Assembly (NCBI GenBank): GCA_036639875.1 | Contig: JAVWHX010000001.1 | Coordinates: 87,155 to 151,154 of the forward strand | Reading direction: 5' to 3' | Length of the DNA stretch: 64,000 bases | From: Coprobacillus sp. | GTDB lineage: Bacteria > Bacillota_I > Bacilli_A > Erysipelotrichales > Coprobacillaceae | Part shown: piece after piece, positions 1 through 64,000 of the stretch | Position numbering within the stretch: position 1 is the first letter of the stretch | How the letters are laid out: each line of letters begins with the position of its first letter | Notes under the pieces: generated by a model | Database searches by the model: none | Seen by the model: only the letters and a program-made list of their open reading frames with translations | What the model was told of the DNA's origin: nothing | Made by a program: the position numbers and the translations under genes

Positions 1-370
1 AAAGACTAACAATTTTATAATTTAAGATATAATGTTTTTTTTCAAACTGATTATCTTCACTATATACAACAGTAGTAATCCCGTCTTCCATTGACAAATC
101 ATAAGTTTGTAAGATACTTCCCTCATTATAAAGAGTTGATAATCCTATTTTCTCATTTTTAATAATTTCACTAATTTTCATTTTTACCTTAACAGGTTTT
201 TGTCCTGTTTTAGTATATAATTTTTTTTCTATAGATAATCCTTTTTCTAATTTCTCTATATTTGTTTTATACTGTTGAAAAAACTTTAATTGTTCTTTTT
301 CGATTACTTCATATACACTTTTTATATCGCTATAGAAATTATATGTATAACTTATAATACTTTCACTCAT
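1..370 (-). CDS. hypothetical protein; 3' end runs off the left edge of the window
   Basis: Open frame from the ATG cluster at 368-376 (AGGAG just upstream, overlapping the EIIC stop) down to position 2. Translation begins MSESIISYTYNFYSDIKSVYEV. Absent from the supplied track because it is truncated. Lies immediately downstream of the PTS EIIC gene. Confidence 0.5.
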   Translation of the reverse strand, partial: MSESIISYTYNFYSDIKSVYEVIEKEQLKFFQQYKTNIEKLEKGLSIEKKLYTKTGQKPVKVKMKISEIIKNEKIGLSTLYNEGSILQTYDLSMEDGITTVVYSEDNQFEKKHYILNYKIVSL

Positions 371-381
371 CATCATCACTC

Positions 382-1695
382 CTATATTTGATTATTTACT
401 GTTTGATGTACAATATCATCTTGCTCTTCTTGTTCTTCATCCTTCAAATATCCTTTATCTAAAGCCTTTAAAAATGGGAACCAAATAACGGTTGTTAATG
501 CAACATTAAACAACTGTAATAAAGCACCAGTGATTGATCCCGTAGCAAGCCAACCAGATAATAGCATCGGTGTTGACCAAACTACTGTAGCGCCAATTGG
601 TTTAGGCACTAAACCAAAGTACATAGCAAAATAAGATGTGGTAACCATTGCAACAGGTGCTAAAATCCATGGAATAAGAATGACTGGATTTAAAACTATA
701 GGTAACCCAAAAGTGATTGGTTCAGAAATATTAAACACTGCTGGTGTAGCTACTAACTGCATTGTACTTTTCAAACGTTTTGACTTAGCAATAAATAAAA
801 TTGATGCTAAAGCAATACCTAAAATGATACCTGTTGTTGCAAAACAACCCATGAAAGTTGTACAAATAATATTCGGTCTATCTATACCTGCTAAATATGC
901 ATTGTAATTTTCAAGACTTAAAGCAGCATGAATTGGATCCACAACTGAATTCACTACTAATGTTCCATGAATACCAAACCACCAAAAAATTTGTGTAAAG
1001 ATAATAACTAAAATAGTTGCTGGCAATGTTGCACCTAATGATACAATCGGTGCTTGTAATACGTTGTAAACAAAGTCAATCACATTCCCATATGCTGTAA
1101 ATGTAAAACCATATCTAATAGCATTGAACACTAGCAAAGATGCTGCTGCAGGTATAATTGCTGTAAAAGATCTAGCAATACCTGTAGGGACAGAACTCGG
1201 CATTTTTATGGTAATATTGGCTTTTTCTAATGCACAGAATATCTCTGTAGATAAAAAAGCCACAACCATCCCAACAAACATCCCTTGTGCTCCCAAATTT
1301 TGCAATCCTATAAAAGCACCTTTATCCCCACTACCAAAAGGCACTAACAATAGAAAACTAGATAACGCTACCCCACCTGCATATAATGCAGATTGTTCAT
1401 AATGTTTAGCCAAATTATAGGCAATACCAAAAACAATAAATAAAGTACTAATGTTCATAGTAGCATTACCAATTGGTCCAAAGAAATCATTCAAGAATAT
1501 ATTGATACCTTCGGGAATATACTCTGCAAAACCAAAAGTTGCAGGTAAATTTTGTAAAATAATAGCAATAGAAGCAAACATAGTTGCTGGAAAAGCCAAC
1601 ATAAACCCATCTCTTATACTTAATAAATAGCGATTTTGAGCAATCCAATCAGCGATTGGCATCATTTTACTCATAAATTTGTTATTAAAACTCAT
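382..1695 (-). CDS. PTS lactose/cellobiose-family EIIC permease
   Basis: 437 aa polytopic membrane protein. The N-terminus (MPIADWIAQNRYLLSIRDGF) and overall layout are typical of cellobiose/lactose-family EIIC. Confidence 0.85.
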   Translation of the reverse strand: MSFNNKFMSKMMPIADWIAQNRYLLSIRDGFMLAFPATMFASIAIILQNLPATFGFAEYIPEGINIFLNDFFGPIGNATMNISTLFIVFGIAYNLAKHYEQSALYAGGVALSSFLLLVPFGSGDKGAFIGLQNLGAQGMFVGMVVAFLSTEIFCALEKANITIKMPSSVPTGIARSFTAIIPAAASLLVFNAIRYGFTFTAYGNVIDFVYNVLQAPIVSLGATLPATILVIIFTQIFWWFGIHGTLVVNSVVDPIHAALSLENYNAYLAGIDRPNIICTTFMGCFATTGIILGIALASILFIAKSKRLKSTMQLVATPAVFNISEPITFGLPIVLNPVILIPWILAPVAMVTTSYFAMYFGLVPKPIGATVVWSTPMLLSGWLATGSITGALLQLFNVALTTVIWFPFLKALDKGYLKDEEQEEQDDIVHQTVNNQI

Positions 1696-1724
1696 AATTT
1701 CTCTCCTCTTAATTATTTGTCATC

Positions 1725-1738
1725 CGTTAACGCTAACA
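1725..1738 (-). promoter_or_regulatory. candidate cre (CcpA) operator upstream of the PTS EIIC gene
   Basis: Minus strand reads TGTTAGCGTTAACG. This matches the cre consensus TGWNANCGNTNWCA at 13 of 14 positions. It sits in the divergent intergenic region between EIIC and the AraC regulator. Confidence 0.35.
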
Positions 1739-1820
1739 TGATTATATTATAAATAATATGTTCTTTATTCATATAGAATAATGTGATAATATTATGGAGA
1801 AATGTGACATGGAGGTAACT

Positions 1821-2630
1821 ATGAGACTATATACTAATTCTAATGACTTTTACTCAAATATTGATGCTATGATTTATAATAATGGATATGAGGAATGTGA
1901 AGCTAACCATTTCTATGGTCCAGCTGTACGCAAAAGTTTTATGATTCATTACATTACTGCTGGAAAAGGAATATATCGTGTAAATGGCAAAACATATTAT
2001 TTAAAAAAAGGAGATGCTTTTTTAATATGCCCTGGTGAAGAAATTTTTTATCAAGCCGATAAGAGTAATCCTTGGTGTTATGCTTGGATTGGAATGCAAG
2101 GTATAAAAATTAACGACTATTTGCAAAGAACAACTTTATCCGATTCTCCAATTATTCATTATTCCAAAGATGAACAATTAAGTTTTCTCTACATAAAGTT
2201 AGCCAAAGCCTATTCTAACAATATAAAAGGAAGAGATTTAATACTAAATAGTATTCTTTATGAATTTTTACATTTTCTAGTAGAAAATTTTCCAAATGAA
2301 AATCATAATACAAACCATGATGAAGAGTACATTCAAGAATGTATTGCATATTGTTTTAACAATCTAGACAAAAAAGTACAAGTTCAAGACATCGCAGAAT
2401 ATTTAGGGTTAAATCGTTCTCATTTAACTCGATTATTTAAAAAACATTTGGGAGTATCACTCAAAGAATACATTTGGACTACAAAAATTAACGAAGCAGA
2501 TAAACTCTTAAGAGAAACAAATTTATCTATTAAGATTATTGCTAGATCAGTCGGATTTGATGATCAATTATATTTTTCAAGATTTTATAAAGAAAAAAAA
2601 GGTATTACTGCTAAGGAATATAGAAAATAA
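1821..2630 (+). CDS. AraC-family transcriptional regulator (cupin sensor plus C-terminal HTH)
   Basis: C-terminal AraC HTH signature (VQDIAEYLGLNRSHLTRLFKK ... IARSVGFDDQLYFSRFYKEKKGITAKEYR). Start chosen at the ATG preceded by GGAGGT (third Met of the track ORF 1794-2630). Confidence 0.85.
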   Translation: MRLYTNSNDFYSNIDAMIYNNGYEECEANHFYGPAVRKSFMIHYITAGKGIYRVNGKTYYLKKGDAFLICPGEEIFYQADKSNPWCYAWIGMQGIKINDYLQRTTLSDSPIIHYSKDEQLSFLYIKLAKAYSNNIKGRDLILNSILYEFLHFLVENFPNENHNTNHDEEYIQECIAYCFNNLDKKVQVQDIAEYLGLNRSHLTRLFKKHLGVSLKEYIWTTKINEADKLLRETNLSIKIIARSVGFDDQLYFSRFYKEKKGITAKEYRK

Positions 2631-2842
2631 ACCACTAATTTAAATTGTTCTAATATAAAAAAGGTCTATTCAAGATTAATAATTCAATAATATTATCACT
2701 TATGAAACGGCAGAATAAAATAATAAGAAATTAAATTTTTTTCTTAATTAGATATCTTCTATGATATTCTTCTTTATAATAGAAATGTCTTTGCAAAATA
2801 CATAAAGTTAAATCTTCAAAAAATCCGTTTAATTTCTTATAC

Positions 2843-2871
2843 AAAAAAAGATAACCAACTATAGTTATCTT
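2843..2871 (-). terminator. rho-independent terminator of the 79-aa gene
   Basis: 8-bp stem AAGATAAC/GTTATCTT with an 8-nt loop, followed on the minus strand by a run of 7 T. Confidence 0.5.
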
Positions 2872-2876
2872 TCGTT

Positions 2877-3116
2877 TTATCTTCTTAAAAACTTTAAAGC
2901 TTTTTTTGAAAGTTCATTTGCTTTTCTTATAGGTTCATCAATTTCATCTAAAAGAGATTGCAATTCATCTAATTCTTGATTTGTACTTTCAATTTCTAAT
3001 TTCTTTTGTTTTAACTCTTTTATACTGTGAGACATCTTTTCTCTTTTATCTATAAAGTAAATAGCTAATATCATAAAAAGCAAACCACCAATAATATATA
3101 TAAATGTCATAAACAT
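2877..3116 (-). CDS. small membrane-anchored coiled-coil protein, unknown function
   Basis: 79 aa. N-terminal hydrophobic helix (FIYIIGGLLFMILAIYFI) followed by a charged heptad-like tail. Has its own terminator. Confidence 0.45.
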   Translation of the reverse strand: MFMTFIYIIGGLLFMILAIYFIDKREKMSHSIKELKQKKLEIESTNQELDELQSLLDEIDEPIRKANELSKKALKFLRR

Positions 3117-3234
3117 CCCTCATTTCTTTTCTTATTATAGCATATTCAATAATAATATTACATGAGATTTACGACAAAGTTCTTTTTTGTTGTTAAAAAA
3201 GAGATAAAATGATAACATAAATACAGGTGATATT

Positions 3235-6514
<3,280 letters not shown>

Positions 6515-6539
<25 letters not shown>

Positions 6540-7468
6540 AATTGATTTACTATTCTTTTATTTTCTTGCGAATATCCTAGCAAAGTTCTAGGACTTATAT
6601 GTAACATTAAAGACATTAATTCTTTAATCTGTTTTTTATTACGACTAGAAAAAGAAGTTGCTATTAAAACTCTTGTTTTCTTGAAATTTCTATCATAAAT
6701 AACCAATGTTATATCTTGATCAAACAAGAAAAAGAATTTCTTTTTTTCTGTATACATCCATATAATATCATAAAAATCTATAACATAAGGACTTGGATGA
6801 TTAAAAACCAAATAATTTGATAAAACAGCAACATCAATAGAATCATATATAATCTCAGGAGATTTAAATTCCTGATTAAACTGTGACAACTCTTTATTCA
6901 AAATAATGTTTTTTAAACTATAAAGATATGTCTTTCTATAATATAACTTAATACATAATAAAATAAACCAACATAGTAATGGAAGACAACTAAAAACAAT
7001 AACAATCTGCATATCATACAAAAGTGGTGCAACAGAATGATCAAAATAATAATTACCAGTATATTTAATCATTTCATTAATATCACTAACTTTTAAATTA
7101 GGATAATATTTTTGAAATGTTGGAATTAATTTTTCTAAGGTATCTTCATTAACAAGTCTTGGTACACCAGTAAGCTTAGTCGTTGAAGAAAGTGGTTCCT
7201 CACTATAATATAAATATATATAAGTTCCATCATCAGCTACATAATATTGATTATCGAGCTTTTGAACTTGATCAACTTCAATATAAGTGTATTTGAATGT
7301 ATTATTCTCATCAAATGCAATAGGCTCTACTTTTATAAAATTTAATATAATAACAGATATAATCATTGTCACAAATATAAAGAAAAAAAGATTCAATAAA
7401 ATATTATGAAAATGATAAGGCATCTTCTTTTCAATTAATCGTCGTAATTTTTTTATTTGTTTTTTCAT
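6515..7468 (-). CDS. hypothetical two-TM membrane protein
   Basis: Start at MKKQIKKLRR (ATG 7466-7468), one nucleotide (7469) downstream of the upstream ABC gene's stop codon (7470-7472). Two hydrophobic segments. No motif I recognise. Confidence 0.5.
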
Positions 7469-7469
7469 A

Positions 7470-9206
7470 TTATTCACCTTTAAATTGCATATTGTATAAA
7501 TGAGCATAATGACCATTCATTAATAATAATTCTTCATGTGTACCTGTTTCAGCTATTCCTTCTTCAGTTAAAACGCATATTCTTTTAGCATTCTTAATTG
7601 TTGAAAGTCTATGAGCAATAACGAATGTTGTACGATTAGCTGCTAAAGATTCAAGAGAGAGTTGCACAATATGTTCACTTTCATTATCTAAAGCACTTGT
7701 TGCTTCATCAAAGATAAGTATTGGTGGATTCTTCAAGAAAACACGAGCAATAGATAATCTTTGCTTTTGTCCGCCTGATAGTTTTACACCACGTTGTCCA
7801 CAATCAGTATCATAGCCATCAGGTAAATCCATAATAAAATCATGAGCATTAGCTTTTCTAGCCGCTTCTATAACTTCTTCATCTGTTGCATTAAACTTAC
7901 CATAACGAATATTATCCATAATCGTTCCAGCAAATAAATAAACATCTTGTTGAACAATTCCAATATTTTGTCTTAATGAAGCCAATTTCACTGATCTAAT
8001 ATCTTGATTATCAATCTTAATATGTCCTTCACTAACTTCATAGAAGCGTGGTAGTAAAGAACAAACAGTTGTCTTCCCTACTCCAGAAGATCCTACTAAC
8101 GCAATATAATCACCAGGAACAACATCTAAATCAATATGACGTAATACATAATCATTCTTTTCATTATATTTAAAACCAACATCACAAAATTCAATATGTC
8201 CTTTAACATCCCTTAATTCAACAGCATCTTCTTGATCTTGAATATCAGGTTGAATTTCAAGCACTTCCATAAATCTTTCAAAACCTGTTGCACCTTCTTG
8301 AAACTGTTCAGTAAAGTTAATGAGCTTCTTAACAGGATCAATTAAGTTAGCAATATATAAGATAAAAGCAATTAAATCAGGTGTTGTAATAGCTTCATTA
8401 CTAATAAATAAAGCACCAAAGAAAATCACTGCCACAGTAATTAAACTTGTAAACACACCAAGCCCCGAATGATATTTAGCCATATACAAATAACTATTTC
8501 TTTTACTATCTACAAAACGACTATTCTCAACTTGAAATTTATCCATTTCTTCATCTTCATTAGCAAAACTTTTCACAACTCTAATTCCAGATAAATTATC
8601 TTCAATACGTGCATTAATATCTCCAATACGTTGTTTATTCCTTTTAAAAGCTTTCTTCATCTTTTTATTATAATACAATGCAAACAATCCCATAACTGGA
8701 ATAAAAGCAAAAACAATAAGAGTTAATTTCAAATTAATTGTTGATAAAATAACAAAAGCTCCAATAAACTTAATTAAAGAAATAACAATATCTTCTGGTC
8801 CATGATGATAAAGTTCAGTTAAAGAAAATATATCATTTGTAATACGAGACATTAATTGACCTGTTTTTTGTTCATCATAAAAACTAAAAGATAGTTTTTG
8901 ATAATGTTCAAATAACTCATTACGAATATCTCTTTCCATATATGTACCCATAACATGACCTTTATAAGTCACATAAAAATTACACCCAAATTCTATAATG
9001 ACCAATCCAATCATTAAAGCTCCTAATTGATAAATAAGCGATAATTCAATTGGTGTTTGAAGTAAAACTTCACCCGTTATATATCTTGTAATCATTGGAA
9101 AAGTAAGTGTTACACCTGCTGCAATCATTGCACAAAACATATCAGTAAAAAACAATCTCTTATAAGGTTTATAATAAGATATGAATTTTTTAAATCTTCC
9201 TTTCAT
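7470..9206 (-). CDS. ABC exporter, fused permease/ATPase (MsbA/multidrug type)
   Basis: Six-TM N-terminal domain. Walker A GSSGVGKT, signature LSGGQKQR, Walker B ILIFDEATSALD. GGGGGAAG RBS before MKGRFKKF. Confidence 0.9.
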   Translation of the reverse strand: MKGRFKKFISYYKPYKRLFFTDMFCAMIAAGVTLTFPMITRYITGEVLLQTPIELSLIYQLGALMIGLVIIEFGCNFYVTYKGHVMGTYMERDIRNELFEHYQKLSFSFYDEQKTGQLMSRITNDIFSLTELYHHGPEDIVISLIKFIGAFVILSTINLKLTLIVFAFIPVMGLFALYYNKKMKKAFKRNKQRIGDINARIEDNLSGIRVVKSFANEDEEMDKFQVENSRFVDSKRNSYLYMAKYHSGLGVFTSLITVAVIFFGALFISNEAITTPDLIAFILYIANLIDPVKKLINFTEQFQEGATGFERFMEVLEIQPDIQDQEDAVELRDVKGHIEFCDVGFKYNEKNDYVLRHIDLDVVPGDYIALVGSSGVGKTTVCSLLPRFYEVSEGHIKIDNQDIRSVKLASLRQNIGIVQQDVYLFAGTIMDNIRYGKFNATDEEVIEAARKANAHDFIMDLPDGYDTDCGQRGVKLSGGQKQRLSIARVFLKNPPILIFDEATSALDNESEHIVQLSLESLAANRTTFVIAHRLSTIKNAKRICVLTEEGIAETGTHEELLLMNGHYAHLYNMQFKGE

Positions 9207-9265
9207 ATTTTCTTCCCCCTTAACCTTATTCATTTTAACTCATTTTTTAATTTTAGTCTATGAAA

Positions 9266-9287
9266 ATAGCCTACAAATGTAGGCTAT
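9266..9287 (-). terminator. rho-independent terminator after the Na/Pi transporter gene
   Basis: ATAGCCTACA/TGTAGGCTAT inverted repeat, followed on the minus strand by TTTTC. Confidence 0.5.
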
Positions 9288-10987
9288 AAAATATAATCTG
9301 ATGGATCTCCATGTTCTTGTTCTAAGAGACGACTAATTTCTTCACTATCATCATTAAGAATAGAAAAGGCAATATTTGTCGCATGATCCCCAACTCTTTC
9401 TAAAGAAGCCGCAAGATCAGAATAAAGCATCCCCTCTCTAGGAGCAGTTTCTTTACGCTTGATATCTTTAAGATATCCTTTTTGTAAGCTTGCTTCTTTC
9501 TTATCAATTAATTCTTCTAATTTTAATATTTCATTAAGATGAGCTAACGACTTTTGAGCAAACATCTCAATACTTAATTCTAACTCAGAATTAACCATCG
9601 TTAATAACTCTCTAATTTCTCTTTTATGGTTTTCGGTAAATTTATATTTTTTTTCTTTACACTTAACAGTGATTTTACCAATTGTACGAGCATGGTCCCC
9701 AATTCTTTCAATATCAGCAATAACATGGAAAAGTGGACCAATCATTCTTGAATCTTCATCAGGTAAAGGTGATTGATTAATTCGATTTAAATATTCAAAG
9801 ATAGCATGATTTAAATAATCAATATGCTCCTCATTACGAATAATCTCCTCCTCAGTAGAAGTATCCACTTCTAATAAAGAGTTCACTGCAATATTTAGAT
9901 TATCTCTAGCTAATGAAGACATACGTTCTACTTCATGAATAGTTTGGGGAATAGCTGTTGTTGCAGAATAAGCCTTTTCACTAATAAATTGTGTTGAGAA
10001 TCCTTTATCTTCATCATCACCAGGAACAATATAATATGTTAACTTAGCAATATATTTAGCCATTGGGAATAAACAAATAACTTCAAAGATTTTAAAGATA
10101 GTATGTGCATTAGCAACATTTCTAGCCATTGTTGCATTTAATGCAGCACCTGTCAAACCTTGAGATTGAGTCAGTGATAAAATTATGTTTTCTACATATG
10201 GCATAAATAATTGTAAAACAATAACAATTAATGTAGAACCAAATATATTCAATAAGAAATGAATATAAGCAGCTCTTTTGGCATTCTTCTTTCCACCAAT
10301 ACTAGCAATTAAAGCTGAAACACAAGAACCCATATTACATCCTAAAATCAAATAAAAACAAATATGTAAAGAAACCAATCCTTGTGAAGCTAACAATATC
10401 ACAATCCCAACAGTTGCTGAAGAGGACTGCAAGATAGCCGTCACTATAAACCCAACAAGTATTGCTAAAAATGGATTTGTTAATGAAGATAAGGTATCAA
10501 CCATGATTGGTGCATCTTTTAAAGATGTCATTGCAGCTGACATAGATGATAAACCAACAAACAAAATACCAAACCCTAATATAACTTCACCAATCTTTTG
10601 AATATTGGCTTTTTTAGAAAACATTACCATTACAACACCAGTAAAAACAAACAATGGTGCAACTTCAGATAAATTAAAAGCAATTAATTGACCCGTAATT
10701 GTTGTCCCAATATTCGCACCCATTATAATACCAGTAGCCTGATATAAATTCATTAATCCAGCATTTACAAAACTAACTACCAAAACAGTTGTTGCTGAAG
10801 AAGATTGGATAATAGCAGTAAACCCCATTCCAACCAAAGTCCCAACAAATGTATTCTTAGTCATTTTTTCTAGTATATTACGTAATTTCGCTCCAGCTAC
10901 ATTAGCAAGCGAATCACTCATCATTTTCATTCCATAAAGGAAAAGACCTAACCCTCCTATTAATGAAAAAATCGATACCATATCCAT
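9284..10987 (-). CDS. Na+/phosphate cotransporter family protein with C-terminal PhoU-like domain
   Basis: N-terminus MVSIFSLIGGLGLFLYGMKMMS and a duplicated QSSSAT motif typical of NptA-type transporters. C-terminal PhoU-like repeats (ERIGDHA, ERVGDHA). AAGGAGG RBS before the ATG at 10987. Confidence 0.85.
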   Translation of the reverse strand: MDMVSIFSLIGGLGLFLYGMKMMSDSLANVAGAKLRNILEKMTKNTFVGTLVGMGFTAIIQSSSATTVLVVSFVNAGLMNLYQATGIIMGANIGTTITGQLIAFNLSEVAPLFVFTGVVMVMFSKKANIQKIGEVILGFGILFVGLSSMSAAMTSLKDAPIMVDTLSSLTNPFLAILVGFIVTAILQSSSATVGIVILLASQGLVSLHICFYLILGCNMGSCVSALIASIGGKKNAKRAAYIHFLLNIFGSTLIVIVLQLFMPYVENIILSLTQSQGLTGAALNATMARNVANAHTIFKIFEVICLFPMAKYIAKLTYYIVPGDDEDKGFSTQFISEKAYSATTAIPQTIHEVERMSSLARDNLNIAVNSLLEVDTSTEEEIIRNEEHIDYLNHAIFEYLNRINQSPLPDEDSRMIGPLFHVIADIERIGDHARTIGKITVKCKEKKYKFTENHKREIRELLTMVNSELELSIEMFAQKSLAHLNEILKLEELIDKKEASLQKGYLKDIKRKETAPREGMLYSDLAASLERVGDHATNIAFSILNDDSEEISRLLEQEHGDPSDYIL

Positions 10988-11168
10988 AAATGACCTCCTT
11001 ATATTCATACAATTTTCAACAAATAACAATGCTATTATACAATAGATTAAAACAAATGAAAACAAACAATTTACATTTTCTTAACTTGTTCTTAACATTT
11101 TCTTAACATTTATCATATTAGACATTACCTATGTTATTTGTTATAATGTCAAAGAAAGGAATAAGACT

Positions 11169-12230
11169 ATGTATAAAATAAGAATAATGAATTTCAGACC
11201 TTATGAACATGAGGTATTATATAAACAATTAGAACAATTAGGAAAAGATGGTTATTATACTGATGATTTATCACTTGTTTCTATCTTTAAGAAAAAGGAT
11301 CATCCTGTTTACTACAAAATTGATTTTCTAAATACCAAAGGTTTAAAGAAAACTGAAAAAAGAAAACAAAAAGAAATATTCTATGATCCATATTTAGATA
11401 AAGATTATCAACCTATTTATAACAAAAGAGGTATGTATGTCTTTGTAGGAAAAGAAAAATTTAAGAAATCTATTGATTATAAAGACAAAAAAGATTACAT
11501 AGATTTTCAAACATTTTTTCAATATCTTTGGAATACTATAGGAGCACTCATTCTATGCCTTGGATTTGCTTTTATATCACTTCAATATGCGACAATTGAT
11601 ACATTCTTAAGTTATGGCATTACTGTTGTTTATGTTGGTATATTACTCTTATTAGCAACTTGTGTGTATAGAAATATAATCAATACTATTGGTATATCAA
11701 AATTTAAAAACCAAATTCAAAAACAACAGAAAGCATTTTCTTTATCAATGATAAAGAAAACAAGATTAATCTATTTAGTATTATCGATAATATCTTGTTT
11801 GCTCATTGCTGGTGGTTTAGTTGAAGATAGTATGAACGCCAAAACATTCACTCTTCAAGAACATCAAATGTTAACTTTAAAAGATTTAAATATGACTTTA
11901 GATTATAAGAGCAGTACTCAAAAACACCATAGTTTTACTGTCCCAACATCTTATCAATATTTAGAAGTTGCTGGAGAAACAATCATTTATACAAAAGAAT
12001 ATCATCTTTCTTCAAGTGAAAAAGCAACTCAATTAATGAAAGATTTCCAAAATAATCCAAAACAATATTTATGTAAAAGTATAAAATTAAAAGAAAATAT
12101 CATTTATGGATATTACGATGATACTCTGACAACCTTAATTATTCAAAAAGATAATGTTGTTGCATTAATATCATTTGAAATGGATATCACACAGGAACAA
12201 ATCAATACAATCATTAATTTCTATAAGTAA
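11169..12230 (+). CDS. hypothetical membrane protein (DUF2812-like N-terminus)
   Basis: 353 aa. The N-terminal approx 110 aa soluble part resembles proteins usually partnered with PadR regulators. Three central TM helices. No catalytic motif. Confidence 0.45.
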   Translation: MYKIRIMNFRPYEHEVLYKQLEQLGKDGYYTDDLSLVSIFKKKDHPVYYKIDFLNTKGLKKTEKRKQKEIFYDPYLDKDYQPIYNKRGMYVFVGKEKFKKSIDYKDKKDYIDFQTFFQYLWNTIGALILCLGFAFISLQYATIDTFLSYGITVVYVGILLLLATCVYRNIINTIGISKFKNQIQKQQKAFSLSMIKKTRLIYLVLSIISCLLIAGGLVEDSMNAKTFTLQEHQMLTLKDLNMTLDYKSSTQKHHSFTVPTSYQYLEVAGETIIYTKEYHLSSSEKATQLMKDFQNNPKQYLCKSIKLKENIIYGYYDDTLTTLIIQKDNVVALISFEMDITQEQINTIINFYK

Positions 12231-12259
12231 AAGGTTATCAATTCAGATTGATAACCTTT
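12230..12259. terminator. bidirectional rho-independent terminator
   Basis: Perfect 12-bp stem AAAGGTTATCAA/TTGATAACCTTT with a 6-nt loop, between convergent genes. Confidence 0.65.
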
Positions 12260-12261
12260 CT

Positions 12262-12795
12262 TTAATAAAATTTTGTTATATCTTCAACTGATTTACGTTT
12301 TGGCATATCAGGATTTATATTCCCATACCCTAAACCAATAACACTTACAACTGATTCGTTGTCTTCAATTTGAAGTAAACTCTTAATCATTGTCGCATCA
12401 CGTAACCCCATAACAAGTGTAGCAAGACCTAAATCTTGAGCTTTTAAAAGTAAATTCATATTATGTAATCCACAATCATAATAACCCCAACCATTGGCTA
12501 ATTCATTAGATGGTGTCCCATCTCTTTCAAACCCTGATCGATTAAGAACAATTGTTGAGACAATAATAACAGGAGCATCTTTCACATTTTCAGCATTAAA
12601 GTTAGGAAGTGCTTGTTTAACTTTCTCTAACATTTCTTTTTCCTTAACAACATAATATCTTGTTACTTGCGAATTCTTCCATGATGGAGCTAATATTGCT
12701 GCTTCAATTATAGAATGAATATCTTCATCAGAAACCATTGTATCTTTATATTTTCTAATACTTCTTCTTTTCTTCAATACTTCTTGTAATTCCAT
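12262..12795 (-). CDS. nitroreductase-family protein
   Basis: RRSIRKY motif near the N-terminus and APSWKNSQ block typical of NAD(P)H nitroreductases. Start at MELQEV, preceded by GAAGGGA. Confidence 0.8.
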   Translation of the reverse strand: MELQEVLKKRRSIRKYKDTMVSDEDIHSIIEAAILAPSWKNSQVTRYYVVKEKEMLEKVKQALPNFNAENVKDAPVIIVSTIVLNRSGFERDGTPSNELANGWGYYDCGLHNMNLLLKAQDLGLATLVMGLRDATMIKSLLQIEDNESVVSVIGLGYGNINPDMPKRKSVEDITKFY

Positions 12796-12825
12796 AATTT
12801 TCCCTTCTTTCATATCTATGATACC

Positions 12826-12849
12826 AAAAAAGTGTACATAATGTACACT
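12826..12849 (-). terminator. rho-independent terminator of htpG
   Basis: Palindrome AGTGTACAT-a-ATGTACACT, followed on the minus strand by TTTTT. Overlaps the htpG stop codon. Confidence 0.5.
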
Positions 12850-14740
12850 ATTTGTTTGCTGCTACCATTAAATCACAGATTTTATTTGAAAACTCAACTG
12901 GATTTTCAATATTAAATCCTTCAATTAACAATGCTTGATCATATAACAATGATGCATAATCATTAATCTTTGCTTTATCTTTATCAAAAACATTCTTTAA
13001 TGCAATAAAGATTTGATGATCTGGATTGATTTCTAATATTCTTCCAGCTTTTACGTTTTGTCCATCTGGCATTTGACTTAAAACTTTTTCCATTTCGAAA
13101 GAAACACCATCTCCACTTACTAAACAAACTGGATGAGTTTTTAATCTTGAAGATACCTTTACATCTTGAACTTGATCTTTTAGAGCTTCTTTTAATGTTT
13201 CTAATAGATCTTTGTTATCTTCATTTAACTTATCTAATTCTTTCTTTTCATCATCACGAAGAATATCTAAATCACCTTGATTAATATTCTTAAATGCTTT
13301 TTCTTTATAATCTCTTAACATTTGTAAACAGAATTCATCAACATTATCAGTTAGATATAAAATATCAAAACCTTTATCTTTTAATGCTTCTACAGTAGGT
13401 AAATGATCAATCTTATCATTTTTTTCACCACTTACAAAATAGATTTCTTTTTGATCATCTTTCATTTTTTCAATATATTCATTTAAAGTGATTAACTTTT
13501 GTTCTGTTCCACTATAGAATAATAATAAATCTTGAAGTTTGTCTTTTAACATACCATAACTGTTATAAATACCAAACTTTAATTGTAATCCAAAGTTTTT
13601 AAAGAATTCTTCATATGATTCTCTTTCATTCTTTAACATCTTTTCTAATTCAGTTTGAATACGTTTTTCGATTTTATCAGCAATAACTTTTAATTGTTTA
13701 TCATGTTGTAACATCTCTCTAGAAATATTTAATGATAAATCTTGTGAGTCAACTAAACCTTTAATAAATCTAAAATGTTCTGGAACAAGTTCAGCTGCTT
13801 TATCCATAATAAAGACACCACGAGAATATAATTGTAATCCCTTTTCATAATCTTGAGAATAAAAGTTCATAGGTGTTTTTGAAGGAATAAATAATAATGA
13901 ATCATATGAGATTGTTCCTTCTACACTATTATGCATAACCTTTAAAGGATTAGAAAAATCATTGAATTTGTCTTGATAGAAATCATTATAATCTTCTTCA
14001 GTGATATCCTTCTTAGGTCTTTTCCATAATGGAACCATAGAATTTAATGTTTTATTTTCAATAACTTCTTCATATTCATCACTGTCTTCTTTTTTCTTAG
14101 AAGTAGATACATTCATCATAATTGGATAATGAACATAATCAGAATATTTCTTAATCAATCTTTGAATTTCATGTTGATCTAAATATTGATCATAGTTATC
14201 ATCTTCAGTATTATCTTTCAAATAAAGATTAATACGTGACCCATGATGATCGAAATCACATTCTTTAATAGTATATCCATCAGTCGTATCAGACTCCCAA
14301 ATATAACCTTTATCATCACCATATTTCTTAGAAAGAACTTCTACTTTATGTGCAACCATAAATGCTGAATAAAATCCAACACCAAATTGACCTATAATAT
14401 CAACATCATCTTGTTCTTTATCTAATTCATTTTTAAATTCAAAAGAACCAGAGTTTGCGATTGTACCCAAATGTTCTTCTAATTCTTTTCCATCCATCCC
14501 AATACCTTGATCAATAATTGATAACATTCTATGATCATTATCAATAATAATTTGAATAGATAAATCTTCTCTTGCTATTCCACTTATCTTTTCAGTTAAT
14601 GCTTTATAATATAATTTATCAGAAGCATCACTTGCATTAGATATCAATTCTCTCAAGAAAATTTCCTTGTGGGTATAGATAGAATTAATCATCAAATCTA
14701 ATAATCTTTGTGATTCAGCTTTAAATTGTTTTTTTGCCAT
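12848..14740 (-). CDS. htpG: molecular chaperone HtpG (Hsp90)
   Basis: MAKKQFKAESQRLLDLMINSIYTHKEIFLRELISNASDA N-terminal GHKL signature and GQFGVGFYSAFMVA block. GGAGA RBS before the ATG at 14738-14740. Confidence 0.95.
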   Translation of the reverse strand: MAKKQFKAESQRLLDLMINSIYTHKEIFLRELISNASDASDKLYYKALTEKISGIAREDLSIQIIIDNDHRMLSIIDQGIGMDGKELEEHLGTIANSGSFEFKNELDKEQDDVDIIGQFGVGFYSAFMVAHKVEVLSKKYGDDKGYIWESDTTDGYTIKECDFDHHGSRINLYLKDNTEDDNYDQYLDQHEIQRLIKKYSDYVHYPIMMNVSTSKKKEDSDEYEEVIENKTLNSMVPLWKRPKKDITEEDYNDFYQDKFNDFSNPLKVMHNSVEGTISYDSLLFIPSKTPMNFYSQDYEKGLQLYSRGVFIMDKAAELVPEHFRFIKGLVDSQDLSLNISREMLQHDKQLKVIADKIEKRIQTELEKMLKNERESYEEFFKNFGLQLKFGIYNSYGMLKDKLQDLLLFYSGTEQKLITLNEYIEKMKDDQKEIYFVSGEKNDKIDHLPTVEALKDKGFDILYLTDNVDEFCLQMLRDYKEKAFKNINQGDLDILRDDEKKELDKLNEDNKDLLETLKEALKDQVQDVKVSSRLKTHPVCLVSGDGVSFEMEKVLSQMPDGQNVKAGRILEINPDHQIFIALKNVFDKDKAKINDYASLLYDQALLIEGFNIENPVEFSNKICDLMVAANK

Positions 14741-14760
14741 AACATCGTCTCCTTTTATCG

Positions 14761-14787
14761 TTAGCACTCTACTAACTTATGTGCTAA
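14761..14787. promoter_or_regulatory. CIRCE-like HrcA operator 1 (htpG 5' UTR)
   Basis: TTAGCACTC-N9-ATGTGCTAA, compared with the consensus TTAGCACTC-N9-GAGTGCTAA. Confidence 0.7.
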
Positions 14788-14791
14788 CAAT

Positions 14792-14820
14792 ATCTTACAC
14801 CAATGTTTTAGCACAGTCAA
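14792..14820 (-). promoter_or_regulatory. sigma-A-type promoter of htpG
   Basis: Minus strand reads TTGACT-N17-TAAGAT. The -35 box lies inside CIRCE element 2, and CIRCE element 1 lies just downstream of the -10 box. Confidence 0.6.
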
Positions 14821-14834
14821 TACCAAAGTGCTAA
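14808..14834. promoter_or_regulatory. CIRCE-like HrcA operator 2 (overlaps the -35 box)
   Basis: TTAGCACAG-N9-AAGTGCTAA: two 9-nt arms separated by 9 nt. On the minus strand this reads TTAGCACTT-N9-CTGTGCTAA. Confidence 0.6.
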
Positions 14835-14881
14835 ATTTAGAAAAAACTAATCATACTCGCGTTTAAATATTTTCCAAATTT

Positions 14882-15550
14882 CTATTTTATACATTGATAA
14901 CTTTTATCAATTAAACTAAACAATTCTTCATCTTTAATACTTTCATCTAAACAAATTGTATACCAATGTTTTTTATTCATATGATATGCCTTCAAGTAAT
15001 TATCTTTATCTAAATAATTTTCAACATTTTCAGGACTATCCTTTAAATCAATGATTTCAATGTTTCCATGATCAGAACAACCCAATTTACTCTTATCAAT
15101 TATCATCATAATAGCAAACCACTTATGATTATCTTTTCTACGAAAAGCAGCTGAATCAGAAGACTTCTCCCATAAGAATTCTGCCTCAATATCATAAGTA
15201 TCTTTTATATAATGAAGTACTCTTCTGCTTTGTTTGGCTTTATAAACTTCAACATTAAAACACTTATCAGAAATATCAATCAAAACTTTCTCACAAGCAT
15301 CACGAATTGTACCTACAAAATCACCATGTGCATTTTGTACATGTACAAGCGCATACTCTTCGTTTGTATCTGTTTCATAAACTTTGTAAGATACAGTTCC
15401 AGTATTTGCTATAGTAACAATAATATTAAATTGATTTTGCATAATATCAAAACTTTTTCTATAACAATGTTCTGATAACTCAAAACCATTGTTAACTAAT
15501 TTTTCCTGATTAGGTTTTTTATGTCTAAAAATTGATTCTATGTCTATCAT
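14882..15550 (-). CDS. MmcQ/YjbR-family protein with extra N-terminal domain
   Basis: C-terminal half (KWFAIMMIIDKSKLG ... YHMNKKHWYTICLD) matches the YjbR/MmcQ fold signature. Confidence 0.65.
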   Translation of the reverse strand: MIDIESIFRHKKPNQEKLVNNGFELSEHCYRKSFDIMQNQFNIIVTIANTGTVSYKVYETDTNEEYALVHVQNAHGDFVGTIRDACEKVLIDISDKCFNVEVYKAKQSRRVLHYIKDTYDIEAEFLWEKSSDSAAFRRKDNHKWFAIMMIIDKSKLGCSDHGNIEIIDLKDSPENVENYLDKDNYLKAYHMNKKHWYTICLDESIKDEELFSLIDKSYQCIK

Positions 15551-15640
15551 ATACCCTCCTAATAAATCAAGATATTGTTTCTCTTCAACAACTCCTTAAT
15601 ATCTGTATTAAGCTTGTCTGCATACCTCATTCATCCTACT

Positions 15641-16465
15641 TTATAAATGATATTCTTTTCTTACTTTATTAATCTTTTGATAAAGTTCTTTTTTATAAGC
15701 ACTTTTTGATTCTTTGTTTGAATAAAGATAAGAAAGTTTTTGATATAAATCTTGATTATATTCTTTAATATGATTTAAAAAATATGGGCGTGTTTTTCCT
15801 CTTAAATACATAGTTCCTGGGACAATTGCTTCAACACCTATTTGAGATGCAATTTCATAGATAGCTTTTATATTCTCATAAGAATCATTCATATAAGGAA
15901 CAATTGGCATCATTAATACTGAAATGTGAGCATGTGTTTTTTGGTTGAGTATTTGTAGAGTTTTCATTCTATCAAAACTTGTTGAAGAATAAGGTTCTAA
16001 AACTTTTCTTACTTTTTCATCAGCACAAGTAATACTACATTCTATTTGAACTTCAGTAACTTGAGAAAGTTCTTCTATTAAATCTATATCCCTTAAAATT
16101 AATTTTGATTTTGTAGAGATATTGATTGGATTTTTATATTTAATCATAAGTTTCAAAACATCTCTCATTATACCTAATTCTTTTTCAGCAGGTTGATAGC
16201 TATCGCTTACACTACCAAAGTTTATCATAGCTTTTTTCCATTTAGGTGAAGAAAGCTCTTTTTCTAATATCTCACAAAAATTTTCTTTATAATAAACATG
16301 ATTAAAGAACTCTTTATCATCTAAATAGCTATGAGAATATATTGCATAACAATAAATACAACCATGTTCACATCCGCGATAAATATTTGCATCATAATCA
16401 TATGGTGTTTGTTTGTGTTTTACACTTCTTATAACACTTTTACATTGTATTGGTATATATTTCAT
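15641..16465 (-). CDS. radical SAM protein, SplB/COG1533-like (paralogue 1)
   Basis: CEHGCIYC (CX3CX2C) cluster motif about 30 aa from the N-terminus. 274 aa. GAGGTGGG RBS. Confidence 0.8.
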   Translation of the reverse strand: MKYIPIQCKSVIRSVKHKQTPYDYDANIYRGCEHGCIYCYAIYSHSYLDDKEFFNHVYYKENFCEILEKELSSPKWKKAMINFGSVSDSYQPAEKELGIMRDVLKLMIKYKNPINISTKSKLILRDIDLIEELSQVTEVQIECSITCADEKVRKVLEPYSSTSFDRMKTLQILNQKTHAHISVLMMPIVPYMNDSYENIKAIYEIASQIGVEAIVPGTMYLRGKTRPYFLNHIKEYNQDLYQKLSYLYSNKESKSAYKKELYQKINKVRKEYHL

Positions 16466-16519
16466 ATTCCCACCTCACATTGATTATAACATAAGAAAAA
16501 GAATGAGAACATTCTCATT

Positions 16520-17788
16520 CTAATCTTTTGGTAATAATAAATTAAGTAACACTCCTACAATAGCAGCTAGAGCAGTACCAGATAAAGTCGCACTACCACC
16601 AAGTGGGAACATCGCTCCACCCAAACCAATAACAAGCATTGCAGAAGCAATAATCAAGTTTCTTTGTTTAGAAAAATCAACTTGAGCATCAATTAAAATT
16701 CTTAATCCATTACTTGCTATAACACCATATAATAAGATACTCATACCACCTAATACACAAACTGGTATAGAACCAATAAATGCTGATATTTTTCCACAAA
16801 ATGATAAGATAATTGCAATCACTGCAGCACCACACGTCACATAAACTGATCCAATTTTTGTTAGACCAATCACCCCTGTATTCTCACCATACGTCGTATT
16901 GGCAGGTCCACCTAAAAATGCTGATACAGCAGTAGCAACTCCATCACCTATTAATGTCTTTTCCAATCCAGGGTTTTTCAAGAAATTCTTCCCACAAATC
17001 TTCCCTAACACAGTATGATCACCAATATGTTCAGAAATAGTTACAATCGCTACAGGTAAAATTGCCCATGTCTCTGGCCCAAAATGTAAAGAGTATTCTC
17101 TAAATCCTGGAACCGAAAACGGAAATGAAAACTCTGGAACTGACAACCAGGCTGCCTTAGCAACACTTGTAAAATCAACCAATCCAAAACAAATAGATAC
17201 TATATACCCAACAATAATAGCGACTAAAAATGGAACTATCTTTAAGAAACCTTTTGCTTTACTTGAAATAAGTGCAGCAACTAAAAAAGTTATAATTGCA
17301 ACAACCATAGAAGTCATTTGTCCATCTTTGACAAATCCAGCATTTGTTACAGCATTAGAAGCTAATCCCAATCCAATAACAGCAATCATTGGTCCAATAA
17401 CAATTGGAGGTAATAGCTTATCAATCCATCCTTTTCCCGTAAACTTAATAATAATAGCCACAATAACATATATCATCCCTACCATCATCAAACCCGTTTG
17501 AGCAGCTGATATATCTCCACCCATTGCCTTCACAGCCAATACAACAGCAGTAATATATGCAAAAGATGATCCTAGATATACAGGTACTTTTCCTTTTGTA
17601 AAAAAAGTATATATTAGTGTTCCAATCCCTGAAGCAAATAACGCTACTGAAACTGGAAAACCAGTCAATGTAGGAACAAGAATAGTTGCTCCAAACATTG
17701 CAAAAACATGTTGAAAACTTAAGAATAACCATTGCCACCCAGCTGGCTTTTCATTAACATCAACAATCAAAGTCTTTTCTTCATTCAT
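16520..17788 (-). CDS. NCS2-family uracil/xanthine permease
   Basis: Polytopic protein with QHVFAMFGATILVP, GSSFAY and GENTGVIGLT motifs typical of uracil/xanthine permeases. GGGGAG RBS before MNEEKT. Confidence 0.85.
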   Translation of the reverse strand: MNEEKTLIVDVNEKPAGWQWLFLSFQHVFAMFGATILVPTLTGFPVSVALFASGIGTLIYTFFTKGKVPVYLGSSFAYITAVVLAVKAMGGDISAAQTGLMMVGMIYVIVAIIIKFTGKGWIDKLLPPIVIGPMIAVIGLGLASNAVTNAGFVKDGQMTSMVVAIITFLVAALISSKAKGFLKIVPFLVAIIVGYIVSICFGLVDFTSVAKAAWLSVPEFSFPFSVPGFREYSLHFGPETWAILPVAIVTISEHIGDHTVLGKICGKNFLKNPGLEKTLIGDGVATAVSAFLGGPANTTYGENTGVIGLTKIGSVYVTCGAAVIAIILSFCGKISAFIGSIPVCVLGGMSILLYGVIASNGLRILIDAQVDFSKQRNLIIASAMLVIGLGGAMFPLGGSATLSGTALAAIVGVLLNLLLPKD

Positions 17789-17861
17789 TTTCTCCCCTAC
17801 TTTCATAAATTTAATAATATCAAATTATACTGTTTAAGTCTAAACTTATTTTCACTAAATA

Positions 17862-17891
17862 ACAAAAGAACCGTTTAAGATCAAACGGTTC
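17862..17891 (-). terminator. rho-independent terminator after the GH1 gene
   Basis: Perfect 9-bp stem GAACCGTTT/AAACGGTTC with a 6-nt loop, followed on the minus strand by TTTTGTT. Confidence 0.65.
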
Positions 17892-17897
17892 ACTTTA

Positions 17898-19283
17898 TTA
17901 ATCTAAGTTTTCTCCATTAGATTCAAACGCTTTTTTAACCCAGTAGAAAGATTTCTTAGGTACACGTCTTAAATCTTTTAAATCTTTGTTTTCACGATTG
18001 ACATAAACAAAACCATAACGTTTAGACATATCACACATACTTGCAGGGATATCAATTGGTCCCCAAGTCACATAACCTAAACAGTCTACACCATCTTCAA
18101 ACATTGCATTTTCCATTTCTTTGATATGTTCTCTATGATATGAAATACGGTAATCATCTTCAATAGTTCCATTAGCGTCTAATTCTTCACGCCAACCAAT
18201 ACCATTTTCTAAGATAAATACTGGTAAATCACTTCTGTTATATAAATCATTCATTGTCCATCTTAATCCAACTGGATCAATTTCCCAGTTCCATTCATTT
18301 GCTTCTAAGTTAGGATTTTGAATTGTATATTCAGAAACAACTTCATGATAAGGACGAGTCATATCAAACTCCCCTTCTTTTAAAGTATTAGAACGATAAT
18401 AACTAAATGCAATATAGTCAACTGTATAATTTAATAAATCATCATCTTCTTTTTCAAAAGTAGGCATCCATCCTCTATTTTCCAAATAAGCAATCATATA
18501 ATCAGGATATCTTCCTTTTGCAAAAACATCACAATGGAATCCATTCATATATTGGTAAGCTTGCCAAGCAAACATGTTATTCTTTGGTGTGTTAGAATAT
18601 GGATAAATATTTGTAACAGCATTCATACCACAGAAATAAGCATCTGGTTGCATTTTTCTTAGTGCTCTAACAGCCTTACAATGAGCAATAAACACATTAT
18701 GATTCACTTGATATAAATGTTTAGCTGGATCTACACCTTCAGGTACTTCTTCAGCATTTGATACTCTTAACATCATACCATGTAAGTTTTGTTCATTAAA
18801 ACTCATCCAATGTTTAACTCTATCTCCAAATCTTTCAATACATACTTCAGCATATCTTTCAAAACAATCAACAACATATCTTGATGCAAAACCATTGTAT
18901 TCTTTAACCAAATGGTATGGCATATCAAAATGAACTAAAGTAATCATTGGTTCAATTCCAGCAGCTAATAATTTATCAATTAAATCATTATAGAATTTAA
19001 CCCCTTCTTCATTCACTTCTTCATCTAAAGTTCCATTAGGAATAATTCTTGACCAACAAATTGAAAAACGATAAAAATTAAATCCCATTTCTTTCATTAA
19101 CGCAATATCTTCATCATAACGATGATAAGCATCAATCGCAACATTCCAATCACCAAACTCAGGTTTCATTGGTCTTACATCATAAATACATAATCCCTTT
19201 CCGCCTTCATCTCTCGCTCCTTCAGTTTGAAATGATGAAACAGATCCACCCCAATAAAAATTCTCTGGCATTTTTCTTTCCAT
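17898..19283 (-). CDS. glycoside hydrolase family 1 (6-phospho-beta-glucosidase type)
   Basis: Acid/base NEQN motif (WMSFNEQN) and nucleophile ILENG motif. FYWGG N-terminus. AAGGAGGA RBS. Confidence 0.9.
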   Translation of the reverse strand: MERKMPENFYWGGSVSSFQTEGARDEGGKGLCIYDVRPMKPEFGDWNVAIDAYHRYDEDIALMKEMGFNFYRFSICWSRIIPNGTLDEEVNEEGVKFYNDLIDKLLAAGIEPMITLVHFDMPYHLVKEYNGFASRYVVDCFERYAEVCIERFGDRVKHWMSFNEQNLHGMMLRVSNAEEVPEGVDPAKHLYQVNHNVFIAHCKAVRALRKMQPDAYFCGMNAVTNIYPYSNTPKNNMFAWQAYQYMNGFHCDVFAKGRYPDYMIAYLENRGWMPTFEKEDDDLLNYTVDYIAFSYYRSNTLKEGEFDMTRPYHEVVSEYTIQNPNLEANEWNWEIDPVGLRWTMNDLYNRSDLPVFILENGIGWREELDANGTIEDDYRISYHREHIKEMENAMFEDGVDCLGYVTWGPIDIPASMCDMSKRYGFVYVNRENKDLKDLRRVPKKSFYWVKKAFESNGENLD

Positions 19284-19441
19284 GTATAAACGTCCTCCTT
19301 ATATACCTGTACCCATTGTATTGAAAATAGCTACAAGAGTAAAGACATACAATACACTTTATAAATACGTTTCATAATTTATAATTATTATCAATATTTT
19401 ATGAAACTTATTTTCACAAAAAAGCCATCATTATGATATCT

Positions 19442-20485
19442 TTATTGAACAACATCATTTAATCTTAACAACAAACTTTTCTCTTCATTATATATATCAT
19501 TAATAATACTAGATATATCTTTTAACAATTCTCTATTTAATGTTTCGGATAATTCCCAAAACATACTTGCAATACCATCCCATTTTAAAGACACATCATG
19601 ATATTGAATTCCGATATCTTTCAAATCTTGGATGTTCGTTATAAGACTTGCTTCAATTAAAAAATCACCATACATCTTTCTAAAGATACCGCCACCAGTT
19701 CCACCATCTGCACTTATCTGAAAATAATTCGTAATTGCTGCAGTTTTCAATCGGCTATCATCAAACACATTCCATTTTATAACTTCTTTAGAAAACTTCC
19801 TGATACCATTTAACCCTAATAATTGAGCAGGAGCATTTAACATCCCTTGACATGCTTCTTGAACTGCTGAAAAAATCATCGTCTCTGTAATCAAAACAGG
19901 TTGTTCTATCTTGATATCAAGGTATTTATTTTGAGCAGGAAATGGTCTATAAGAACTACTACGTGCTTGTTCTAATTCACTATAATCAATACAGTGATAA
20001 TCCTTTGATATATTTCCTTTAGGTGTTCTTATTGGATAATCAGAATTATCTCTATCACTTATATAAAATTTTTCATTCTCATCATCATACCCAATCAATA
20101 CAACTGCATGACCACCAAAATGACTATTCTTATTTAAATTCAAATAACCAAGATATGGCATATCAACATATATTAACACAGGTTTGTTTTCATTTAAAAG
20201 TTGGATTGATTTTTGAAACGCAACGTTGTATTCTTTACTTTTCTTACACTTGATTTGAATATTTAATCTTTTTGCTAGAGTATCCTCAAAAACAAAAGGC
20301 TTTGTTCTTCCAGAAACCATTGGTGATGTATGTAGATTAATATAACAAAATGATGAACCAGCTCCAAGTCCAAAGATCATTTCTTCACTCATTGTACAAC
20401 CATGATAATCAAATACTTGCTTTAATGCAGTTGTTATACAATGCTTACCCCCACTTGTACAAAATCCATCAACAATTTTTTTCAT
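19442..20485 (-). CDS. BtrH-N/DUF4872-like protein (papain-like fold family), function unknown
   Basis: N-terminus GKHCITTALKQVFDYHG ... FGLGAG resembles the butirosin BtrH N-terminal domain family. Recognised by pattern only. Confidence 0.45.
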   Translation of the reverse strand: MKKIVDGFCTSGGKHCITTALKQVFDYHGCTMSEEMIFGLGAGSSFCYINLHTSPMVSGRTKPFVFEDTLAKRLNIQIKCKKSKEYNVAFQKSIQLLNENKPVLIYVDMPYLGYLNLNKNSHFGGHAVVLIGYDDENEKFYISDRDNSDYPIRTPKGNISKDYHCIDYSELEQARSSSYRPFPAQNKYLDIKIEQPVLITETMIFSAVQEACQGMLNAPAQLLGLNGIRKFSKEVIKWNVFDDSRLKTAAITNYFQISADGGTGGGIFRKMYGDFLIEASLITNIQDLKDIGIQYHDVSLKWDGIASMFWELSETLNRELLKDISSIINDIYNEEKSLLLRLNDVVQ

Positions 20486-20814
20486 TATTCCACCTTCACT
20501 TTCTTCTTTTTAGGAATTGGTAAAGGCGTTACTTCTTCTAAACGTGTCAAAACTTCATAACACAAAGCACGATCATCAATATCCAAAACAAAGTGCTCTT
20601 TCGCCCCTTTATAAGGACATCCTCTATCAGCATTTCTCATTAATGCTTCTATACAATCAAGCATTTTCACATAGACAGTATTATCGCATACCAATATAAT
20701 AGGCTTATCATTCACATAAATCATATATTCACCAAACATCTTCTTATATCTTAAAATTCCTATACCTTTTATTTGATCACATACATATTCTATATATTCT
20801 TTATCACTCGCCAT
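20485..20814 (-). CDS. TfoX N-terminal-domain protein
   Basis: 109 aa. EYIEYVCDQI...RYKKMFGEYMIYVNDKPIILVCDNTVYVK is typical of the TfoX_N domain. Confidence 0.55.
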   Translation of the reverse strand: MASDKEYIEYVCDQIKGIGILRYKKMFGEYMIYVNDKPIILVCDNTVYVKMLDCIEALMRNADRGCPYKGAKEHFVLDIDDRALCYEVLTRLEEVTPLPIPKKKKVKVE

Positions 20815-20824
20815 AAAGTTCTCC

Positions 20825-21088
20825 TTACTCTTTCATACACCATTTTTTGCATTGTTCAATCCTTTTTCCTTCATCACCTTGTTTTTCATCATAAGCAAAT
20901 TGCTTTAATAAATCACAAGGAAATTGATGACACAAACCACAATGATCATGTTTCTTTTCTTGACAACATGTTTGAAGAGGACACATATCTCCCCAAAAAG
21001 GCTTCTCAATATTAATACATCCTTGACAATTTATTTGTACACGATATTGACATTCATTACATTTTAAACCACATCTTGACTCTATCAT
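20825..21088 (-). CDS. small cysteine-rich protein (DUF3795-like)
   Basis: 87 aa. CGLKCNEC ... CQGC ... C..QTCC ... HCGLC pattern. Confidence 0.55.
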   Translation of the reverse strand: MIESRCGLKCNECQYRVQINCQGCINIEKPFWGDMCPLQTCCQEKKHDHCGLCHQFPCDLLKQFAYDEKQGDEGKRIEQCKKWCMKE

Positions 21089-21156
21089 ACCTTCTCATCC
21101 ATCTCTTGATGGATAAATCATAACATAAGGAAGTTGACAACTGTCTGTCAGCATTC

Positions 21157-22056
21157 TTAATATTTCTCAAATAATAATTTTGCTTGTTCTTTTAAATCTT
21201 GTCGATATTCTTTTGGTTCAATAAGTTCAGCTTTGTTTCCAAAACTTAAAACCCAACTTAATAAATAATCTTTATTTGTAAAACCAAATTCAAAAAGTAA
21301 TCGTCCATTATCTAATTCTTTATAACAATCTCTTCCATATTCTTCAATCAATTGATATTCAACACTCTTATCAAATAATATAGTGACCTTTATATCATCA
21401 GTAAAAAACTGATTAAAATCATAATGATCATCAGGAATATCTTCCATTTCAAATAACTTATCTGTTATGTTTAAATCCCAAAGTCTATTTAATTTAAATA
21501 ATCTCATTTCATTTTTTTCATTATCAAACCCCAATATATACCAATGAGACCATTTAAAAACAATGAAATAAGGATTTACAGTAACATCTCTTTGGCCTTT
21601 TTTATTATAGTAATGAAATGTAACTTTATATGTATTTTCAATAGCTTGTTGTAATAATTCTATCTTTGGTGCTAATGAATCTTTATAATGTGAAGATAAA
21701 TCCATCATCATATGTGAAGTTGTATAAAGGTTATTTTCACTTATAAATAGCTTATTCATAATCCTTTGATACTTTTGATCACTAGAAATACTATCGAGAC
21801 TAGACAGTCCTGCAATAATAGAATTTAACTCTTGTTCATTAAATAATCGTTTATCTATTTTATAATCCTCATCTATCATTAATCCCCCTTGACTTCCTGG
21901 AATTGTGAGAACTGGAATACCAGCTAAACAAATATCTATAATATCTCTATAAATAGTACGCTTTGATACTTCAAACTTATCTGCCAAATAAGTAGCTGTA
22001 ACTTTCTTGTTTTGTAGTAAAACCATAATAATACCAATCAATCTTTCTATCTTCAT
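21157..22056 (-). CDS. YafY-type transcriptional regulator (HTH plus WYL domain)
   Basis: N-terminal HTH (VTATYLADKFEVSKRTIYRDI) and a central WYL-like block (PYFIVFKWSHWYILGFD). Confidence 0.75.
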   Translation of the reverse strand: MKIERLIGIIMVLLQNKKVTATYLADKFEVSKRTIYRDIIDICLAGIPVLTIPGSQGGLMIDEDYKIDKRLFNEQELNSIIAGLSSLDSISSDQKYQRIMNKLFISENNLYTTSHMMMDLSSHYKDSLAPKIELLQQAIENTYKVTFHYYNKKGQRDVTVNPYFIVFKWSHWYILGFDNEKNEMRLFKLNRLWDLNITDKLFEMEDIPDDHYDFNQFFTDDIKVTILFDKSVEYQLIEEYGRDCYKELDNGRLLFEFGFTNKDYLLSWVLSFGNKAELIEPKEYRQDLKEQAKLLFEKY

Positions 22057-22120
22057 AAAAACACCCCTCTCCTCATTTTAACTTATCTTTATATATTTTC
22101 AATATTTATATCTAGGGGGG

Positions 22121-22148
22121 TTGCAAATTTGAGTCAATTCTTTAAAAT
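22121..22148 (+). promoter_or_regulatory. sigma-A-type promoter of the TetR/ABC-2 operon
   Basis: TTGCAA-N16-TAAAAT. Confidence 0.55.
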
Positions 22149-22170
22149 GTAATTGACTAGATGAGTCAAT
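22132..22170. promoter_or_regulatory. candidate TetR operator half-sites
   Basis: AGTCAAT (22132-22138), ATTGACT (22152-22158) and AGTCAAT (22164-22170). The last two form a perfect 7-bp inverted repeat with a 5-nt spacer between the -10 box and the RBS. Confidence 0.5.
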
Positions 22171-22187
22171 AAGAAATGAGGGATATT

Positions 22188-22814
22188 ATGAATGAAGCAT
22201 TTTTAACCTTACCAGTTGAAAAACAAGAACGAATTATCAACGCTGCTTTGGAAGTGTTTTCTAAACATGACTATAAAAAAGCAAATACTGATGATATTGC
22301 AGCAATTGCAGGAATATCAAAAGGTTCTTTATTTTATTATTTCAAGAATAAAGAAGGCTTATTTATGTATTTGTTTGATTATGTTGTGAATCTTGTTTCT
22401 GAATATGTTAAAATAAATGATTATTTAGAAATAACTGATTTTTTTGAATTAATGGATTATGGTGCTAAAAGAAAAATTGTGATGATAGAGAAAAATCCAT
22501 ATATATTTGAATTTACAATGAAATGTTTTCTTCAAGAAGATGGACCAGTATCACAACAATTACGTGAAACAATCAGTAATCTTATGAAAAGTACGTATGG
22601 TACCTACTTTAGCCATATTGATACATCTAAATTTAAAGATGGTATCAACTTTAAAGATGTTTATGATATTTTAGCATATGCTACTGAAGGTTATGTTCAA
22701 GCATTACGTAGTAATCATCAAAGCATTAACATTGATAGTATGATGAAAGAGTTTTATCGTTGGAGCGTTTTATTTAAAAAGATGGCATATAAGGAGGAGT
22801 TCTTAGATGAATAG
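22188..22814 (+). CDS. TetR/AcrR-family transcriptional regulator
   Basis: N-terminal HTH (NTDDIAAIAGISKGSLFYYFKNKEGLF). GAGGGA RBS before the ATG at 22188. Confidence 0.85.
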   Translation: MNEAFLTLPVEKQERIINAALEVFSKHDYKKANTDDIAAIAGISKGSLFYYFKNKEGLFMYLFDYVVNLVSEYVKINDYLEITDFFELMDYGAKRKIVMIEKNPYIFEFTMKCFLQEDGPVSQQLRETISNLMKSTYGTYFSHIDTSKFKDGINFKDVYDILAYATEGYVQALRSNHQSINIDSMMKEFYRWSVLFKKMAYKEEFLDE

Positions 22815-23691
22815 TATTGAAGTGAACCATATTACAAAAGATTATGGTCAAGGTAAAGGCGTATTTGATGTGAGTTTTACTGTAAACGATGGAGAAGTCC
22901 TTGGTTTTCTTGGTCCAAACGGAGCAGGAAAAACCACTACAATCAGACAATTAATGGGATTTATGAAACCAGATAAAGGAACTGTAAGTATTTTAGGTAA
23001 AGATTGTTTTAAAGATGCTAAAACAATTCAAGAGAATATTGGTTATTTACCTGGTGAGATTACTTTTATGGATGATATTACTGGTAAAGAATTTATTCAA
23101 TTTATTGCTGATTTAAAAGGTATTAAGGACATGAGTAAGGCTTATGAGCTGATTGAATACTTTGAATTAAATCCAACTGGTAAGATTAAAAAAATGTCTA
23201 AAGGTATGAAACAAAAGATAGGTCTTGTTTGTGCTTTTATGCAAGATCCAGATATCTATATTTTTGATGAACCTACGAGTGGATTAGATCCTTTAATGCA
23301 AAATAAGTTTGTTGACTTAGTTATCAAAGAAAAAGAAAAAGGCAAAACAATCTTAATGTCTTCACATATCTTCGAAGAAGTTGAAAAGACTTGTGATCGT
23401 GTTGCAATTATTAAAGATGGACATATTGTTGCGATTGATAAAATAGATAATCTTAAGCAAAATAAAGTTAAACACTTTTCAATCACTTTTAAAGTTGAAA
23501 AGGATGCTTTAGAATTTCAAAAGAAATATCCTGACGCTATTATTGATAAAAATTGTATTCAACTCAAAGTTAAAGATATAACAACATTTATTCAATCTTT
23601 ACAAAATTATCAAATTAAAGATTTAGATATAAAAACACAAACATTAGAAGAACTATTCTTACATTTCTATGGAGGTGACAAAAATGCTTAA
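22807..23691 (+). CDS. ABC transporter ATP-binding protein (ABC-2 type)
   Basis: Walker A GPNGAGKTT, signature MSKGMKQK, Walker B IYIFDEPTSGLD. Overlaps the TetR gene by 8 nt. Confidence 0.9.
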   Translation: MNSIEVNHITKDYGQGKGVFDVSFTVNDGEVLGFLGPNGAGKTTTIRQLMGFMKPDKGTVSILGKDCFKDAKTIQENIGYLPGEITFMDDITGKEFIQFIADLKGIKDMSKAYELIEYFELNPTGKIKKMSKGMKQKIGLVCAFMQDPDIYIFDEPTSGLDPLMQNKFVDLVIKEKEKGKTILMSSHIFEEVEKTCDRVAIIKDGHIVAIDKIDNLKQNKVKHFSITFKVEKDALEFQKKYPDAIIDKNCIQLKVKDITTFIQSLQNYQIKDLDIKTQTLEELFLHFYGGDKNA

Positions 23692-24484
23692 TTTCACTTT
23701 ATTTAAAAAAGAAGTCAAAACAAACTATAAAGTTCTATGTATTTTCTTAGCATTAATTGCTATGTATAGTAGCGTTATTGTGATTATGTTTGATCCTGAG
23801 CTTGGTAAGAGCTTAGATGTCATGGCAAAAAGTATACCTGAGGTTTTTGCAGCATTTGGAATGTTAAATGTAGGTTCAACATTAATAGAATTTGTATCCA
23901 ATTATTTATATGGTTTTATATTAACAGCAGTTCCTTTGGTTTGTGTGATAGTGATTGCAAATCGCTTGGTTGCTCGTTATGTTGATAATGGATCAATGAG
24001 TTATTTACTTGCTTCTCCTCATTCAAGAAGAGAGATTATCACAAGTCAAGCTATCACTTTAATTATAACAATCTTTATCATGGTCTTATTTGCGACTGGA
24101 TTAATTATTCTTGTTAGTGGACTTTGCTTCCCAGGTGAACTTGATATTCAAAAATTTATTGTTGTTAATATTGGTTTGTTTGGTTTATTATTGTTTATGG
24201 GAAGTCTTTGCTTCTTATCATCATGTCTATTCAATGATACAAGAAAAACAAATGGTATTGGTGGTGGAATCATTATTGGTTCTATATTACTACAAATGAT
24301 TAGTCAAGTTGGTGAGAAATTCGAATTCTTAAAATATGCTACACCACTTACTTTATTTGATGTTAATGGTCTTTTAGCAAGTAGTCAAAATGCATATCTT
24401 ATGATTGGTGTTTTATATGCACTAGCAGTTATTGTCTTTATTATAGCAATATCTATATTCACAAAAAAAGATTTATCTATTTAG
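23684..24484 (+). CDS. ABC-2-type permease
   Basis: Six predicted TM helices. GGAGGTG RBS before MLNFTLFKKE. Overlaps the ATPase gene. Confidence 0.75.
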   Translation: MLNFTLFKKEVKTNYKVLCIFLALIAMYSSVIVIMFDPELGKSLDVMAKSIPEVFAAFGMLNVGSTLIEFVSNYLYGFILTAVPLVCVIVIANRLVARYVDNGSMSYLLASPHSRREIITSQAITLIITIFIMVLFATGLIILVSGLCFPGELDIQKFIVVNIGLFGLLLFMGSLCFLSSCLFNDTRKTNGIGGGIIIGSILLQMISQVGEKFEFLKYATPLTLFDVNGLLASSQNAYLMIGVLYALAVIVFIIAISIFTKKDLSI

Positions 24485-24519
24485 AAGAGAAACTCAGCGA
24501 GTTTCTCTTCTTTTATTTT
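24484..24519. terminator. bidirectional rho-independent terminator
   Basis: Perfect stem GAAGAGAAACTC/GAGTTTCTCTTC with a short loop, followed by a T-run. Lies between convergent genes. Confidence 0.7.
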
Positions 24520-25334
24520 CTAGCGACTATACAAATCGTCTCGTCATCTATAGTACACTCTTTACCTGTCATATCTCCATAAAATGAAATATCTTTAAAA
24601 CCAGTACCTCTTAAACTTCGTTCAAGTTCTTCAAAAGTAAAAGTATGTTCCCAAACATGATAATAAGCTATCTTTTCTTTCTCGATAACAATATATTTAT
24701 CTAAAAATGTATTGTTTTGATCATAACGATAAAATGATTTTAAAAGCAAATGTTCTTTATCACTAAAGAATCCTTTACTTTCAACAGACCATTCATTACG
24801 CTCCTTTTTACCAATATACTTTTGTTTAGTAAAAACATCAAATACAAAACAACCCCCTACCACTAAAGTATCATATACCTTTTTTAAAAGAATTTCTCTA
24901 TTTTCATCTGACAATACACCAAAATCACAATAAATAAGAGTTATCAAATGACATAGAGATGGAAATTCATTCACTACATAATCACCAACATTGTATTGAA
25001 TATCAATATTCTTTTCTTGTGCTGAAGAAATAGCATATTCAATAGAATTATAGGAAATATCCATTCCCGTGACTTGATAACCACAATGATAGAATAACTC
25101 AGTATATATTCCTGGTCCACACCCTAAGTCAAGTAACTTTTTATATTGATGACTTGGAAACTGGCCATTTATCCATTCTACTGATCTTAAAACAGATTCA
25201 TACTTACGAGTTGCAGACTCAACCTCTGGATCCAAATGAGCTTTTAACATTTGTTTAGAAATATATGGATCATTCCATAAACTGCATGTTCCCTCTTCAT
25301 AAAGTCTTGGTTTTTTATCTAATCTTTCTTTCAT
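24513..25334 (-). CDS. class I SAM-dependent methyltransferase
   Basis: Motif I LLDLGCGPGIYT and the following acidic loop GMDIS. Confidence 0.8.
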   Translation of the reverse strand: MKERLDKKPRLYEEGTCSLWNDPYISKQMLKAHLDPEVESATRKYESVLRSVEWINGQFPSHQYKKLLDLGCGPGIYTELFYHCGYQVTGMDISYNSIEYAISSAQEKNIDIQYNVGDYVVNEFPSLCHLITLIYCDFGVLSDENREILLKKVYDTLVVGGCFVFDVFTKQKYIGKKERNEWSVESKGFFSDKEHLLLKSFYRYDQNNTFLDKYIVIEKEKIAYYHVWEHTFTFEELERSLRGTGFKDISFYGDMTGKECTIDDETICIVARK

Positions 25335-25615
25335 AGATCTTGTCCTTTCTGTGTTTATAGTAATTAAAAAACTATGGTTGTCCCACAGTTCAAGTTTAAA
25401 ACATTTGAATTGTGGAATATATAATCATAACCTCATAACAATAAAACCTATTCTCTAGGTCTATTTCATTATTTTGTTTTGATTATTCTTTATTTCCACG
25501 TTTCATTTATATTACCGATTATGCAATATCAAATGCGTCGGACAAAATCATCTCCTTAAATATTTGCCACATATAAATTACACACAATCTTATTCACGAT
25601 AAAACATTTTTATAG

Positions 25616-27295
25616 TTATGATTTGCGAATGGTATAAAAATTATAAAAAGCTCCTTTATTTTTCATAAGTGTATGAAAAGTGCCTTTTTCTATAATTTGA
25701 CCTTTATCCATATAAATAACTTCATCATACTTTTCTAATAAATCTTCACTCGTCTTATGCATAATAGACAACAACGTTAATGAATCATTCTGCAATAATC
25801 TATTTTCGATATCATATGCATTTTGCATATCTACTGCTGAAGTTCCTTCATCAAGAATCAATAACTGTTTCTTTCTAATTAAAGCTCTTGCAAGGGCAAT
25901 TCTTTGTCTTTGCCCACCAGATAGATTAGATCCATTTTCACCTACTAAACTCTCTTCACTGAAATCTTTTGTTATAATATTTTGACAACCACTCATTTGT
26001 AATGCAGTTTGATAAATTTGATCTGGATAATCATTATGCAAACAAATATTATCTTTCATAGATTCATCAAACATATAAACATTTTGATGAATGATTGATG
26101 CCATATCATGAAGTTGATGTTGATTAAGATAACGAATATCTTTTCCGTCATAATTGATATCTCCTGAGAAGTTATCATAATATCCCAAAAGTAATTTCAC
26201 TAGGGTTGACTTTCCGCAGCCACTTGTTCCCATAATAGCATACTTTTTATATGGAATAATATTAAGATGAATATTTTTTAAAACAGGTTGATTCTTTTCA
26301 TATGAAAAGTCTAAGTTTGATATATTTATACTTTCTAAAAAATGTGGTGTTGCACCATCATAAGTTGGATTTATAGCCGATAACTCATTCACCTTTTCTA
26401 TGATTGGTTTCATACTTTTCACTAAAGCAAGGTTATTCATGATTTGCATAAGTGGACTTACAAAGCGACTACATAACTGGACAACTGCTGCTAAAATACC
26501 AACTGACATATCTCCAGTAATCACAAGATAGGCACATAGTCCTGTTGTTCCAACCTGGATCGTAATTCCTAATAATTGCGCAGTTGTATCATTGATAACT
26601 TTAAATCGATCAGCATGATACTTTTTATTTGCTAACTGCTGATTATATTTCTGAAAATTTTTTGTCATATAAGAAAACATATTAAAGGAGTAAATGACAT
26701 CAAAACCAGAAAAAATATCTTTAATTTTATTTGTAAACAAGGACAATTCTTTTGATAATGCTTTTTGTCTTCTTGATAAATATTTTCCAAGTAATGTTGG
26801 AATAAGAAATGCGATTGCTGATGATAAAAATATAACAAATGTAATTAATGGACTATAATAAAACAACATCACGACTGTTGCAACAAACATACCCACGCTT
26901 TCACATATCACTAATACAGGTTTAATTAAATTCTCTTCAATTAAATTCATATCATTTGTTAAAACAGAAATATAATCTGATGTTTTGGCTTTATAAAAAG
27001 AAGTCATATCCTTATTTAATATTCCTTGAAAAACATCGTTTCTCATTTGTATTAAAATATTTTTGATTAGCTTTTTACTACATATTAAATATATATAAAA
27101 TAATATAAAGATCAAAATAATAAACAAGGCTGATGACATAATAAGTTGAGCAAACTTTGAACCTTCTCCTGATGCTGCTATATCAAAAACTAACTCATAT
27201 TGCTTTGTGACTAAAACCAAAGCAGTGCTCGACATCAAACTAAATAAAGTAGTTAAAATAAATAAACCTTTATTTTTAATAAAATACTTTTTCAC
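25616..27295 (-). CDS. ABC exporter, fused permease/ATPase
   Basis: GTG start with GGAGGT RBS. Walker A GTSGCGKST, signature LSGGQRQR, Walker B LLILDEGTSAVD. Confidence 0.9.
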   Translation of the reverse strand: MKKYFIKNKGLFILTTLFSLMSSTALVLVTKQYELVFDIAASGEGSKFAQLIMSSALFIILIFILFYIYLICSKKLIKNILIQMRNDVFQGILNKDMTSFYKAKTSDYISVLTNDMNLIEENLIKPVLVICESVGMFVATVVMLFYYSPLITFVIFLSSAIAFLIPTLLGKYLSRRQKALSKELSLFTNKIKDIFSGFDVIYSFNMFSYMTKNFQKYNQQLANKKYHADRFKVINDTTAQLLGITIQVGTTGLCAYLVITGDMSVGILAAVVQLCSRFVSPLMQIMNNLALVKSMKPIIEKVNELSAINPTYDGATPHFLESINISNLDFSYEKNQPVLKNIHLNIIPYKKYAIMGTSGCGKSTLVKLLLGYYDNFSGDINYDGKDIRYLNQHQLHDMASIIHQNVYMFDESMKDNICLHNDYPDQIYQTALQMSGCQNIITKDFSEESLVGENGSNLSGGQRQRIALARALIRKKQLLILDEGTSAVDMQNAYDIENRLLQNDSLTLLSIMHKTSEDLLEKYDEVIYMDKGQIIEKGTFHTLMKNKGAFYNFYTIRKS

Positions 27296-27375
27296 TTTTG
27301 TACCTCCAGTGACCTATAGATTTCTTTGATAATTCTATTATCAAGCCTACAGGTACTGTAGAGTCAAACTATATT

Positions 27376-28221
27376 TTACTTTTCGCTTTCATTTTCTATC
27401 ACCAACATAATCTCTGTCATATATTGATCTTTATCTTTAGAGGTAGCTATATCGATAATAAAACGATTTATAATCTTTTTCTTATCAATATTTATCTGAT
27501 GATCTTGTGTATATCGATATAATTCCTCATGTGCTTCTCCTAAATATCCATAAGTGCCATCATACATCATAGTAATTGCTTTATATTGTGGTATTTTCAT
27601 AACGAAATTGGTTATTTCCTGATCTGTTTTCACAGGGATATATAATCTAATATGTGCATGATCATAATTAATGGTTGTTATATCTTCATTAAAAATCGCA
27701 TAACGATCGCCTATTATTTCTAAACCACTTTGTTCAATTTGATTCATTAGTTCAACAAATTTTCTATTAAATTGATTCGGGTGACATGCACTTACAAAAT
27801 CAATATAGGCAATATACTGTTGATCAATATCTTTTATAACTATTTTATCAGTGCTCTCTAACTCAAAATGCTGTTCAATTGCCTCTACTCTTTTTTCTAA
27901 TCTAGATTTCAATAATGAGAGTGCTTTTATTGTATTATCAATTTCATGACATTTGACTTCTAGCATCTTTCTGTTATGAACAAGATCATCACGTTTTAAT
28001 AATGATTTGACTTCTTTTAAAGAAAATCCGATAAATTTAAATTCTTTAATAATCGTGATTTCTAAGATTTGTTGAAATGTATAATATCGATAATTACTGT
28101 TTTTATCAATATATGCAGGTGTTAACAACCCAATTTCATCATAGTAGTGTAAGGTTCTAACATTCAAATGACATATCTTAGCAACCTCTCCAATAGAATA
28201 ATATTCCTTATCAAATGTCAT
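27376..28221 (-). CDS. MerR-family regulator with GyrI-like effector domain (BmrR type)
   Basis: N-terminal YSIGEVAKICHLNVRTLHYYDEIGLL HTH, a coiled-coil linker and a C-terminal approx 150 aa effector domain. Confidence 0.85.
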   Translation of the reverse strand: MTFDKEYYSIGEVAKICHLNVRTLHYYDEIGLLTPAYIDKNSNYRYYTFQQILEITIIKEFKFIGFSLKEVKSLLKRDDLVHNRKMLEVKCHEIDNTIKALSLLKSRLEKRVEAIEQHFELESTDKIVIKDIDQQYIAYIDFVSACHPNQFNRKFVELMNQIEQSGLEIIGDRYAIFNEDITTINYDHAHIRLYIPVKTDQEITNFVMKIPQYKAITMMYDGTYGYLGEAHEELYRYTQDHQINIDKKKIINRFIIDIATSKDKDQYMTEIMLVIENESEK

Positions 28222-28335
28222 ATGAATTTCCCCTTTTCTATTTCAACGTAGTCATTCTACTTATTTATATTATACTTGCTTCATCTATTATAACAATAAA
28301 ACATTTATAAAATGGTTATATTCTATAAATATTTG

Positions 28336-28467
28336 AAGTTTGATATTAATGGTATCCTATCAAATAATCAAAATGCATATATCATGATGAGCATTTTATG
28401 CAGATTAGTCGTTATTATCTTTATTATTGCAATATCTATATTTATAAAAAAGAACTTATATATTTAA
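28336..28467 (+). pseudogene. relic 3' end of a second ABC-2 permease gene
   Basis: Translation KFDINGILSNNQNAYIMMSILCRLVVIIFIIAISIFIKKNLYI* aligns with the C-terminus of the permease at 23684-24484 (LFDVNGLLASSQNAYLMIGVLYALAVIVFIIAISIFTKKDLSI*). About 24 of 39 residues are identical. No matching upstream coding sequence. Confidence 0.6.
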
Positions 28468-28545
28468 TAAAAACGATAAAGAAAACACAAGATTTAAAAT
28501 TAATGATATATCCTGTACCTTTTTTATTACTACTTTTAACATAAT

Positions 28546-28584
28546 AAAACCCCTATCGTTGAAAGACACAACTTTTGGGGTTTA
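28546..28584 (-). terminator. possible rho-independent terminator of the 657-aa surface protein gene
   Basis: AAACCCC...GGGGTTT outer stem with inner GTTG/CAAC pairing, followed on the minus strand by TTTTATTAT. Confidence 0.4.
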
Positions 28585-28589
28585 TATTA

Positions 28590-30563
28590 CTAACCAACAT
28601 CTTTATCATTTTTTCTTAGGCTGTTTAATTTTTCTATAATTCGTTTTCTAAAAACGATTCCTAATACAATAACAACTACTCCTATTCCAATTCCAATATA
28701 TAAATAAATATTATTATTTCTTGTAATATTTGTTGAGAGTTCTTCTTTATTCTTTTCCTCTTCTGGCTCATTTTGTTCTTCATTATTTTCTATGTTTTTT
28801 GTTGGATCACTTTGGTTGCCTAGTGTTGAAGTACTGTCTTTAACAATTGAAGAGGTTTTTGCCTTTTGTTTAGAAATGATGTATTTACTATTGTGTGTTA
28901 TATAAAATTGATAAAAGCCATCACTTGTAATATCAATCTTTTCAGCAATTGTTTCTAACCCATCATCATTATAATGATAAACATATAAATCGCTATCTCC
29001 AATATAATTTCTAAAAGTATAATCAGCCTTTATCTTAATCTGTGTTTTTCCTGGCAACAAGCCATTTGATGCAAATTCAATAACCATTCCTTTAGAGCCT
29101 TCAGTAAAGCATTCAATCAATGTCCTATTATCAAACTCATCAAATGCATATATCTTAACACTTGTATTAATTTTCTTAATTGGATTTTTAATATCGGAAC
29201 CTTTAAAAATCCATTGTATTCCATCATTAACAAGAATAAGAGTTTTATTTGTTCCCTTGATGTTTGAAAAAGCTTTTTCATCAATGATATGATTTTTTGT
29301 ACAATCAACAGTTATAACAGAATCATTTTTTGCAGAACTTATTGTATCAAGATAATCATCCTTCATAGTCCCTGTTGATACATCACTAACAATTGCTTTT
29401 TTTAATTTAAATTCTTTCTTTTCAATTTTGATATCACCACCAACACCATATATTGAGTATTTAGATTTATTTCCTGCCACATCATAAACAGTTATGGAAT
29501 CAATATAAAACGTAGCTTCAGGATAATATTGATTGAATACACAATCAGCTACAAATTTTCCATTTATAGCTGGAGCATATGCTATAACTCCTGCATCAGT
29601 TATCAATTTATCATTTTTATCATATCCTTTAAAATAAGCTTGTACTTTAGAAACACCAGAAATATCATCACTGACATCAAACAAAAATTTCATTGAACCA
29701 GGTGCTAAAACATCAGTTGGGTTGTACGAATACCCATTTAATACAGGTGCTTTTGTATCACTCACTCCATTTGTAACTGTTACATCTATATTCTTATTAA
29801 TGCGGACACTTGAATCAACATGCGTAATGTTTTCTGGATTATAAGAAACCCATGTTTGGTTCTTAGCTTCGTCGGTCAATACTATATAAATCAACTTTAT
29901 TGGTTTATACTTTGCACCTTCTGGCACATCTATAATTGCCTTATATGTATTAGAAGAAATATATTCACCAGTAAAACTTATTTCATTACCTGCTATATCA
30001 TAAGAGACTTGGACATGTAATTTTGAAGTCATATTATCAGATGCTTTCACTGTTACATAAAATTGACCTGGGGCAGATACTGATTTTTTTGATACAGAAA
30101 CATCTTTGAAGATTGGTGCCGCAGTATCATAATTTTTGTTTTCTAAAACTGTAAAATTGATATTTGAAAAATTCACTGATGTATCTGAAGAATAATAAAT
30201 ATTTCTTTTACCTGATTTATCCCAAATTTGAATTGCTGTAGCTTTCCAATCTCCAGCTAAAGTTTTTTCTGGCAATTTATATGAGCTAGAGAATTTATTA
30301 GAAGAAGACGTATTTTCAAATTCAATAGAGATTAGTTTTGAATGATTAGTACTTAACTCATACTCAATCATAACTTTTTGCAAGCCTGTTAAATCATCAT
30401 CTCCAGTAACATTAAAAGTAATATTCTCTCCTCCAGATAATGTCTTTTTATTTATTGAAATCGCTGTTAATGTTGGAGGATTATTATCTTCCAAACCTTT
30501 TACATTCAAAAATGTCGATAATATAATTATAAAACTTAATATGATTACTAAAACTTTCTTCAT
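28590..30563 (-). CDS. surface protein: signal peptide, three approx 115-aa repeats, C-terminal TM anchor
   Basis: Start at MKKVLVIILSFIIILSTFLNVKG (GGGGAGTG RBS). Three related modules begin PPTLTAISINKKTLSGGENITF, APIFKDVSVSKKSVSAPGQFYV and APVLNGYSYNPTDVLAPGSMKF. C-terminal hydrophobic helix plus basic tail. No LPXTG. Confidence 0.7.
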   Translation of the reverse strand: MKKVLVIILSFIIILSTFLNVKGLEDNNPPTLTAISINKKTLSGGENITFNVTGDDDLTGLQKVMIEYELSTNHSKLISIEFENTSSSNKFSSSYKLPEKTLAGDWKATAIQIWDKSGKRNIYYSSDTSVNFSNINFTVLENKNYDTAAPIFKDVSVSKKSVSAPGQFYVTVKASDNMTSKLHVQVSYDIAGNEISFTGEYISSNTYKAIIDVPEGAKYKPIKLIYIVLTDEAKNQTWVSYNPENITHVDSSVRINKNIDVTVTNGVSDTKAPVLNGYSYNPTDVLAPGSMKFLFDVSDDISGVSKVQAYFKGYDKNDKLITDAGVIAYAPAINGKFVADCVFNQYYPEATFYIDSITVYDVAGNKSKYSIYGVGGDIKIEKKEFKLKKAIVSDVSTGTMKDDYLDTISSAKNDSVITVDCTKNHIIDEKAFSNIKGTNKTLILVNDGIQWIFKGSDIKNPIKKINTSVKIYAFDEFDNRTLIECFTEGSKGMVIEFASNGLLPGKTQIKIKADYTFRNYIGDSDLYVYHYNDDGLETIAEKIDITSDGFYQFYITHNSKYIISKQKAKTSSIVKDSTSTLGNQSDPTKNIENNEEQNEPEEEKNKEELSTNITRNNNIYLYIGIGIGVVVIVLGIVFRKRIIEKLNSLRKNDKDVG

Positions 30564-30721
30564 ATAGTTCACTCCCCTTATATACTTATTATAACAATTA
30601 AAATATATAGTCGCAATTTGTATCAAACAAATTTTGTTTTTTTATAAAATATATGAAAACAGTCTTTTCATTCACAAACAATCCTAATAAATACAATGTC
30701 TTATCTCTATCCTATTTACAT

Positions 30722-30772
30722 AAAAAAACTGATAAATCATAAATTTTCATTGACTTATAATTATCAGTTTTT
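30722..30772. terminator. rho-independent terminator after the PadR/DUF1048 pair
   Basis: AAAAACTGATAA ... TTATCAGTTTTT inverted repeat (12 bp including the A/T runs). Confidence 0.5.
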
Positions 30773-30820
30773 AAATACTTGCTATATGAAATGAGTATAA
30801 GCTATATAGATCACACTCTT

Positions 30821-31177
30821 TTATTTGTTTAATTTTTTATGAATATCTTGATTAAGCTTTATACGCCAATTTTCTGTATAAGTAGAGGCACTTCGTAATA
30901 GATCTTCACAAAAAGCAGCGACATCATCTCCAGTAACTTCTAAAACATCTTTTCCTTCAGCAGCATTTTGTTCAAATAATTCAATAAGTCCATAATGAAT
31001 TTCCATCATATCGTATCCTGCACCTGATGCAAACATCCACATATGCTCTTGAATCTTTTTAAATACATATTGATAATCTTCAGGAAGCTTATCAACTCTT
31101 TTCATTGCTTCTTTATATTCACGTTTGCTTTCAATCATCTTCTTTATATTTAAATAATTATCAAAAAATTCATTCAT
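30821..31177 (-). CDS. DUF1048-like protein (PadR partner)
   Basis: 118 aa helical protein, KREYKEAMKRVDKLPEDYQYVFKKIQEHMW. Lies directly downstream of the PadR gene with a 1-nt gap. Confidence 0.6.
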   Translation of the reverse strand: MNEFFDNYLNIKKMIESKREYKEAMKRVDKLPEDYQYVFKKIQEHMWMFASGAGYDMMEIHYGLIELFEQNAAEGKDVLEVTGDDVAAFCEDLLRSASTYTENWRIKLNQDIHKKLNK

Positions 31178-31178
31178 T

Positions 31179-31502
31179 TTATTGACTCTCCTTTAATTGT
31201 TTGATTTTTTCTTCAACAAAATTCCATTTTTCCCAAAATAAAGATAACTCTTTCTTTCCATCCTCATTAAGTATAAAGAACTTTCTTGGTGGTCCCATCA
31301 CTGATGGTTTCTTTGTAATATTGACAAGTTTATTTTTTTCTAATCTTAATAAAATAGTATACACAGTTCCATCAACAACATCATTAAATCCTAATGCATT
31401 GAGTTTACGTGTGATTTCATAACCATAAGTCTCTTCATGACTAATAATCTCAAGAACACATCCTTCTAAAACACCTTTTAGCATCTCTGTTAAATTATCC
31501 AA
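31179..31502 (-). CDS. PadR-family transcriptional regulator
   Basis: Winged-helix signature GVLEGCVLEIISHEETYGYEITRKL ... GTVYTILLRLEKNKLV. Start uncertain: TTG at 31502 after AAGGAGAGG, or ATG at 31484. The track ORF extends to 31544. Confidence 0.8.
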   Translation of the reverse strand: MDNLTEMLKGVLEGCVLEIISHEETYGYEITRKLNALGFNDVVDGTVYTILLRLEKNKLVNITKKPSVMGPPRKFFILNEDGKKELSLFWEKWNFVEEKIKQLKESQ

Positions 31503-31636
31503 GCATATCTTCCTCTCCTTAGCAGCGACAATACTCTGTATCACTTACTACTGCTATATAGTATCACTGAATAGCAATGATGTCAACATCTTATGCATAA
31601 AAAAACAGCATGGCTACATACCATACTGTTTAACTA

Positions 31637-33034
31637 TTATTCAAATTCGTTTGTTTTTGCAACTTCTCTAATCCAAGCTGCTGATTTCTTTTCTTGACGT
31701 TTATATCCATCATCAAGACATACTCTTACAAATCCATAACGGTTCTTAAATGCATTACACCAAGACCAGTTATCGATTGCTCCCCAATAATGATATCCAA
31801 GACAATTTGCCCCATCTTCAATAGATTTAGCAATCCATTCTAAATGATCTCTTACAAATTCAATACGATAATCATCTTGAATAGTTCCATCTTCATAGAA
31901 TTTATCTTCTCCTTCTACACCCATTCCATTTTCTGAAATAAAGAAAGGTAAATCAGGACATTCTTTTTTGATTTTCATACCAAAGTCGTAAATACCCTTT
32001 GGATAAATTTCCCAACCACGATGAACATTCATTTTTCTTTCTGGCCAGATATATGGTTTTGCAATACATGGTAAACCATTTTCATCAAATTGTTGATCTG
32101 GTGCTTGTACACGTGTTGGTTGATAATAGTTAAATCCTAACCAATCTACTTTTCCTTCTGCCAAGATTGCTTCATCACCTGGTTGTTGAATGATTTCTAC
32201 TTTCCATTCATTTTGAACAGTATCTAATACATCTTGTGGTAAATGTCCATGAGCTACAACATCTAACCACCATCTGTTATGTAAACCATCAGTCATACGA
32301 ACTGCTTCTAAATCCTCAGGTGTTGGATTTTCTTTTGTATATGGAGGTGCAAAACAGTTAATCATACCAATCTTAGCCCCTTCACATAACTTTCCTGCTT
32401 TTTGAAGTTTTCTAAAATTATGAACTGCTAAACAGTGAGCAATCGTAATATGATATTGAACATTAATAGATTGCTTAAAATCATGTAAATATGGATACCA
32501 AGCTCCATGTAAATATTGTTGTTCAGGTTCAACAATTGGTTCATTGAAAGTAAACCAATATTTTACCTTCATACCAAATTCTTCCATAGCTTTTCTTACG
32601 AAGTTTGCATAAGCATCAACAACTTCACGATTTTGCCAACCACCACGTTTAATTAAATATTCTGGCATATCAAAATGATACATATTCATATAAATATCAA
32701 TACCATTTTCATTAGCACAATCAATTAACTTATGATACCAAGCAGCTCCTTCAGGATTAATGTTTCCATCTTGATCTAATAATCTTGTCCATTGCATTGA
32801 TGTTCTAAAAGACTTGAAATTCATACTCTTTAATAACTTAATATCTTCTTCATATCTATGATACATATCATTTCCAACATATGATCCTACTCTATTGTGG
32901 AAAGCACTAATTTCCATATCTGAATACATATCCCAATATGAACGAAGTCTTCCACCAACATTCCAGCTTCCTTCAGTTTGTGGTCCAGACATAGCTGCAC
33001 CAAAGAAAAAATCTTTAGGTAATTTTATTGTCAT
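31637..33034 (-). CDS. glycoside hydrolase family 1 (6-phospho-beta-glucosidase/beta-glucosidase)
   Basis: TFNEP acid/base motif and ISENG nucleophile motif. 465 aa. Confidence 0.9.
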   Translation of the reverse strand: MTIKLPKDFFFGAAMSGPQTEGSWNVGGRLRSYWDMYSDMEISAFHNRVGSYVGNDMYHRYEEDIKLLKSMNFKSFRTSMQWTRLLDQDGNINPEGAAWYHKLIDCANENGIDIYMNMYHFDMPEYLIKRGGWQNREVVDAYANFVRKAMEEFGMKVKYWFTFNEPIVEPEQQYLHGAWYPYLHDFKQSINVQYHITIAHCLAVHNFRKLQKAGKLCEGAKIGMINCFAPPYTKENPTPEDLEAVRMTDGLHNRWWLDVVAHGHLPQDVLDTVQNEWKVEIIQQPGDEAILAEGKVDWLGFNYYQPTRVQAPDQQFDENGLPCIAKPYIWPERKMNVHRGWEIYPKGIYDFGMKIKKECPDLPFFISENGMGVEGEDKFYEDGTIQDDYRIEFVRDHLEWIAKSIEDGANCLGYHYWGAIDNWSWCNAFKNRYGFVRVCLDDGYKRQEKKSAAWIREVAKTNEFE

Positions 33035-33188
33035 TATTATTCCTCCTTATTTTACAACTCTATTATATGGTAAAAAAAGCAATGGGTAAACAACTATTGA
33101 ATAGTTTCAAAATAATTTCATTATCATTTCATAATTTCTTACTTTTATGAAAAATAGTTTCATGGTATAATAAATCCAGGTGATAAAA

Positions 33189-34064
33189 ATGAGTATAATG
33201 ACACAATTAGAATTTGAATTAGATTTCTCATCATCAGAAAAAGAAATCGCTAAATATATCTTAAATCATGGTGATAATGTTTTAAGCATGTCCGTCAAAG
33301 AATTAGCTAAACATACATATACTTCTCCAGCAACAATTGTTCGATTATGTAAAAAAATCGGATTAGAGGGATATAATGATTTCAAAATTAAATATTCGGC
33401 AGAACTTCAGTATGATTTACATCATAATGATCGGATTGATGTTAATTTTCCTTTTACTGAAGATGATTCACAAACATTGATTAGTCGTAAGATAGCTTCT
33501 TTATCACAAGAAGTTATCTCTGAAACAACTAAACTTATTAATTTTGATCAACTTGATAAAATAGTGAATCTTATATATCAATATCACGATATTGATATAT
33601 ATGGTTCTGGTAATTCATTACTTGCTGCCATGTCATTTCAACATAAAATGATGCGTATTCAACGAAGTATTAATATTAAGTTTTTACACGGAGAACAAGT
33701 TTTTCAATCGTATAATGCAAGTCCTAAACGATTATCGATTATTATTTCTTATTCAGGAGAAACATATGATCTTATTCAAATTGCTCAAACAGTAAAAGAA
33801 AAGAATTCTCCTTTAATTGTTTTAACTTCAATTGGAGATAATCATTTATCTCATTATGCAGATTATATTCTCAACTTTGGTTCACGTGAAAAAGTCTTTA
33901 CAAAGATTGCTCCATTTGCTTCTCAAACATCAATGGAATACTTGATGAATGTTATATTCTCTTGTATATTTCAAAAAGATTATGATGAAAACATTCAAAA
34001 TAAAATTAGTTATGATAAGAAAAACGATGCTAGACATCCTCGTTCTAGTCCAGTTAGTGATTAA
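33189..34064 (+). CDS. MurR/RpiR-family regulator (HTH plus SIS domain)
   Basis: HTH_6-like N-terminus (MSVKELAKHTYTSPATIVRLCKKIGLEGYNDFK) and SIS block (IYGSGNSLLAA). Divergent from the GH1 gene. Confidence 0.85.
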   Translation: MSIMTQLEFELDFSSSEKEIAKYILNHGDNVLSMSVKELAKHTYTSPATIVRLCKKIGLEGYNDFKIKYSAELQYDLHHNDRIDVNFPFTEDDSQTLISRKIASLSQEVISETTKLINFDQLDKIVNLIYQYHDIDIYGSGNSLLAAMSFQHKMMRIQRSINIKFLHGEQVFQSYNASPKRLSIIISYSGETYDLIQIAQTVKEKNSPLIVLTSIGDNHLSHYADYILNFGSREKVFTKIAPFASQTSMEYLMNVIFSCIFQKDYDENIQNKISYDKKNDARHPRSSPVSD

Positions 34065-34098
34065 AAAAGAAGTGTAGTTTTTTACACTTCTTTTCTTT
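34063..34098. terminator. bidirectional rho-independent terminator
   Basis: Perfect stem AAGAAGTGTA/TACACTTCTT with a 6-nt loop. A-run on the left and T-rich sequence on the right. Lies between convergent genes. Confidence 0.6.
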
Positions 34099-34108
34099 AG
34101 GAGAAAAA

Positions 34109-35506
34109 CTATATATATTCATCAGCATTTGATGATGTTTGACCAGTTGAAACTTTTAACTCTTGAAGAGAAGATTCGTTAATACTAAAGTTAGCTAATA
34201 TCGCTGGTTTAATTTCTTCATTCTTAGTTATTGTTTTATAACCAGGATTATATAAGTATCTCATCGACCAAGTTTCTTCTTCACTATAAGTAGATTTCGG
34301 ATTTTTAATATAATAAGCAATATATTTAACATCATCAGGATTATTTTTATCTATAAAATTTTGAGTTGTTTGTTTATATACTGCAATAACATGAGTTGCT
34401 TTCAATTTACTTGTAGCAAAATACATAGAATCAAACTCAACAGTCCTTTTGATAGCACTATTCGTTGTTGAATAATTCTGAGCTTTTTTATCAACATCAC
34501 TTTTCATGTTTTCAAGTAGTTCTTGTGGTATTTGTGAGCTATCTGTATATACTTTTATCAAACCAGAAACTTCTACCTCAACTGTATCATTTGTTATTCT
34601 AATATTATTTCTATCAGCATCACTTTGAGAATATTTAGCAATAACAGTTACTTTCTGGCCATTAGACAATTCCCCATTTTCAACCTCATCAGTTTCCACC
34701 ATTTGATAATCAACACTCTCTAAAAAATCCTTGATATTATGATTATTTCCTTGATAATCACTGAGTGCAGTAATTAATGCTTTACCACTACCATCGGTAC
34801 CTAAGCATGATAATTCAACACTCTCAACAAGATTAATTTTAGTGATTTGGAAAAATGTTCGATAAATATAATAACCTCCACCACAAACAAAAATCAATGA
34901 CATAACAATTCCAAAAACAATAAAGATATTCTTATTACTTTTTCTAGGAGGTAATTGTAATGAATTCTCATTATTGATAACTTGATGAAGAGTATTTTCT
35001 TGAACAGAAAGACTTTTCAAATAACAATTATGTATCTTTGGGACAATCATTATTTTATGCATATCTAAACATAAAATCAATGAATAAAGTCCTGTTAAAT
35101 AAGCAAAGTAAAATGACCAATTATATATCCTCATACTAGAACTTATTAGCCCAATATATTGAACATTTGAAGAAGAACTTCCAAAATTCAGATTCTTTAA
35201 TAATGAAAGCATAAACTGTATTCCAAACAATCCTAATATTGACATTACGATTGAAATAATAGCTAAAACTAAAATTGTTGAATCCTTAGCTTTGTGAGAA
35301 TAATAATAAAAAGATCCCAAACATATAAAAATTGCTAGTAACAAACTAACAAATACTCCAACTATTAAAGCAAAATTAAAGAAAGGATGAACTCCTAAAA
35401 ATATTTTTACGCCTATATTTAAAAACAAATAATAAACACCTACAAAAATTCCTAAATAAACTAATAAATTCCTTTTTAAAAAACCATTACTAGAAACTGA
35501 ACTCAT
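34109..35506 (-). CDS. hypothetical membrane protein (polytopic N-terminal half, extracellular C-terminal domain)
   Basis: 465 aa. About six TM helices, then an approx 250 aa soluble domain. No motif recognised. Confidence 0.5.
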   Translation of the reverse strand: MSSVSSNGFLKRNLLVYLGIFVGVYYLFLNIGVKIFLGVHPFFNFALIVGVFVSLLLAIFICLGSFYYYSHKAKDSTILVLAIISIVMSILGLFGIQFMLSLLKNLNFGSSSSNVQYIGLISSSMRIYNWSFYFAYLTGLYSLILCLDMHKIMIVPKIHNCYLKSLSVQENTLHQVINNENSLQLPPRKSNKNIFIVFGIVMSLIFVCGGGYYIYRTFFQITKINLVESVELSCLGTDGSGKALITALSDYQGNNHNIKDFLESVDYQMVETDEVENGELSNGQKVTVIAKYSQSDADRNNIRITNDTVEVEVSGLIKVYTDSSQIPQELLENMKSDVDKKAQNYSTTNSAIKRTVEFDSMYFATSKLKATHVIAVYKQTTQNFIDKNNPDDVKYIAYYIKNPKSTYSEEETWSMRYLYNPGYKTITKNEEIKPAILANFSINESSLQELKVSTGQTSSNADEYI

Positions 35507-35608
35507 TTCGACAATATCCCCCTTTTTAATTATTCTATCAAAAAAAAGTCATAAATATGGTCACACCAAGACATAAAAAAACATATAACATATGAGTTAT
35601 AAGCTTTG

Positions 35609-36496
35609 TTAAAATAAACTTAATTGTTCATTTTTAGGTTTTTCAGTTTTATATGCTTTTATAATATCTTCCATTCTGTATAACAATCCATATTTCTTAC
35701 ACTCTTTTTCAAATATATATCTGATATGACTTATATTTTTTGATTTACATAAATACTTTTGCCCATAACGTTTGTTATATTTATCTTTTAATCCTGGAAA
35801 TGACTTATCTAATTGTTCATAAAAATATTCTCTTTGTCCATCTCGCAAACTTACTCCAAAGAAGCAGTTTACAAACTTAGCACCTGCTTCATATGATAAT
35901 CTCACAATTTCTTTTATATTCTCATCATTATCAGTAATAAATGGAAGAACAGGATGAAGCAGAACTCCTGTAAAAATACCAGCATCACTGATTTTTTTAA
36001 TAGCAGCAAATCTCTTTGATGATACACATACATGAGGTTCTATAATTGAAGATAAATGATCATCAGCACATGTTATTGACATCTTGACTATGACATCATT
36101 ATATTTTTTTATATCTAAAAATAAATCAATATCTCTTACAACCAAATCACTCTTTGTCTCTAAAGAAACCCCAAAATGATAATCTCTCAGCAACATCAAT
36201 GATTGTCTAGTTACCTGTTGTATTTCTTCAAAACGATTATAACTATCACTCATTGCTCCAATCCCAACAACACCTTTAAATTTTTTACTTCTTAATTGTT
36301 GAGCTAATATTTCAATCGCATTCTCTTTTAACTTTACTGTATCAAAATCATAGTTTTGATAACAATCACTACGACTATCACAATAAATACAACCATGATG
36401 ACATCCCCGATATAAATTCATATTATATTCATTGCCAAACCATGCATCAGGATATTTCGTTTTCGTTAAAATTGTTTTTGCTTGTATTGTTTGCAT
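35609..36496 (-). CDS. radical SAM protein, SplB/COG1533-like (paralogue 2)
   Basis: CHHGCIYC cluster motif. Collinear with the 15641-16465 product (YRGC.HGCIYC, GSVSDSYQP versus GAMSDSYNR). Confidence 0.8.
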   Translation of the reverse strand: MQTIQAKTILTKTKYPDAWFGNEYNMNLYRGCHHGCIYCDSRSDCYQNYDFDTVKLKENAIEILAQQLRSKKFKGVVGIGAMSDSYNRFEEIQQVTRQSLMLLRDYHFGVSLETKSDLVVRDIDLFLDIKKYNDVIVKMSITCADDHLSSIIEPHVCVSSKRFAAIKKISDAGIFTGVLLHPVLPFITDNDENIKEIVRLSYEAGAKFVNCFFGVSLRDGQREYFYEQLDKSFPGLKDKYNKRYGQKYLCKSKNISHIRYIFEKECKKYGLLYRMEDIIKAYKTEKPKNEQLSLF

Positions 36497-36552
36497 ATAA
36501 TCACCTTGTTATATTATAAATGATAAAAACAAAAAAAGAAACACTAAGGTTT

Positions 36553-36951
36553 CTATCTTTGTAATGCTTTCTTTAAATCTTGAATATAACTTTTTTGTTG
36601 TTTACGTATATAGGGTTTAGCCATTAAATTCATAACCATCTTCTTAACTTCAATAGATTCAATCAATTCAATATGAACCAACTGATTCTCCAAAACCTTA
36701 AACTTTCCAATCCAATGCCCCTCAATATTGTCATTCTTAATATCAAACTCATAAACTTCATTCATAACTTTACAAGTAATTGTGAATTCAGTACGATATC
36801 CAGATTTATCATATTCAATAAAGTGATTATCATCAACAACTTCAATTCTTTCAATATCACTTCTCCATAATTGATTATCTAAATTGGTTATAAGATCCCA
36901 TACTTCATTTATAGAATTCTGAAAAGTTTCTTCTATTTTTACGATATGCAT
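36553..36951 (-). CDS. SRPBCC-superfamily protein
   Basis: Approx 132 aa. The N-terminal pattern IEETFQNSINEVWDLITNLDNQLWRSDI is typical of START/Bet v1-like proteins. Start at the seventh codon of the track ORF. Confidence 0.55.
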   Translation of the reverse strand: MHIVKIEETFQNSINEVWDLITNLDNQLWRSDIERIEVVDDNHFIEYDKSGYRTEFTITCKVMNEVYEFDIKNDNIEGHWIGKFKVLENQLVHIELIESIEVKKMVMNLMAKPYIRKQQKSYIQDLKKALQR

Positions 36952-36992
36952 ATTGTCCCATCCCTTCATATAGGATATTATAGCATATTATT

Positions 36993-37220
36993 TTAAAATA
37001 AACTTATAATTTGTATACCATTATTAAAATTAACACCAACATGAAAATTATCATTTTTATCAAAATAAATAATCTGATACCATCGATGTTCTCCATCTTC
37101 TTTAATATAATCAGAACTATCATTCATTAACATCCCAATACCTGATAATAAAATTCCTATAACTAATAAAAGACTTGCAAAGAACAAAGTTAACTTATGA
37201 ACACTCTTTGATTTTAACAT
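36993..37220 (-). CDS. small membrane protein
   Basis: 75 aa with one TM helix. Overlaps the upstream gene's stop by 7 nt, which suggests co-translation. Confidence 0.4.
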   Translation of the reverse strand: MLKSKSVHKLTLFFASLLLVIGILLSGIGMLMNDSSDYIKEDGEHRWYQIIYFDKNDNFHVGVNFNNGIQIISLF

Positions 37221-37810
37221 ATTGCTCCCACCTTTCTAAACACATCTATAAGCCATTGTTTAACATTTTCATTAACATTCTTTGTTATTTTCATAATACG
37301 TCCATAAACAATATAAGTAAGGTAAATACCAATAATTGACATTGCACCCATTAATGCACTAACACCAAGCTGCGTTAAAGCTAATGAAATTGATTCAGTA
37401 AATAATATCATTGAACCAAAGATTCCTATAACAAAAGCTATAAAACCACTAATTCCAAATGCAACTGTTACTATAGGCACACACCAAAGTAGAATGTAAA
37501 ATGATAATATTAAACATGCTGCTGCTGCTAATAAAGATCCCCATAATGGAAAACCTAAGATCAATAAAATAGAAACAGATATTGACGTTGATTTCTTCAT
37601 CTTTTTAATCTCAATAACTTCTTGTCCATTAATATTAGCAAGTATTTCTTGCATACTCCCTAATCTAGATACAGCTTCACTTTCTTCAATTCCATCTTCT
37701 ACTAAATCATCAATCATCTCTTCATAATAAGTAATAGATTGACAGACAGTTTCATAAGATTCGTTTTTTAATTCTTTTTTTAACTTCTCTATAAATTCTT
37801 GTTTTGTCAT
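37214..37810 (-). CDS. DUF1700-like membrane protein (PadR partner)
   Basis: MTKQEFIEKLKKELKNESYETVCQSITYYEEMIDD N-terminus typical of DUF1700. C-terminal TM helices. 4-nt overlap with the PadR gene. Confidence 0.6.
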   Translation of the reverse strand: MTKQEFIEKLKKELKNESYETVCQSITYYEEMIDDLVEDGIEESEAVSRLGSMQEILANINGQEVIEIKKMKKSTSISVSILLILGFPLWGSLLAAAACLILSFYILLWCVPIVTVAFGISGFIAFVIGIFGSMILFTESISLALTQLGVSALMGAMSIIGIYLTYIVYGRIMKITKNVNENVKQWLIDVFRKVGAIC

Positions 37811-38121
37811 TTTTCTAATTCCCCTTTTATATATTTATGAATTGTTTCAATTTGATACCATTCATTTAGAAAATCTTCAATATGTTGTTTTCCAAGTTTT
37901 GTAATCTTATAATACTTACGTAATCGGCTATTATGTTCAACAGAATATGTTTCTACATAATCATTACCTTCTAATCTTTTTAAAATAGGATAAAGCGTAG
38001 ATTCAGATATTTCTATATATTCACTAGTATCTTTAATAATCTGATAACCATACGAATCTTTTTGTACAAGACTTGCTAAAACACAAAATTCTAAAAAACC
38101 TTTCTTGAGTTGTATATCCAC
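37807..38121 (-). CDS. PadR-family transcriptional regulator
   Basis: KGFLEFCVLASLVQKDSYGYQIIKD ... STLYPILKRLEGNDYV. GTG start with GGGAGG RBS. Confidence 0.85.
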   Translation of the reverse strand: MDIQLKKGFLEFCVLASLVQKDSYGYQIIKDTSEYIEISESTLYPILKRLEGNDYVETYSVEHNSRLRKYYKITKLGKQHIEDFLNEWYQIETIHKYIKGELEK

Positions 38122-38144
38122 ATCAATACCTCCCTCTACACCAT

Positions 38145-38173
38145 ACTATACATTACATAGTATAATGTGTCAA
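38145..38173 (-). promoter_or_regulatory. sigma-A-type promoter of the PadR/DUF1700 operon with embedded inverted repeat
   Basis: Minus strand reads TTGACA-N17-TATAGT. A 7-bp inverted repeat ATACTAT/ATAGTAT with a 7-nt spacer spans the -10 region and is a candidate PadR operator. Confidence 0.65.
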
Positions 38174-38285
38174 GGAGTATAGTAAAAAAAGATAAATATC
38201 TCTTTATAAAAATGCAATAATGAATTTGAAGAATCCTATACAGCGATTAAATATGGAATTAATAAAGAATAAATAATTTCATAAT

Positions 38286-38331
38286 AAAAATCCTCTTTTA
38301 GTAGTTTTGATTATTCTACCATTAGAGGATA
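38286..38331 (-). terminator. rho-independent terminator closing the 24.5-kb operon
   Basis: ATCCTCT ... AGAGGAT outer stem with partial inner pairing, followed on the minus strand by TTTTTATTAT. Lies 35 nt downstream of the giant ORF's stop. Confidence 0.5.
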
Positions 38332-38364
38332 TTTTATAATTTCTTATAAAAACTGCTTTTCTTT

Positions 38365-41300
38365 TTAATTCTGTATCATCTTTCTTTTCTTATATAACAC
38401 AACTAATAATGCACTTATTGAAATAAATACTGTACCTATAACCACCCAATCTAATGGGAATCCATTATTTATTTTATTGACTTGTGGTTCATTCTTTAAC
38501 TGTTTTATATCCAAACCATTCTTCTCTAATTCTTTTATCTTTTCATTTTCACTGATTATTTCTTCTTCAGCTTCTAGAATTGATTGTTTTTGATACGTTT
38601 CGAATTTTCCTTCCTTTGCATTATATTTTGTTACATAAGCTTGTCTTTCTTGACTATTCTTTGATTTCTGTTTCTCTACTTTTTCAATAATTTCTTCTTT
38701 TTCTTCACTCGTTAACACTGTCTTCTCAGTATCACTATTCTTATTTGAAACGATTATCATTTCAGCTTCTTCTAATAGTGTTAACCCTTCTTCATCTAAC
38801 TGTATAAGTTCGTTTTCAAAGGTTTCTACATCTCCTTCTTTACTTTCAATGTTCTCAACTGGTGCATCAAACAATGAGAAAAAGCTAGTTTTCATAAAGT
38901 CAAAGAATCCTATATCTTTTGATTGACTTTCTACATCAATTGTTTTTCCTGAAAGATAATCAAATCCAACCAATGTTCCATCTTTATATCTGACAAACAT
39001 TATTGTTGTATCATTTTCCATAGTTCCACTGATTTCAACAATATCTTCATTCCTGAATCCTTCTGGAGTCTTAATCTCTCCTATTACATTCAACAATTTT
39101 CCATTTTCTTGTAAGATACACTGTATTTGTTTTCCATTGTAAACATCAACAATAACTTGTATCCCTCTTTTTTCCAAGTGTCCATCTATGATATGAAGTT
39201 TACCTCGTTTAACAAGTAACATATCATTCACTTCTTTATTGTTTGTTGTTGAATAGGTTGAATAGTTCTTAATCTGATATCCTTGATTCTCTCCGCTATA
39301 TATTTCCTTTGTCTCTAAGAGTTCTCCTAAGATAGCTGCTTTTCTCTTTTTACTGTCTTTTAAACTCACTATCTCCTGTTCCTTACTCAAGACTTCATTA
39401 TGATATAAATGGATATAGTCTCCTTGCCACTTCATATCATTATCTTTAACTCCATCATCTACAAGATAATAATAGCGATTCTTATATGTAGATACACTTT
39501 GTATAACATCTTCTGCCTTTACAAGATAATCATATGATTCTTTTCCATATGAAACTTTTATTTCTATATCTGTTTGATAATCATATCCTATTGTCAGAGT
39601 TCTCTCTTTGACTGTATATTCCTTTTCAGTACTTCCATAAGATAACTTCACTTGGATACCTTTATCTTGATACGCTGATAGAGAATCATTAAATTCTATG
39701 TTAATTCTATCTGTACCTGATGAATAAACATTTAATTTTGGTAATTTCTTTTCTATTGTTGCCATTCTTGCCTTACTGCTTAATGTTCCTAAAGATGGTG
39801 TTCTAGGAATATAATCTAATCTTGCTTCTCCTTCAAAGAGTCCATCTAATACCGAGTAGGCTGTACTATAATCTCCTGGCACTGCCAATCCTTCTTGATA
39901 TTTAGGTGTCGTATTCCCAGATACAACAGATGGTAAATAACCATGAGTGTCAAATGTAAATAATGGTGATATTTTTTTATTGGTTGCATCAATTGCATAG
40001 TAATAGCCTCTAGATGGAATTGTGATTTGATTTCCCTTTCCAGCTACAATGGAAGTACTATTATCTTTCCCTAAATTATAGTTTCTATCTTTATACCATG
40101 TATAATCACCATCTTCAAGGATAATTGTTTGAGGAGATACATCATTTCCTTCATAATAAGTCTGTCCTTCTACAACTTTTGCAGTAGTGAAGTAATTACT
40201 TAAATATGCCAAAACCGATGACCATATAGTATCTTCATTCACTTTTAACTTCAATGATATCCTTTGGAATTGACACGTTACTGACGAGATTGTAACATCC
40301 CCCTCTTTTGATTTAATAACCAAATCGTACATTTCTGATGGTTTATTAGCTGAGTAAATCTTATATGTCCCATCTGGTAAATCTGCATGAACTCTAAAAA
40401 CATGTTTTGTATAATCTATTGGTGTAAAACTAAAGTCATTCTTCCCGTTAACTGCACTAAAATCTCTACCTAATTCTAGAGTCGCATACACAGACATTTG
40501 ATTTGTTGCCCAAGCCAATCCTGGACGCTTTGAATTCTTAGTAGTTCCAGTCACTGGATCATAGACATTTGTCAACAAGTCATAATCACCAATATCCGCT
40601 TCTGTAATGACTTCAATATGTTCTCTAGTTGGATCTTGCCATATGCCTGCATCCTTTGCTTTGATACCATTTAATGTAGAATTCTCTTCAATCTTTATTC
40701 CTAATATATTCTTATCTTCTACAATGTCTCGATAATTATATGTAACGAAATTACTTTTCTCTTTATCAACACTGCTAACTCTTGAATTATGAATCAGATA
40801 ACCTCTCAATCTTTTAATAGGCGTAACTCCCTCAACTTCTTGAACATAACCAAATAAACCACCTGCATAAGATGAAGCATGAACATCAATATTAGATACA
40901 TATCCACCATATGATGAAAAATTCGGATTATCTAAAATAACACAACCAGCAATACCACCTGCATAATTATTCTTAGCAGTTATCTTTGTATCTCTTACAA
41001 TTGCATAACGAGTAGTAATATTTGTATCCATTCCATAACTACCGCCAAAGAACCCTCCTGCATAGTTATTTGCCTCAATTTCACACCTTGCAACTACATT
41101 ATGCCAATCTGTTGACTTTACAGTTTTATGACCTGAAAAACCAATAATTCCTCCTGCATAATCTTTAGTTGTTTTAACCTTTGTATCATATACCGCACAC
41201 CAATAAGGAGGTGGTGAATATACTTTGTTTTCAATGTCGGCTTCTCCATCTGTTATAACATTACCTGACCCTACAATACCACCTGCATACTTTTCTGCTT

Positions 41301-44300
41301 GAACATCGGCATTAACCACTGTAACTGTATAACAACCGCCTCTACCTACTACACCTCCAGCTGCATATTTTGCACGCACATTAGCAAATCGAACTTCACT
41401 ATTCACCACCGAATTATTACATTCGCCAGCGACTCCTCCTGCATTAAATCTTTCTGCATTAACAGTCACATTTTCAATTATAGAATTGGAGACATTACCT
41501 TTGCCTAATATTCCTCCTATTCCCGAACCACCTTTAAGATTTATGTTTTTTGCATTAATATCATAAACAATTCCTGTCCCAGTCCCAACTGCACCTCCAA
41601 TATAATAACTAGAGATAGTTGAATTAATAGTTATATCTTGAAGAGAGACTCCATCAAGTTCAGAATTATTTATGTTTGCATAAGTTACCCCAAAAATTCC
41701 TCCATGATTTGTTCCATTTCCTTCAATTAACACATTCTTTGCGCTATAATTTGTTGAAATTTTTGTCGTATTATAACCGCCTATACCCCCTATGTTTGAT
41801 TTTCCTTTAAGCGAAACATTTTCAACTGATATGTCATTGTTGGAAGTAGCTTTTAAATAAGTTACATTTTGATAACCAACTATTCCTCCTACCGAAGTAC
41901 TTTCGCTCGCATTAACAATTATATTCTTACCTGTTATATTTTGCATACCTCCACTGCAACTTCCTACTAACCCACCAACTGATCCATTTGTACCAGTAAT
42001 TACCGTCTTATAAGTTCCTTCTATCAGAATTTCGGAAACTTCCACATTTTTGATATTACCTACATTATTTCCAATCATCCCTATTATCGAACCATTAAAA
42101 AGGTTTGCATTTAACTTACTATTTTTAAATACACAATTCTCTAAATCTGCTGAGTTTTGTTTTATGATTCCCATTGCTCCTTTATTTGGCGCTGATGTTT
42201 CATAATTTATGTTGATATTATCAAATGTTATATCTGATATTCCACTCATACTATTTTTAATTAAATTATATCCTTGTGAATCATTAAATGTTAAGTTTTT
42301 AATAATACTTGTTGCTTTATCTTGACCTATAAATCTATTTACAGCTACATCTAATACTGGGTTTTTTATGCCCTCAAAGTCTATTATCCCAATTATTTTA
42401 AAGTTCTCTGATGATTCTTTATGATTCGCAACTATATTTTGCCATTGTTGGCTATTACTTATCTCCCAATAAACTGGTCCTTGATAATCCACCATGCTTG
42501 ATAATGTCATTATTGCTGGGTTCTTTTTGTTTTTTAATATAACATTTAATTTATATAAGTCTAAAGCCTTTAACTTCTTTGAAGTAATTGTACATACACT
42601 GACATCATTCTTTGTTGTTTTATCAATTGATAATTCTGTCATATCATCAATTGTTATGTTTTGAATATCAAATCCTTCATGATGAACTTCAACTTCAACT
42701 TCATATGTCTCTCCCATTTGTTTGGAATTGATAACTGACATTTTCACATTATCTGAGCTTAAGTATTTTGACTGTTGATCTGGTAATAGTTCTCCATTTG
42801 TATTCTTAACTTTAGGAAGCGCTCCATTTTCTACTTCTGAATAATCAAAGGCATTTCCCATCTTAATAGTATATAGATATGTATCTTTATTAGATAACTG
42901 TTCTCTTGTTAGAAGTCCTGTCGCATCATCAACACCTATATCCATATTGTTAAAATATTGTCCACTATAGGCATAATTATCTTTATCTATTGGATAGCTA
43001 TTCTTTTTTGCAGCTATACGATGCGCATAGTTATAATCCGCTTTACTTAACATCATACTTCCTACACTTAAACAATTACGCGATGATGTATTAACAGAAA
43101 TACCACCATTATATTCATTACTTGATTCGATGATTACATCTGAATAACATCTTTGGATTTTTCCCTCTTCATTAGCTACTCTAACACCAACTAATCCTCC
43201 ATTATTCATTAAGCTTTTAATTTTTCCAGATGCATAACTATCTAATAATACACCTGAGCTGCCAAGTTTTCCTACTATCCCAGCAGCAGATGGTGAAATT
43301 TCTGTTCTTGAAGTGTCTAATTCAATTTCAAAATCACTCACATAACAGTGATTAAGTTTACCATTTAAAGTACTAGTCATACCAGAAATGGTATTTGATG
43401 TTGCCGTGTTTGATGGTACACTCTTTAATTTCATATCTTTGATAGAACAGTTTTTAATTTCAGACATCATTCCCGCTGTATTCACCAATCCCGAGATTAT
43501 TCCGTCTGTTCCTTCAAGAGATATATCTCTGATATGTATATTACTAATTTCTCCTATTGTTGTATTTATCAAAGCAGTTGAAAGAGTTGTATCTCTCATC
43601 CACTCAAATCCTTGAATTCTTACATTTTTAAATGTTCCATTCATTGCATCTATTAATGCACTAACTTTAGAAAAATCAGAAGGTGGGTTGATATTTGAGA
43701 TTGTATGCATTCCTATGAGTTTACCATCTGCATCATATTTTCCTCCGTCAAACTTCCCAGTAAACTTAGTCAAATAAATGCTGTTATAATTACTTACCGT
43801 TGAAAAGTCTAAATCTGTTTTTAATCGATAATTTTGACTTTGATTACTTGCCATAATCATCCAATCATTAAAACTATTAATCGGTTTATAGAACTCTGCT
43901 TTTATACTGCTGTCTGTCACAGTTGCACTGTTCTCTGTATGTGTAGAACGATAATCAAACTTTGATATCTTATATTCTGATACATAGACTTTTGGATTAC
44001 TGACTTTTACTTTGACTTCATAAAAATGATTAACAACCTGTTGTTCAAAGATAATACAATCCACATTATCTACTGTAATATTTGATATGATATCATTGTT
44101 TGGATTGGTCATCTTGATTGTTACATCTGCATAGTCTTCTGTTTGTTTTGTAACAACACTATCGACCACTTTTGGTGCAATGCCATCTTCAACTTCAGGA
44201 AGTTTTATATAAGGTTGATACTTATCCATACAGCTGTCCATTTTAAGTTGAGGATAATATCCTAATTCAACTAATGAATCTACTTCAAAAGTATTTTCTT

Positions 44301-47300
44301 TATTGATGTTTGTATCATAGAAATCCTTATCCCAAAGTTGTTTCTTTGACGTATACTCAGAACATTTTATCGCATATTGCGGATTTTCTGATACAAGATA
44401 GACATTTTTATTTACTGCTGAGCCATTGCTATGTCGTATTGGATGCAATGATAAATTATATCCGCCATCAATAGGTCTATCATTAACTGTATCCGTTGTA
44501 AACTTATACATATCACCAACAACAAATATATTTTCTATAAGAGGATTTCTATAATCTGCAGTTATTATTCCTGAATAATTCGAATTTGCATAAATATCAG
44601 TAATTGCATAGATATTCTTTATTATTCCAGAAGAGTATTGAGTCACAATTCCTCCATCATTTCTCACATATATATGTCCATTCTTTGTTTTATTATAGAT
44701 ATAACCATTTTCAATGATTCCGAAGTTATTTCTGACAAAAACTGTAGAATTTACATTTGTTCCTACCATTTTAACCCAACTTTCACCATCGAACTCTATG
44801 ATAAAATTATTAATCTTTCCATAATTATCTCTCATAAAAGAGGTTGAACGAAATTGATCTCCTAATGCATTTGGTGCGTATATGATATTCTCCATAATTC
44901 CATAGTTATTTCTTACAACATTATAACCTAAGTCATCCCCAGCAACTCCTACAAACCTTACATTCTTCAATGTTCCAGACTTCCCAACATCAAAATTAGA
45001 ACGCCTTCCTTTCCCTAGAGAAAGTGTATGTCCTTGAAAATCTAATGTACCATTAAATGTAAAATCACTTAAAAATGGCCATTGTGTTTCCACAATATCA
45101 TTAACAACTATATAATTTCCCCATGTATCATTTTTAATATATTGAAAATCACTTATGGACTTTATTACATATGTGAGTTTATCAGATTCTACTTCACATT
45201 CATCTAAAACAATAACTCGTCCATGATATTGAATTGATATTTCAAACTTATAACTTTTTCCATTCTCCAAATAGACTGTTCTTGCTTGACTAACAGGCTT
45301 AATCTTTCCATTTTCATATGTCAGATGATTTTCACTCACCGTACTTATCTTATAGTCATCTTTTCCTATCACATTCGTTTCATACTGTGTAATGTAGTAG
45401 TTCTCTACATTTTGTAGTAATCCTGCATTATCTGTTAACGTTTCTTCTAATGATATGACCTTTTGATTCTTCGCCTCTTGTAAAAGTAACAATTGTTCGT
45501 TTCTGCCTTTTCCAAATGACCATCGCATATAGGCTGCATTTGTTGGAACCACAATAACATTTTCAGTTTGATGTCGACCTCCGATATATTTCTTTTCTTT
45601 ATCATAAAATACAGTTGGACCATTAAGTTTATAATAGATATCTCCTGGTGTTACTTCTATATAATCAGTAGAATTATAGGCAGTGTGATTGGATTGAAAT
45701 CCTGATCCAACATCAAGAAAAGCATCATTTATTATATTAACACCAATGAAAGCATCTTTTGGATTATCTATTTGAATCATGTTGGAGTTATTTAGGTTCT
45801 CAATTCTTCCTTGAACCCTTATATTTTTCCATTGATAGTAATTATTAATGACTGTTCTATCAAAATAAACACCCATTCCATCTGCATATGTCTGATTGTA
45901 AAATCTTTGAACTACTCTATTGTTAGTATCGTAGGCTAGCATTCTTAATAAGCCAGCACCAAAATCTTTTAAATATAATCCTTTTGTTGAATCAACAGGA
46001 AGATAATCAGTAACAAAATATCCTTCCTTATCTATAATATGCCCTTCATCATCTATTCCTTTATTCATCATGACTTTCTCTTTATCTATATTTCCTATAA
46101 CACTTTGATTATCATAAGTAAATTGCATATCATTCAGCTCTATGCTTCCTTCTATACCAAGTGTTGGTCTAAATGTAAATGTCTTAAATGTGAAGTTTCT
46201 TTGTAATGTCCCTGCTGTTTGTCCATCATTATACTGTGCTGCTACAAATCTTATCTCATAGTTATCTTCATCACTTAATGATTCAAATCGCATCTTTTCG
46301 ATTTTATCACCTATTAGATATGTATGTGACTCTATAACTTCTTCTCCTCTTACTAATTGAATTGTATATTTATCATCTAGTAATGTTTTATCAATATCAT
46401 TGACTTGTAAACCATAAAACTCGAAGAACTTCTGACCTTGAAAATAATCTTCATATATAATTTGTGGTTCTCTTTTCTTTGTAATGAAATTATCTTTACT
46501 TATCATTGTTTGTAAATCATAGATATATCCACCTTGATTTGCTTTACTTAAAACTTTCATTATATATTTCGTTGATGGACTTAAAGTTCCTTCTGTCATA
46601 GTAATATGAAGACTTCCACTCTTCTCTGCACTTGTTTCAAAATATGCACCATTGATAAATGCTTGCCATGGTGTCACTCCAGATAATAACAATTCTTTAC
46701 TGACACTTAACAAAATCTCTGGTTTATTTTTTTCTCCTTGTTGGATAATTAATTGTTTCTTTGTATCATCATAAAACTTCTGTATATCTACATTATCAAA
46801 CATCTCTTTTTGAATAGTGATTCCTACTTTATCATTTTTATCTGATGTTAATTCAAATGTTATTTCATTCATCAAATCAGCAAGTGATGTTGATGACTTT
46901 GTATTCATGTTGATATTAATAGTTGCGCTAGTCCCTAATATATTCGTAAATGAATTTGTATAATTTAATGTTCCATTCCCTATTGATGCTGAATAGAACG
47001 CTGAATTACATATTTCTTTTTTCTTATCTCCTGTATTATCTTCTATATTATAATTTGCTATTGCCTTTATATACAGTTTCTGTGAGAATGGCAAATTATA
47101 TATTGATAAATCTATGTCTTTATCTTCTTTACTAATTTGTATTTCTTTCGCTGTTTCTTTTACACCATCTTTTTCATATTGAATATTGAGTGGTTCTCCA
47201 CCCTCATCACATATCTTTACTGTATAATAACTATCTATTATAGCATTATCTATATCACTTAAACTCAACTTAAGTTTAAATGATCCTGCTTTGTTTTCAT

Positions 47301-47640
47301 TTATCTTAACTTTTACTACTGGTGTAGTTTTCGCTGTTTTCACTGTCCCTTTTATCTTCTCTGGTGTTGTTGGGATAGCATGAGAAAAACGATCTAAGAT
47401 TTCCATTGTATAACTATATGTTGAATTACTTTTTAATACTGGACTAGTTGAGAAGTCTAGCGTTTCTCCTTTGTTTAATTTTTTCATGATATCCGAACTG
47501 ATATCTGCCACAATTTCTTCTTTTGTTTGAGTATCTATAAAACGAATACTTCCTTTTGCAGCATATGGTAGTGTATTTTTATAAATGTTTTCTAATGTTT
47601 TATCTCCAGTTATATAATCACTATCATTTTCTAATTTCAA
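38365..47640 (-). CDS. giant envelope protein, distal 3,091 codons: FN3-like array, beta-helix/GLUG repeat blocks, C-terminal TM anchor
   Basis: Open frame of 9,276 nt. It has no SD sequence and only a TTG as a possible start. It lies in the same frame as ORF 47644-49113, separated by one TAA plus one codon. Contains GG[ILVAF]xG (GLUG-type) repeats. The C-terminus WVVIGTVFISISALLVVLYKKRK is a TM anchor. No LPXTG. Confidence 0.8.
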   Translation of the reverse strand: MKLENDSDYITGDKTLENIYKNTLPYAAKGSIRFIDTQTKEEIVADISSDIMKKLNKGETLDFSTSPVLKSNSTYSYTMEILDRFSHAIPTTPEKIKGTVKTAKTTPVVKVKINENKAGSFKLKLSLSDIDNAIIDSYYTVKICDEGGEPLNIQYEKDGVKETAKEIQISKEDKDIDLSIYNLPFSQKLYIKAIANYNIEDNTGDKKKEICNSAFYSASIGNGTLNYTNSFTNILGTSATININMNTKSSTSLADLMNEITFELTSDKNDKVGITIQKEMFDNVDIQKFYDDTKKQLIIQQGEKNKPEILLSVSKELLLSGVTPWQAFINGAYFETSAEKSGSLHITMTEGTLSPSTKYIMKVLSKANQGGYIYDLQTMISKDNFITKKREPQIIYEDYFQGQKFFEFYGLQVNDIDKTLLDDKYTIQLVRGEEVIESHTYLIGDKIEKMRFESLSDEDNYEIRFVAAQYNDGQTAGTLQRNFTFKTFTFRPTLGIEGSIELNDMQFTYDNQSVIGNIDKEKVMMNKGIDDEGHIIDKEGYFVTDYLPVDSTKGLYLKDFGAGLLRMLAYDTNNRVVQRFYNQTYADGMGVYFDRTVINNYYQWKNIRVQGRIENLNNSNMIQIDNPKDAFIGVNIINDAFLDVGSGFQSNHTAYNSTDYIEVTPGDIYYKLNGPTVFYDKEKKYIGGRHQTENVIVVPTNAAYMRWSFGKGRNEQLLLLQEAKNQKVISLEETLTDNAGLLQNVENYYITQYETNVIGKDDYKISTVSENHLTYENGKIKPVSQARTVYLENGKSYKFEISIQYHGRVIVLDECEVESDKLTYVIKSISDFQYIKNDTWGNYIVVNDIVETQWPFLSDFTFNGTLDFQGHTLSLGKGRRSNFDVGKSGTLKNVRFVGVAGDDLGYNVVRNNYGIMENIIYAPNALGDQFRSTSFMRDNYGKINNFIIEFDGESWVKMVGTNVNSTVFVRNNFGIIENGYIYNKTKNGHIYVRNDGGIVTQYSSGIIKNIYAITDIYANSNYSGIITADYRNPLIENIFVVGDMYKFTTDTVNDRPIDGGYNLSLHPIRHSNGSAVNKNVYLVSENPQYAIKCSEYTSKKQLWDKDFYDTNINKENTFEVDSLVELGYYPQLKMDSCMDKYQPYIKLPEVEDGIAPKVVDSVVTKQTEDYADVTIKMTNPNNDIISNITVDNVDCIIFEQQVVNHFYEVKVKVSNPKVYVSEYKISKFDYRSTHTENSATVTDSSIKAEFYKPINSFNDWMIMASNQSQNYRLKTDLDFSTVSNYNSIYLTKFTGKFDGGKYDADGKLIGMHTISNINPPSDFSKVSALIDAMNGTFKNVRIQGFEWMRDTTLSTALINTTIGEISNIHIRDISLEGTDGIISGLVNTAGMMSEIKNCSIKDMKLKSVPSNTATSNTISGMTSTLNGKLNHCYVSDFEIELDTSRTEISPSAAGIVGKLGSSGVLLDSYASGKIKSLMNNGGLVGVRVANEEGKIQRCYSDVIIESSNEYNGGISVNTSSRNCLSVGSMMLSKADYNYAHRIAAKKNSYPIDKDNYAYSGQYFNNMDIGVDDATGLLTREQLSNKDTYLYTIKMGNAFDYSEVENGALPKVKNTNGELLPDQQSKYLSSDNVKMSVINSKQMGETYEVEVEVHHEGFDIQNITIDDMTELSIDKTTKNDVSVCTITSKKLKALDLYKLNVILKNKKNPAIMTLSSMVDYQGPVYWEISNSQQWQNIVANHKESSENFKIIGIIDFEGIKNPVLDVAVNRFIGQDKATSIIKNLTFNDSQGYNLIKNSMSGISDITFDNININYETSAPNKGAMGIIKQNSADLENCVFKNSKLNANLFNGSIIGMIGNNVGNIKNVEVSEILIEGTYKTVITGTNGSVGGLVGSCSGGMQNITGKNIIVNASESTSVGGIVGYQNVTYLKATSNNDISVENVSLKGKSNIGGIGGYNTTKISTNYSAKNVLIEGNGTNHGGIFGVTYANINNSELDGVSLQDITINSTISSYYIGGAVGTGTGIVYDINAKNINLKGGSGIGGILGKGNVSNSIIENVTVNAERFNAGGVAGECNNSVVNSEVRFANVRAKYAAGGVVGRGGCYTVTVVNADVQAEKYAGGIVGSGNVITDGEADIENKVYSPPPYWCAVYDTKVKTTKDYAGGIIGFSGHKTVKSTDWHNVVARCEIEANNYAGGFFGGSYGMDTNITTRYAIVRDTKITAKNNYAGGIAGCVILDNPNFSSYGGYVSNIDVHASSYAGGLFGYVQEVEGVTPIKRLRGYLIHNSRVSSVDKEKSNFVTYNYRDIVEDKNILGIKIEENSTLNGIKAKDAGIWQDPTREHIEVITEADIGDYDLLTNVYDPVTGTTKNSKRPGLAWATNQMSVYATLELGRDFSAVNGKNDFSFTPIDYTKHVFRVHADLPDGTYKIYSANKPSEMYDLVIKSKEGDVTISSVTCQFQRISLKLKVNEDTIWSSVLAYLSNYFTTAKVVEGQTYYEGNDVSPQTIILEDGDYTWYKDRNYNLGKDNSTSIVAGKGNQITIPSRGYYYAIDATNKKISPLFTFDTHGYLPSVVSGNTTPKYQEGLAVPGDYSTAYSVLDGLFEGEARLDYIPRTPSLGTLSSKARMATIEKKLPKLNVYSSGTDRINIEFNDSLSAYQDKGIQVKLSYGSTEKEYTVKERTLTIGYDYQTDIEIKVSYGKESYDYLVKAEDVIQSVSTYKNRYYYLVDDGVKDNDMKWQGDYIHLYHNEVLSKEQEIVSLKDSKKRKAAILGELLETKEIYSGENQGYQIKNYSTYSTTNNKEVNDMLLVKRGKLHIIDGHLEKRGIQVIVDVYNGKQIQCILQENGKLLNVIGEIKTPEGFRNEDIVEISGTMENDTTIMFVRYKDGTLVGFDYLSGKTIDVESQSKDIGFFDFMKTSFFSLFDAPVENIESKEGDVETFENELIQLDEEGLTLLEEAEMIIVSNKNSDTEKTVLTSEEKEEIIEKVEKQKSKNSQERQAYVTKYNAKEGKFETYQKQSILEAEEEIISENEKIKELEKNGLDIKQLKNEPQVNKINNGFPLDWVVIGTVFISISALLVVLYKKRKMIQN
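40846..42200 (-). repeat. degenerate tandem coding repeats of GLUG type (predicted beta-helix), block 2
   Basis: At least 13 copies of the xGG[ILVAF][VIFAG]G motif, spaced about 20-30 aa apart (VGGLVG, VGGIVG, IGGIGG, HGGIFG, IGGAVG, IGGILG, AGGVAG, AGGVVG, AGGIVG, AGGIIG, AGGFFG, AGGIAG, AGGLFG). Confidence 0.65.
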
Positions 47641-47643
47641 ATC

Positions 47644-49113
47644 TTATATTTTCATCATATTTGATGATAATATATCTTTCATTTCATAATTAACTTTGAT
47701 TGGTTTGACATTATCTTTAATAGCTAATGTCTTAGTTTCTGTTAACTCTAAAAATGTTTCTGCTGTTTTCTTTCCAAATTCATCATAATACTGATAAACT
47801 CCTTCTACATATATAGTTGAATCTGGTGGTAATATAGATATTTCTGCTTGTACACTCTTTAAAAATTGTTTTCTCATTAAGAGTGTTCCTTTTGAATCAT
47901 AGACATTAAAACGTATTCCTCTTATGATCTTATTTGATGGATCATTAATTGTAAGATCAGTATGAATCGTATAAACCCATGTTTTTAACTCATTATTTGT
48001 AACTGTTGGTTTTATATATGTTGTATCTGGTGGAGCTGGATCTTGAGGGTCATCTTCGCCTTCACTATCCCCTTCTCCATCGCCTTCGTTTTCTCCGCCT
48101 TCTCCTACACCTTCTCCTGGCTTATCACTCTCAGATCCCCCAGTATGATCACCTCCAGTGTTACCTTCATCAACTGGTGGTGTTGGTTTCACTTCTGGTT
48201 TCTCTGGTTCAATTGGACTTGGTGTTTGCTCTCCGGCCTCTGGTAAACTCCCCTCATCTCCTATATCATCTTTATCACTATTTTCCCCATTATCACCTTG
48301 CACTTTATCTTCAGATGGTTGTTTCTCTTGTTCATTTTGAATAGGTTCTCTTTTCTCCGCAGGCTTTTTATTCTTTTCTTCTTCTCTTTTTTCTATTTCT
48401 TCTTTAATTTCTTCCTCTTTTTTCTCTATCTCTTTTACTGTTTCTTTTACAATTCCTAATTGCTTTAAGAAATCACTATAATTCATTGTTTTCCCATTAA
48501 GTGTTATCTTTGCGTTTTGAAGTCCTCTAACAGCTAAAAAGTTTAGTTTTCCTTCATTATAACAATATGCATTGATATAAGTTTCTGTGAAATTAGCAAA
48601 TGAATTGACAGGTAAAACATATGTTTCTAACAATGTTTGTATCTTAATATCTTTATGATTCATAAAAATACCATTCTTCAAATAAGCCATTGTTATTTTC
48701 TCATTATCCACTTGTTTTCCACTTGCATCAAAACTATGACCTCCACTTAAATACATCCCTTGTGCACTTGTTAAAACATCAAAATCCTCAGTTATAAGCT
48801 GAGGTTGTGCTTCTATGAATCGTATCCCAGCTCCTTCTTTAATAAACATAGGAAACTCTAAATCTACCTTTTTCTTGTCATTACTTACATAATATGAATC
48901 ACCATTTATATAGATAGGTTCAGTTTCACTGACTTTTACTAGTGAAACAGCATCAGCTTCATAAATATCTTCTTTATTCAATGATTCTTCAATATCATTT
49001 TCTTCTAAAACATATCCATTTTCATCAATATAAGAATGAACAATATATGTATTCATTTGAATAAAAACCAACGCCGATAACATAACAACTGCAAGAATAA
49101 TTAGTTTTTTCAT
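47644..49113 (-). CDS. N-terminally anchored envelope protein (489 codons); probable proximal part of the giant protein
   Basis: Strong RBS GGAGGTG. N-terminus MKKLIILAVVMLSALVFIQ is a signal or anchor. Then a juxtamembrane domain with a KITLNGKTMNYSD motif, an E/K coil, an acidic Pro/Gly spacer and the first FN3-like module. Ends at a TAA that is in frame with the next ORF. Confidence 0.8.
   Translation of the reverse strand: MKKLIILAVVMLSALVFIQMNTYIVHSYIDENGYVLEENDIEESLNKEDIYEADAVSLVKVSETEPIYINGDSYYVSNDKKKVDLEFPMFIKEGAGIRFIEAQPQLITEDFDVLTSAQGMYLSGGHSFDASGKQVDNEKITMAYLKNGIFMNHKDIKIQTLLETYVLPVNSFANFTETYINAYCYNEGKLNFLAVRGLQNAKITLNGKTMNYSDFLKQLGIVKETVKEIEKKEEEIKEEIEKREEEKNKKPAEKREPIQNEQEKQPSEDKVQGDNGENSDKDDIGDEGSLPEAGEQTPSPIEPEKPEVKPTPPVDEGNTGGDHTGGSESDKPGEGVGEGGENEGDGEGDSEGEDDPQDPAPPDTTYIKPTVTNNELKTWVYTIHTDLTINDPSNKIIRGIRFNVYDSKGTLLMRKQFLKSVQAEISILPPDSTIYVEGVYQYYDEFGKKTAETFLELTETKTLAIKDNVKPIKVNYEMKDILSSNMMKI
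48025..48444 (-). repeat. low-complexity coding spacer (E/K-rich, then acidic Pro/Gly-rich)
   Basis: aa 224-363: KEIEKKEEEIKEEIEKREEEKNKK ... PSPIEPEKPEVKPTPPVDEGNTGGDHTGGSESDKPGEGVGEGGENEGDGEGDSEGEDDPQDPAPP. Locally GC-rich, which generates spurious antisense ORFs. Confidence 0.8.
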
Positions 49114-49130
49114 AGTTACACACCTCCTTC

Positions 49131-49823
49131 TTATTTCATTTCATCTAAATCATCAACATTGTTATATAACAAAATATTTTTATCTTGGTTTATTAACACA
49201 CCATTTTTTAAATCAATTTTATAATCAGCACATGTTGCTTCCAATGTATCCGTTATTATTTTATTTGTTGTTATTTTTTTTGTTTTCGACTCATATAAAA
49301 CAAATGCCTTTGAATTCATATTTACATAAATACTTGAGAATGCATCTAACTGCTTTTGTTCTCCATTAATTGTAATCTGAGTTTTCTCTAAAAATATATA
49401 TGTTGATTCTCCATCATATAAAAATCCAAGATCACTTACTATTTTATTATCATTAAAAATCCCTTCTTGTTGAGAAGCAAAAACAGAAAAATGATTAGCT
49501 CTAAAATATTGTTTTGATCTTGCGTTGACATAAATCATATCTTTTGGTAAAACAATACTATTTGATGATTCCAAATAGAGTGGCATTGCACTTAATGTCA
49601 CATTACTTGTGCATCTTCCTTCACATGTTTTTTCTTTATCATAATAAAGTTCTGTTCCTTTTTTATAAGAAATGATTGTTCCAGCTCCAGGTTGAGTAGC
49701 TGTCTCTTTTAAAGTGAAAGTTGAACTATCATTTAAAAAGAAATAAAGCGCTGCTGCCATAACCAAAAATATAAAGCTTGCTATTATTGCATAAATAAAC
49801 GATTCTTTTTTCTTAAGTTTCAT
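49131..49823 (-). CDS. bitopic membrane protein carrying only the shared juxtamembrane domain
   Basis: 230 aa. N-terminal anchor FIYAIIASFIFLVMAAALYFFL and a QITINGEQKQLD motif. GGAGGT RBS. 4-nt overlap with the upstream gene. Confidence 0.75.
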   Translation of the reverse strand: MKLKKKESFIYAIIASFIFLVMAAALYFFLNDSSTFTLKETATQPGAGTIISYKKGTELYYDKEKTCEGRCTSNVTLSAMPLYLESSNSIVLPKDMIYVNARSKQYFRANHFSVFASQQEGIFNDNKIVSDLGFLYDGESTYIFLEKTQITINGEQKQLDAFSSIYVNMNSKAFVLYESKTKKITTNKIITDTLEATCADYKIDLKNGVLINQDKNILLYNNVDDLDEMK

Positions 49824-50306
49824 ACTTTCTTACCTCCATTTACCAAAAAATATAATTCATACAAAAATAAATATATGGAATACATTGTTATACATATTCC
49901 TGTTAAAATATAAACAACGAGAAACATCATTGGTGTATGCATGATAATCATATATTGAAATATCATGTTGTTAATGATAAGTGCCACAGCACATAACAAT
50001 ATATTAATTGCTACATAAACAAACATCTTTAAATGTTCTATAAATACCAAACATAAAATCGCCTGACATATATAAAACATGACATGAACAGCATTAAGAG
50101 ATTGGAAACGAAAAACAGAACTGATTATAAAACACATAAAAGAAAAACAGCTTATAAGTTCCAATCTTGCTTTTGTATTTAACATCATCAATAGATGTTT
50201 CCATATATATATTTTTTCATTTTTCTTAGATAAAATGACAATTGTATAAGTACATAATACAAGTAAGATAGAAACAACTATATATTCTTTTAATTGTGCA
50301 ATATTA

Positions 50307-50323
<17 letters not shown>
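49820..50323 (-). CDS. small polytopic membrane protein (4-5 TM), unknown family, last gene of the ATPase cassette
   Basis: 167 aa and very hydrophobic. Overlaps the epsilon-like gene by 17 nt and the next gene by 4 nt. I could not recognise an a-subunit LRLxxN-type motif. Confidence 0.7.
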
Positions 50324-52788
<2,465 letters not shown>

Positions 52789-52792
52789 ATGG

Positions 52793-54109
52793 TTATTCCA
52801 TAAATGCAGAAAAAATCTGTACCATTTCTTCTACATCTTTTGCAGAATATTTATATTGTTTAAATGCTTCAAGAAGTTTTTGACCACGTCTTAATTTTGT
52901 TTGAAGTGCTTCACCCATTTCATCAATATTCGCTAACTCATAAATATCTCGTGTTTCCAAATAACTTAAAAGTTCACGTCTTGTTTTACTTCCTATTTTT
53001 TTAACTTGTTTTTCTTGTACACTTCCTCCTAATCTTGATACACTCAAACCATAATCAATCGCCGGTTTTTGCCCTTTATCAAAATTCTTCTTACTTAATA
53101 CAATTTGTCCATCAGTGATTGAAATAATATTCGTACTTATATACTCTGTTATATCTCCACCTCTTGTTTCCATGATAGGTAAAATCGTAATACTTCCTCC
53201 ACCAACATGTTGACATCCTTTTTCTAAAAGTCTTGAATGTGTATAGAAAATATCACTTGGATATGCATCTCTTCCTGGTTCTTTTCCTGTCAATAATGCT
53301 ATTTCACGATAGACATCTGCATGACGTTTTAAATCATCAATAACTACCAATACATCCTTACCCTGCATCATATAATCTTCTGCTATTGATAAACCAACAT
53401 AAGGTGTCAATGACATAACAGGAGGCTGTTCATCATTGTTCGCACAAAGGATAATTGTATGCTCCATTGCCCCTTGATACATAAGCTGTTGATAAATATC
53501 TTTAACTGACTTCTTTGTTTTCCCAATAGATATGTAAATACACAATACGTCTTTACTTTTTTGATTACAGATTGTATCTAAAGCAATTTGTGTTTTTCCA
53601 GTTTTTTTATCTCCAAGAATAAGTTGTCGTTGCCCTTTTCCAATAGGATACAATAAATCGATACCTGATATTCCTGTATACAACGGTCTATTAACACTGT
53701 TTCTTGACATTATTGATATTGCATTATGTTCAATGGGTTGTGATTTATAGTTTGCAAAATACTGTGCATTCATCTGATCTTTCCCAAACATATCGACAAT
53801 ATGTCCAATTGAATCTTCACTAAAAGTTGCTTCAAATTTTCTCCCCGTTAGTGTTGCTTCATCTCCTACATAGATATCCTTTTCTATCTTCACTAATGAT
53901 ACAATGACACTATCTTCTTTAATAACATTAATATATCCTTTTGCTTTATTCCCTATTTGAACTTCTTCAAAATAACCAGCGTTCATTAAACCTTTGATTT
54001 CTACAACATATTTGTATATGCGTATGATTCTTCCAGTTTCAAAAACATTAGTTGAAGCTTGCATATTATGAATCTTGCTTGTTATTTTTTCTTTCATAAA
54101 ATCATTCAT
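52793..54109 (-). CDS. F1 alpha-like subunit (C-terminally shortened)
   Basis: Walker A QLILGDKKTGKTQIALDTICNQ, VVIDDLKRHADVYREIALL, GREAYP-like GRDAYPSDIFYTHSRLLE, ITDGQIVL, and PAIDYGLSVSRLGG (arginine-finger region). 438 aa, against roughly 500 aa for typical alpha subunits. Confidence 0.9.
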   Translation of the reverse strand: MNDFMKEKITSKIHNMQASTNVFETGRIIRIYKYVVEIKGLMNAGYFEEVQIGNKAKGYINVIKEDSVIVSLVKIEKDIYVGDEATLTGRKFEATFSEDSIGHIVDMFGKDQMNAQYFANYKSQPIEHNAISIMSRNSVNRPLYTGISGIDLLYPIGKGQRQLILGDKKTGKTQIALDTICNQKSKDVLCIYISIGKTKKSVKDIYQQLMYQGAMEHTIILCANNDEQPPVMSLTPYVGLSIAEDYMMQGKDVLVVIDDLKRHADVYREIALLTGKEPGRDAYPSDIFYTHSRLLEKGCQHVGGGSITILPIMETRGGDITEYISTNIISITDGQIVLSKKNFDKGQKPAIDYGLSVSRLGGSVQEKQVKKIGSKTRRELLSYLETRDIYELANIDEMGEALQTKLRRGQKLLEAFKQYKYSAKDVEEMVQIFSAFME

Positions 54110-54121
54110 ACTGCCTCCATT

Positions 54122-54873
54122 CTACAGACTAAAATCATATAATCTGTCTTTATATCTAATTCGATACCCTTCTAATATTTCGCTATCTTTCAATTGTATT
54201 AATTCTTTTGAAGATTCAACAGGATTAACTTCTTTATTTGAATAAATATATATATGTGGATCATTGTTAAAAATATAATCTTTCAAATAACTTATAAACA
54301 AATATAAATCAAATGACTGTTTTTCTTCACAATACTTCTTAAAAATAGTAAATTGGGCTGGAAGAGTTTTTAAAACATCATTTATCACTTCTATTTGTTG
54401 ATTTGAATTAAGGTTCATCAAACCATAATAAACATCTATATCAAATAATGATAAAAGGTCTTCATAATCTTGAACTGAAATAAAGTTCTCTTTTTTTAAT
54501 TCATTAATTGCTTCTAACGATAAATTTAAAGAATTTATTTCAAAATCACATTTCACCATTCTATAATGTTCATCAAAACGATTGTTTTGATAAACGGCCT
54601 GTTTGATAAAACTTTGTTCTCTCTTTTTTTCTTCTTTTTCAATTTTTGTATTTATAATCTCATGAGACGAGATACTGAGTAAGTCGATTTCAGCTTGCTT
54701 TTCTAATAATTCTGCAGTTTTCTTTTCTAATAACTCATCATAAAGATCTGCCATAACAACTCCTACTTTTTTATATATCTGTTGATGAATATCTTGACAT
54801 ATTTTTTTAACAGCAAAAAGTAAGAATGCAGCTAATGATACCATCACTAAAATAACTGCTATAAAACTTATCA

Positions 54874-54874
<1 letters not shown>
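54122..54874 (-). CDS. b-like peripheral-stalk protein with unrelated C-terminal globular domain
   Basis: 250 aa. One N-terminal TM helix (ISFIAVILVMVSLAAFLLFAV), an approx 70-aa charged helical segment (ELLEKKTAELLEKQAEIDLL ... EKEEKKREQ), then an approx 140-aa domain of unknown type. Occupies the position of atpF/atpH. Confidence 0.55.
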
Positions 54875-56707
<1,833 letters not shown>

Positions 56708-59700
56708 CTACTTCTCATAGAGGTATGTCGTCGAATATGAATCAGTTTTTTCAAAAACGTCACCATTTTGTAAATAATAATTAATCATAATACGATAATA
56801 CCCCAAATTTTCTAATGATAGTGGGAGTTCCATTGTGTAATAACCACCGAGTTTTTCACTAAACAAGGTTCCATTTTCATTCATGAGCACTCCTGTAAAA
56901 CTTGACTTACCATCACTGCTAATAACTGTATATTCAACTTTCTTAATAGAATTTAAGTTACTTGCATTCTTATAAGATATAGCTATTTTAGAAGGATCAC
57001 GATTTGGATTTTCAACTGTTACATCTCCATAAGCAATTCCATTTTCACCAGGTGTCATACGAACATCTTCCCAAATCAAATAATCTTCTTTATCTTTTTC
57101 AAATGTTTCATGATCTAACGAAGCTATACTTCCTTTAACATCTGGATTATTATCACAAATACCATCCCTATTCATATCTATACTTGCATAAATAGCAATT
57201 CTATAATTAGTGTTTGGTTTCAAATCTTTTAATGTCATTGTATAATTTTTTCCAGGATCATAAACTTTATATAAGTCTTCAGCTGCAGTTACATCTTTCC
57301 ATGAACTATCTTCTTTTTCAAAATAACGAACATAGTAAACAGAATTATATCCATTCTCAATCAGATAATCACTCATTATAACTTGAGAATTATCCGCTAC
57401 AGAAGTATCCACTTTCATATCAATTGTTTTAGTACCTTGATGGTATTCTGGAACGAGATTTGTAAATGTAATAGGCATTGTAGTAGGGGCTATTTTAAAT
57501 CCTGCTATTGAAGTTCCTAAAATAATACTTTCATCAATTTTTCCATCGGTTACCTGATTTATAGTGGTTTTAATTTGATACTGTGTATCATTTTTCAATT
57601 TATGTTTTGCAACATTTAACATAAAACTAGGATTCATATTTGTTTGATAATTATCTCCTACTTTATAGCCATCATACATTCCGGCATTGATCATATCTTG
57701 ATTACTCATAATCACATTACCAAATTCATCAAGAATGCTATACCTAATAAAGAATCCACTCACTTGGTCAATATTATAAGAAAGAACCAATCGTTGTACA
57801 TCATATGTTTCAATCTTATATTGTAACTTTGAAGAACTGATGTTAACACTACCTTTTGTCTTTACTTCTTTCATAAATGCACCAGATTTTTTTGCATCAA
57901 GTAATAAACTATCTTGTTTATTCACTTTTGCAGTGAAAGTAATACGATATGATGTATCTTTCTTTAAATTGTTTAAGACAATAGAAGATTCCGTTGTCAA
58001 GTTTGTTACGTTAATTGATTGTACGATTTCTTCATTTGTTAGTAGATTTTTAATATGTGCATCAATAAATCGCTTTCCACTACTATCAGCATCAATTTGG
58101 CTAACTCCACTTATATCCACACCATATAAGTTAATAGAAGTCATGTTTTGTCCATAAGAATCATTGACACTGATAGAAGGTACAATTTTCGTAAGTTCAA
58201 AATTTTGTGCTTCATCAGTAACCAACTTTGTTTCATTGATCTTTTTTACAACAAAATAATTAAGTTGTTCTTGTGGAGCTGTCCCAATAATATAAGCCAT
58301 CCCATTTTGATCAGCACGAATTGAATAGTTATTTGTTAGGTTTCTGAATTTAGAAGTAACAACAAAATCTTGTTTTTGTTGAATTGTTTCATAATCTAAT
58401 AAATTATTTAATGTAAATATTGAACCAGATGCCGTTGTTGAAGTCTTAATAATTGCACCACTTTGTTCATCAAAAGCTATATAATTACCGAGAACATAAT
58501 TCCCTGATTTCTTTGTGATATATTGTAAAGCAAACCTATCTCTATTTGTAAGTTCCCAACTCATATTGTTTGAATCATAACAAAGAGATACGTCAGTTCC
58601 AATTGTCTTACCTATAAGCTTATCCAGTTTGGCAGTAGAGATATATCCTATATTTGAAGCATTAAGAGTCATATATGTAGAATAATAACTTGTTGGATTA
58701 TTAACATCATAGAATCTTACATTAACCCCTGCTATTTTCTTATTAAGCAAATCAAGGTTTGATGATCCAACTGGATCTTTTAATTCTATTTTAATTTGAT
58801 TTTTTTCTAAATCAGCAACAACATTGTATTTAAGTTTGCTTATAATATCATTGTTGAAAGTACTAGAGAAATCAATAGGTTGATACATGATATCTAAAAT
58901 ATTTGTTTCATTTTTGTATGATAAATTATATAACTGTCTGCTTATTTGAGGGATGAATTGTCCGTTTTTTAAGCTCGATGATATAATCGAATTAAACGTA
59001 ACACTTCCCCATGTATTTTCATCTACATCGATTGCATCACCATAAGAACCATTTACCAAAAACTTTGTTTCATTTTTCTTTATTGTCTTATCATTATCAC
59101 TATAACGATATTTCAATGTCAAACTTGTTTTATTTGTATTATAATTAGAAACACTTGGATAAATAGTGAATTTTGGTTCAATTTTAGGTGCATCCTTAAT
59201 CCCAGAATTTAAGACATAAGCAGTGCTTAGTTTGTTTGCTAAAGCTGCATACTGAGGATGTTCATAAGGATAAATCTTATCTCCCTCACCAGCCCCAATT
59301 TCACTATAACTTAATGCATACGCAAAGTTATACTTATATCCTCTTGACATACCTGAAGATAATGCATTTGAAGTTGCTTCTGCCTTGCCTGAATATGTAA
59401 CATTGACTCCACCGTATGTTGTATCCACACCTTCTCCAAAAAAGATTGCACATACAGGAACGTTACTGTTTGAAGGAGAAATCGCAATTTCTTTACGCAC
59501 CACCCATTCACCACTATTCTTTAACCCACCATCTAGCCCAAAATCATAAATTGGATTTTGATTAGCAGATAATAAATTGGCAAATTGATTACTTTCAAAT
59601 GCATAATAATACATTTTTCTAGCTAATTTCGCATAATTATCGTAATTTGCCTCTAAGCGATATCCTACAATCGCATTGTCATCTAACTTTGAATCAACTG

Positions 59701-62608
59701 TTTTTCCGTAAATTCCAACATCTTTATTATAGATGATTGTTGATTTAACTTGGTCGTTCATTATTGTGCTATCTGGTAATGCAGGAGCTTGATTCGCTTT
59801 TGTGACAATAACTTCTCTTGTTGTATCAGTCACATTATATTGATTCTTATAACGTGATATATTTGATGGATTGACATAATCATCAGAACCAGTTGTATCA
59901 TATATAGTATTAATTCTTATGGTATATATAGTACCTGTTAAAGAATTAGCTTTAAATCCGAAATCTATTTCAGATACTTCTTTACCATTTATAATAAAAT
60001 CATCAACTAAACTATTCTTCTCAGGGTCTTTATCGACATCAGTAAATATCTTCGAACCCATAAAGACCTTGCCATTTCCACTACCTTTGTAAAGATCTAA
60101 AGTTATCTTGTTTAAAGCGTTCATTTGATAAGTACTCTCTTGTCCTGTCCAACTTCCATCAGTCGCATCCAATTTTAGTATACGAGCAACTGAATTTGAT
60201 GAAGAATTATTGATCTTCCAATCCGCTTTTAATTCAGAAAGACTTGTAGTTGATGTAACAACATTTCCAAGAACATATGGCAAAGATCCATCTCCGTCTT
60301 TAAGATCTACATAACCATTTACTCTAAAACGATAAACACTATCTGCTTTTAATCCTGTTTCAGCAATATTAAGTATAATTTGATTTCCATACGCTGCAAC
60401 GATTGGATTATTTTTTGATGTTATCTCAATTGTCTTAGCATAATCACCTTCACAATCAATATGAATAATAAGTGGATGTTGTGCACTTATATCCATTGTC
60501 GATCCATTTAAATCAATAATGAGATTTCCAGATATATAATCATGTTCTACTTTTGTTGGTTGCATTGATAGTGCAGGAAGATAACTTTCACTCATTTTAA
60601 ATGTTTCAGAAAATTTTGATTTTACTTCAATGATTTTTTCATTGTCATTATAAGTCGTTACCATTCTAAAACGATATGGATGACTAGTGAAAATAACTTT
60701 TTTATCAATTGGTAAAAATACTGCTTGTAAACCACTTCCAGGTTCAATTGCAATTGTTTTAAGAATCTCATCATATTGTGAACTATTTTCATCAGCATCA
60801 TAAACTTCATAATATTGCTCTATAATCGAATTATCATCATCTTTCAATACCCCACTATATAATTCAAAACATTTTAATGGTTTATTTCTAATTGCGTACA
60901 AATCATCGCTTAAAGATGGTTTTTTCTTTAACGTCATTACTTGTAAAACTTGTTGTGTTATATATGTTTTTTCATCATCAAAAGCAACTAATCTCACTAC
61001 AAATTTTTGATTAGATTTAATCTTATCAAACTCATTTCCATCAAAAGTTAAAATTTCATCAGTAAAGTCCTCTCCCATATCAACCGTTTTCTTTATATAA
61101 TTAGATGTAGAGTTGACATCAAAATTTTTAGACTCTTCACTTGTTAATAAATAAATATCTGCTCTTTGTGTTTTTGAATAAGTATTTTTAGTTAATTTCA
61201 CTTTAACTGATGATGTTGTAATACTATCTTTTTCCATAAAGAGTCCTAGTGAATCTGTATAGAAGACTCTTGAAACAAATTCACGTTGGAATTGTTGTTC
61301 ATTCATTTCATAAGTTGCTGTTAAAACAAGTCGATATTCAGTATCTGGTTTTAATGGATTAACAGTTGAATCTGTATGAAAAGATATTGATTCTCCTTGA
61401 ACATTAAAATCACTTTCTCCATTCTCATTAAGACATGAAACCATTGTTCCACTACCAGCTTCATAAACAAGTATTTTTGCACTTTCACTTGTTAACATAA
61501 CATTTTCATCAGTGATTTTTAAACTTCCTTTTAAACTTATTGCATCTACTTCCCATGTTTGAATAGAAAACTGTGGGAGTCCAGTTTTAGAACTTGATTC
61601 CTGTCCCGCATCTGATCCACTTACTCCTGGTTTCCCAGTTGTACCATTTTTACCATTCGTCCCAGAAGTTCCGTTATCTCCATTATTTCCACTCGTTCCA
61701 TTACTTCCTTGTGTACCTGAAGTTCCTAAAGTTCCATGTGTTCCCTTATTCCCGTTATCTCCACTTGTTCCTTCAGTACCTTCAACACCCAATTCTCCTG
61801 CTTCGCCATCTGTTCCATTATTATTTTTAATATCAAATTTGGGAACTTGTTGATTTCTTTTTTCTAATGGTGACAATTCAATATTACTATCAGCATCAAC
61901 AACGAGCTTATTTAAAGTCATTTGATTCTTATTTTTTTCAACAACTTGGTCAAATAATTTAACAGTCGTTCCTAAACCATTTTTAATAGAAGCTGTTGTA
62001 GAAACACTTTGCCATACATTATCTTGTGTAACCAATTGTACAACACCTTCATCAATATAATTAATTTCAATAAAATCTCCTGCTTTACGAATATCGTTTT
62101 TATCAAATACAACTTCAATATTTTCTGAAAACATAACAAATTTAGAATCAGATATTTTTAAAATACCTTCCTCTATTTTGAATGATTCATTTTGGCTTTC
62201 TAGTTGCCAGGTTTTCCCTGATTTTTCTAAAATCATTCCTATAGGAAGCCCATAATGATTAATCGCTCCATTCTTTTCTAAATCCTTAAAATTCATAAGA
62301 ACTCCTCTGGATAATGCGGAAATAGAGCCATCTTCATAATGCAAAAAACTAGATGACTCAATCTCTGCTATTTCACCAGCATTATCCTCAAATGCATATT
62401 TGTTTGGGTATTTTTCTTCATATTGTGTTCCTTGAGTAAACTGGTATCTTGTACTCTGCGATTGTGAATCTGCTTGAATCACATATCCTCCCTTTTCAAA
62501 AGTTTTTAAAGAAGAATTATTAACACTAACTGCTATAAAAAAAACACCTATCATTGAAATAATGACTAATACTATTACCAAAAGAACTCCTTTTTTACTT
62601 TTCACATG
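56708..62608 (-). CDS. giant envelope protein: N-terminal anchor, juxtamembrane domain, collagen-like G-X-Y spacer, long FN3-like array
   Basis: GTG start at 62606-62608, 7 nt after GAGGAGGA (the track start at 62626 is a TTG extension). Hydrophobic segment GVLLVIVLVIISMIGVFFIAV. 23 G-X-Y triplets. Recurrent FN3 hallmarks LKPDTEYRLVLTA, LKADSVYRFRVNG, LKKDTSYRITFTA, LKNDTQYQIKTT, LKPNTNYRIAIYA. Confidence 0.85.
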   Translation of the reverse strand, partial: HVKSKKGVLLVIVLVIISMIGVFFIAVSVNNSSLKTFEKGGYVIQADSQSQSTRYQFTQGTQYEEKYPNKYAFEDNAGEIAEIESSSFLHYEDGSISALSRGVLMNFKDLEKNGAINHYGLPIGMILEKSGKTWQLESQNESFKIEEGILKISDSKFVMFSENIEVVFDKNDIRKAGDFIEINYIDEGVVQLVTQDNVWQSVSTTASIKNGLGTTVKLFDQVVEKNKNQMTLNKLVVDADSNIELSPLEKRNQQVPKFDIKNNNGTDGEAGELGVEGTEGTSGDNGNKGTHGTLGTSGTQGSNGTSGNNGDNGTSGTNGKNGTTGKPGVSGSDAGQESSSKTGLPQFSIQTWEVDAISLKGSLKITDENVMLTSESAKILVYEAGSGTMVSCLNENGESDFNVQGESISFHTDSTVNPLKPDTEYRLVLTATYEMNEQQFQREFVSRVFYTDSLGLFMEKDSITTSSVKVKLTKNTYSKTQRADIYLLTSEESKNFDVNSTSNYIKKTVDMGEDFTDEILTFDGNEFDKIKSNQKFVVRLVAFDDEKTYITQQVLQVMTLKKKPSLSDDLYAIRNKPLKCFELYSGVLKDDDNSIIEQYYEVYDADENSSQYDEILKTIAIEPGSGLQAVFLPIDKKVIFTSHPYRFRMVTTYNDNEKIIEVKSKFSETFKMSESYLPALSMQPTKVEHDYISGNLIIDLNGSTMDISAQHPLIIHIDCEGDYAKTIEITSKNNPIVAAYGNQIILNIAETGLKADSVYRFRVNGYVDLKDGDGSLPYVLGNVVTSTTSLSELKADWKINNSSSNSVARILKLDATDGSWTGQESTYQMNALNKITLDLYKGSGNGKVFMGSKIFTDVDKDPEKNSLVDDFIINGKEVSEIDFGFKANSLTGTIYTIRINTIYDTTGSDDYVNPSNISRYKNQYNVTDTTREVIVTKANQAPALPDSTIMNDQVKSTIIYNKDVGIYGKTVDSKLDDNAIVGYRLEANYDNYAKLARKMYYYAFESNQFANLLSANQNPIYDFGLDGGLKNSGEWVVRKEIAISPSNSNVPVCAIFFGEGVDTTYGGVNVTYSGKAEATSNALSSGMSRGYKYNFAYALSYSEIGAGEGDKIYPYEHPQYAALANKLSTAYVLNSGIKDAPKIEPKFTIYPSVSNYNTNKTSLTLKYRYSDNDKTIKKNETKFLVNGSYGDAIDVDENTWGSVTFNSIISSSLKNGQFIPQISRQLYNLSYKNETNILDIMYQPIDFSSTFNNDIISKLKYNVVADLEKNQIKIELKDPVGSSNLDLLNKKIAGVNVRFYDVNNPTSYYSTYMTLNASNIGYISTAKLDKLIGKTIGTDVSLCYDSNNMSWELTNRDRFALQYITKKSGNYVLGNYIAFDEQSGAIIKTSTTASGSIFTLNNLLDYETIQQKQDFVVTSKFRNLTNNYSIRADQNGMAYIIGTAPQEQLNYFVVKKINETKLVTDEAQNFELTKIVPSISVNDSYGQNMTSINLYGVDISGVSQIDADSSGKRFIDAHIKNLLTNEEIVQSINVTNLTTESSIVLNNLKKDTSYRITFTAKVNKQDSLLLDAKKSGAFMKEVKTKGSVNISSSKLQYKIETYDVQRLVLSYNIDQVSGFFIRYSILDEFGNVIMSNQDMINAGMYDGYKVGDNYQTNMNPSFMLNVAKHKLKNDTQYQIKTTINQVTDGKIDESIILGTSIAGFKIAPTTMPITFTNLVPEYHQGTKTIDMKVDTSVADNSQVIMSDYLIENGYNSVYYVRYFEKEDSSWKDVTAAEDLYKVYDPGKNYTMTLKDLKPNTNYRIAIYASIDMNRDGICDNNPDVKGSIASLDHETFEKDKEDYLIWEDVRMTPGENGIAYGDVTVENPNRDPSKIAISYKNASNLNSIKKVEYTVISSDGKSSFTGVLMNENGTLFSEKLGGYYTMELPLSLENLGYYRIMINYYLQNGDVFEKTDSYSTTYLYEK
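61610..61816 (-). repeat. collagen-like G-X-Y triplet coding repeat (23 uninterrupted units)
   Basis: GTDGEAGELGVEGTEGTSGDNGNKGTHGTLGTSGTQGSNGTSGNNGDNGTSGTNGKNGTTGKPGVSGSD, with Gly at every third residue and Thr/Ser/Asn-rich X/Y positions. Confidence 0.9.
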
Positions 62609-62663
62609 TACATCCTCCTCTATCAAAACATCACTTTAAAACAATAAAACTATCTTTTATTAA

Positions 62664-62861
62664 CTAATCTATTTTTCTAGGAAAATAGCAAACACCTACA
62701 TCTAAAGCTCTTTCTCTGTTTAAGTGAAAGTCAGCATATTTACAATACCAGCATCCTTTCAAATCAGCAGTAATTCCTTCTCTTAGACAAAAAGCTGGAC
62801 AATACTGTTCTGGCCAAACATTCCCTTCCTTATTTGGCTTTTCTAAACTTATCTGATCCAT
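62664..62861 (-). CDS. small cysteine-rich protein, unknown function; probable first cistron of the large operon
   Basis: 65 aa with five Cys (C..FC ... CWYC ... C). AAAGGAA RBS. Lies 55 nt upstream of the giant gene's GTG. No terminator in between. Confidence 0.45.
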   Translation of the reverse strand: MDQISLEKPNKEGNVWPEQYCPAFCLREGITADLKGCWYCKYADFHLNRERALDVGVCYFPRKID

Positions 62862-62910
62862 ATTTTCACATTCCTTTGCACTTTTTTAACATAATTTTAC
62901 AATAAAATAC

Positions 62911-62965
62911 AAAAAAAAGGTCACATGAGTTAAATTTACCTATTTTTGAGCATTATTTATGTGAC
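62911..62965 (-). terminator. possible rho-independent terminator of the histidine kinase gene
   Basis: GTCACAT/ATGTGAC stem with a long loop, followed on the minus strand by a run of 8 T. Confidence 0.4.
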
Positions 62966-62967
62966 TT

Positions 62968-64000
62968 TTATATTAATATCCTTACTACAAATATTTTATT
63001 ATCTGTTTGATACAAAACTTCTCCGTTATATGTATTGACAAATTCAATAATACTTTTGGTTCCAAATCCATGTTCATCATGACTAGAAGTTGGATAGCCA
63101 TCTTTATCAAGAGAAATTTTACCATCATAAGGATTTTTCATTTCTACAATGAGTTGCTTGTGAGTATAAGCAACAGTAAACAATATGTATTTCTTCTCAG
63201 CTTCCTGTAACTTCATACATGCATGAATCGCATTTTCTAATAAATTAGATAATATTAATGACAATTTCAAACTATCAATTTGTATTTCATATGGTATATC
63301 AAGCTTTGTAACAACTTGTATATCATTTTCTTCACAACGTTCAATATAAAAAGAAATAGCAGCGTTTACAACAGTGTTTTCACAATATTTCTTTTTTGTT
63401 TTAATTGTAACATGAAGTTGCTTTTCTAAGCTATCAATAGCTTTTTCTATTTCTCCATTATGTAATAACTCCAATAACATTCTACTAAAATGACGGTGAT
63501 CATGTTGTGCAATTCTAATTTGACTCGTCACTTTTTCCTGCAAATTAAATCGTTCTTCCAATCTTTCTAATGATACTCGCATGACATCTTGTCTATTTTT
63601 AAATCTAATATTTTCTTCCTTAACTCTATATTCATTATCAAGATTTTTTAATGAATGAAAAACAGAAACATAAAAACTACAAGATAATATAATTAATAAA
63701 AGTAAAGTTATTTTCTCATCAAACAATGTCTTCGTGATTTCATCAGATTTAATAAAATAATAAGCAAAGTTAAAATATATTAAAACCGATACATAAACAA
63801 AATGATTAAAGTGCTCAACAGCTTGATGATATAACGGTTTCAACTTGTTTTTTAGCAAATAATAAAGGAGCACAAATAATATAAAACGTATAATAATATT
63901 TGTGTATAATGAGAAAGGTAAATATCTAGAAATTATAAAACTAAATACTATAACAACAAAATTGATATTTTGAACTGTTGTAAAACTAAAAATCCATTTT
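62968..64000 (-). CDS. GHKL sensor histidine kinase (AgrC/LytS-like); 5' end beyond the window
   Basis: H-box IRIAQHDHRHF, N-box LILSNLLENAIHA, G-box HGFGTKSI. The hydrophobic N-terminal region stays open to position 64000, so the track GTG start at 63873 is probably internal. Confidence 0.75.
   Translation of the reverse strand, partial: KWIFSFTTVQNINFVVIVFSFIISRYLPFSLYTNIIIRFILFVLLYYLLKNKLKPLYHQAVEHFNHFVYVSVLIYFNFAYYFIKSDEITKTLFDEKITLLLLIILSCSFYVSVFHSLKNLDNEYRVKEENIRFKNRQDVMRVSLERLEERFNLQEKVTSQIRIAQHDHRHFSRMLLELLHNGEIEKAIDSLEKQLHVTIKTKKKYCENTVVNAAISFYIERCEENDIQVVTKLDIPYEIQIDSLKLSLILSNLLENAIHACMKLQEAEKKYILFTVAYTHKQLIVEMKNPYDGKISLDKDGYPTSSHDEHGFGTKSIIEFVNTYNGEVLYQTDNKIFVVRILI

Follow-up and report, generated by a model that had tools for sequence, protein, structure and literature searches.

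An ORF scan of the window, a 64,000-nucleotide stretch of Coprobacillus sp. DNA, revealed that every reading frame of at least 60 aa tiling positions 38365-62861 lies on the minus strand (as do all parts of the unit described below), in agreement with the first-pass annotation of the region. The host is a gut Firmicute, and the conserved operon measures 24 kb. Its genes follow an order shared with related genomes (GA, P5, c, b, alpha, gamma, beta, epsilon-like, m, P2, GB); neighboring genes are separated by 12, 19 (taking the c-like start at 55119), 12, 4 and 17 nt or overlap by 1, 4, 4, 17 and 4 nt, all as listed previously. The remaining gap, upstream of the giant surface protein GA (56708-62626) and earlier given as 55 nt, is 58 nt if GA is read from the Shine-Dalgarno-supported GTG at 62605 (1,965 aa) and 37 nt if it is read from the TTG at 62626 (1,972 aa). 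A Shine-Dalgarno motif precedes 9 of the 11 conserved genes, bearing out the earlier statement that most genes have one, with b and gamma showing translational coupling.

There is no convincing terminator inside the unit, as had been claimed; the consensus scan returned two coding-strand sites that weakly resemble terminators (48804-48786 and 55069-55048, fold z -2.4 and -1.6, respectively), both within coding sequence and with poor T-tails. The two terminators proposed to bracket the unit fared differently. The one at 38286-38331 is a strong intrinsic terminator (-16 kcal/mol, z -4.4, with 0 of 200 shuffles folding as well) followed by UUUUUAUUAU; it closes the unit, and past it lies a sigma-70-like promoter (11/12) for a PadR gene at 38173-38145. 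The hairpin at 62911-62965, located after the upstream GHKL histidine-kinase gene and followed by a T8 run, is weak (-7.8 kcal/mol, z -0.7) and was not called in the consensus scan; it is the probable 5' boundary.

The 65-aa Cys-rich ORF at 62664-62861, previously taken as the first gene of the unit, has a weak Shine-Dalgarno motif (AGGA) and no Pfam or NCBIfam match. None of 84 related loci contains a homologue, which places the ORF outside the conserved cassette; it is either a species-specific leader gene or a chance ORF. Nor do the 13 frames counted earlier represent 13 genes. In the window, the second giant surface gene, GB (38365-49113), is split by a TAA at 47646-47644 into frames of 489 and 3091 aa, while five conspecific assemblies (99.9% identical) have GAA (Glu490) at this position and a single ORF of 3,582 aa, and GB orthologues are single ORFs in all relatives; the two frames are one GB gene and the TAA is strain-specific. 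The first-pass annotation is thus upheld in its layout and revised in its gene count, GA gap, upstream hairpin and first gene.

F1-like head and membrane sector

The beta-like catalytic subunit (50654-52006, 450 aa; PF00006, E 1.2e-67) retains Walker A (GGAGVGKT) and the catalytic-Glu motif (G[VI]GERSREG) unchanged in 74/74 members, and across the same members Walker B (LLFIDNIYR) is conserved with conservative variants, as is IPADD (VPADD in two). Judged by these motifs, the data show a subunit that should be catalytically competent. The alpha-like subunit (52793-54109, 438 aa; PF00006, E 2e-72) has a shortened C-terminal domain, its residues 9-435 aligning with residues 12-439 of the 502 in Bacillus PS3 alpha, and retains the N-terminal helix and the arginine-finger motif SVSRLGG, the Arg being invariant across the four alpha-like sequences aligned; it scores under every NCBIfam cut-off. 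The gamma-like subunit, the central shaft (52003-52788, 261 aa; PF00231, E 1.9e-21), reaches 51 bits against TIGR01146, the cut-off of which is 194. Located 3' of beta like atpC is an epsilon-like protein of 116 aa (50307-50657; 83-145 aa in relatives) that lacks any Pfam or NCBIfam match and aligns with canonical epsilon collinearly but weakly (hhalign, 3-79 versus 2-80, E 0.006, probability 6%). The F1 core evolves slowly, while the accessory and surface parts are fast-evolving yet collinear.

In the membrane sector, the c-like subunit (54874-55155; PF00137, E 1.1e-7; NCBIfam score 31 bits, cut-off 71) is probably an 81-aa product starting at ATG 55119, which is preceded by a Shine-Dalgarno motif. 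It forms a two-helix hairpin and retains the gamma/epsilon-contacting loop (GRNPETK). However, the position of E. coli Asp61 is occupied by T, V, A, M, N or L in 79/79 members, so that the ion-binding carboxylate is missing, and helix 2 contains any acidic residue in just 1 of the 79. The b-like subunit (54122-54874, 250 aa), encoded between c and alpha as are atpF/atpH, has an N-terminal TM helix, a charged helical region and a conserved C-terminal motif, D-x-x-I-x-E-G...Y-D-Y-S. Pfam matches are sporadic among 48 members (Mt_ATP-synt_B in three, OSCP in three), and the protein matches the delta C-terminus weakly (hhalign, E 0.028); we regard it as a putative peripheral stalk. Like that of the epsilon-like protein, the assignment is a putative one, made by position, size and weak profile matches.

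The remaining membrane protein, m167 (49820-50323), has about five TM helices according to its TM profile and could not be assigned to a family. It was considered as a candidate a subunit and rejected: ATP-synt_A is absent among the 25 most recurrent of 27 matched Pfam families (42 m-family members scanned), and the family alignment contains no invariant Arg. On this evidence the unit lacks an a subunit.

Since the carboxylate is lost in 79/79 c-like subunits and no a subunit is present, this motor is effectively excluded from pumping ions or synthesizing ATP, and mechanical output is therefore what would remain. It is very improbable, then, that the complex still translocates ions as a functional F-type or N-type ATPase by some unconventional path, supplying ion motive force or ATP locally for the neighboring surface proteins. 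The c-b-alpha-gamma-beta-epsilon order is that of a classical atp operon and the c-like subunit does match PF00137, but beyond the losses just described the 5-TM protein has no conserved Arg, and the head scores far under the N-ATPase cut-offs (alpha 369 versus 750, beta 416 versus 752). The same losses strengthen the earlier suggestion that any energy coupling would have to pass through the membrane components.

Anchored surface proteins

Together the extracellular proteins amount to about 6,295 aa, and the tails they leave in the cytoplasm are about 5-14 aa long, in line with the more than 6,000 aa and short tails described earlier. GA, which has orthologues at the same position in 64 loci, consists of an N-terminal TM anchor, a juxtamembrane beta module, a Gly-X-Y tract (23 uninterrupted triplets from residue 271 in the 1,972-aa numbering) and a long distal part. 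P5 (55139-56695, 518 aa), analyzed with AF2 models and fold search, begins with a conserved basic cytoplasmic tail bearing a conserved F-N-x-F-G helix motif, followed by a TM helix, a juxtamembrane beta module at about aa 41-207, a Gly-rich collagen-compatible tract at about 223-318 and two FN3-like domains matched by fold search. The N-terminal modules of GA and P5 are homologous (hhalign 97.7%, E 1.6e-12). The AF2 model of the module (pLDDT 89.7) found no PDB or viral fold match, and a profile search returned only 332 representatives among 1.84 billion proteins; as far as these searches reach, the module is new and confined to this system. Presence of the Gly-X-Y tract agrees between GA and P5 in 47/47 loci, including the 14 (about a third) in which it is absent altogether, and tract lengths are correlated (rho 0.91). 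The data thus show co-varying stalks in GA and P5.

P2 (49131-49823, 230 aa), found in 68 loci, has an N-terminal TM anchor and an extracellular beta-rich module distantly related to that of GA and P5 (hhalign GA-P2 82.5%, P2-GB N-terminus 85.8%), and in six loci of one sublineage it is fused to m167 as a single polypeptide. GB, as the intact ORF of the sister strains, comprises an N-terminal TM or signal sequence, a juxtamembrane module, a linker rich in E/K/P/G, a non-repetitive stretch of about 2,700 aa, a C-terminal TM helix and the tail KKRKMIQN, and is collinear with its Tannockella orthologue (31% identity across 2,626 aa). Apart from a single FN3-like match in GA, the distal domains of the two giants gave no matches.

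The cargo-like size of the giants bears on the possibility, doubtful in our judgment, that the cluster encodes an export or assembly apparatus, in which the F1-like ATPase acts like the flagellar/type III export ATPase complex (FliI-FliJ-FliH), energizing the unfolding of the giants, their passage across the membrane or their threading through the wall and idling once they are placed, while the carboxylate-less c-ring and the 5-TM protein form or gate a conduit. F1 alpha and beta are homologous to T3SS ATPases, and alpha and beta of the window score 180-216 bits against FliI/SctN models; moreover, the cargo candidates (1,965 and 3,582 aa) are encoded on either side of a motor whose c-ring has no remaining ion function. 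Against this, each of the four proteins GA, P5, P2 and GB starts with an ordinary hydrophobic signal/anchor segment fit for the Sec pathway, and the small P5 and P2, which need no private exporter, are nevertheless conserved like the giants. The alpha-beta heterohexamer, gamma and the c-ring with its contacting loop constitute a rotary architecture, not a homohexameric unfoldase, and the match between the collagen-like stalks in GA and P5 suggests a permanent structure.

Conserved linkage and a proposed envelope machine

About 80 loci were fetched for comparison, and 334 species genomes matched. The loci span 26-64% GC, most of them in Lachnospiraceae and Erysipelotrichales, and order and tight spacing are kept in Tannockella, Lachnospiraceae, Peptococcia, Oscillospiraceae, an isolate labelled Bifidobacterium and others (junction medians across the family, -20 to +22 nt), while flanking genes are unconserved. 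Packing this tight across the family far exceeds chance adjacency, and the data show a conserved genetic linkage of ATPase and surface genes. Because synteny, the lack of which would according to the first-pass annotation have argued against a functional link, is conserved, its interpretation that the ATPase may be functionally linked to the envelope proteins is supported.

One could instead suppose a coincidental or purely regulatory neighborhood, in which a degenerate second atp operon copy is being lost between large adhesin genes and the proteins are unconnected. In favor of this view, a nonsense codon breaks one of the giants in this strain, the giants are split in several other assemblies as well, and beta clears the atpD cut-off (474 versus 463 bits, NCBIfam) and is annotated as an ordinary F0F1 subunit by NCBI pipelines. 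This explanation is already contradicted by the synteny across several families with unrelated flanks, and we give it hardly any credence. Beta orthologues are 71-73% identical between families with all catalytic motifs kept, indicating purifying selection and not decay; the carboxylate replacement is uniform, not random; m167 and P2 have fused; and the nonsense codon is missing from the five conspecific assemblies. Since GB does carry that codon here, the machine may be defective in this strain.

We therefore favor, with a probability of roughly 60%, the reading that the eleven conserved genes from GA to GB encode one envelope machine, in which an ATP-hydrolyzing F1-like motor performs mechanical work on wall-spanning surface proteins. 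A cytoplasmic head (alpha3beta3, gamma, epsilon-like) would hydrolyze ATP while seated on a c-like ring unable to bind H+ or Na+, the b-like stalk and the 5-TM protein, and its output would be rotational, or would cyclically strain the central stalk and ring against a stator. The movement would reach the single-pass anchors and juxtamembrane beta modules of the four extracellular proteins; GA and P5 would form a collagen-like stalk, matched in length and measuring about 20-28 nm, enough to span a Gram-positive wall, holding large distal parts outside the cell, with GB tethered via its C-terminal helix. The end effect could be ATP-driven movement or conformational cycling of the giants, serving adhesion-release, surface translocation or surface-layer reshaping. 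We infer from this arrangement that force is transmitted, by what route and for what cellular purpose; it counts against the machine that the giants, with their ordinary N-terminal signal/anchor sequences, could conceivably work without a motor.

To our knowledge, such a machine has so far been reported only from wall-less mycoplasmas. The surface MIB-MIP system depends on the mycoplasma Type 3 F1-like ATPase, and the two co-purify (PMC12994834), and the F1-like ATPase of M. mobile is the proposed driver of its giant surface legs (PMC6935860, PMC11864180). The present unit resembles these F1-like ATPases without belonging to their families, and we found no published description of it. It would represent a motor without ion-carrying parts joined to wall-spanning giants, here in a gut Firmicute.

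A more specific proposal, which we consider improbable, is an extracellular rotary device. In it, a GA/P5 heterotrimer would have its three N-terminal helices inside the c-like ring or fixed to it, and gamma, epsilon and the ring, rotating at the expense of ATP, would turn a collagen-like shaft that passes through the wall, with b, the 5-TM protein, P2 and GB serving as stator or bushing; gliding, propulsion or drilling by a Gram-positive cell would result. Consistent with this proposal, gamma, the epsilon-like protein and c with its loop, all parts of a rotor, are retained despite lost ion coupling, GA has a triple-helix-forming tract whose spacing from the membrane is fixed and which is matched in P5, the basic tail of P5 with its helix motif is conserved, and m and P2, both candidates for the stator, occur as a fusion in some loci. 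Conversely, the argument is purely geometric, 14 of the 47 loci have no Gly-X-Y tract, and the literature searched contained no motility report tied to these genes. Lastly, a minimal variant (L010, L015) is without the c-like gene, P5 and P2; some versions of the system must therefore do without ring rotation, which tells against both this device and the envelope machine favored above.

Operon layout and boundaries

The ORF listing of the window (G+C ~29%) places every substantial frame from 62861 to 38365 on the minus strand, as claimed in the first-pass annotation, which had described a 24.5-kb unidirectional unit joining ATPase genes to envelope genes. In 5' to 3' order, the first frame is a 65-aa Cys-rich ORF (62664-62861, minus), followed by the 11 minus-strand genes of what we call the cassette: GA, a giant surface protein (1,972 aa in the ORF listing; Pfam collagen tract and a weak FN3 match); P5, a smaller anchored protein (518 aa); a c-like protein (81 aa, Pfam ATP-synt_C); a b-like protein (250 aa, no Pfam match); alpha-like (438 aa, ATP-synt_ab), gamma-like (261 aa, ATP-synt (gamma), PF00231) and beta-like (450 aa, ATP-synt_ab) proteins; an epsilon-sized protein (116 aa); m, or m167 (167 aa, ~5 TM helices); P2, a second smaller anchored protein (230 aa); and GB, a second giant, read in the window as two frames of 489 and 3,091 aa. 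Neither Pfam nor NCBIfam returned a match for the epsilon-like protein, m167, P2, P5, GB or the 65-aa ORF.

The short gaps and overlaps listed for this unit in the first-pass annotation hold once two starts are adjusted. The c-like gene begins at ATG 55119, which is preceded by a Shine-Dalgarno (SD) sequence and gives the 81 aa found in all relatives, and GA most likely begins at GTG 62605, judged by the AGGAGG that ends 8 nt before it. An SD sequence was said to precede most internal genes and is found before nine of the 11 conserved genes, while the other two, b and gamma, overlap or abut the preceding stop codon. A consensus scan revealed no excess of promoter-like sites in the operon, and the reported lack of internal terminators was borne out, since the coding strand carries only two weak terminator-like hairpins (z -2.4 and -1.6), both within coding sequence. 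Of the two terminators proposed to bracket the unit, the 3' site (38331-38286) is convincing (-16 kcal/mol, z -4.4), whereas the 5' hairpin (62965-62911), with a T8 run directly 3' of it, is weak (z -0.7).

After the 3' terminator lies a sigma-70-like promoter (11/12, 38173-38145, minus) for a PadR gene, which is paired with the gene of a HAAS-domain protein just downstream of the operon (37214-38173, minus strand); a second, separate pair, PadR and DUF1048, is located at 30821-31544 (minus strand). Directly upstream of the operon, a 301-aa protein (62968-63873, minus strand) has a GHKL HATPase_c_5 domain, the kind of domain present in AgrC/LytS-type sensor kinases. Its gene is not conserved beside other cassettes, and the window ends before any partner regulator. 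The remainder of the window consists of ordinary chromosomal genes, and no integrase or transposase was found in it. The 65-aa ORF, which encodes five Cys residues, was rejected as a conserved first gene because no homologue lies next to any of the related cassettes; it could encode a leader peptide or regulator peculiar to the species, or be no gene at all.

GB is split in the window by a TAA codon at 47646-47644 (minus). In five conspecific assemblies (L085-L089; labels of this type denote related loci fetched from other genomes), which are 99.9% identical over 20.7 kb, this codon is GAA (Glu490) and GB is one ORF of 3,582 aa, and the Tannockella GB orthologue aligns straight through the site. 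The 489- and 3,091-aa frames are thus a single gene, and the 13 frames counted in the first-pass annotation become 12 genes. Because the sister assemblies carry GAA, the strain of the window has either a nonsense allele or a base-calling error at this codon. No SD sequence lies ahead of the downstream TTG 47640, so that in this strain synthesis or export of the distal 3,091 aa is probably lacking, unless the stop is a base-calling error. A programmed stop, whether by readthrough or as a deliberate gene split, was ruled out by the GAA of the five near-identical assemblies and the missing SD sequence. Frameshifts were also seen in GA or GB genes of five other loci (L011, L015, L024, L032, L068), and these could stem from assembly error in long low-complexity genes or from recurrent inactivation.

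Conservation and distribution of the cassette

The same layout was found beside three beta homologues, which come from Tannockella kyphosi, a contig of Lachnospiraceae and a MAG that bears the label Thermoguttaceae. A scan of one genome per GTDB species with two family-specific alpha motifs, DKK[TS]GKTQ and [LM]LEKGCQH, confirmed 334 stretches encoding a relative, and the ORFs of the best 80 of these 334, which were fetched, were annotated with iterated profiles. The order GA-P5-c-b-alpha-gamma-beta-epsilon-m-P2-GB recurs in essentially every long-enough locus among these 80, with median junctions of -20 to +22 nt, in loci whose G+C content ranges from 26% to 64%. A lack of conserved synteny, which the first-pass annotation had named as an argument against a functional link between the ATPase and envelope genes, is clearly not what is seen, given that gene order and tight spacing are kept across related loci. 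Chance adjacency of the two gene sets, weighed as a rival explanation, is very unlikely given this order and spacing in loci whose flanks are unrelated; upstream of GA, no gene is conserved across the related loci.

The window's beta-like gene is 100% identical to that of MAGs named Coprobacillus sp. (Erysipelotrichaceae). Across relatives, identity amounts to 71-73% for beta, 66-76% for c, 57-67% for alpha and 43-49% for gamma, and falls to 17-31% for b, m, P2 and the giants, which are still collinear over thousands of residues. Hosts are mostly Lachnospiraceae, Erysipelotrichales/Bacilli, Peptococcia and Oscillospiraceae, and cultured carriers include Kineothrix alysoides, Hominiventricola filiformis, Tannockella kyphosi, and Lachnospiraceae AM93-12TA and AM48-27BH. 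A tblastn search with P5 did not find plasmid copies, and one MAG (Lachnospiraceae C.10_6) holds two whole cassettes on two contigs of the same bin (L008 and L013).

Several host labels stand apart. A genome labelled Bifidobacterium colobi (isolate LC6, labelled an actinobacterium; L005, NZ_JAFEJU010000010.1, 60% GC) also carries a full cassette, encoding high-GC, Ala-rich proteins, and further copies lie in bins labelled Thermoguttaceae, Alistipes and Ignavibacteriales (L003, L036 and L060). These four cases reflect either cross-phylum transfer or mislabelled contigs, and for the Thermoguttaceae, Ignavibacteriales and Alistipes labels binning errors are the probable cause.

A minimal variant occurs in two loci (L010, 9183-21200; L015, 9546-19016), in which b-alpha-gamma-beta-epsilon-like-m is followed by one GA-like giant. 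Both lack a c-like gene, P5 and P2, and because this variant has no c-like gene, the central stalk can apparently couple without a ring, as in the mycoplasma X0 sectors.

ATPase head and membrane sector

The Walker A motif and the catalytic-Glu motif (GERSREG) of beta are unchanged in 74 of 74 members, the Walker B and IPADD motifs show only conservative substitutions in the same set, and the Arg-finger motif SVSRLGG is invariant in the four alpha-like sequences aligned. By these motifs, the two subunits are predicted to form a catalytically competent alpha3beta3. In the core, each shares ~50% identity with the F1 subunits of Bacillus PS3 and of Fusobacterium (E 1e-98 to 1e-118). Alpha residue 9 aligns with residue 12 of PS3 alpha, so that the N-terminal helix, which normally holds the peripheral stalk, is present; the C-terminal domain is ~60 residues short (438 vs ~502 aa). 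In eight low-GC Bacilli-type loci (L009, L012, L014, L034, L041, L062, L073, L074), by comparison, the alpha-like protein has a C-terminal extension of ~125-650 aa, for which no Pfam match was found in the four of eight that were scanned.

Judged by its motifs and similarities, the head is an ATP-hydrolysing F1-like complex, and because the order c-b-alpha-gamma-beta-epsilon is retained, the cassette ATPase appears to derive directly from an atp operon. Beyond this order, it shares with canonical F1Fo (atpBEFHAGDC) the catalytic motifs and the c hairpin with its R-N-P loop, and differs in having no a gene, no separate delta gene, a c without the carboxylate, a short alpha C-terminal domain, and five extra conserved genes for membrane and extracellular proteins. 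Alpha (444 vs 554 and 402 vs 484), gamma (51 vs 194) and c (31 vs 71) score below the canonical NCBIfam cut-offs and so fall outside the equivalogs, and beta alone passes, marginally (474 vs 463, atpD).

The Gly-rich helix 1 of the c-like protein is kept together with the R-N-P loop, the part in contact with gamma and epsilon. Where helix 2 of c normally has the ion-binding carboxylate (Asp61 in E. coli, Glu56 in PS3), alignment with reference c sequences places Thr (55), Val (9), Ala (9) or else Met, Asn or Leu in all 79 members, the window's c included. No gene for an a subunit (ATP-synt_A with its conserved Arg), which in canonical F1Fo forms the ion half-channels, occurs in the cassette. 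Its only polytopic protein is m167, for which ATP-synt_A was not among the 25 most recurrent of the 27 Pfam families matched by 42 members at E<=1, and the m alignment contains no invariant column. A cryptic ion pump, weighed as another and very unlikely rival, could draw on the classical atp gene order and the ATP-synt_C match of c; the replaced carboxylate and the missing a subunit speak for the opposite reading, in which the c-like ring is ion-blind and the membrane sector cannot translocate ions, as predicted from the residues at these sites.

The b-like protein has a TM helix and a helical region and occupies the atpF/atpH position; in its family, Pfam matches to Mt_ATP-synt_B and to OSCP occur in 3/48 members each. 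With hhalign, the epsilon-like family matched canonical epsilon weakly (E 0.006), and weak matches linked the b-like family to the delta C-terminus (E 0.028) and b (E 0.17); these comparisons serve as leads only, and the b-like and epsilon-like labels are putative, drawn from position, size and weak similarity. In six loci (L018, L047, L050, L057, L078, L080), m and P2 form one ~405-aa polypeptide in which 5-6 TM helices precede the P2 module, a fusion that hints that m and P2 may touch. The fused gene lies at ~13.3-15.1 kb of each locus (12.0-13.3 kb in L080), and next to come is another P2-like protein, of greater length (450-570 aa).

F1-like ATPases linked to surface proteins have been described in mycoplasmas, where Types 2 and 3 are both regarded as mycoplasma-specific (PMC3369863). 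The Type 3 F1-like X0 ATPases (MSC_0618/0619; MMCAP2_0575-0581) combine an alpha/beta/gamma/epsilon head with a non-canonical membrane sector devoid of an a subunit, in one operon with surface-exposed proteins (PMC12994834; PMC3369863). ATP hydrolysis by beta is needed for their surface function, MIB-MIP antibody cleavage, and MIB and MIP co-purify with the ATPase (PMC12994834). Their gene order is 12-TM protein, 19-kDa protein, gamma, epsilon, 87-kDa membrane protein, alpha and beta, and they have neither a c-like nor a b-like subunit and an alpha without the N-terminal helix (PMC12994834). The cassette resembles them in its F1-derived head, the missing a subunit and the operon shared with surface proteins, and conceptually in energising something outside the membrane. 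In contrast to Type 3, it keeps the c-b-alpha-gamma-beta-epsilon order, a c-like ring, a b-like stalk and the alpha N-terminal helix, and it lacks the seven-gene cluster with 12-TM and 87-kDa proteins beside MIB-MIP. Its partners are giant collagen-like, FN3-bearing proteins instead of MIB-MIP, its hosts are walled gut Firmicutes instead of Mollicutes, and the window's alpha (326) and beta (395) score below the Type 3 cut-offs of 520 and 570.

The Type 2 "G1-ATPase" of M. mobile (MMOB1660/1670) has been proposed to drive giant legs, with membrane-anchored partners Gli123, Gli349 and Gli521 of 123, 349 and 521 kDa (PMC6935860, PMC11864180), where Gli349 legs measure ~50-100 nm and Gli521 is reported as a three-armed "triskelion" (PMC6935860; PMC11864180). 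Compared by description, the giants of the cassette (~220 and ~400 kDa, one with a trimer-forming collagen-like tract) are similar. The cassette differs in that G1-ATPase forms dimers in cytoplasmic chains and the gli genes lie at another locus, and G1 beta (9io5_A) has 784 residues, with the match to window beta starting from ~residue 300, whereas window beta has 450 aa and no extension. Scores against the MMOB1660/1670 models stay under the cut-offs (alpha 399 vs 600, beta 391 vs 850), and alpha and beta of the window resemble canonical F1 more closely than G1, the PDB search with beta giving 384-399 bits for Bacillus/Fusobacterium F1 vs 336 bits for the M. mobile G1-ATPase. N-ATPase (atpDCQRBEFAG) is also distant by score (alpha 369 vs a TIGR03324 cut-off of 750, beta 416 vs 752 for TIGR03305); its operon opens with beta-epsilon, unlike the order in the cassette, which has no AtpQ/AtpR-like genes. 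The scores thus place the cassette ATPase outside the described special families (N-ATPase, mycoplasma Type 3 and mycoplasma gliding), its separation from mycoplasma Types 2 and 3 being a matter of score comparisons. It resembles the mycoplasma enzymes in concept, and its profile scores, subunits, partners and walled hosts set it apart from them. In the literature within reach, which covered few of the subscription-journal papers, so that absence is not proof, no description of the cassette outside mycoplasmas was found.

An export or assembly engine for the giants is another rival, consistent with an ATPase encoded beside very large surface proteins. Flagellar and type III export ATPases are homohexamers (FliI/SctN) that work with FliH, FliJ and an export gate; the cassette instead encodes two paralogues, alpha and beta, with an F-type gamma, and reaches 180-216 bits against cut-offs of 380-630 in the FliI/SctN models.

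Envelope proteins and proposed working

GA, P5 and P2 each start with a short basic segment and are anchored by a single TM helix, while GB has an N-terminal hydrophobic segment and ends in a C-terminal TM helix followed by KKRKMIQN. Profile-profile comparison revealed homology between GA and P5 over the first ~200 residues outside the membrane (97.7%, E 1.6e-12), and P2 and the GB N-terminus are possibly related to this juxtamembrane module (82-86%). In an AF2 model, P5 consists of the TM helix, the all-beta module (pLDDT ~90), a Gly-rich tract that is disordered, and a pair of FN3-like sandwiches. When modelled by itself (pLDDT 89.7, pTM 0.85), the module had no fold match in the PDB (best E 0.08, TM <=0.22) or BFVD (best E 0.02), and with the whole P5 model the C-terminal FN3 pair dominated the matches. 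A module profile matched 332 of 1.84 billion representative proteins, with the match starting at ~residue 35-45 in all but three of the 150 matches listed (one exception being a 1,071-aa protein); on this small number and nearly constant position, the module appears to be system-specific. As a homologue query, P2 alone found only itself, and a concatenated profile of b, the P5 N-terminus and P2 found 23 P5 proteins and nothing else.

In GA, the module leads straight into an unbroken row of 23 Gly-X-Y triplets, and the Gly-rich tract of P5 also obeys Gly-X-Y. Among 47 loci with both proteins complete, tracts are present in both in 33, absent from both in 14, and never found in one alone, and their lengths track each other (31/31, 28/28, 24/26, 33/34, 62/56; Spearman 0.91, a value inflated by the relatedness of the loci). 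Since such length matching is hard to explain unless the tracts pair, GA and P5 would form a heterotrimeric collagen-like stalk. At the collagen-like rise of 0.29 nm per residue, 23-33 triplets correspond to 20-28 nm, approximately the thickness of a Gram-positive wall. At the equivalent place, GB has an E/K/P/G-rich linker.

The GA tract matches the Collagen Pfam model and the Scl/Lcl NCBIfam models, in likeness to Scl1/Scl2 of streptococci, Lcl and BclA, and, as in Scl proteins, would be a trimeric stalk that holds a distal domain off the cell. GA scores 36-42 against Scl/Lcl cut-offs of 325-500, however, and unlike in Scl its tract lies near the membrane and not near a wall anchor, and is matched by the second tract in P5. 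In contrast to LPXTG adhesins, GA has an N-terminal TM anchor, and its C-terminal 200 residues end in TYLYEK with no LPXTG visible by eye and no terminal hydrophobic segment. Collagen and FN3 apart, GA and GB had no sequence match in NCBIfam, Pfam or the PDB. BLASTP self-comparison found neither internal repeats in GA or GB nor similarity between them. Ordinary repeat adhesins were ruled out by the absence of internal repeats, and the collinear conservation of the giants across families appears unlike that of typical repeat adhesins.

How mycoplasma F1-like ATPases transfer force across the membrane is still unsolved (PMC12994834, PMC6935860). The cassette presents, as far as can be read from its genes, a conserved unit with a catalytically intact F1-like head and a c-like ring blind to ions, but no a subunit, together with four anchored proteins that have a common membrane-proximal module (in P2 and GB, possibly a relative of it) and length-matched stalks, and with m physically joined to P2 in the fusion loci. 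In the likeliest reading, ATP hydrolysis would turn or strain gamma, epsilon and c, with b, m and P2 as the opposing parts; GA/P5 and GB would take up this motion through their anchors and modules, and beyond the wall it would appear as movement or as cycling between conformations. A true extracellular rotary shaft was weighed as a further, less likely rival: the matched tracts of GA and P5 suit a shaft, and their absence from both proteins in 14 of the 47 loci speaks against one. In the boldest form, which we put at roughly one chance in eight, an ion-free c-ring rotor turns or cranks the heterotrimeric GA-P5 collagen-like shaft through the peptidoglycan and thereby moves giant external proteins; the cassette would then be a new class of prokaryotic surface motor and a free-living counterpart to the F1-like engines that serve gliding and MIB-MIP in mycoplasmas. 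It might even be their evolutionary source, given the close relationship between Erysipelotrichales and Mollicutes. The literature consulted on Kineothrix motility contained nothing linked to the cassette.

F1-like ATPases acting on surface proteins instead of ion gradients were thought to be a mycoplasma oddity, and the same idea now appears in bacteria that have a cell wall, in several hundred gut and rumen species of which some are in culture. With c-ring, b-like stalk and alpha N-terminal helix kept and the ion site erased, the cassette is closer to the ancestral atp operon, and would offer a natural experiment on the role of a c-ring free of ion transport, as well as a tractable system for the coupling of rotary ATPases to extracellular work. 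Two proteins that rank among the largest unannotated ones of common gut commensals also gain a candidate function, with a bearing on adhesion, aggregation and movement in the gut. In carrier genomes, "F0F1 ATP synthase subunit beta" labels mislead metabolic reconstruction. Lastly, loci with the alpha C-terminal extension tend to be those without Gly-X-Y tracts in both GA and P5.

Follow-up and report, generated by a model that had tools for sequence, protein, structure and literature searches.

A private in-frame stop codon divides the gene of a giant surface protein in a Coprobacillus metagenome-assembled genome

Two long open reading frames (ORFs) follow each other in phase on the minus strand of the window, i.e., the whole 64,000-nt stretch of DNA analysed here, and are separated only by a single TAA, which raises the question of whether they represent two genes, one gene whose stop codon is put to use, or one gene that has been interrupted in the organism or merely in its assembled sequence. 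On the minus strand, the junction reads ...AAT ATG ATG AAA ATA TAA GAT TTG AAA TTA GAA.... The 5′ part of the gene (47647..49113, minus strand) comprises 489 codons from an ATG start and, with the stop included, forms the ORF 49113..47644, while the TAA itself is codon 490 (47644..47646, minus strand). The 3′ part (38365..47643, minus strand) continues in the same frame with 3,092 sense codons and a terminal TAA. In the NCBI annotation, the 5′ part is a protein of its own (MEG0547268.1, RR518_00610), and the 3′ part is entered as a protein of 3,091 aa that begins at TTG (MEG0547267.1, RR518_00605); counted from this TTG, the distal ORF extends over 47640..38365 (3,091 aa). Translation of 49113..38365 yielded 3,583 codons with stops only at codon 490 and at the final codon, confirming the initial annotation, which had described an ORF ending in TAA and a long open frame in phase behind it. 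With this base composition, a run of 3,091 codons should contain about 282 stops, and the probability of finding none is about 3e-129; in the two remaining frames of the same region, 341 and 457 stops were counted.

Codon 490 is GAA (Glu) in five further assemblies of this species, comprising three metagenome-assembled genomes (MAGs) from NCBI (GCA_036639035.1, GCA_036641255.1 and GCA_036637275.1) and the Logan assemblies of the runs SRR25820360 and SRR25820372. At base 47646, the window has a minus-strand T (plus-strand A), whereas all of these sister assemblies have G (plus-strand C), at seven of the seven loci that cover the site; the change is a G-to-T transversion on the coding strand. 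In sisters with a sufficiently long contig, the product is called as one protein of 3,582 aa (MEG0276230.1, MEG0452151.1, MEG0683453.1). The full gene of 10,749 nt was compared in two of the MAGs, in which 47646 is the sole difference from the window, and it is again the sole difference in the remaining three sisters over the 3.7–10 kb compared. The sisters are distinct strains: a comparison over 30 kb shows 39 variable sites, of which 13 are private to the window. In a block of about 17 kb, the window and GCA_036639035.1 are identical apart from this single change; that it happens to create a stop is odd, and speaks against a real allele.

The same continuity is found in distant homologues with about 25% identity: eight proteins run uninterrupted across the site, and 23 tblastn matches in 22 loci span it, none with a stop. 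The aligned position is conserved as Lys in eight of eight homologous proteins. The 14 complete homologous ORFs measure 2,849–3,640 codons and share the layout from an N-terminal to a C-terminal transmembrane segment; the N-terminus is Lys-rich and is followed by the transmembrane segment, and a C-terminal hydrophobic anchor ends these 14 as well as one incomplete homologous ORF (15 in total). Rather than consistently carrying two genes, as had been considered in the initial annotation, the orthologues carry one, and its reading of the two ORFs as a single gene cut by one stop was borne out by the sisters with GAA and by the distant homologues. Judged by these sequence comparisons, the two ORFs form a single gene that a private nonsense substitution has broken, and the TAA is either an ordinary premature stop or a miscalled base and not a recoding signal, because the G-to-T change occurs only in this MAG and the gene is uninterrupted in sisters and distant relatives. 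The two simplest options put forward at the outset, a recent nonsense mutation and a sequencing or assembly error, are those that this comparison supports.

The architecture of the encoded protein shows what the stop would separate. Only two strongly hydrophobic segments were found, both by Kyte-Doolittle hydropathy: residues 1–25 at the N-terminus (49039..49113, minus strand), a signal or anchor, and residues 3552–3576 at the C-terminus (38386..38460, minus strand), a hydrophobic anchor followed by the basic tail KKRKMIQN. It was therefore rightly noted beforehand that the upstream ORF has a signal or anchor and that the distal ORF has no N-terminal export signal. In the 5′ part, the hydrophobic anchor is followed by a conserved N-terminal domain and by an acidic linker rich in Pro, Gly and Glu. 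FN3-like module 1 comes next, and of FN3-like module 2 only one and a half strands are included. The 3′ part contains the remainder of module 2, more FN3-like modules, Gly-Gly repeat regions and a coiled-coil-like Glu/Lys-rich tail with the C-terminal membrane anchor. Module 1 (residues ~370–461; 47731..48006, minus strand) is complete upstream of the stop and is modelled as an FN3-type beta-sandwich with a pLDDT of ~85–93 and matches to tandem FN3 folds. Module 2 has approximate boundaries (residues ~472–592; 47338..47700, minus strand) and a model pLDDT of only ~31–59, and the homologue alignment is continuous across it. Residue 490 falls inside the second predicted beta-strand of this module (model strand 129–138, corresponding to residues 486–495), which is moderate evidence, at a local pLDDT of ~44, that the stop breaks a structural unit rather than separating units. 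No family was recognised in the protein with Pfam and NCBIfam. The initial description as FN3-like and beta-helix modules held for the former, since the junction region models as tandem FN3-type domains with three-FN3 fragments as the best PDB fold matches (E ~1e-8). The Gly-Gly repeat regions may form a beta-helix; a single-sequence model has a mean pLDDT of 52 and its best fold matches are all parallel beta-helix proteins, none better than E = 0.03.

We consider the chances about even that the TAA is a genuine, very recent loss-of-function nonsense allele of the strain, as far as can be judged from the assembled sequences. The nonsense event would have to be very young, because no second lesion is found in the 9.3 kb downstream. 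In this scenario, a single G-to-T transversion in the RR518 strain would have turned codon 490 from GAA into TAA. The only ribosome-binding site serving the whole frame of 3,582 codons is the Shine-Dalgarno site AAGGAGG (49123..49129, minus strand), which precedes the start ATG (49113) by 9 nt, and translation from there would halt after 489 residues. The product would be a membrane-anchored stub that comprises the N-terminal domain, the acidic linker and two FN3 modules, the first intact and the second broken, and the distal 3,092 codons would remain untranslated or at most be reached by weak reinitiation at a TTG that lacks a Shine-Dalgarno sequence. Functionally, this would amount to the loss or truncation of a surface protein and not to a regulatory device. 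The other private differences of the window look natural: eight of the 12 private sites (stop excluded) are synonymous, and therefore the window consensus carries natural variation. In addition, the Logan assembly of SRR25820371 reproduces the private haplotype of the window over 9.5 kb with 0 mismatches. Frameshifts disrupt other members of the family in other MAGs, and one of them is identical in two independently built MAGs; therefore, real inactivation does occur in this surface-protein family.

The alternative with a probability somewhat short of even is a consensus or assembly base error, in which the organism has GAA and an intact gene of 3,582 codons and the T was miscalled, e.g., at low coverage or through oxidative G-to-T damage. 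Every other assembly has G at the site with the rest of the gene identical base for base, the 3,092 downstream codons are open with no sign of decay, and G-to-T is the classic artefact of oxidative damage, which counts against a real allele. The contig of SRR25820371 ends at 47656, ten bases short of the site, and therefore neither confirms the TAA allele nor shows normal k-mer support there. No repeat was found that explains this contig break near the site; we estimate the chance of a contig end this close to it at ~0.3–1%, and the break hints at poor or mixed k-mer support. However, the 152.9-kb MAG contig is exact where it was cross-checked, namely over the 9.5 kb shared with the Logan assembly, and its mostly synonymous private differences argue against a generally faulty consensus. 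Substitution errors are rare in Illumina consensus sequences, and a random error yields a stop in only about one in 20 cases.

A functional split or recoding, in which the TAA is tolerated and low-level readthrough or reinitiation at the TTG provides a short anchored product and a little full-length or distal product as a regulatory device, is very improbable. Apart from the downstream frame, which stays fully open, it could draw on the TTG in the second codon past the stop (47638..47640, minus strand), 4 nt downstream and on inspection of the sequence the only conceivable reinitiation codon, and reinitiation near a stop is possible without a strong Shine-Dalgarno sequence. However, the stop is not a conserved feature, as it is absent from all five sister assemblies, whose strains are 99.9% identical, and from all distant homologues. 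A G directly after TAA makes for efficient termination, and the fold of the 121 nt downstream of the stop revealed no RNA structure (z = 0.07 compared with shuffled sequences). The 64-kb window contains no tRNA gene, so no suppressor tRNA is encoded in it. Neither the TTG at 47640 nor any ATG, GTG or TTG in the next 120 codons is preceded by a Shine-Dalgarno sequence, and most genes of the operon have GGAG-type sites, in agreement with the initial annotation. Without an export signal, any distal product made by reinitiation would be mislocalised, and the stop is predicted to lie within a domain and not between domains. Regulatory readthrough and reinitiation at the TTG, both proposed initially, consequently find no support, given the unconserved stop, the terminator context, the unstructured downstream region and the lacking Shine-Dalgarno sequence. 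That the two halves act as a split protein through TTG reinitiation is very improbable as well. The resemblance to programmed readthrough or termination-reinitiation is limited to the geometry of an in-frame stop, an open frame behind it and a nearby possible start; unlike in programmed recoding, there is no stop conservation, leaky context, stimulatory structure or ribosome-binding signal. Slipped-strand phase variation, regarded as unlikely from the beginning, is dismissed because the site, AAAATA[T/G]AAGAT, is outside any repeat tract, and the change is a substitution and not a change in length.

That the ORFs are two neighbouring genes separate by nature, or that the genetic code reads TAA as sense, can practically be discarded: NCBI does annotate two proteins in the RR518 MAG, but the junction shows no conserved two-gene arrangement, homology and a folded module cross the site in relatives, which have one gene, the sister strains with GAA encode one protein, and TAA is the stop codon both of the gene itself and of 25 among the 39 window ORFs that reach 150 aa.

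Premature-stop alleles of a surface protein gene are known as PMSCs of inlA in Listeria monocytogenes (PMC12427964, PMC5131979). As in those, a single-nucleotide nonsense change here would truncate a surface protein, with loss of the C-terminal part and the anchor, and other strains are intact. In contrast to inlA, the allele is known from one metagenome-assembled genome only, hydrophobic segments at the two ends serve as anchors in place of LPXTG, and no phenotype or ecological association of the allele is known. The gene is also about 4.5 times as long as inlA. A further parallel is ebh of Staphylococcus aureus, which is annotated as two ORFs (ebhA/ebhB) in Mu50 and N315 and intact in MW2 and LAC (PMC3868527). 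In both cases, a giant surface-protein gene appears through one point lesion as two adjacent ORFs on the same strand and other strains show a single ORF; however, the lesion in ebh is a frameshift as opposed to an in-frame nonsense substitution, and the proteins are unrelated.

The split gene is the last one of a conserved operon that places an F1-like ATPase between giant surface proteins, in a non-mollicute host. The upstream genes of the same operon (49131..62626, minus strand) are, in order, a 1,972-aa surface protein with a collagen tract, a 518-aa transmembrane (TM) protein, a c-like subunit, a b-like subunit (250 aa), alpha-like, gamma-like, beta and epsilon-sized (116 aa) subunits, a 167-aa membrane protein and a 230-aa TM protein. 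The host belongs to the class Erysipelotrichia, which is close to the Mollicutes. F1-like "X0" ATPase clusters are described in mycoplasmas, Type 2 being the gliding motor of M. mobile and Type 3 being associated with MIB-MIP (PMC3369863, PMC12994834, PMC8406192). The operon shares with them extra alpha-, beta-, gamma- and epsilon-sized F1-like subunits beside very large surface proteins, clustered with unrelated, non-F0 membrane proteins (167, 230, 250 and 518 aa). The gamma subunit matches PF00231. In contrast to the mycoplasma clusters, the best match of beta is ordinary atpD and that of alpha is ordinary atpA, the latter below its cutoff, and a c-like subunit is present that lacks the ion-binding carboxylate. 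Membership in the mycoplasma Type 2/3 cluster families was rejected, as the scores of alpha (326 against a cutoff of 520 for MSC_0619; 399 against 600 for MMOB1660) and beta (395 against 570 for MSC_0618; 391 against 850 for MMOB1670) are far below the cutoffs. Of the accessory proteins, the 250-aa b-like, 116-aa, 167-aa and 230-aa ones were tested and match no NCBIfam model, including any for the mycoplasma-specific accessory families. As a tentative and rather unlikely combination, the TAA could be genuine and the gene could encode the largest of the surface components in an apparatus not described so far, namely a conserved operon of non-mollicute gut Bacillota with an F1-like ATPase between membrane-anchored giant surface proteins and a c-ring-like subunit without the carboxylate.

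For the annotation, RR518_00610 and RR518_00605 are pieces of one gene, to be flagged as disrupted or checked again with the reads, and when a long open frame is found behind an in-frame stop, near-identical assemblies resolve the case fastest. The stop itself is of little consequence. If the allele is real, it is a natural loss-of-function variant of a doubly anchored surface protein of about 400 kDa. If the reading as part of an undescribed apparatus were true as well, the RR518 strain and the sisters, which are 99.9% identical to it, would form a natural near-isogenic pair of knock-out and wild type for the role of this machine, be it adhesion, surface movement or protein handling. The operon with an F1-like ATPase outside the Mollicutes, apparently uncharacterised, is the more interesting part of the window than the stop.

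The giant gene that closes the operon lies on the minus strand (49113..38365) and is interrupted at codon 490 by an in-frame TAA (47646..47644), at which the coding strand reads ...AAT ATG ATG AAA ATA TAA GAT TTG AAA TTA GAA.... The initial annotation had described this split frame accurately: a 5' ORF of 489 codons (49113..47644, minus strand), with an ATG start preceded by AAGGAGG, was recovered, followed in the same frame by 3,092 further sense codons, open as far as the TAA at 38367..38365. The downstream stretch is unquestionably coding, because about 282 stops are expected in it from base composition, and 341 and 457 are present in the other two frames and none in its own. The window belongs to a 152,852-bp contig of the MAG 'Coprobacillus sp.' (Erysipelotrichales), and in its NCBI entry the two halves are represented as separate proteins, MEG0547268.1 (489 aa, RR518_00610) and MEG0547267.1 (3,091 aa, RR518_00605).

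Two neighbours of the giant gene, encoding 230 aa and 104 aa, were used to retrieve near-identical contigs of the same species. A single 3,582-aa product (MEG0276230.1, MEG0452151.1, and MEG0683453.1) is called after the 230-aa gene in three NCBI MAGs (GCA_036639035.1, GCA_036641255.1, and GCA_036637275.1). In two Logan run assemblies (SRR25820360 and SRR25820372), the contigs stop inside the giant gene and give partial products, which still cross codon 490 without a stop. This codon is GAA in all five sister assemblies, with G at coding-strand base 47646 in place of the T of the window. Over the full 10,749-nt gene, available in two of the sister MAGs, this base is the sole difference from the window, and so it is across the 3.7-10 kb that was compared in the remaining three assemblies. 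The sister assemblies are not copies of one assembly, since 39 variable sites are found across window positions 29,803..59,823; 13 of these are private to the window and, leaving the stop aside, eight of the twelve are synonymous. The core reading of the initial annotation, one gene carrying either a recent nonsense mutation or an error, is therefore supported by the GAA codon of the sisters and the single product called in three of them.

More distant homologues were also continuous over the site. A junction-spanning query recovered eight homologous proteins of about 25% identity, none of them interrupted there and all with Lys in the aligned column. In a scan of species-representative GTDB genomes, MAGs of uncultured gut 'Clostridia/Clostridium' contributed 29 loci, and query position 490 was crossed without a stop by 23 tblastn matches in 22 loci. 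The 14 complete homologous ORFs (2,849-3,640 codons) share a common layout, and at the C-terminus all have, like the window's protein, a hydrophobic anchor and then a basic tail. The GTDB scan returned distant relatives only and not the species itself, and a scan of JGI metagenomes with a junction-spanning protein found no relative.

Hydropathy analysis of the giant protein shows just two strongly hydrophobic segments, at residues 1-25 and 3552-3576. Nothing was detected in Pfam and NCBIfam, and a sequence search against the PDB gave nothing below E = 0.19. Residues 358-712 were modelled with AlphaFold from a five-sequence alignment, with position 490 set back to Glu. The model predicts a confident FN3-type sandwich at residues ~370-461 (pLDDT ~85-93) and two more, less confident sandwiches; the best PDB fold matches of the modelled region are three-domain FN3 fragments (E ~1e-8). 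It puts residue 490 in the second strand of the module after the first FN3, with a local pLDDT of ~44. Modelling of the Gly-Gly repeat region (residues 2170-2700) gave an all-beta repeat with a mean pLDDT of 52, for which the best fold matches were parallel beta-helix proteins without exception, though weak (best E 0.03).

We give a real nonsense allele an even chance. In its favour, an independent Logan assembly of SRR25820371 matches the MAG consensus exactly over 9.5 kb, including five window-private SNPs, and the window's other private differences look natural. In addition, paralogues of the giant gene are frameshifted in other MAGs, one lesion being identical in two of them. These frameshifts interrupt three paralogues (L029 at ~5660, L018 at ~5576, and L009 at ~5450), with homology resuming in another frame; none lies in a homopolymer, and the shared lesion is that of L029 and L018, whose MAGs (CAAEBO01/HGM13681 and USAE01/UMGS1531) were built separately. 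Several MAGs carry four to five paralogues of the giant gene.

A base error in the MAG consensus competes closely with this, at somewhat under an even chance. The stop base is the sole difference in a block of about 17 kb otherwise identical to GCA_036639035.1, and a change from G to T is a typical damage artefact. Furthermore, the Logan contig with the window haplotype (SRR25820371_93469) breaks off at 47656, ten bases away from the variant base, and the neighbouring contig of that run starts only at 38172. No repeat accounts for the break, and the contig's terminal 30-mer occurs only once in the window; the end could have arisen from low coverage or from a population mixed for G and T. At k=31, a plain SNP bubble should end at 47647 rather than 47656. 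No other independent assembly shares the private haplotype of the window.

The variable sites are unevenly distributed. The giant gene (38365-49113, 10.7 kb) has the stop as its only variable site among at least five assemblies, with 27 sites in the 12 kb upstream (49114-59823) and 11 downstream (29803-38364), the latter all in one cluster. Compared with GCA_036639035.1, the window shows 19 differences upstream of 47650 and none between 47645 and 32379. Such a pattern suggests that the segment is a mosaic or has recently recombined, or that it was carried by a sweep. Between 34649 and 34782, within a 465-aa ORF (34109-35506, minus strand), 11 substitutions in 134 nt separate the window from GCA_036637275.1, five of them non-synonymous and with identical surroundings; the patch has the look of a hypervariable stretch or of a short tract of recombination. 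Four synonymous changes in 32 nt form a lesser cluster at 56605-56636, where the 518-aa gene encodes its TM segment.

Regulatory readthrough and reinitiation at the TTG, both offered by the initial annotation, found no support. The stop lacks the defining features of programmed recoding: it is not conserved, its context is TAA-G, and the 121 nt that follow show no more folding stability than shuffled sequence (z = 0.07). The search for a suppressor tRNA, which covered the 64-kb window, found no tRNA gene. As for reinitiation, the distal ORF does lack a Shine-Dalgarno site, as had been claimed; none precedes the TTG at 47640 or any later ATG, GTG, or TTG within 120 codons, whereas most operon genes have GGAG-type sites, and according to hydropathy a product begun at this TTG would be without an export signal. 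Slipped-strand or transcriptional slippage is ruled out, since no run of A at the site exceeds 4 nt and the lesion replaces a base without changing the length; its position in non-repetitive sequence bears out the earlier dismissal of phase variation. An alternative genetic code is very unlikely from stop usage in the window, as TAA ends 25 of the 39 long ORFs in the window and the giant gene itself.

If the nonsense allele is real, translation would end at codon 490 and leave a membrane-anchored stub of 489 residues with one intact FN3 module, and the remaining 3,092 codons would be silent or nearly so. The event would be very recent, because nothing else in the gene has decayed. A polar effect beyond the giant gene was considered and judged unlikely, because a near-consensus sigma-70-type promoter (TTGACA-17-TATAGT, 38173..38145, minus strand) lies in the 243-nt gap ahead of the PadR-family gene pair (37807-38121 and 37214-37810, minus strand); an intrinsic terminator sought after the giant gene was not found. 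Read in this way, the finding is an ordinary strain-specific disruption of a large surface-protein gene, for which the premature stop codons of Listeria inlA (PMC12427964, PMC5131979) and the giant gene ebh of S. aureus, split as ebhA/ebhB in Mu50 and N315 (PMC3868527), are good parallels.

The operon around the giant gene deserves more attention than the stop codon itself. It (62626..38365, minus strand) encodes, in order, a 1,972-aa surface protein, a 518-aa TM protein, c-like, b-like, short alpha-like, gamma and beta subunits of an F1-like ATPase, a 116-aa epsilon-sized protein, a 167-aa membrane protein, a 230-aa TM protein, and the giant protein. The alpha-like subunit, with 438 aa, falls below the atpA cutoff. 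The order of those genes that tblastn can detect is repeated in four distant gut MAG loci (L001, L007, L025, and L026), in which the b-like and 167-aa genes had no tblastn match; alpha and beta are 56-65% identical to those of the window, the giant protein only ~25%. Ordinary c subunits carry an ion-binding carboxylate (Asp61 in E. coli, Glu56 in Bacillus PS3), which is replaced by Thr or Ala in the c-like subunit of the window (54874-55155, minus strand) and of the four loci (L001:3728-3901, L007:2564-2710, L025:2927-3070, and L026:2561-2707), although the RNPE loop motif is retained. This suggests a ring that does not translocate ions. The 1,972-aa protein (56708-62626, minus strand) contains a collagen-like Gly-X-Y tract at residues ~270-345, with weak NCBIfam matches to the collagen-like adhesins Scl and Lcl far below cutoffs, and the 518-aa protein (55139-56695, minus strand) a GGxGG-rich tract at residues ~232-305; each tract adjoins the N-terminal membrane anchor on its outer side. 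Pairwise BLAST of the operon's four TM-anchored proteins, run to see whether they share an N-terminal docking domain, gave nothing significant. In the literature found, mycoplasmas are the only organisms for which F1-like clusters of this broad type are described. The N-terminally anchored 230-aa protein (49131-49823, minus strand) belongs to a family without a Pfam or NCBIfam model, with 234 representative clusters at E <= 0.001 and 57 at 1e-10 in a library of 1.8 billion proteins, nearly all of ~220-300 aa, and could mark the system in surveys.

Follow-up and report, generated by a model that had tools for sequence, protein, structure and literature searches.

The window analysed here, a stretch of 64,000 nucleotides of Coprobacillus sp. 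DNA, raises the question of how very large envelope proteins with chemically different spacers are related and what they might do together. According to the initial annotation, three such proteins share one blueprint, with a basic tail, one TM segment, a juxtamembrane domain, a spacer and FN3-like modules. All these elements were found, on the minus strand, in proteins G (P1972), S (P518) and T (P489+P3091). A fourth paralogue, J (P230), with the same TM segment and domain, had been overlooked, as had the F-type-like ATPase genes that share one operon with all four; this ATPase context changes what G, S and T are. The operon (38365–62626) is about 24 kb long, its neighbouring genes overlap or lie no more than 17 nt apart and its 11 genes follow the order G-S-c-b-α-γ-β-ε-a′-J-T. 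Scans for promoters and terminators at both ends of the operon performed no better than shuffles, and no link to the cluster was seen for the flanking genes (GHKL kinase, PadR, HAAS and radical SAM). All features below lie on the minus strand and are given in window coordinates.

Protein G (56708–62626) is a giant envelope protein with an N-terminal TM segment (aa 14–32) and no C-terminal TM; no C-terminal sorting signal was found. Translation likely starts at the GTG codon at 62605, after GAGGAGG, giving 1,965 aa, the length also called in sibling assemblies; the earlier figure of 1,966 aa needs amending, position 62608 being a CAT codon. The juxtamembrane domain of G (61841–62521, about aa 36–262) is followed by a collagen-like (G-X-Y)23 spacer (61610–61816, aa 271–339), which is uninterrupted and net acidic and contains one Pro. 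This spacer passes the Pfam Collagen model (PF01391; 32 bits, cut-off 27.2), and its matches among PDB sequences are collagens only. Four tandem FN3-like modules (60248–61576, aa 351–793) come next, with further modules at aa 1483–1591 and 1723–1827; at least six are detected by profile searches, and Pfam fn3 matches aa 1762–1815 (28.2 bits, cut-off 25). Protein S (55139–56695), the short paralogue, has a TM segment at aa 13–31, an all-β juxtamembrane domain of about 20 short strands (56027–56575, aa 41–223; AF2 pLDDT >93), a (G-G-X) spacer (55751–55975, aa 241–315) of 24–25 in-register, uncharged (G/A)-G-X triplets and two FN3 domains (55157–55735, aa 321–513). The latter were assigned with AF2, which models two β-sandwiches (aa 321–415 and 422–513, pLDDT >90), and with Foldseek, in which these sandwiches match tandem FN3 domains (E 1.8e-6, TM 0.59–0.65). 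An exact-sequence look-up of P518 gave no match because the window copy differs by one residue from the deposited protein.

Protein T (38365–49113) had been listed as ‘489 (+3,091)’ aa, that is, as a split protein, but is one gene of 3,582 aa. The in-frame TAA at 47644–47646 corresponds to GAA (Glu) in three 99.9%-identical assemblies, which call the 3,582-aa protein, and T-family homologues mostly have 3,400–3,800 aa. The N-terminal TM segment (P489 aa 4–22) is followed by the all-β juxtamembrane domain (48457–49044, aa 24–219; AF2 pLDDT >92), a spacer (48007–48450) consisting of an E/K helix (aa 226–248) and a disordered, acidic stretch rich in Gly and Pro that extends to about aa 369, and a first FN3-like module (47731–48006, aa 370–461), for which Foldseek returns an FN3/Ig-like sandwich with weaker matches (E ~1e-2, TM 0.57–0.66). 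T ends with a second TM helix (38392–38448) and a basic tail, KKRKMIQN, with no LPXTG motif. A PDB search with P3091 gave no match; a word-indexed homologue search with P489 yielded 3 proteins only, probably because of low-complexity words, and the exhaustive search is the informative one. J (49131–49823) consists of the TM segment and the juxtamembrane domain only. TM segments of P1972, P518 and P489 were predicted by Kyte–Doolittle scans, and in each of the three a Lys/Arg-rich tail precedes the single N-terminal TM. The N-terminal hydrophobic segments of G, S, T and J appear to be membrane anchors, as predicted from sequence, and some could be cleaved.

Plain BLASTP among the window proteins connects S and G alone (E 3e-9, spacers included); it is too weak for T and J, and family profiles were therefore needed. 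The juxtamembrane domain, all-β and about 170–190 aa long, is common to G, S, T and J. Comparison of juxtamembrane profiles without spacers by hhalign gave 95.6% for S–G (score 62.7, E 1e-8), 89.7% for S–J (46.9), 78–80% for S–T (40), 79–84% for J–T (40), 60% for G–T (36) and 23% for G–J (30). All six pair scores (30–63) lie above all 24 control comparisons with reversed and unrelated profiles, the top score of which was 27. The first post-spacer modules behave similarly: profiles restricted to one family detect their counterparts at the equivalent position in another (T to G, E 6.5e-8; G to T, 3e-7; T to S, 2e-5), and hhalign gives 97% for T–G and 88.5% for G–S. An iterated version of the module profiles was set aside as partly circular. 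At the sequence level, profiles of the S FN3 domains picked up a single module of G and no module of T. AF2 models of P518 and P489, a check proposed in the initial annotation, contain the N-domains and FN3-like sandwiches with pLDDT >90. As judged by the profile comparisons, the common blueprint is homology, not a look-alike, and G, S, T and J are paralogues. No counterpart of the juxtamembrane domain was found in Pfam or the PDB, and in Foldseek searches of the PDB and BFVD with the P518 and P489 models, all matches were to FN3/Ig folds, with no juxtamembrane analogue; by these models, the domain appears to be a fold without a solved relative.

Between S and J lie seven genes. The c-like subunit (54874–55119, 81 aa) is a hairpin of two TM segments with GRNPET in its loop; the b-like protein P250 (54122–54874) begins with a TM segment, continues as a charged helical region and has a conserved domain at its C-terminus. 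They are followed by F1 α-like (52793–54109, 438 aa), γ-like (52003–52788, 261 aa) and β-like (50654–52006, 450 aa; Walker A GGAGVGKT) subunits. The α- and β-like proteins match ATP-synt_ab (E 2e-72 and 1e-67), with best scores against atpA/atpD, and the γ-like protein matches ATP-synt (77.5 bits, cut-off 39.9). The epsilon-like protein (50307–50657, 116 aa) has PDB profile matches to ATP synthase epsilon/delta chains only, all of them weak (E 0.1–0.6). The c-like protein reaches E 1e-7 against NCBIfam c-subunit models, below their cut-offs, and keeps the GRNPE loop; a precomputed PF00137 match is on record for identical c orthologues. The a′-like membrane protein (49820–50323, 167 aa) has 4–5 TM segments, is poorly conserved and has no invariant residue, including no invariant Arg; the window copy is without the semi-conserved Arg. 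Profiles of the a′-like and b-like proteins found nothing among PDB sequences or in Pfam/NCBIfam, and no a or delta subunit is recognisable in the cluster. On these matches, the genes between G, S and T are no bystanders and encode an F-type-like ATPase. The c-like subunit lacks Asp or Glu in helix 2, and no such residue is present in any column among about 60 c orthologues; the column that we take to be that of E. coli D61 holds Thr. Since c is without the ion-binding carboxylate, the predicted ATPase is probably not an ion pump, and its hydrolysis of ATP probably serves another end.

The gene order is kept in 80 loci fetched from 279 matches in GTDB species genomes. These belong to Bacillota and Actinomycetota (Lachnospiraceae, Oscillospiraceae, Peptococcia, Erysipelotrichales, Coriobacteriales and Bifidobacterium), with Tannockella kyphosi and Bifidobacterium colobi among the cultured isolates. 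No description of the cluster was found in the literature searched; apparently, it is widespread in Gram-positive gut bacteria and undescribed so far. In 17 of the 80 loci, J is fused to the a′-like protein, which makes J the only surface protein tied to the membrane part of the ATPase. The most conventional reading, that ordinary adhesins with disordered linkers happen to stand beside an ordinary ATP synthase operon, agrees with the existing annotations, which are just ‘hypothetical protein’ and ‘F0F1 ATP synthase subunit’, and with the β-like subunit narrowly passing the atpD model (474 bits, cut-off 463). It is hard to credit, however, given the nearly invariant synteny across phyla, the c subunit without a carboxylate, the lack of a recognisable a or delta subunit, the a′–J fusions and spacers that are conserved in type and co-evolve in length.

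Since the α- and β-like proteins also score against FliI/SctN models, and the operon encodes very large candidate substrates (1,965 and 3,582 aa), the ATPase could by analogy with FliI/FliJ of type III export be a motor for export or assembly of the giant proteins, with the spacers as passive linkers. This is improbable: the subunits are genuinely F-type (atpA/atpD as best matches, a γ subunit and a GRNPE c-hairpin) and not FliH/I/J-like, no export-gate proteins were found, and the triplet-exact matching between S and G spacers would be left unexplained.

This matching departs from the earlier view of three spacers of merely similar length. Spacer type is fixed per family across orders: G has GXY, S has GGX, and the T spacer is irregular and acidic. 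The spacers of both S and G begin after a φ-D-I-(T/K) motif and have Gly at every third residue. Between 9 and 33 Gly triplets are present in 27 of 32 G orthologues; S spacers have 8 to 70 triplets, with 55–63% Gly in nearly all of 63 orthologues. Counted per genome, Gly triplets in S and G are correlated with r = 0.977 (n = 32, range 6–37) and a mean difference of 0.9 ± 1.7; spacer lengths delimited by HMM boundaries give rho = 0.97. The loci are phylogenetically related, and sister-pair contrasts, which reduce but do not remove the effect of kinship on this correlation, still give r = 0.94 (p = 7e-5). In a permutation test, the mean |S–G| was 1.6 against 9.0 expected. Close relatives differ by 8–20 triplets, with S and G changing together, and loci without GGX in S are also without GXY in G. 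In Tannockella kyphosi, both proteins have 18 triplets, in each case after ‘DITG’. Gene conversion as the source of the match was rejected, the similarity of spacer-coding DNA not exceeding that of codon-shuffled controls.

The T spacer ranges from 73 to 413 aa across loci and tracks the others weakly (rho 0.55 with S, n = 54; rho 0.39 with G, n = 28). It is on such correlations, and on the shared position and similar size of the three spacers in the window (78, 79 and 117 aa between HMM boundaries), that a simpler reading may draw, according to which G, S and T form independent stalks, homo-oligomeric or monomeric, whose lengths all follow the thickness of the cell wall; about 20 nm is within the range of Gram-positive walls. 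This reading is unlikely, though not negligible. T departs widely from S and G in some loci (L003, 96 vs 244 aa; L017, 64 vs 27; L044, 199 vs 63) where S and G are no more than about one triplet apart; close relatives show the matched changes of S and G described above, and the Gly repeat disappears from the two jointly. In addition, G spacers have net charges of −1 to −22 (−5 or more negative in 17 of 21) and S spacers of −5 to +3; with acidic G and near-neutral S, a G-only triple helix is disfavoured, and the strongly acidic G spacers are poor homotrimer candidates. The triplet matching and the joint loss of the Gly repeats, with T tracking weakly, argue for S–G co-assembly rather than for three homo-oligomers with a common ruler. 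The suggestion that the Gly-repeat spacers hint at oligomers stands insofar as they look oligomeric and keep their type in each family; as separate homo-oligomers, they fit the data poorly.

Whether charges in S and G complement each other triplet by triplet is ambiguous: the signal is marginal with the spacers anchored at the N-terminus and, for like charges, reversed with anchoring at the C-terminus. Separately, Asn was enriched at the same triplet index in S and G (p = 0.002), a hint only, since the loci are not independent. In AF2 monomer models, the Gly spacers are unstructured (pLDDT ~40), which fits plain disorder too. With Pro at 0–6% in the spacers and with GGX unlike the classical collagen repeat, the stability of a triple helix is uncertain.

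We therefore favour, with somewhat better than even confidence, a model in which G, S, T and J are extracytoplasmic subunits of an ATPase-driven envelope machine with an S–G stalk. The core of the machine, in the cytoplasm and membrane, would be the F-type-like ATPase. Glycine at every third residue, the same start motif and equal triplet counts make a parallel, in-register S–G hetero-oligomer the most likely arrangement, with the register set by the juxtamembrane domains. Together, the two spacers would make up a single collagen-like rod, PPII-type and about 20 nm long, whose distal tip carries the FN3 arrays outside most of the wall. J, ending after the juxtamembrane domain, would associate with the a′-like membrane subunit, and T, anchored at both ends and with a floppy spacer, would form a separate giant loop. 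ATP hydrolysis would be turned into mechanical work on the envelope proteins. We infer hetero-helix formation, the crossing of the wall and the mechanical coupling to the ATPase from the features described above.

A more specific version, rather doubtful at present, would make the S/G hetero-helix a drive shaft. S and G would be seated, by their TM helices and juxtamembrane domains, within or upon the c-ring that lacks the carboxylate; rotation or cranking powered by ATP would travel through the peptidoglycan to the FN3 arrays along a stiff rod about 20 nm long, with J–a′ and T as stator or cage. ATP6AP1/AP2, single-pass proteins inside the V-ATPase c-ring, offer a likeness for S and G. If true, this would be a rotary surface motor in walled Gram-positives, from which the mycoplasma F1-like X0 machines may have descended. 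Apart from this version, a c-ring minus its ion site is a natural experiment on uses of a rotary ATPase other than moving ions.

Among known systems, the spacer of G is closest to the collagen-like stalks of Scl1/Scl2 (Streptococcus), BclA (Bacillus) and Lcl (Legionella), which also have an uninterrupted, low-Pro, charged or Thr-rich GXY run beside a globular domain. Unlike these homotrimers, which are LPXTG-anchored or attached to the exosporium, G is anchored by a predicted N-terminal TM helix, and its run is equalled in length by the GGX run of another protein, S; against NF038329, NF038330 and NF046116 (Scl1/Scl2/Lcl), it scores 36–42 bits, with cut-offs of 325–500. Eukaryotic transmembrane collagens XIII, XVII, XXIII and XXV have a cytoplasmic N-terminus, one TM, a juxtamembrane association domain and a rod folding from N to C. 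G and S have the same predicted topology, but no sequence relationship to them, and differ in that one chain is GGX and that the genes are tied to an ATPase; hydroxyproline chemistry is not expected in this bacterial system. In heterotrimeric collagens and C1q, chains of equal triplet number are held in register. Polyglycine-II and GGX 3(1)-helices occur in the snow-flea antifreeze protein and in the GGX motifs of spider silk. The S spacer resembles them in its GGX triplets with small or polar X, but lacks the turns and Pro/Cys elements that a compact bundle would need, varies from 8 to 70 triplets and shows no fold in AF2. The triplet-exact co-evolution of GXY and GGX offers a clear hallmark, open to testing, by which to recognise a bacterial collagen-like rod of heteromeric build, and the S/G spacers are a molecular ruler open to engineering.

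In the gliding of Mycoplasma mobile, a Type 2 G1-ATPase is thought to drive Gli123, Gli349 and Gli521 (PMC8406192, PMC11864180, PMC7052211). Differences from that system are the single operon for the ATPase and surface genes found here, the c-like subunit, the walled host, scores below the MMOB1660/1670 cut-offs and the lack of any NCBIfam/Pfam model homologous to G or T as whole proteins. The giant surface proteins of M. mobile have about 1,100, 3,200 and 4,700 aa, and the TM-anchored surface proteins here (518, 1,965 and 3,582 aa) are of comparable size. The family of the window's host, Erysipelotrichaceae, is a Bacillota group related to Mollicutes.

The nearest parallel is the mycoplasma Type 3 F1-like X0 ATPase, which is encoded beside the MIB–MIP surface proteins, whose function needs the ATPase; its cluster consists of a 12-TM protein, a small cytoplasmic protein, γ, epsilon, a protein with a signal peptide and 2 TM segments, α and β, without a c-like subunit (PMC3369863, PMC12994834). 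Both systems combine F1-like α, β, γ and epsilon subunits and non-F0 membrane proteins with adjoining membrane-anchored surface proteins. In the cluster described here, the order is c, b-like, α, γ, β, epsilon, a′-like, there is no 12-TM protein and no MIB/MIP signature, and the surface proteins, in which no relation to the mycoplasma partners was detected, have collagen-like and GGX stalks and FN3 arrays in a walled host. The α- and β-like subunits are far below the cut-offs of the NCBIfam models for MSC_0618/0619 and also below those for MMOB1660/1670 (394.8 vs 570, 326.4 vs 520, 398.7 vs 600 and 391.2 vs 850 bits). Canonical atpA/atpD models give them higher scores. F1-like ATPases serving surface proteins instead of ATP synthesis have been considered unique to mycoplasmas, which have no wall (PMC3369863, PMC12994834); a comparable pairing of an ATPase with surface proteins is encoded here in walled Gram-positive bacteria of the gut and rumen, at least 279 species of them, and, if the ATPase moves G, S, T and J, it would represent a new way to send mechanical energy across a thick cell wall.

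Envelope proteins G (P1972), S (P518), T (P489 together with P3091) and J (P230) are all parts of an ATPase-centred envelope machine, a link missed in the initial annotation. The relevant genes all lie on the (-) strand of a region with a GC content of about 30%; they overlap or are separated by no more than 17 nt and therefore constitute one operon of about 24.3 kb. In the order of transcription, it comprises G (56708-62626), S (55139-56695), an 81-aa c-like ORF (54874-55119) absent from the initial gene list, b-like P250 (54122-54874), the alpha-like (52793-54109), gamma-like (52003-52788) and beta-like (50654-52006) ATPase subunits, a 116-aa epsilon-like protein (50307-50657), a 167-aa a'-like protein with 4-5 transmembrane (TM) segments (49820-50323), J as the tenth gene (49131-49823), P489 (47644-49113) and, next in the same frame, P3091 (38365-47640). 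G probably begins with the GTG at 62605, which follows GAGGAGG, and its product is then 1,965 aa long. A 'Coprobacillus sp.' MAG encodes a protein 100% identical to gamma. The window genes flanking the cluster are unrelated to it. A PadR-family regulator and a HAAS-domain membrane protein immediately downstream of T (37214-38121, -) appear to have no relation to the cluster; a 301-aa GHKL (HATPase_c_5) membrane protein of the AgrC/LytS sensor kinase kind (62968-63873) is encoded, also on the (-) strand, some 340 nt upstream of the operon.

The common plan initially described for G, S and T is present according to sequence scans, AlphaFold2 (AF2) models and Foldseek searches. P1972, P518 and P489 each have one hydrophobic segment behind a Lys/Arg-rich N-terminal tail, then a juxtamembrane domain, a low-complexity spacer and FN3-like modules, at least six in G and at least five in the first 1,000 residues of T. 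The three spacers are of the types reported. In P1972, the spacer is an unbroken (G-X-Y)23 run (aa 271-339), which exceeds the Pfam Collagen threshold and matches only collagens in the PDB; in P518, it consists of 24-25 (G/A)-G-X triplets in a single register (aa 241-315); in P489, an E/K helix (aa 226-248) precedes an acidic Gly/Pro-rich stretch, disordered in AF2. The AF2 models of P518 and P489, built with family alignments (mean pLDDT 82 and 80), contain a TM helix (7-36 and 2-20, respectively) and an all-beta domain (41-207, pLDDT >93, and 24-211, pLDDT >92). Beyond the unstructured GGX run, P518 has two beta-sandwiches (321-415 and 422-513) similar to tandem FN3 domains (Foldseek E 1.8e-6, TM 0.59-0.65); the P489 sandwich (370-461) resembles FN3/Ig domains with weaker matches. 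No match at E <= 1e-3 in the PDB or BFVD extends over the juxtamembrane domain, and Pfam and NCBIfam contain no model of it.

This blueprint reflects homology. Family alignments were derived from 80 related loci and an exhaustive search, and spacers were removed before profile comparison. The hhalign probabilities (scores) for juxtamembrane profiles were 95.6% (62.7) for S-G, 89.7% (46.9) for S-J, 78-80% (40) for S-T, 79-84% (40) for J-T, 60% (36) for G-T and 23% (30) for G-J, all above the maximum score of 27 among 12 reversed-profile controls and 12 comparisons with unrelated families of the same operon. Single-family profiles of the first module after the spacer detect one another at corresponding positions (T to G, E 6.5e-8, 15 matches; G to T, E 3e-7, 32 matches; T to S, E 2e-5, 13 matches), with hhalign values of 97% for T-G and 88.5% for G-S. 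Thus, neither the juxtamembrane regions nor the distal modules of the three proteins are unrelated. The juxtamembrane matches also mark J as a paralogue, one that consists of the TM helix and juxtamembrane domain only.

P489 and P3091 are one gene, which makes T a second giant protein. Only one TAA separates the two in-frame ORFs; a single HSP to a Peptococcia homologue spans the junction, and the next module of the AF2 model begins just ahead of the stop. With P489 aa 1-225 as query, an exhaustive search yielded 328 cluster representatives, and most of the matches listed are proteins of 3,400-3,800 aa matched at the N-terminus. In GCA_036639035.1, GCA_036641255.1 and SRR25820360, 99.9% identical to the window, GAA (Glu) replaces the TAA at 47644-47646 and a 3,582-aa product is called; the TAA is either a base-call error or a nonsense mutation specific to the strain. 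Which giant gene of the cluster is disrupted varies among near-identical assemblies: in GCA_036641255.1 (L082 185-6081), it is G that is split (518 + 1,429 aa). Such disruptions could be assembly errors or on/off variation of surface proteins. The C-terminus of T (38365-38620, -) has a TM helix and a basic Lys/Arg tail, an ending kept in the family, and T is therefore probably membrane-anchored at both ends. No LPXTG motif was found at this or other T-family C-termini; a conserved 'SENEK(I/L)' motif lies about 40-50 aa ahead of the C-terminal TM helix in T-family giants.

The genes between S and J encode an F-type-like ATPase, with P-loops in alpha and beta and a gamma subunit. Alpha and beta score best against atpA/atpD of NCBIfam, which has no model for this ATPase clade, and fall under the cut-offs of the mycoplasma MSC_0618/0619 and MMOB1660/1670 families. 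ATP synthase epsilon chains are the only PDB profile matches of the 116-aa protein, all of them weak. The a'-like protein has no invariant residue among orthologues, and neither it nor P250 resembles solved or curated families. The 81-aa ORF encodes a c-subunit hairpin whose GRNPET loop is comparable to the ARQPE of canonical c subunits; its conservation between orders is extreme (consensus [30 protein letters not shown]...LLLLLFAFxFxLLFFNPL). Helix 2 contains no Asp/Glu in about 60 orthologues, none of which has such a residue embedded in the membrane, and the column of E. coli D61 is occupied by Thr. Judging by these residues, the c subunit cannot bind ions via the canonical carboxylate, and this loss suggests that ATP hydrolysis may do mechanical work on the envelope proteins.

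A pattern scan of GTDB species genomes, starting from the gamma family, found 279 loci, of which 80 were fetched. Gene order is nearly invariant in the latter: G (1.6-2.0 kaa), S (0.42-0.77 kaa), c, b-like, alpha, gamma, beta, epsilon, a'-like, J and a giant ORF extending past the end of the locus. The cluster occurs, among others, in Lachnospiraceae, Oscillospiraceae, Peptococcia, Erysipelotrichales, Coriobacteriales and Bifidobacterium colobi; in the complete genome of a Tannockella kyphosi isolate, all eleven genes are intact. A transposase/integrase (rve_3) gene just upstream of the cluster in T. kyphosi (CP088239.1, L085 1-40), along with the patchy spread over two phyla, hints at horizontal transfer. 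In 17 of the 80 loci (L007, L013, L019, L020, L024, L026, L032, L036, L037, L039, L040, L053, L062, L064, L066, L069 and L073), the a'-like protein is joined to J in one ORF of about 400 aa, which argues that the two touch; these loci also have an extra short T-like protein (~450-570 aa) ahead of the giant ORF. The cluster is arranged differently in three Lachnospiraceae MAGs (L030, L031, L038), where the G-like and S-like genes follow the a'-like gene and multi-TM proteins are encoded ahead of the b-like gene. Contig L025, labelled Thermoguttaceae (Planctomycetota), shares its gene lengths (1957, 524, 81, 269, 441, 261, 453, 94, 184 and 243 aa) with Roseburia MAG contig L028, and their beta proteins differ at 0.2% of positions; it is probably contamination or mislabelling and not a diderm host.

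Spacer type is conserved within each family. In S, the spacer is 55-63% Gly in nearly all of 63 orthologues, with G in 97% of first and 90% of second triplet positions and T/N/S/A/D in the third, and its length varies between about 25 and 220 aa. Runs of 9-33 consecutive Gly triplets, strongly acidic and almost Pro-free, occur in 27 of the 32 G orthologues whose N-terminus is intact; the net charge of G spacers is -1 to -22, and -5 or more negative in 17 of 21. T spacers are irregular, acidic and Pro/Gly/Ser-rich (73-413 aa). Within a genome, S and G spacer lengths are closely matched (Spearman rho 0.97, HMM boundaries, n=32), as are triplet counts (Pearson r 0.977, mean difference 0.9 +/- 1.7, range 6-37): 25/23 in the window and 19/20, 37/36, 20/20, 34/33, 29/28, 31/31 and 13/11 at other loci. 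T. kyphosi has 18 triplets in each, directly preceded by 'DITG', where the window has 'DIK'. Sixteen non-overlapping nearest-neighbour pairs by beta-protein distance gave 10 non-zero contrasts (r=0.94, p=7e-5), with S/G changes of 8/8, 6/5, 17/17, -13/-17, 11/12, -7/-6, 20/10, 0/1, -1/-2 and 0/3. The mean |S-G| is 1.6 triplets, versus 9.0 in permutations (minimum 5.25 in 10,000). Gene conversion is ruled out as the cause of the matching, because the S and G spacer-coding regions have no DNA similarity beyond codon-shuffled controls.

GGX, like GXY, has a Gly in every third position, so both spacers could adopt a collagen-type or PPII-type helix, and homologous domains flank them on both sides. 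Most simply, S and G would form a parallel, in-register hetero-oligomer, their two spacers making up one rod; the near-neutral GGX chain would ease the charge repulsion of a G-only helix. At a helix rise of 0.286 nm per residue, a rod of 23-25 triplets is predicted to be about 20 nm long and, with the juxtamembrane domain, in the range of the Gram-positive wall. Independent tracking of wall thickness by all three stalks fits less well, because T spacer length does not follow S and G (rho 0.55 with S and 0.39 with G, often two- to three-fold different) and because a change of type affects S and G jointly: where S has no GGX, G has no GXY either. The initial proposal is borne out in part: the common plan is real and the Gly spacers seem to be oligomeric, but S and G appear to build one stalk between them instead of separate ones.

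The closest architectural analogy to the proposed S/G stalk is provided by eukaryotic transmembrane and heterotrimeric collagens. Bacterial collagen-like adhesins have a GXY stalk in common with G but differ in anchor, family scores and the second, matched chain. A full-text literature search of incomplete coverage found no description of the cluster, although an earlier one is possible. F1-like ATPases of such a kind have been published as mycoplasma-specific (PMC3369863, PMC12994834), and mycoplasma F1-like X0 ATPases are thought to work mechanically on Gli proteins or MIB-MIP (PMC12994834, PMC11864180). Mycoplasma Type 2 and Type 3 F1-like ATPases are the nearest functional analogues; the cluster differs from them in gene content, gene order and model cut-offs, and membership tests placed it in neither type. 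It would represent an F1-like ATPase coupled to surface proteins.

What the first reader, a model, noticed from the sequence alone, without database searches (positions are those of the whole stretch)
49820..50323. Unknown polytopic membrane protein occupies the slot where a stator/channel subunit would be expected
A 167-aa protein with 4-5 hydrophobic helices is overlap-coupled to the epsilon-like gene (17 nt) and to the next envelope gene (4 nt). It is much shorter than subunit a, and I cannot find the conserved helix-4 Arg motif (LRLxxN type). It is the best candidate for the X0 membrane partner that would connect the F1-like head or c-like ring to the anchors of the surface proteins.
Basis: inference. 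Interest (0 to 1): 0.6.

Follow-up and report, generated by a model that had tools for sequence, protein, structure and literature searches.

The report
Orphan membrane subunit of ion-blind F-ATPase
This small five-helix membrane protein belongs to an unannotated family found only in, and in every copy of, an ATP-synthase-like gene cluster of gut Firmicutes that has no ion channel, and in some species it is fused to a surface-protein anchor, so it probably links the motor to the cell-surface proteins.

Summary
Window 49820-50323 (-) encodes a 167-aa protein with five predicted membrane helices. It overlaps the epsilon-like gene by 17 nt and the next gene by 4 nt.

It is a real gene family:
- 184 representatives at 50% clustering, nearly all about 170-200 aa.
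- dN/dS of 0.09-0.16.
- No Pfam, NCBIfam, PDB-sequence or Foldseek relative.
- No detectable link to subunit a (hhalign 1.4%), AtpI (0.3%) or subunit c (0.3%).
- Unlike the mycoplasma X0 proteins, and without the helix-4 Arg.

It is bound to the cassette. It sat directly after epsilon-like in all 13 loci I opened by hand. In 399 Bacilli genomes, the same seven carried both genes. In 69 species found through the c-like gene, 57 have it as a separate gene. Eleven have it fused to the downstream 230-aa anchored protein, and one more looks fused but scores below threshold. Some lineages place it between epsilon and gamma.

My best reading (confidence 0.45) is a non-conducting structural membrane subunit. 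With the anchored protein, it would tie the rotor-stator assembly to the surface proteins. A dedicated assembly factor and a rotor-attached module remain open.

This scan has reported the cassette before on other DNA. The characterisation of this subunit family is what is new here.

The parts
49820..50323 (-). The 167-aa five-TM protein that is the subject of this report. It belongs to an unannotated family of about 170-200 aa.
   Evidence: ORF. Family of 184 representatives. dN/dS 0.09-0.16. No Pfam or NCBIfam hit.
50228..50290 (-). TM1 (residues 12-32), running from outside to inside. It is absent in one Lachnospiraceae clade that carries the fused form.
50183..50209 (-). Short cytoplasmic amphipathic helix (residues 39-47) after a K/R-rich loop. 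It carries the family motif G-[LI]-F-x-x-L. The window protein deviates at two positions (H43, L45).
50111..50176 (-). TM2 (residues 50-71). Position 62, in the middle of the membrane, is R/K in about 72-75% of the family and N/Q in most of the rest. The window protein has F.
50045..50092 (-). TM3 (residues 78-93). H80 at its outer end is conserved in 62% of the 133-sequence family alignment but in only 37% of the wider species sample.
49940..50032 (-). TM4 (residues 98-128) with L115, N119 and Y124. Position 115 is L/I in 88% of species and is never Arg.
49826..49933 (-). TM5 plus the cytoplasmic end (residues 131-166). It carries a conserved aromatic stripe (F144, Y148, Y151) and a basic C-terminus.
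50307..50657 (-). Epsilon-like gene, which overlaps the target by 17 nt. It is a true AtpC homologue: its profile gives weak hits of 26-37 bits on ORFs of canonical AtpC size (131-160 aa), read here as AtpC.
50654..52006 (-). F1 beta-like subunit of the cassette.
52003..52788 (-). Gamma-like subunit.
52793..54109 (-). Alpha-like subunit.
54122..54874 (-). b-like protein: an N-terminal TM helix, a long helix (residues 2-85 in a low-confidence model) and a C-terminal domain of unknown fold.
54874..55119 (-). c-like subunit (81 aa counted from the conserved Met), with Thr where the ion-binding carboxylate would be.
49131..49823 (-). 230-aa single-TM anchored protein with an outside domain. It overlaps the target by 4 nt. 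In at least 11 species its homologue is fused to the C-terminus of the 5-TM module.

Best explanation
The gene encodes a cassette-specific structural membrane subunit of an ion-blind F-type ATPase. It is a compact bundle of five helices, with a four-helix core (TM2-TM5). The N-terminus is outside and the C-terminus is in the cytoplasm. It has no ion path. It is made in step with epsilon through translational coupling. Together with the single-TM 230-aa protein encoded next to it, it forms the membrane base beside the carboxylate-free c-ring. This base most likely sits on the stator side. There it would take the place that subunit a holds in a normal enzyme and give the b-like stalk and the surface-protein ectodomains a common membrane anchor. 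ATP-driven rotation of gamma, epsilon and the c-ring could then be turned into work at the cell surface.

Shown here: the gene is real and under purifying selection; it has five TM helices; it has no detectable homology to known families; it is present in every cassette examined; it is fused to the anchored protein in some species.

Inferred: membership of the assembled complex, the stator side, and contact with the c-ring and the b-like stalk.
For: Coupling and synteny:
- Overlaps of 17 nt and 4 nt with the neighbouring genes.
- The same position directly after epsilon-like in 13 of 13 loci opened by hand, down to 15-20% identity.

Co-occurrence:
- In 81 genomes of the family, the cassette-type beta (73% identity against 41-46% for canonical beta) occurs only in the three genomes that have this protein.
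- In a 399-genome class sample, strong epsilon-like hits and 5-TM hits fall in the same seven genomes.
- In 69 species loci seeded only with the c-like gene, 57 have a separate gene, 11 a fused one and 1 a fused type below threshold.

Placement among the ATPase genes:
- In RF39-type lineages the order is c-b-alpha-beta-epsilon-5TM-(anchor)-gamma, which puts the gene inside the ATPase gene set.

Fusion and topology:
- The fusion to the 230-aa anchored protein occurs in two separate clades. hhalign gives 98.6% for the C-terminal half.
- The fusion fits the predicted topology: the C-terminus is inside and the next TM helix leads outward.

Nature of the protein:
- Purifying selection, with dN/dS 0.09-0.16.
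- The AlphaFold2 model is confident and compact.
- No conserved ion-path residues, which matches a c-ring without a carboxylate.
- The genome, and the closed genome G066, carry a separate canonical subunit a elsewhere.
Against: - No direct evidence places the protein in the complex or next to the c-ring. Multimer modelling was not available.
- It evolves fast: 25-27% identity between genomes whose canonical subunit a is 69-70% identical. That is even faster than AtpI (34-38%). This fits an accessory factor as well as a loosely constrained anchor.
- When the gene order changes, the gene stays with epsilon (a rotor subunit) rather than with the b-like gene.
- The family's most conserved polar feature, a mid-membrane R/K at position 62, is unexplained and is missing from the window protein itself.
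- The b-like stalk could not be modelled (pLDDT 44), so the need for a stator partner rests on analogy with canonical F1Fo.
Confidence: 0.45

Rival explanations
1. It is a dedicated assembly factor, functionally like AtpI/UncI. It would be a small polytopic protein that helps the divergent c-like subunits form a ring, or helps insert the anchored proteins, and would not be part of the finished machine.
For: - It is a small, hydrophobic, poorly conserved protein encoded inside an atp-like operon, as AtpI is.
- Its rate of change (25-27% identity) is closest to that of AtpI (34-38%) between the same genomes, and far from subunit a (69-70%).
- From my own knowledge of N-ATPase operons, the AtpI-like genes there also follow epsilon.
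- No invariant functional residues were found.
Against: - There is no sequence or profile similarity to AtpI (hhalign 0.3%; no PF03899 hit).
- It is kept in every cassette examined, whereas atpI is dispensable in many bacteria (own knowledge).
- It is covalently fused to a structural ectodomain protein in two clades, which is unusual for a transient chaperone.
Confidence: 0.2
2. It is a rotor-attached module. The helix bundle would sit on or inside the c-like ring and turn with it. The fused or neighbouring 230-aa ectodomain would then be rotated outside the cell. This resembles the CPR variants, noted elsewhere in this scan, in which the c-like hairpin itself carries an ectodomain.
For: - The gene is always coupled to epsilon, a rotor subunit, and stays with it when the order changes.
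- The fusion to an ectodomain protein parallels the ectodomain-bearing c-like subunits in earlier notes of this scan, which are unchecked.
- The model is a compact bundle.
Against: - Nothing shows contact with the ring.
- No homology to subunit c (hhalign 0.3%).
- If this protein turns with the rotor, the b-like stalk is left with no polytopic membrane partner encoded in the cassette.
Confidence: 0.15
3. It is a subunit a that has diverged beyond recognition. It would have lost the Arg and the half-channels after the c-ring lost its carboxylate. In this reading it has the same role as in the best explanation, but by descent.
For: - The topology matches (N-terminus out, C-terminus in, five helices).
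- The last two helices form a hairpin of 31 and 36 residues in the window protein.
- hhalign against subunit a is marginally above the negative controls (1.4-2.0% against 0.1-0.3%). It lines family N119 up with the Asn of the RLFGN motif.
Against: - A probability of 1.4% is not evidence of homology.
- Foldseek gives TM 0.20 to a solved subunit a, with no hit below E = 0.6.
- The aligned 'Arg' position is L/I in 88% of species and is never R.
- In the family consensus the hairpin turn is polar and the helices are of ordinary length.
- The size is 167-190 aa against 204-239 aa, and the gene sits after epsilon rather than before c.
Confidence: 0.08
4. It is an unrelated membrane protein, such as a small transporter, an immunity protein or a regulator, that merely travels with the surface-protein genes.
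For: No function can be read from the sequence, and the flanking genes encode envelope proteins.
Against: - It is never found away from the cassette in the genomes searched.
- In some lineages it lies between the epsilon and gamma genes.
- It shows no transporter-like family or fold.
Confidence: 0.05

Closest known systems
F-type ATP synthase subunit a (AtpB, Pfam PF00119)
   Same: It is a polytopic membrane protein encoded with c, b, alpha, gamma, beta and epsilon genes. It has five helices with the N-terminus outside and the C-terminus inside, and it ends in a helical hairpin. It is the only polytopic protein available to sit beside the ring.
   Different: There is no profile or fold similarity. 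It has no essential Arg. It is about 50 residues shorter. Its gene lies after epsilon, not before c. It evolves about three times faster in identity terms. Its ring partner has no ion-binding carboxylate, so no ion path is needed.
AtpI/UncI (PF03899), and the AtpQ/AtpR genes of N-ATPase operons
   Same: These are also small, weakly conserved, hydrophobic proteins encoded inside ATPase operons. Their rate of divergence is comparable. From my own knowledge, the N-ATPase versions also follow epsilon.
   Different: No similarity was detected (hhalign 0.3%). This protein is larger (167-190 aa against about 110-140 aa). It is present in every cassette examined and is fused to a structural ectodomain protein in some species.
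X0 membrane proteins of the mycoplasma Type 2 and Type 3 'F1-like X0' ATPases (MMCAP2_0581/MSC_0624/MMOB1610, 12 TM helices; MMCAP2_0577/MSC_0620)
   Same: They play the same conceptual role, as non-Fo membrane partners of an F1-like ATPase thought to pass ATP-driven motion to surface proteins (PMC12994834, PMC3369863).
   Different: The mycoplasma clusters have no c or b homologue. They use a 57-kDa 12-TM protein and an 87-kDa protein with two C-terminal TM helices. Here a real c-like ring and a b-like stalk are kept, and the extra membrane protein is a 19-kDa five-helix bundle. It gives no hit to any NCBIfam model, including the MSC_06xx models.
Non-respiratory F-type ATPase loci of Omnitrophota next to type-4a pilus genes and giant ORFs (Seymour et al. 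2023, PMC10066038)
   Same: This is a published case of an F-type ATPase homologue outside the mollicutes that is linked to surface structures and giant proteins.
   Different: It is in a different phylum with different partner genes. No equivalent of this five-TM family is described there, and I did not test those loci.

Membership tests
F-type ATP synthase subunit a (PF00119) | A match to the ATP-synt_A profile | tested here: not met
   No Pfam hit at E <= 1 for the window protein. No recurrent hit among 133 family members at E <= 10. hhalign of the family profile against 27 local subunit-a sequences gives 0.5-2.0% probability. The same genomes each give one clear PF00119 hit elsewhere.
F-type ATP synthase subunit a (PF00119) | The essential Arg in the penultimate helix (R-[LI]-F-[GA]-N motif) | tested here: not met
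   TM4 has no conserved Arg. The position that the weak hhalign match places under the Arg is L/I in 88% of 68 species and never R. R72 of the window protein is not conserved.
F-type ATP synthase subunit a (PF00119) | The subunit-a fold (long tilted H5/H6 hairpin against the ring) | tested here: not met
   Foldseek of the AlphaFold2 model against the PDB finds no hit below E = 0.6. A solved subunit a (9byk_a) ranks 40th with TM 0.20. This compares a monomer model only.
AtpI/UncI (PF03899) | Profile similarity to AtpI | tested here: not met
   No Pfam hit. hhalign against 27 AtpI-like ORFs taken from upstream of atpB in relatives gives 0.3%.
AtpI/UncI (PF03899) | Acts in c-ring assembly and is absent from the finished complex | not testable with these tools
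   This needs purification of the complex or genetics.
F-type subunit c (PF00137), as a duplicated hairpin | Profile similarity to subunit c | tested here: not met
   hhalign gives 0.3%. The Foldseek match to fused c-c constructs (9jc2) has TM 0.48 and E 1.7, which is a generic helix bundle.
Mycoplasma F1-like X0 membrane proteins (MSC_0624/MMCAP2_0581 and MSC_0620/MMCAP2_0577 families) | 12 TM helices at 57 kDa, or a large protein with two C-terminal TM helices, and a match to the NCBIfam models | tested here: not met
   This protein has five TM helices and is 19 kDa. No NCBIfam hit for the window protein at E <= 1 and none recurrent among 133 members. The architectures are taken from PMC12994834.
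New family: epsilon-adjacent 5-TM protein of the ion-blind F-type ATPase cassette | About 170-200 aa; a four- or five-helix bundle; the G-[LI]-F-x-x-L cytoplasmic motif; a basic or polar residue in mid TM2; an aromatic stripe in TM5 | tested here: met
   The window protein aligns over its full length with the family. It lacks three of the consensus residues (H43 for G, L45 for F, F62 for R/K).
New family: epsilon-adjacent 5-TM protein of the ion-blind F-type ATPase cassette | Encoded directly after the epsilon-like gene of a cassette that has a carboxylate-free c-like gene | tested here: met
   Window; 13 of 13 hand-checked loci; 68 of 69 species loci by HMM, with the last one evident by eye.

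The most novel reading that the evidence does not exclude
The five-helix protein, with the anchored ectodomain protein that is fused to it in some species, is the torque-reaction or output element of a previously undescribed ATP-driven rotary surface machine. This machine is widespread in Gram-positive gut bacteria (Lachnospiraceae, Erysipelotrichaceae, RF39-type Bacilli and others). The protein would be an evolutionarily new, non-conducting replacement for subunit a that couples a proton-blind c-ring to giant surface proteins.
Probability: 0.35. Interest if true: 0.85.

Novelty: new variant of a known kind. Interest (0 to 1): 0.62.

Why it matters
How F1-like ATPases that have lost their ion path pass force across the membrane is an open question. 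Even in the mycoplasma systems the 'X0' sector is undefined in structure and mechanism (PMC12994834).

This cassette keeps a true c-ring and a b-like stalk, so the one extra polytopic protein is the key unknown. I could show three things about it. It is a universal part of the cassette. It is unrelated to subunit a. It is repeatedly fused to a surface-protein anchor. Together these give a concrete and testable candidate for the coupling element.

The survey also found the cassette in two named strains whose record titles are not marked as MAGs: Kineothrix alysoides KNHs209, which I know as a cultured isolate, and Candidatus Merdisoma sp. HCP28S3_D10. If they can be grown, purification, deletion and cryo-EM become possible.

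The family has no Pfam or NCBIfam model. At least one public gene call truncates it.

Tried and rejected
- Subunit a homology: rejected as undetectable (Pfam, hhalign with shallow and deep profiles, Foldseek).
- AtpI and subunit c homology: hhalign 0.3% each, at the level of the negative controls.
- PDB profile search: no hits at E <= 10.
- Pfam and NCBIfam scans of all 133 aligned members: only scattered noise.
- The search for related loci with the 5-TM alignments failed, because no stretch was conserved enough. I seeded the genome-wide survey with the c-like subunit instead.
- Word-based homologue searches recovered only 2-8 proteins. The exhaustive HMM search was needed to see the family.
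- AlphaFold2 of the b-like protein from three sequences gave pLDDT 44. I did not use it or send it to fold search.
- The 'long tilted hairpin' idea for TM4 and TM5 was dropped. In the family consensus the turn is polar and the helices are of normal length.
- A K62-E156 salt bridge was considered and dropped, because the two residues do not co-occur across members.
- The phylum-level genome search repeated the class-level sample and added nothing.
- Literature searches found no description of this cassette or protein in Firmicutes.
Full report
**Observation.** The minus strand of the window carries a tightly packed operon. The genes, in order, are:
- a 1,972-aa protein;
- a 518-aa anchored protein;
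- a c-like subunit;
- a 250-aa b-like protein;
- alpha, gamma and beta;
- a 116-aa epsilon-like protein;
- the 167-aa target (49820-50323);
- a 230-aa anchored protein;
- a 489-aa protein and a 3,091-aa giant protein.

The target's ATG lies 17 nt inside the epsilon-like gene. Its stop overlaps the next start in an ATGA. Pfam and NCBIfam recognise c, alpha, gamma and beta. They return nothing for the target at E <= 1.

A hydropathy scan finds five TM segments in the window protein and in five homologues. The K/R-rich loops (33-53, 96-99 and the C-terminus) place the N-terminus outside and the C-terminus in the cytoplasm. The helices are 12-32, 39-47 (short and amphipathic), 50-71, 78-93, 98-128 and 131-166.

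**It is a real family.** Word-based searches found only a handful of relatives. An exhaustive profile search of 1.84 billion cluster representatives found 184 proteins at E <= 0.001 and 69 at E <= 1e-10. Nearly all are 165-205 aa and align end to end.

Two pairs of moderately diverged genes give dN/dS of 0.09 and 0.16. These values are similar to those of the flanking epsilon-like gene (0.07) and anchored-protein gene (0.08).

Recurrent features of the family:
- a cytoplasmic G-[LI]-F-x-x-L motif after TM1;
- a basic residue in the middle of TM2 (position 62 in window numbering), which is R/K in 72-75% of members and N/Q in most of the rest;
- L115, N119 and Y124 in TM4;
- an aromatic stripe (F144, Y148, Y151) in TM5;
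- a basic C-terminus.

No polar position is invariant. The window protein is atypical at three of these sites (H43, L45, F62). R72, which is invariant among the four closest sequences, is not conserved more widely.

**It has no known relatives.**
- A PDB profile search gave no hits at E <= 10.
- Foldseek of the model against the PDB gave no hit below E = 0.6. A solved subunit a ranked 40th with TM 0.20. The best compact match was a generic four-helix arrangement (fused c-c, TM 0.48, E 1.7).
- Pfam and NCBIfam scans of all 133 aligned members returned only scattered noise.
- I built local profiles from relatives' canonical operons: 27 subunit a, 27 AtpI-like and 21 subunit c sequences. hhalign gave 1.4-2.0% against a, 0.3% against AtpI and 0.3% against c. 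Negative controls gave 0.1-0.2%.

The mycoplasma X0 proteins are a 57-kDa 12-TM protein, a 19-kDa cytoplasmic protein and an 87-kDa protein with two C-terminal TM helices. Those clusters have no c or b homologue (PMC12994834; PMC3369863). Neither architecture nor sequence matches the protein studied here.

**It belongs to the cassette.**
- Every locus I opened had the gene directly after the epsilon-like gene. This covers two genomes of the same family, two of a sister family, four more in the class, and five metagenome or MAG contigs.
- Three distant contigs (15-25% identity in this protein) carry the same 11-gene layout as the window.
- Among 81 genomes of the window's family, a cassette-type beta (73% identity, about 717 bits) occurs only in G033 and G066, apart from the window's own genome. 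Those two are the only other genomes with a real 5-TM hit. All other beta hits are canonical, at 41-46% identity.
- In a 399-genome sample of the class, strong epsilon-like hits (over 80 bits) and 5-TM hits fall in the same seven genomes. The weaker epsilon hits (26-37 bits) fall on ORFs of canonical AtpC size, which I read as AtpC and as showing that the epsilon-like protein is a true epsilon homologue. Related genomes are not independent, so I attach no statistic to these counts.
- G066 is a single-contig genome that carries both a canonical atpB and the cassette. The two systems therefore coexist in one chromosome.

**A wider survey, independent of the target.** I seeded a scan of one genome per GTDB species with the c-like subunit. 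In total 294 stretches encode a relative, and the best 80 loci were returned. By their record titles they come from:
- Erysipelotrichaceae;
- Lachnospiraceae (Roseburia, Butyrivibrio, Agathobacter, Kineothrix alysoides KNHs209, Candidatus Merdisoma sp. HCP28S3_D10, Mobilitalea);
- Eubacteriales Family XIII;
- Oscillospiraceae;
- 'Mycoplasma sp. CAG:472' and other Bacilli or Mollicutes-labelled gut MAGs.

Sixty-nine of the 80 loci contain an epsilon-like gene with room downstream. Of these, 57 have a separate 5-TM gene immediately after it. Eleven have a protein of about 405-410 aa in which the 5-TM module is fused to the 230-aa anchored-protein module. The remaining locus (L115) has the same fused type, but its polytopic part falls below the HMM threshold.

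The fusion occurs in two clades:
- In one (L100, L101, L103, L143, and database protein P0136) the 5-TM part scores 86-102 bits. The C-terminal half matches the anchored-protein profile at 98.6% hhalign probability.
- In the other, a Lachnospiraceae clade, the polytopic part is divergent and has lost TM1. This leaves TM2-TM5 as the core.

The fusion agrees with the predicted topology: the C-terminus is in the cytoplasm and the next TM helix leads the ectodomain outward.

Gene order also varies. In RF39-type lineages it is c-b-alpha-beta-epsilon-5TM-(anchor)-gamma, so the gene lies inside the ATPase gene set.

**Rates of change.** Between the window and four distant cassettes, identities are:

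| Protein | Identity (%) |
|---|---|
| beta | 61-72 |
| c-like | 60-65 |
| alpha | 58-59 |
| gamma | 37-43 |
| epsilon-like | 26-34 |
| b-like | 23-27 |
| 230-aa anchor | 23-27 |
| 5-TM protein | 21-25 |

Between G000 and G066 (and G031, a congener of G033, for the canonical genes), canonical subunit a is 69-70% identical, c is 79%, b is 55-60% and AtpI is 34-38%. The 5-TM protein is 25-27% identical (G000 against G066 and G033). It therefore does not behave like an ion-path subunit under tight constraint. It behaves like a peripheral or accessory component.

**Interpretation.** The cassette keeps a rotor (gamma, epsilon, c-ring) and a stalk (b-like). It has no subunit a, no delta, and no carboxylate on c (Thr at that position). 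Earlier reports of this scan made the same points on this and other DNA. The 5-TM protein is the only polytopic membrane protein that every cassette encodes. It is translationally coupled to a single-copy subunit. In some species it is covalently joined to one of the ectodomain-bearing anchors.

The most economical reading is a structural, non-conducting membrane subunit. Together with the 230-aa protein, it would form the membrane base that connects the motor to the surface proteins. It most likely sits on the stator side, in the place of subunit a. I put this at 0.45.

The rivals are:
- A dedicated assembly factor, functionally like AtpI (0.20). The fast evolution and lack of invariant residues favour it. 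Universal retention and the fusions argue against it.
- A rotor-attached module that turns the ectodomain (0.15). The constant linkage to epsilon favours it.
- A subunit a diverged beyond recognition (0.08). This implies the same role as the best explanation, but by descent.
- An unrelated passenger protein (0.05).

None of these can be separated further without a multimer model, a purified complex or genetics.

**Unexplained.** The mid-membrane Arg/Lys in TM2 is the family's most conserved polar feature. It has no acidic partner in the TM segments I inspected of the c-like, b-like, 230-aa and 518-aa proteins (inspection). It is replaced by F, M, L or E in the window's own clade.

**Limits.**
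- The structure is a monomer model built from 11 sequences.
- The b-like model failed (pLDDT 44).
- Taxon names come from record titles only. Two MAGs labelled Muribaculaceae are probably mis-binned.

**Novelty.** I found no paper that describes this cassette or this protein in Firmicutes. Beven et al. [quoted passage not shown] Seymour et al. 2023 report non-respiratory F-type ATPase loci in Omnitrophota. This scan has already reported the cassette several times on other genomes. What is new here is the definition of the 5-TM family, its universal presence in the cassette, its fusions, and its lack of any link to subunit a.

Noticed in passing
L100:13317-14546, L143:12030-13253, L079:4918-6132, L115:10390-11610 (and L080, L101, L103, L104, L111, L113, L114, L116): In two clades the 5-TM module and the 230-aa anchored protein form one polypeptide of about 405-410 aa. 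In the Lachnospiraceae clade the polytopic part has lost TM1 and is very divergent (11-22 bits).
   Followed up: yes
window 50138-50140 (codon 62 of the target); family alignment A6: A residue in the middle of TM2 is Arg or Lys in about 72-75% of the family and Asn or Gln in most of the rest. In the window's clade it is F, M, L or E. I saw no acidic partner in the TM segments of the cassette proteins.
   Followed up: partly
L064:8130-13412 (G618), L081, L086-L093, L098, L110, L112, L129, L147: There is a variant gene order, c-b-alpha-beta-epsilon-5TM-(anchor)-gamma, in small-genome Bacilli ('Mycoplasma sp. CAG:472' type). Here gamma has moved behind the 5-TM gene.
   Followed up: yes
L107:2-1385 and 9986-10973; L108 likewise: In two Lachnospiraceae MAGs, beta, epsilon and the 5-TM gene lie about 8.6 kb upstream of a c-like gene that is followed directly by an anchored-protein gene. 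This is a third layout, or possibly a second cassette.
   Followed up: no
window 50187-50189 (TTG, codon 45 of the target): A public gene call for a 99%-identical sister sequence (P0001, 123 aa) starts at this internal TTG. That call loses TM1 and the cytoplasmic motif, so the family is partly hidden by truncated annotation.
   Followed up: partly
G000 contig C108:3-1630 (outside the window): A third pair of PF00006 hits is present: a partial ORF followed by a 483-aa ORF. It did not match the cassette beta at E <= 1e-100. It may be a V/A-type A-B pair or contamination (the MAG is 5.9% contaminated).
   Followed up: no
window 54122-54874: The b-like protein has a conserved C-terminal domain of about 150 aa (NDPH and EG.[KR]I.Y motifs) with no Pfam match. 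AlphaFold2 from three sequences gave only pLDDT 44.
   Followed up: partly
family members P0100, P0077, P0103, P0145, P0063, P0079: Several family members carry C-terminal tails of 40-80 aa that are strongly acidic or mixed in charge and of low complexity. By the predicted topology these tails are cytoplasmic.
   Followed up: no
L096 (Kineothrix alysoides KNHs209, NZ_JPNB01000002.1:702779-723015) and L084 (Candidatus Merdisoma sp. HCP28S3_D10): The complete cassette, including the 5-TM gene, is present in the genomes of two named strains whose record titles are not marked as MAGs, so bench work may be possible.
   Followed up: partly
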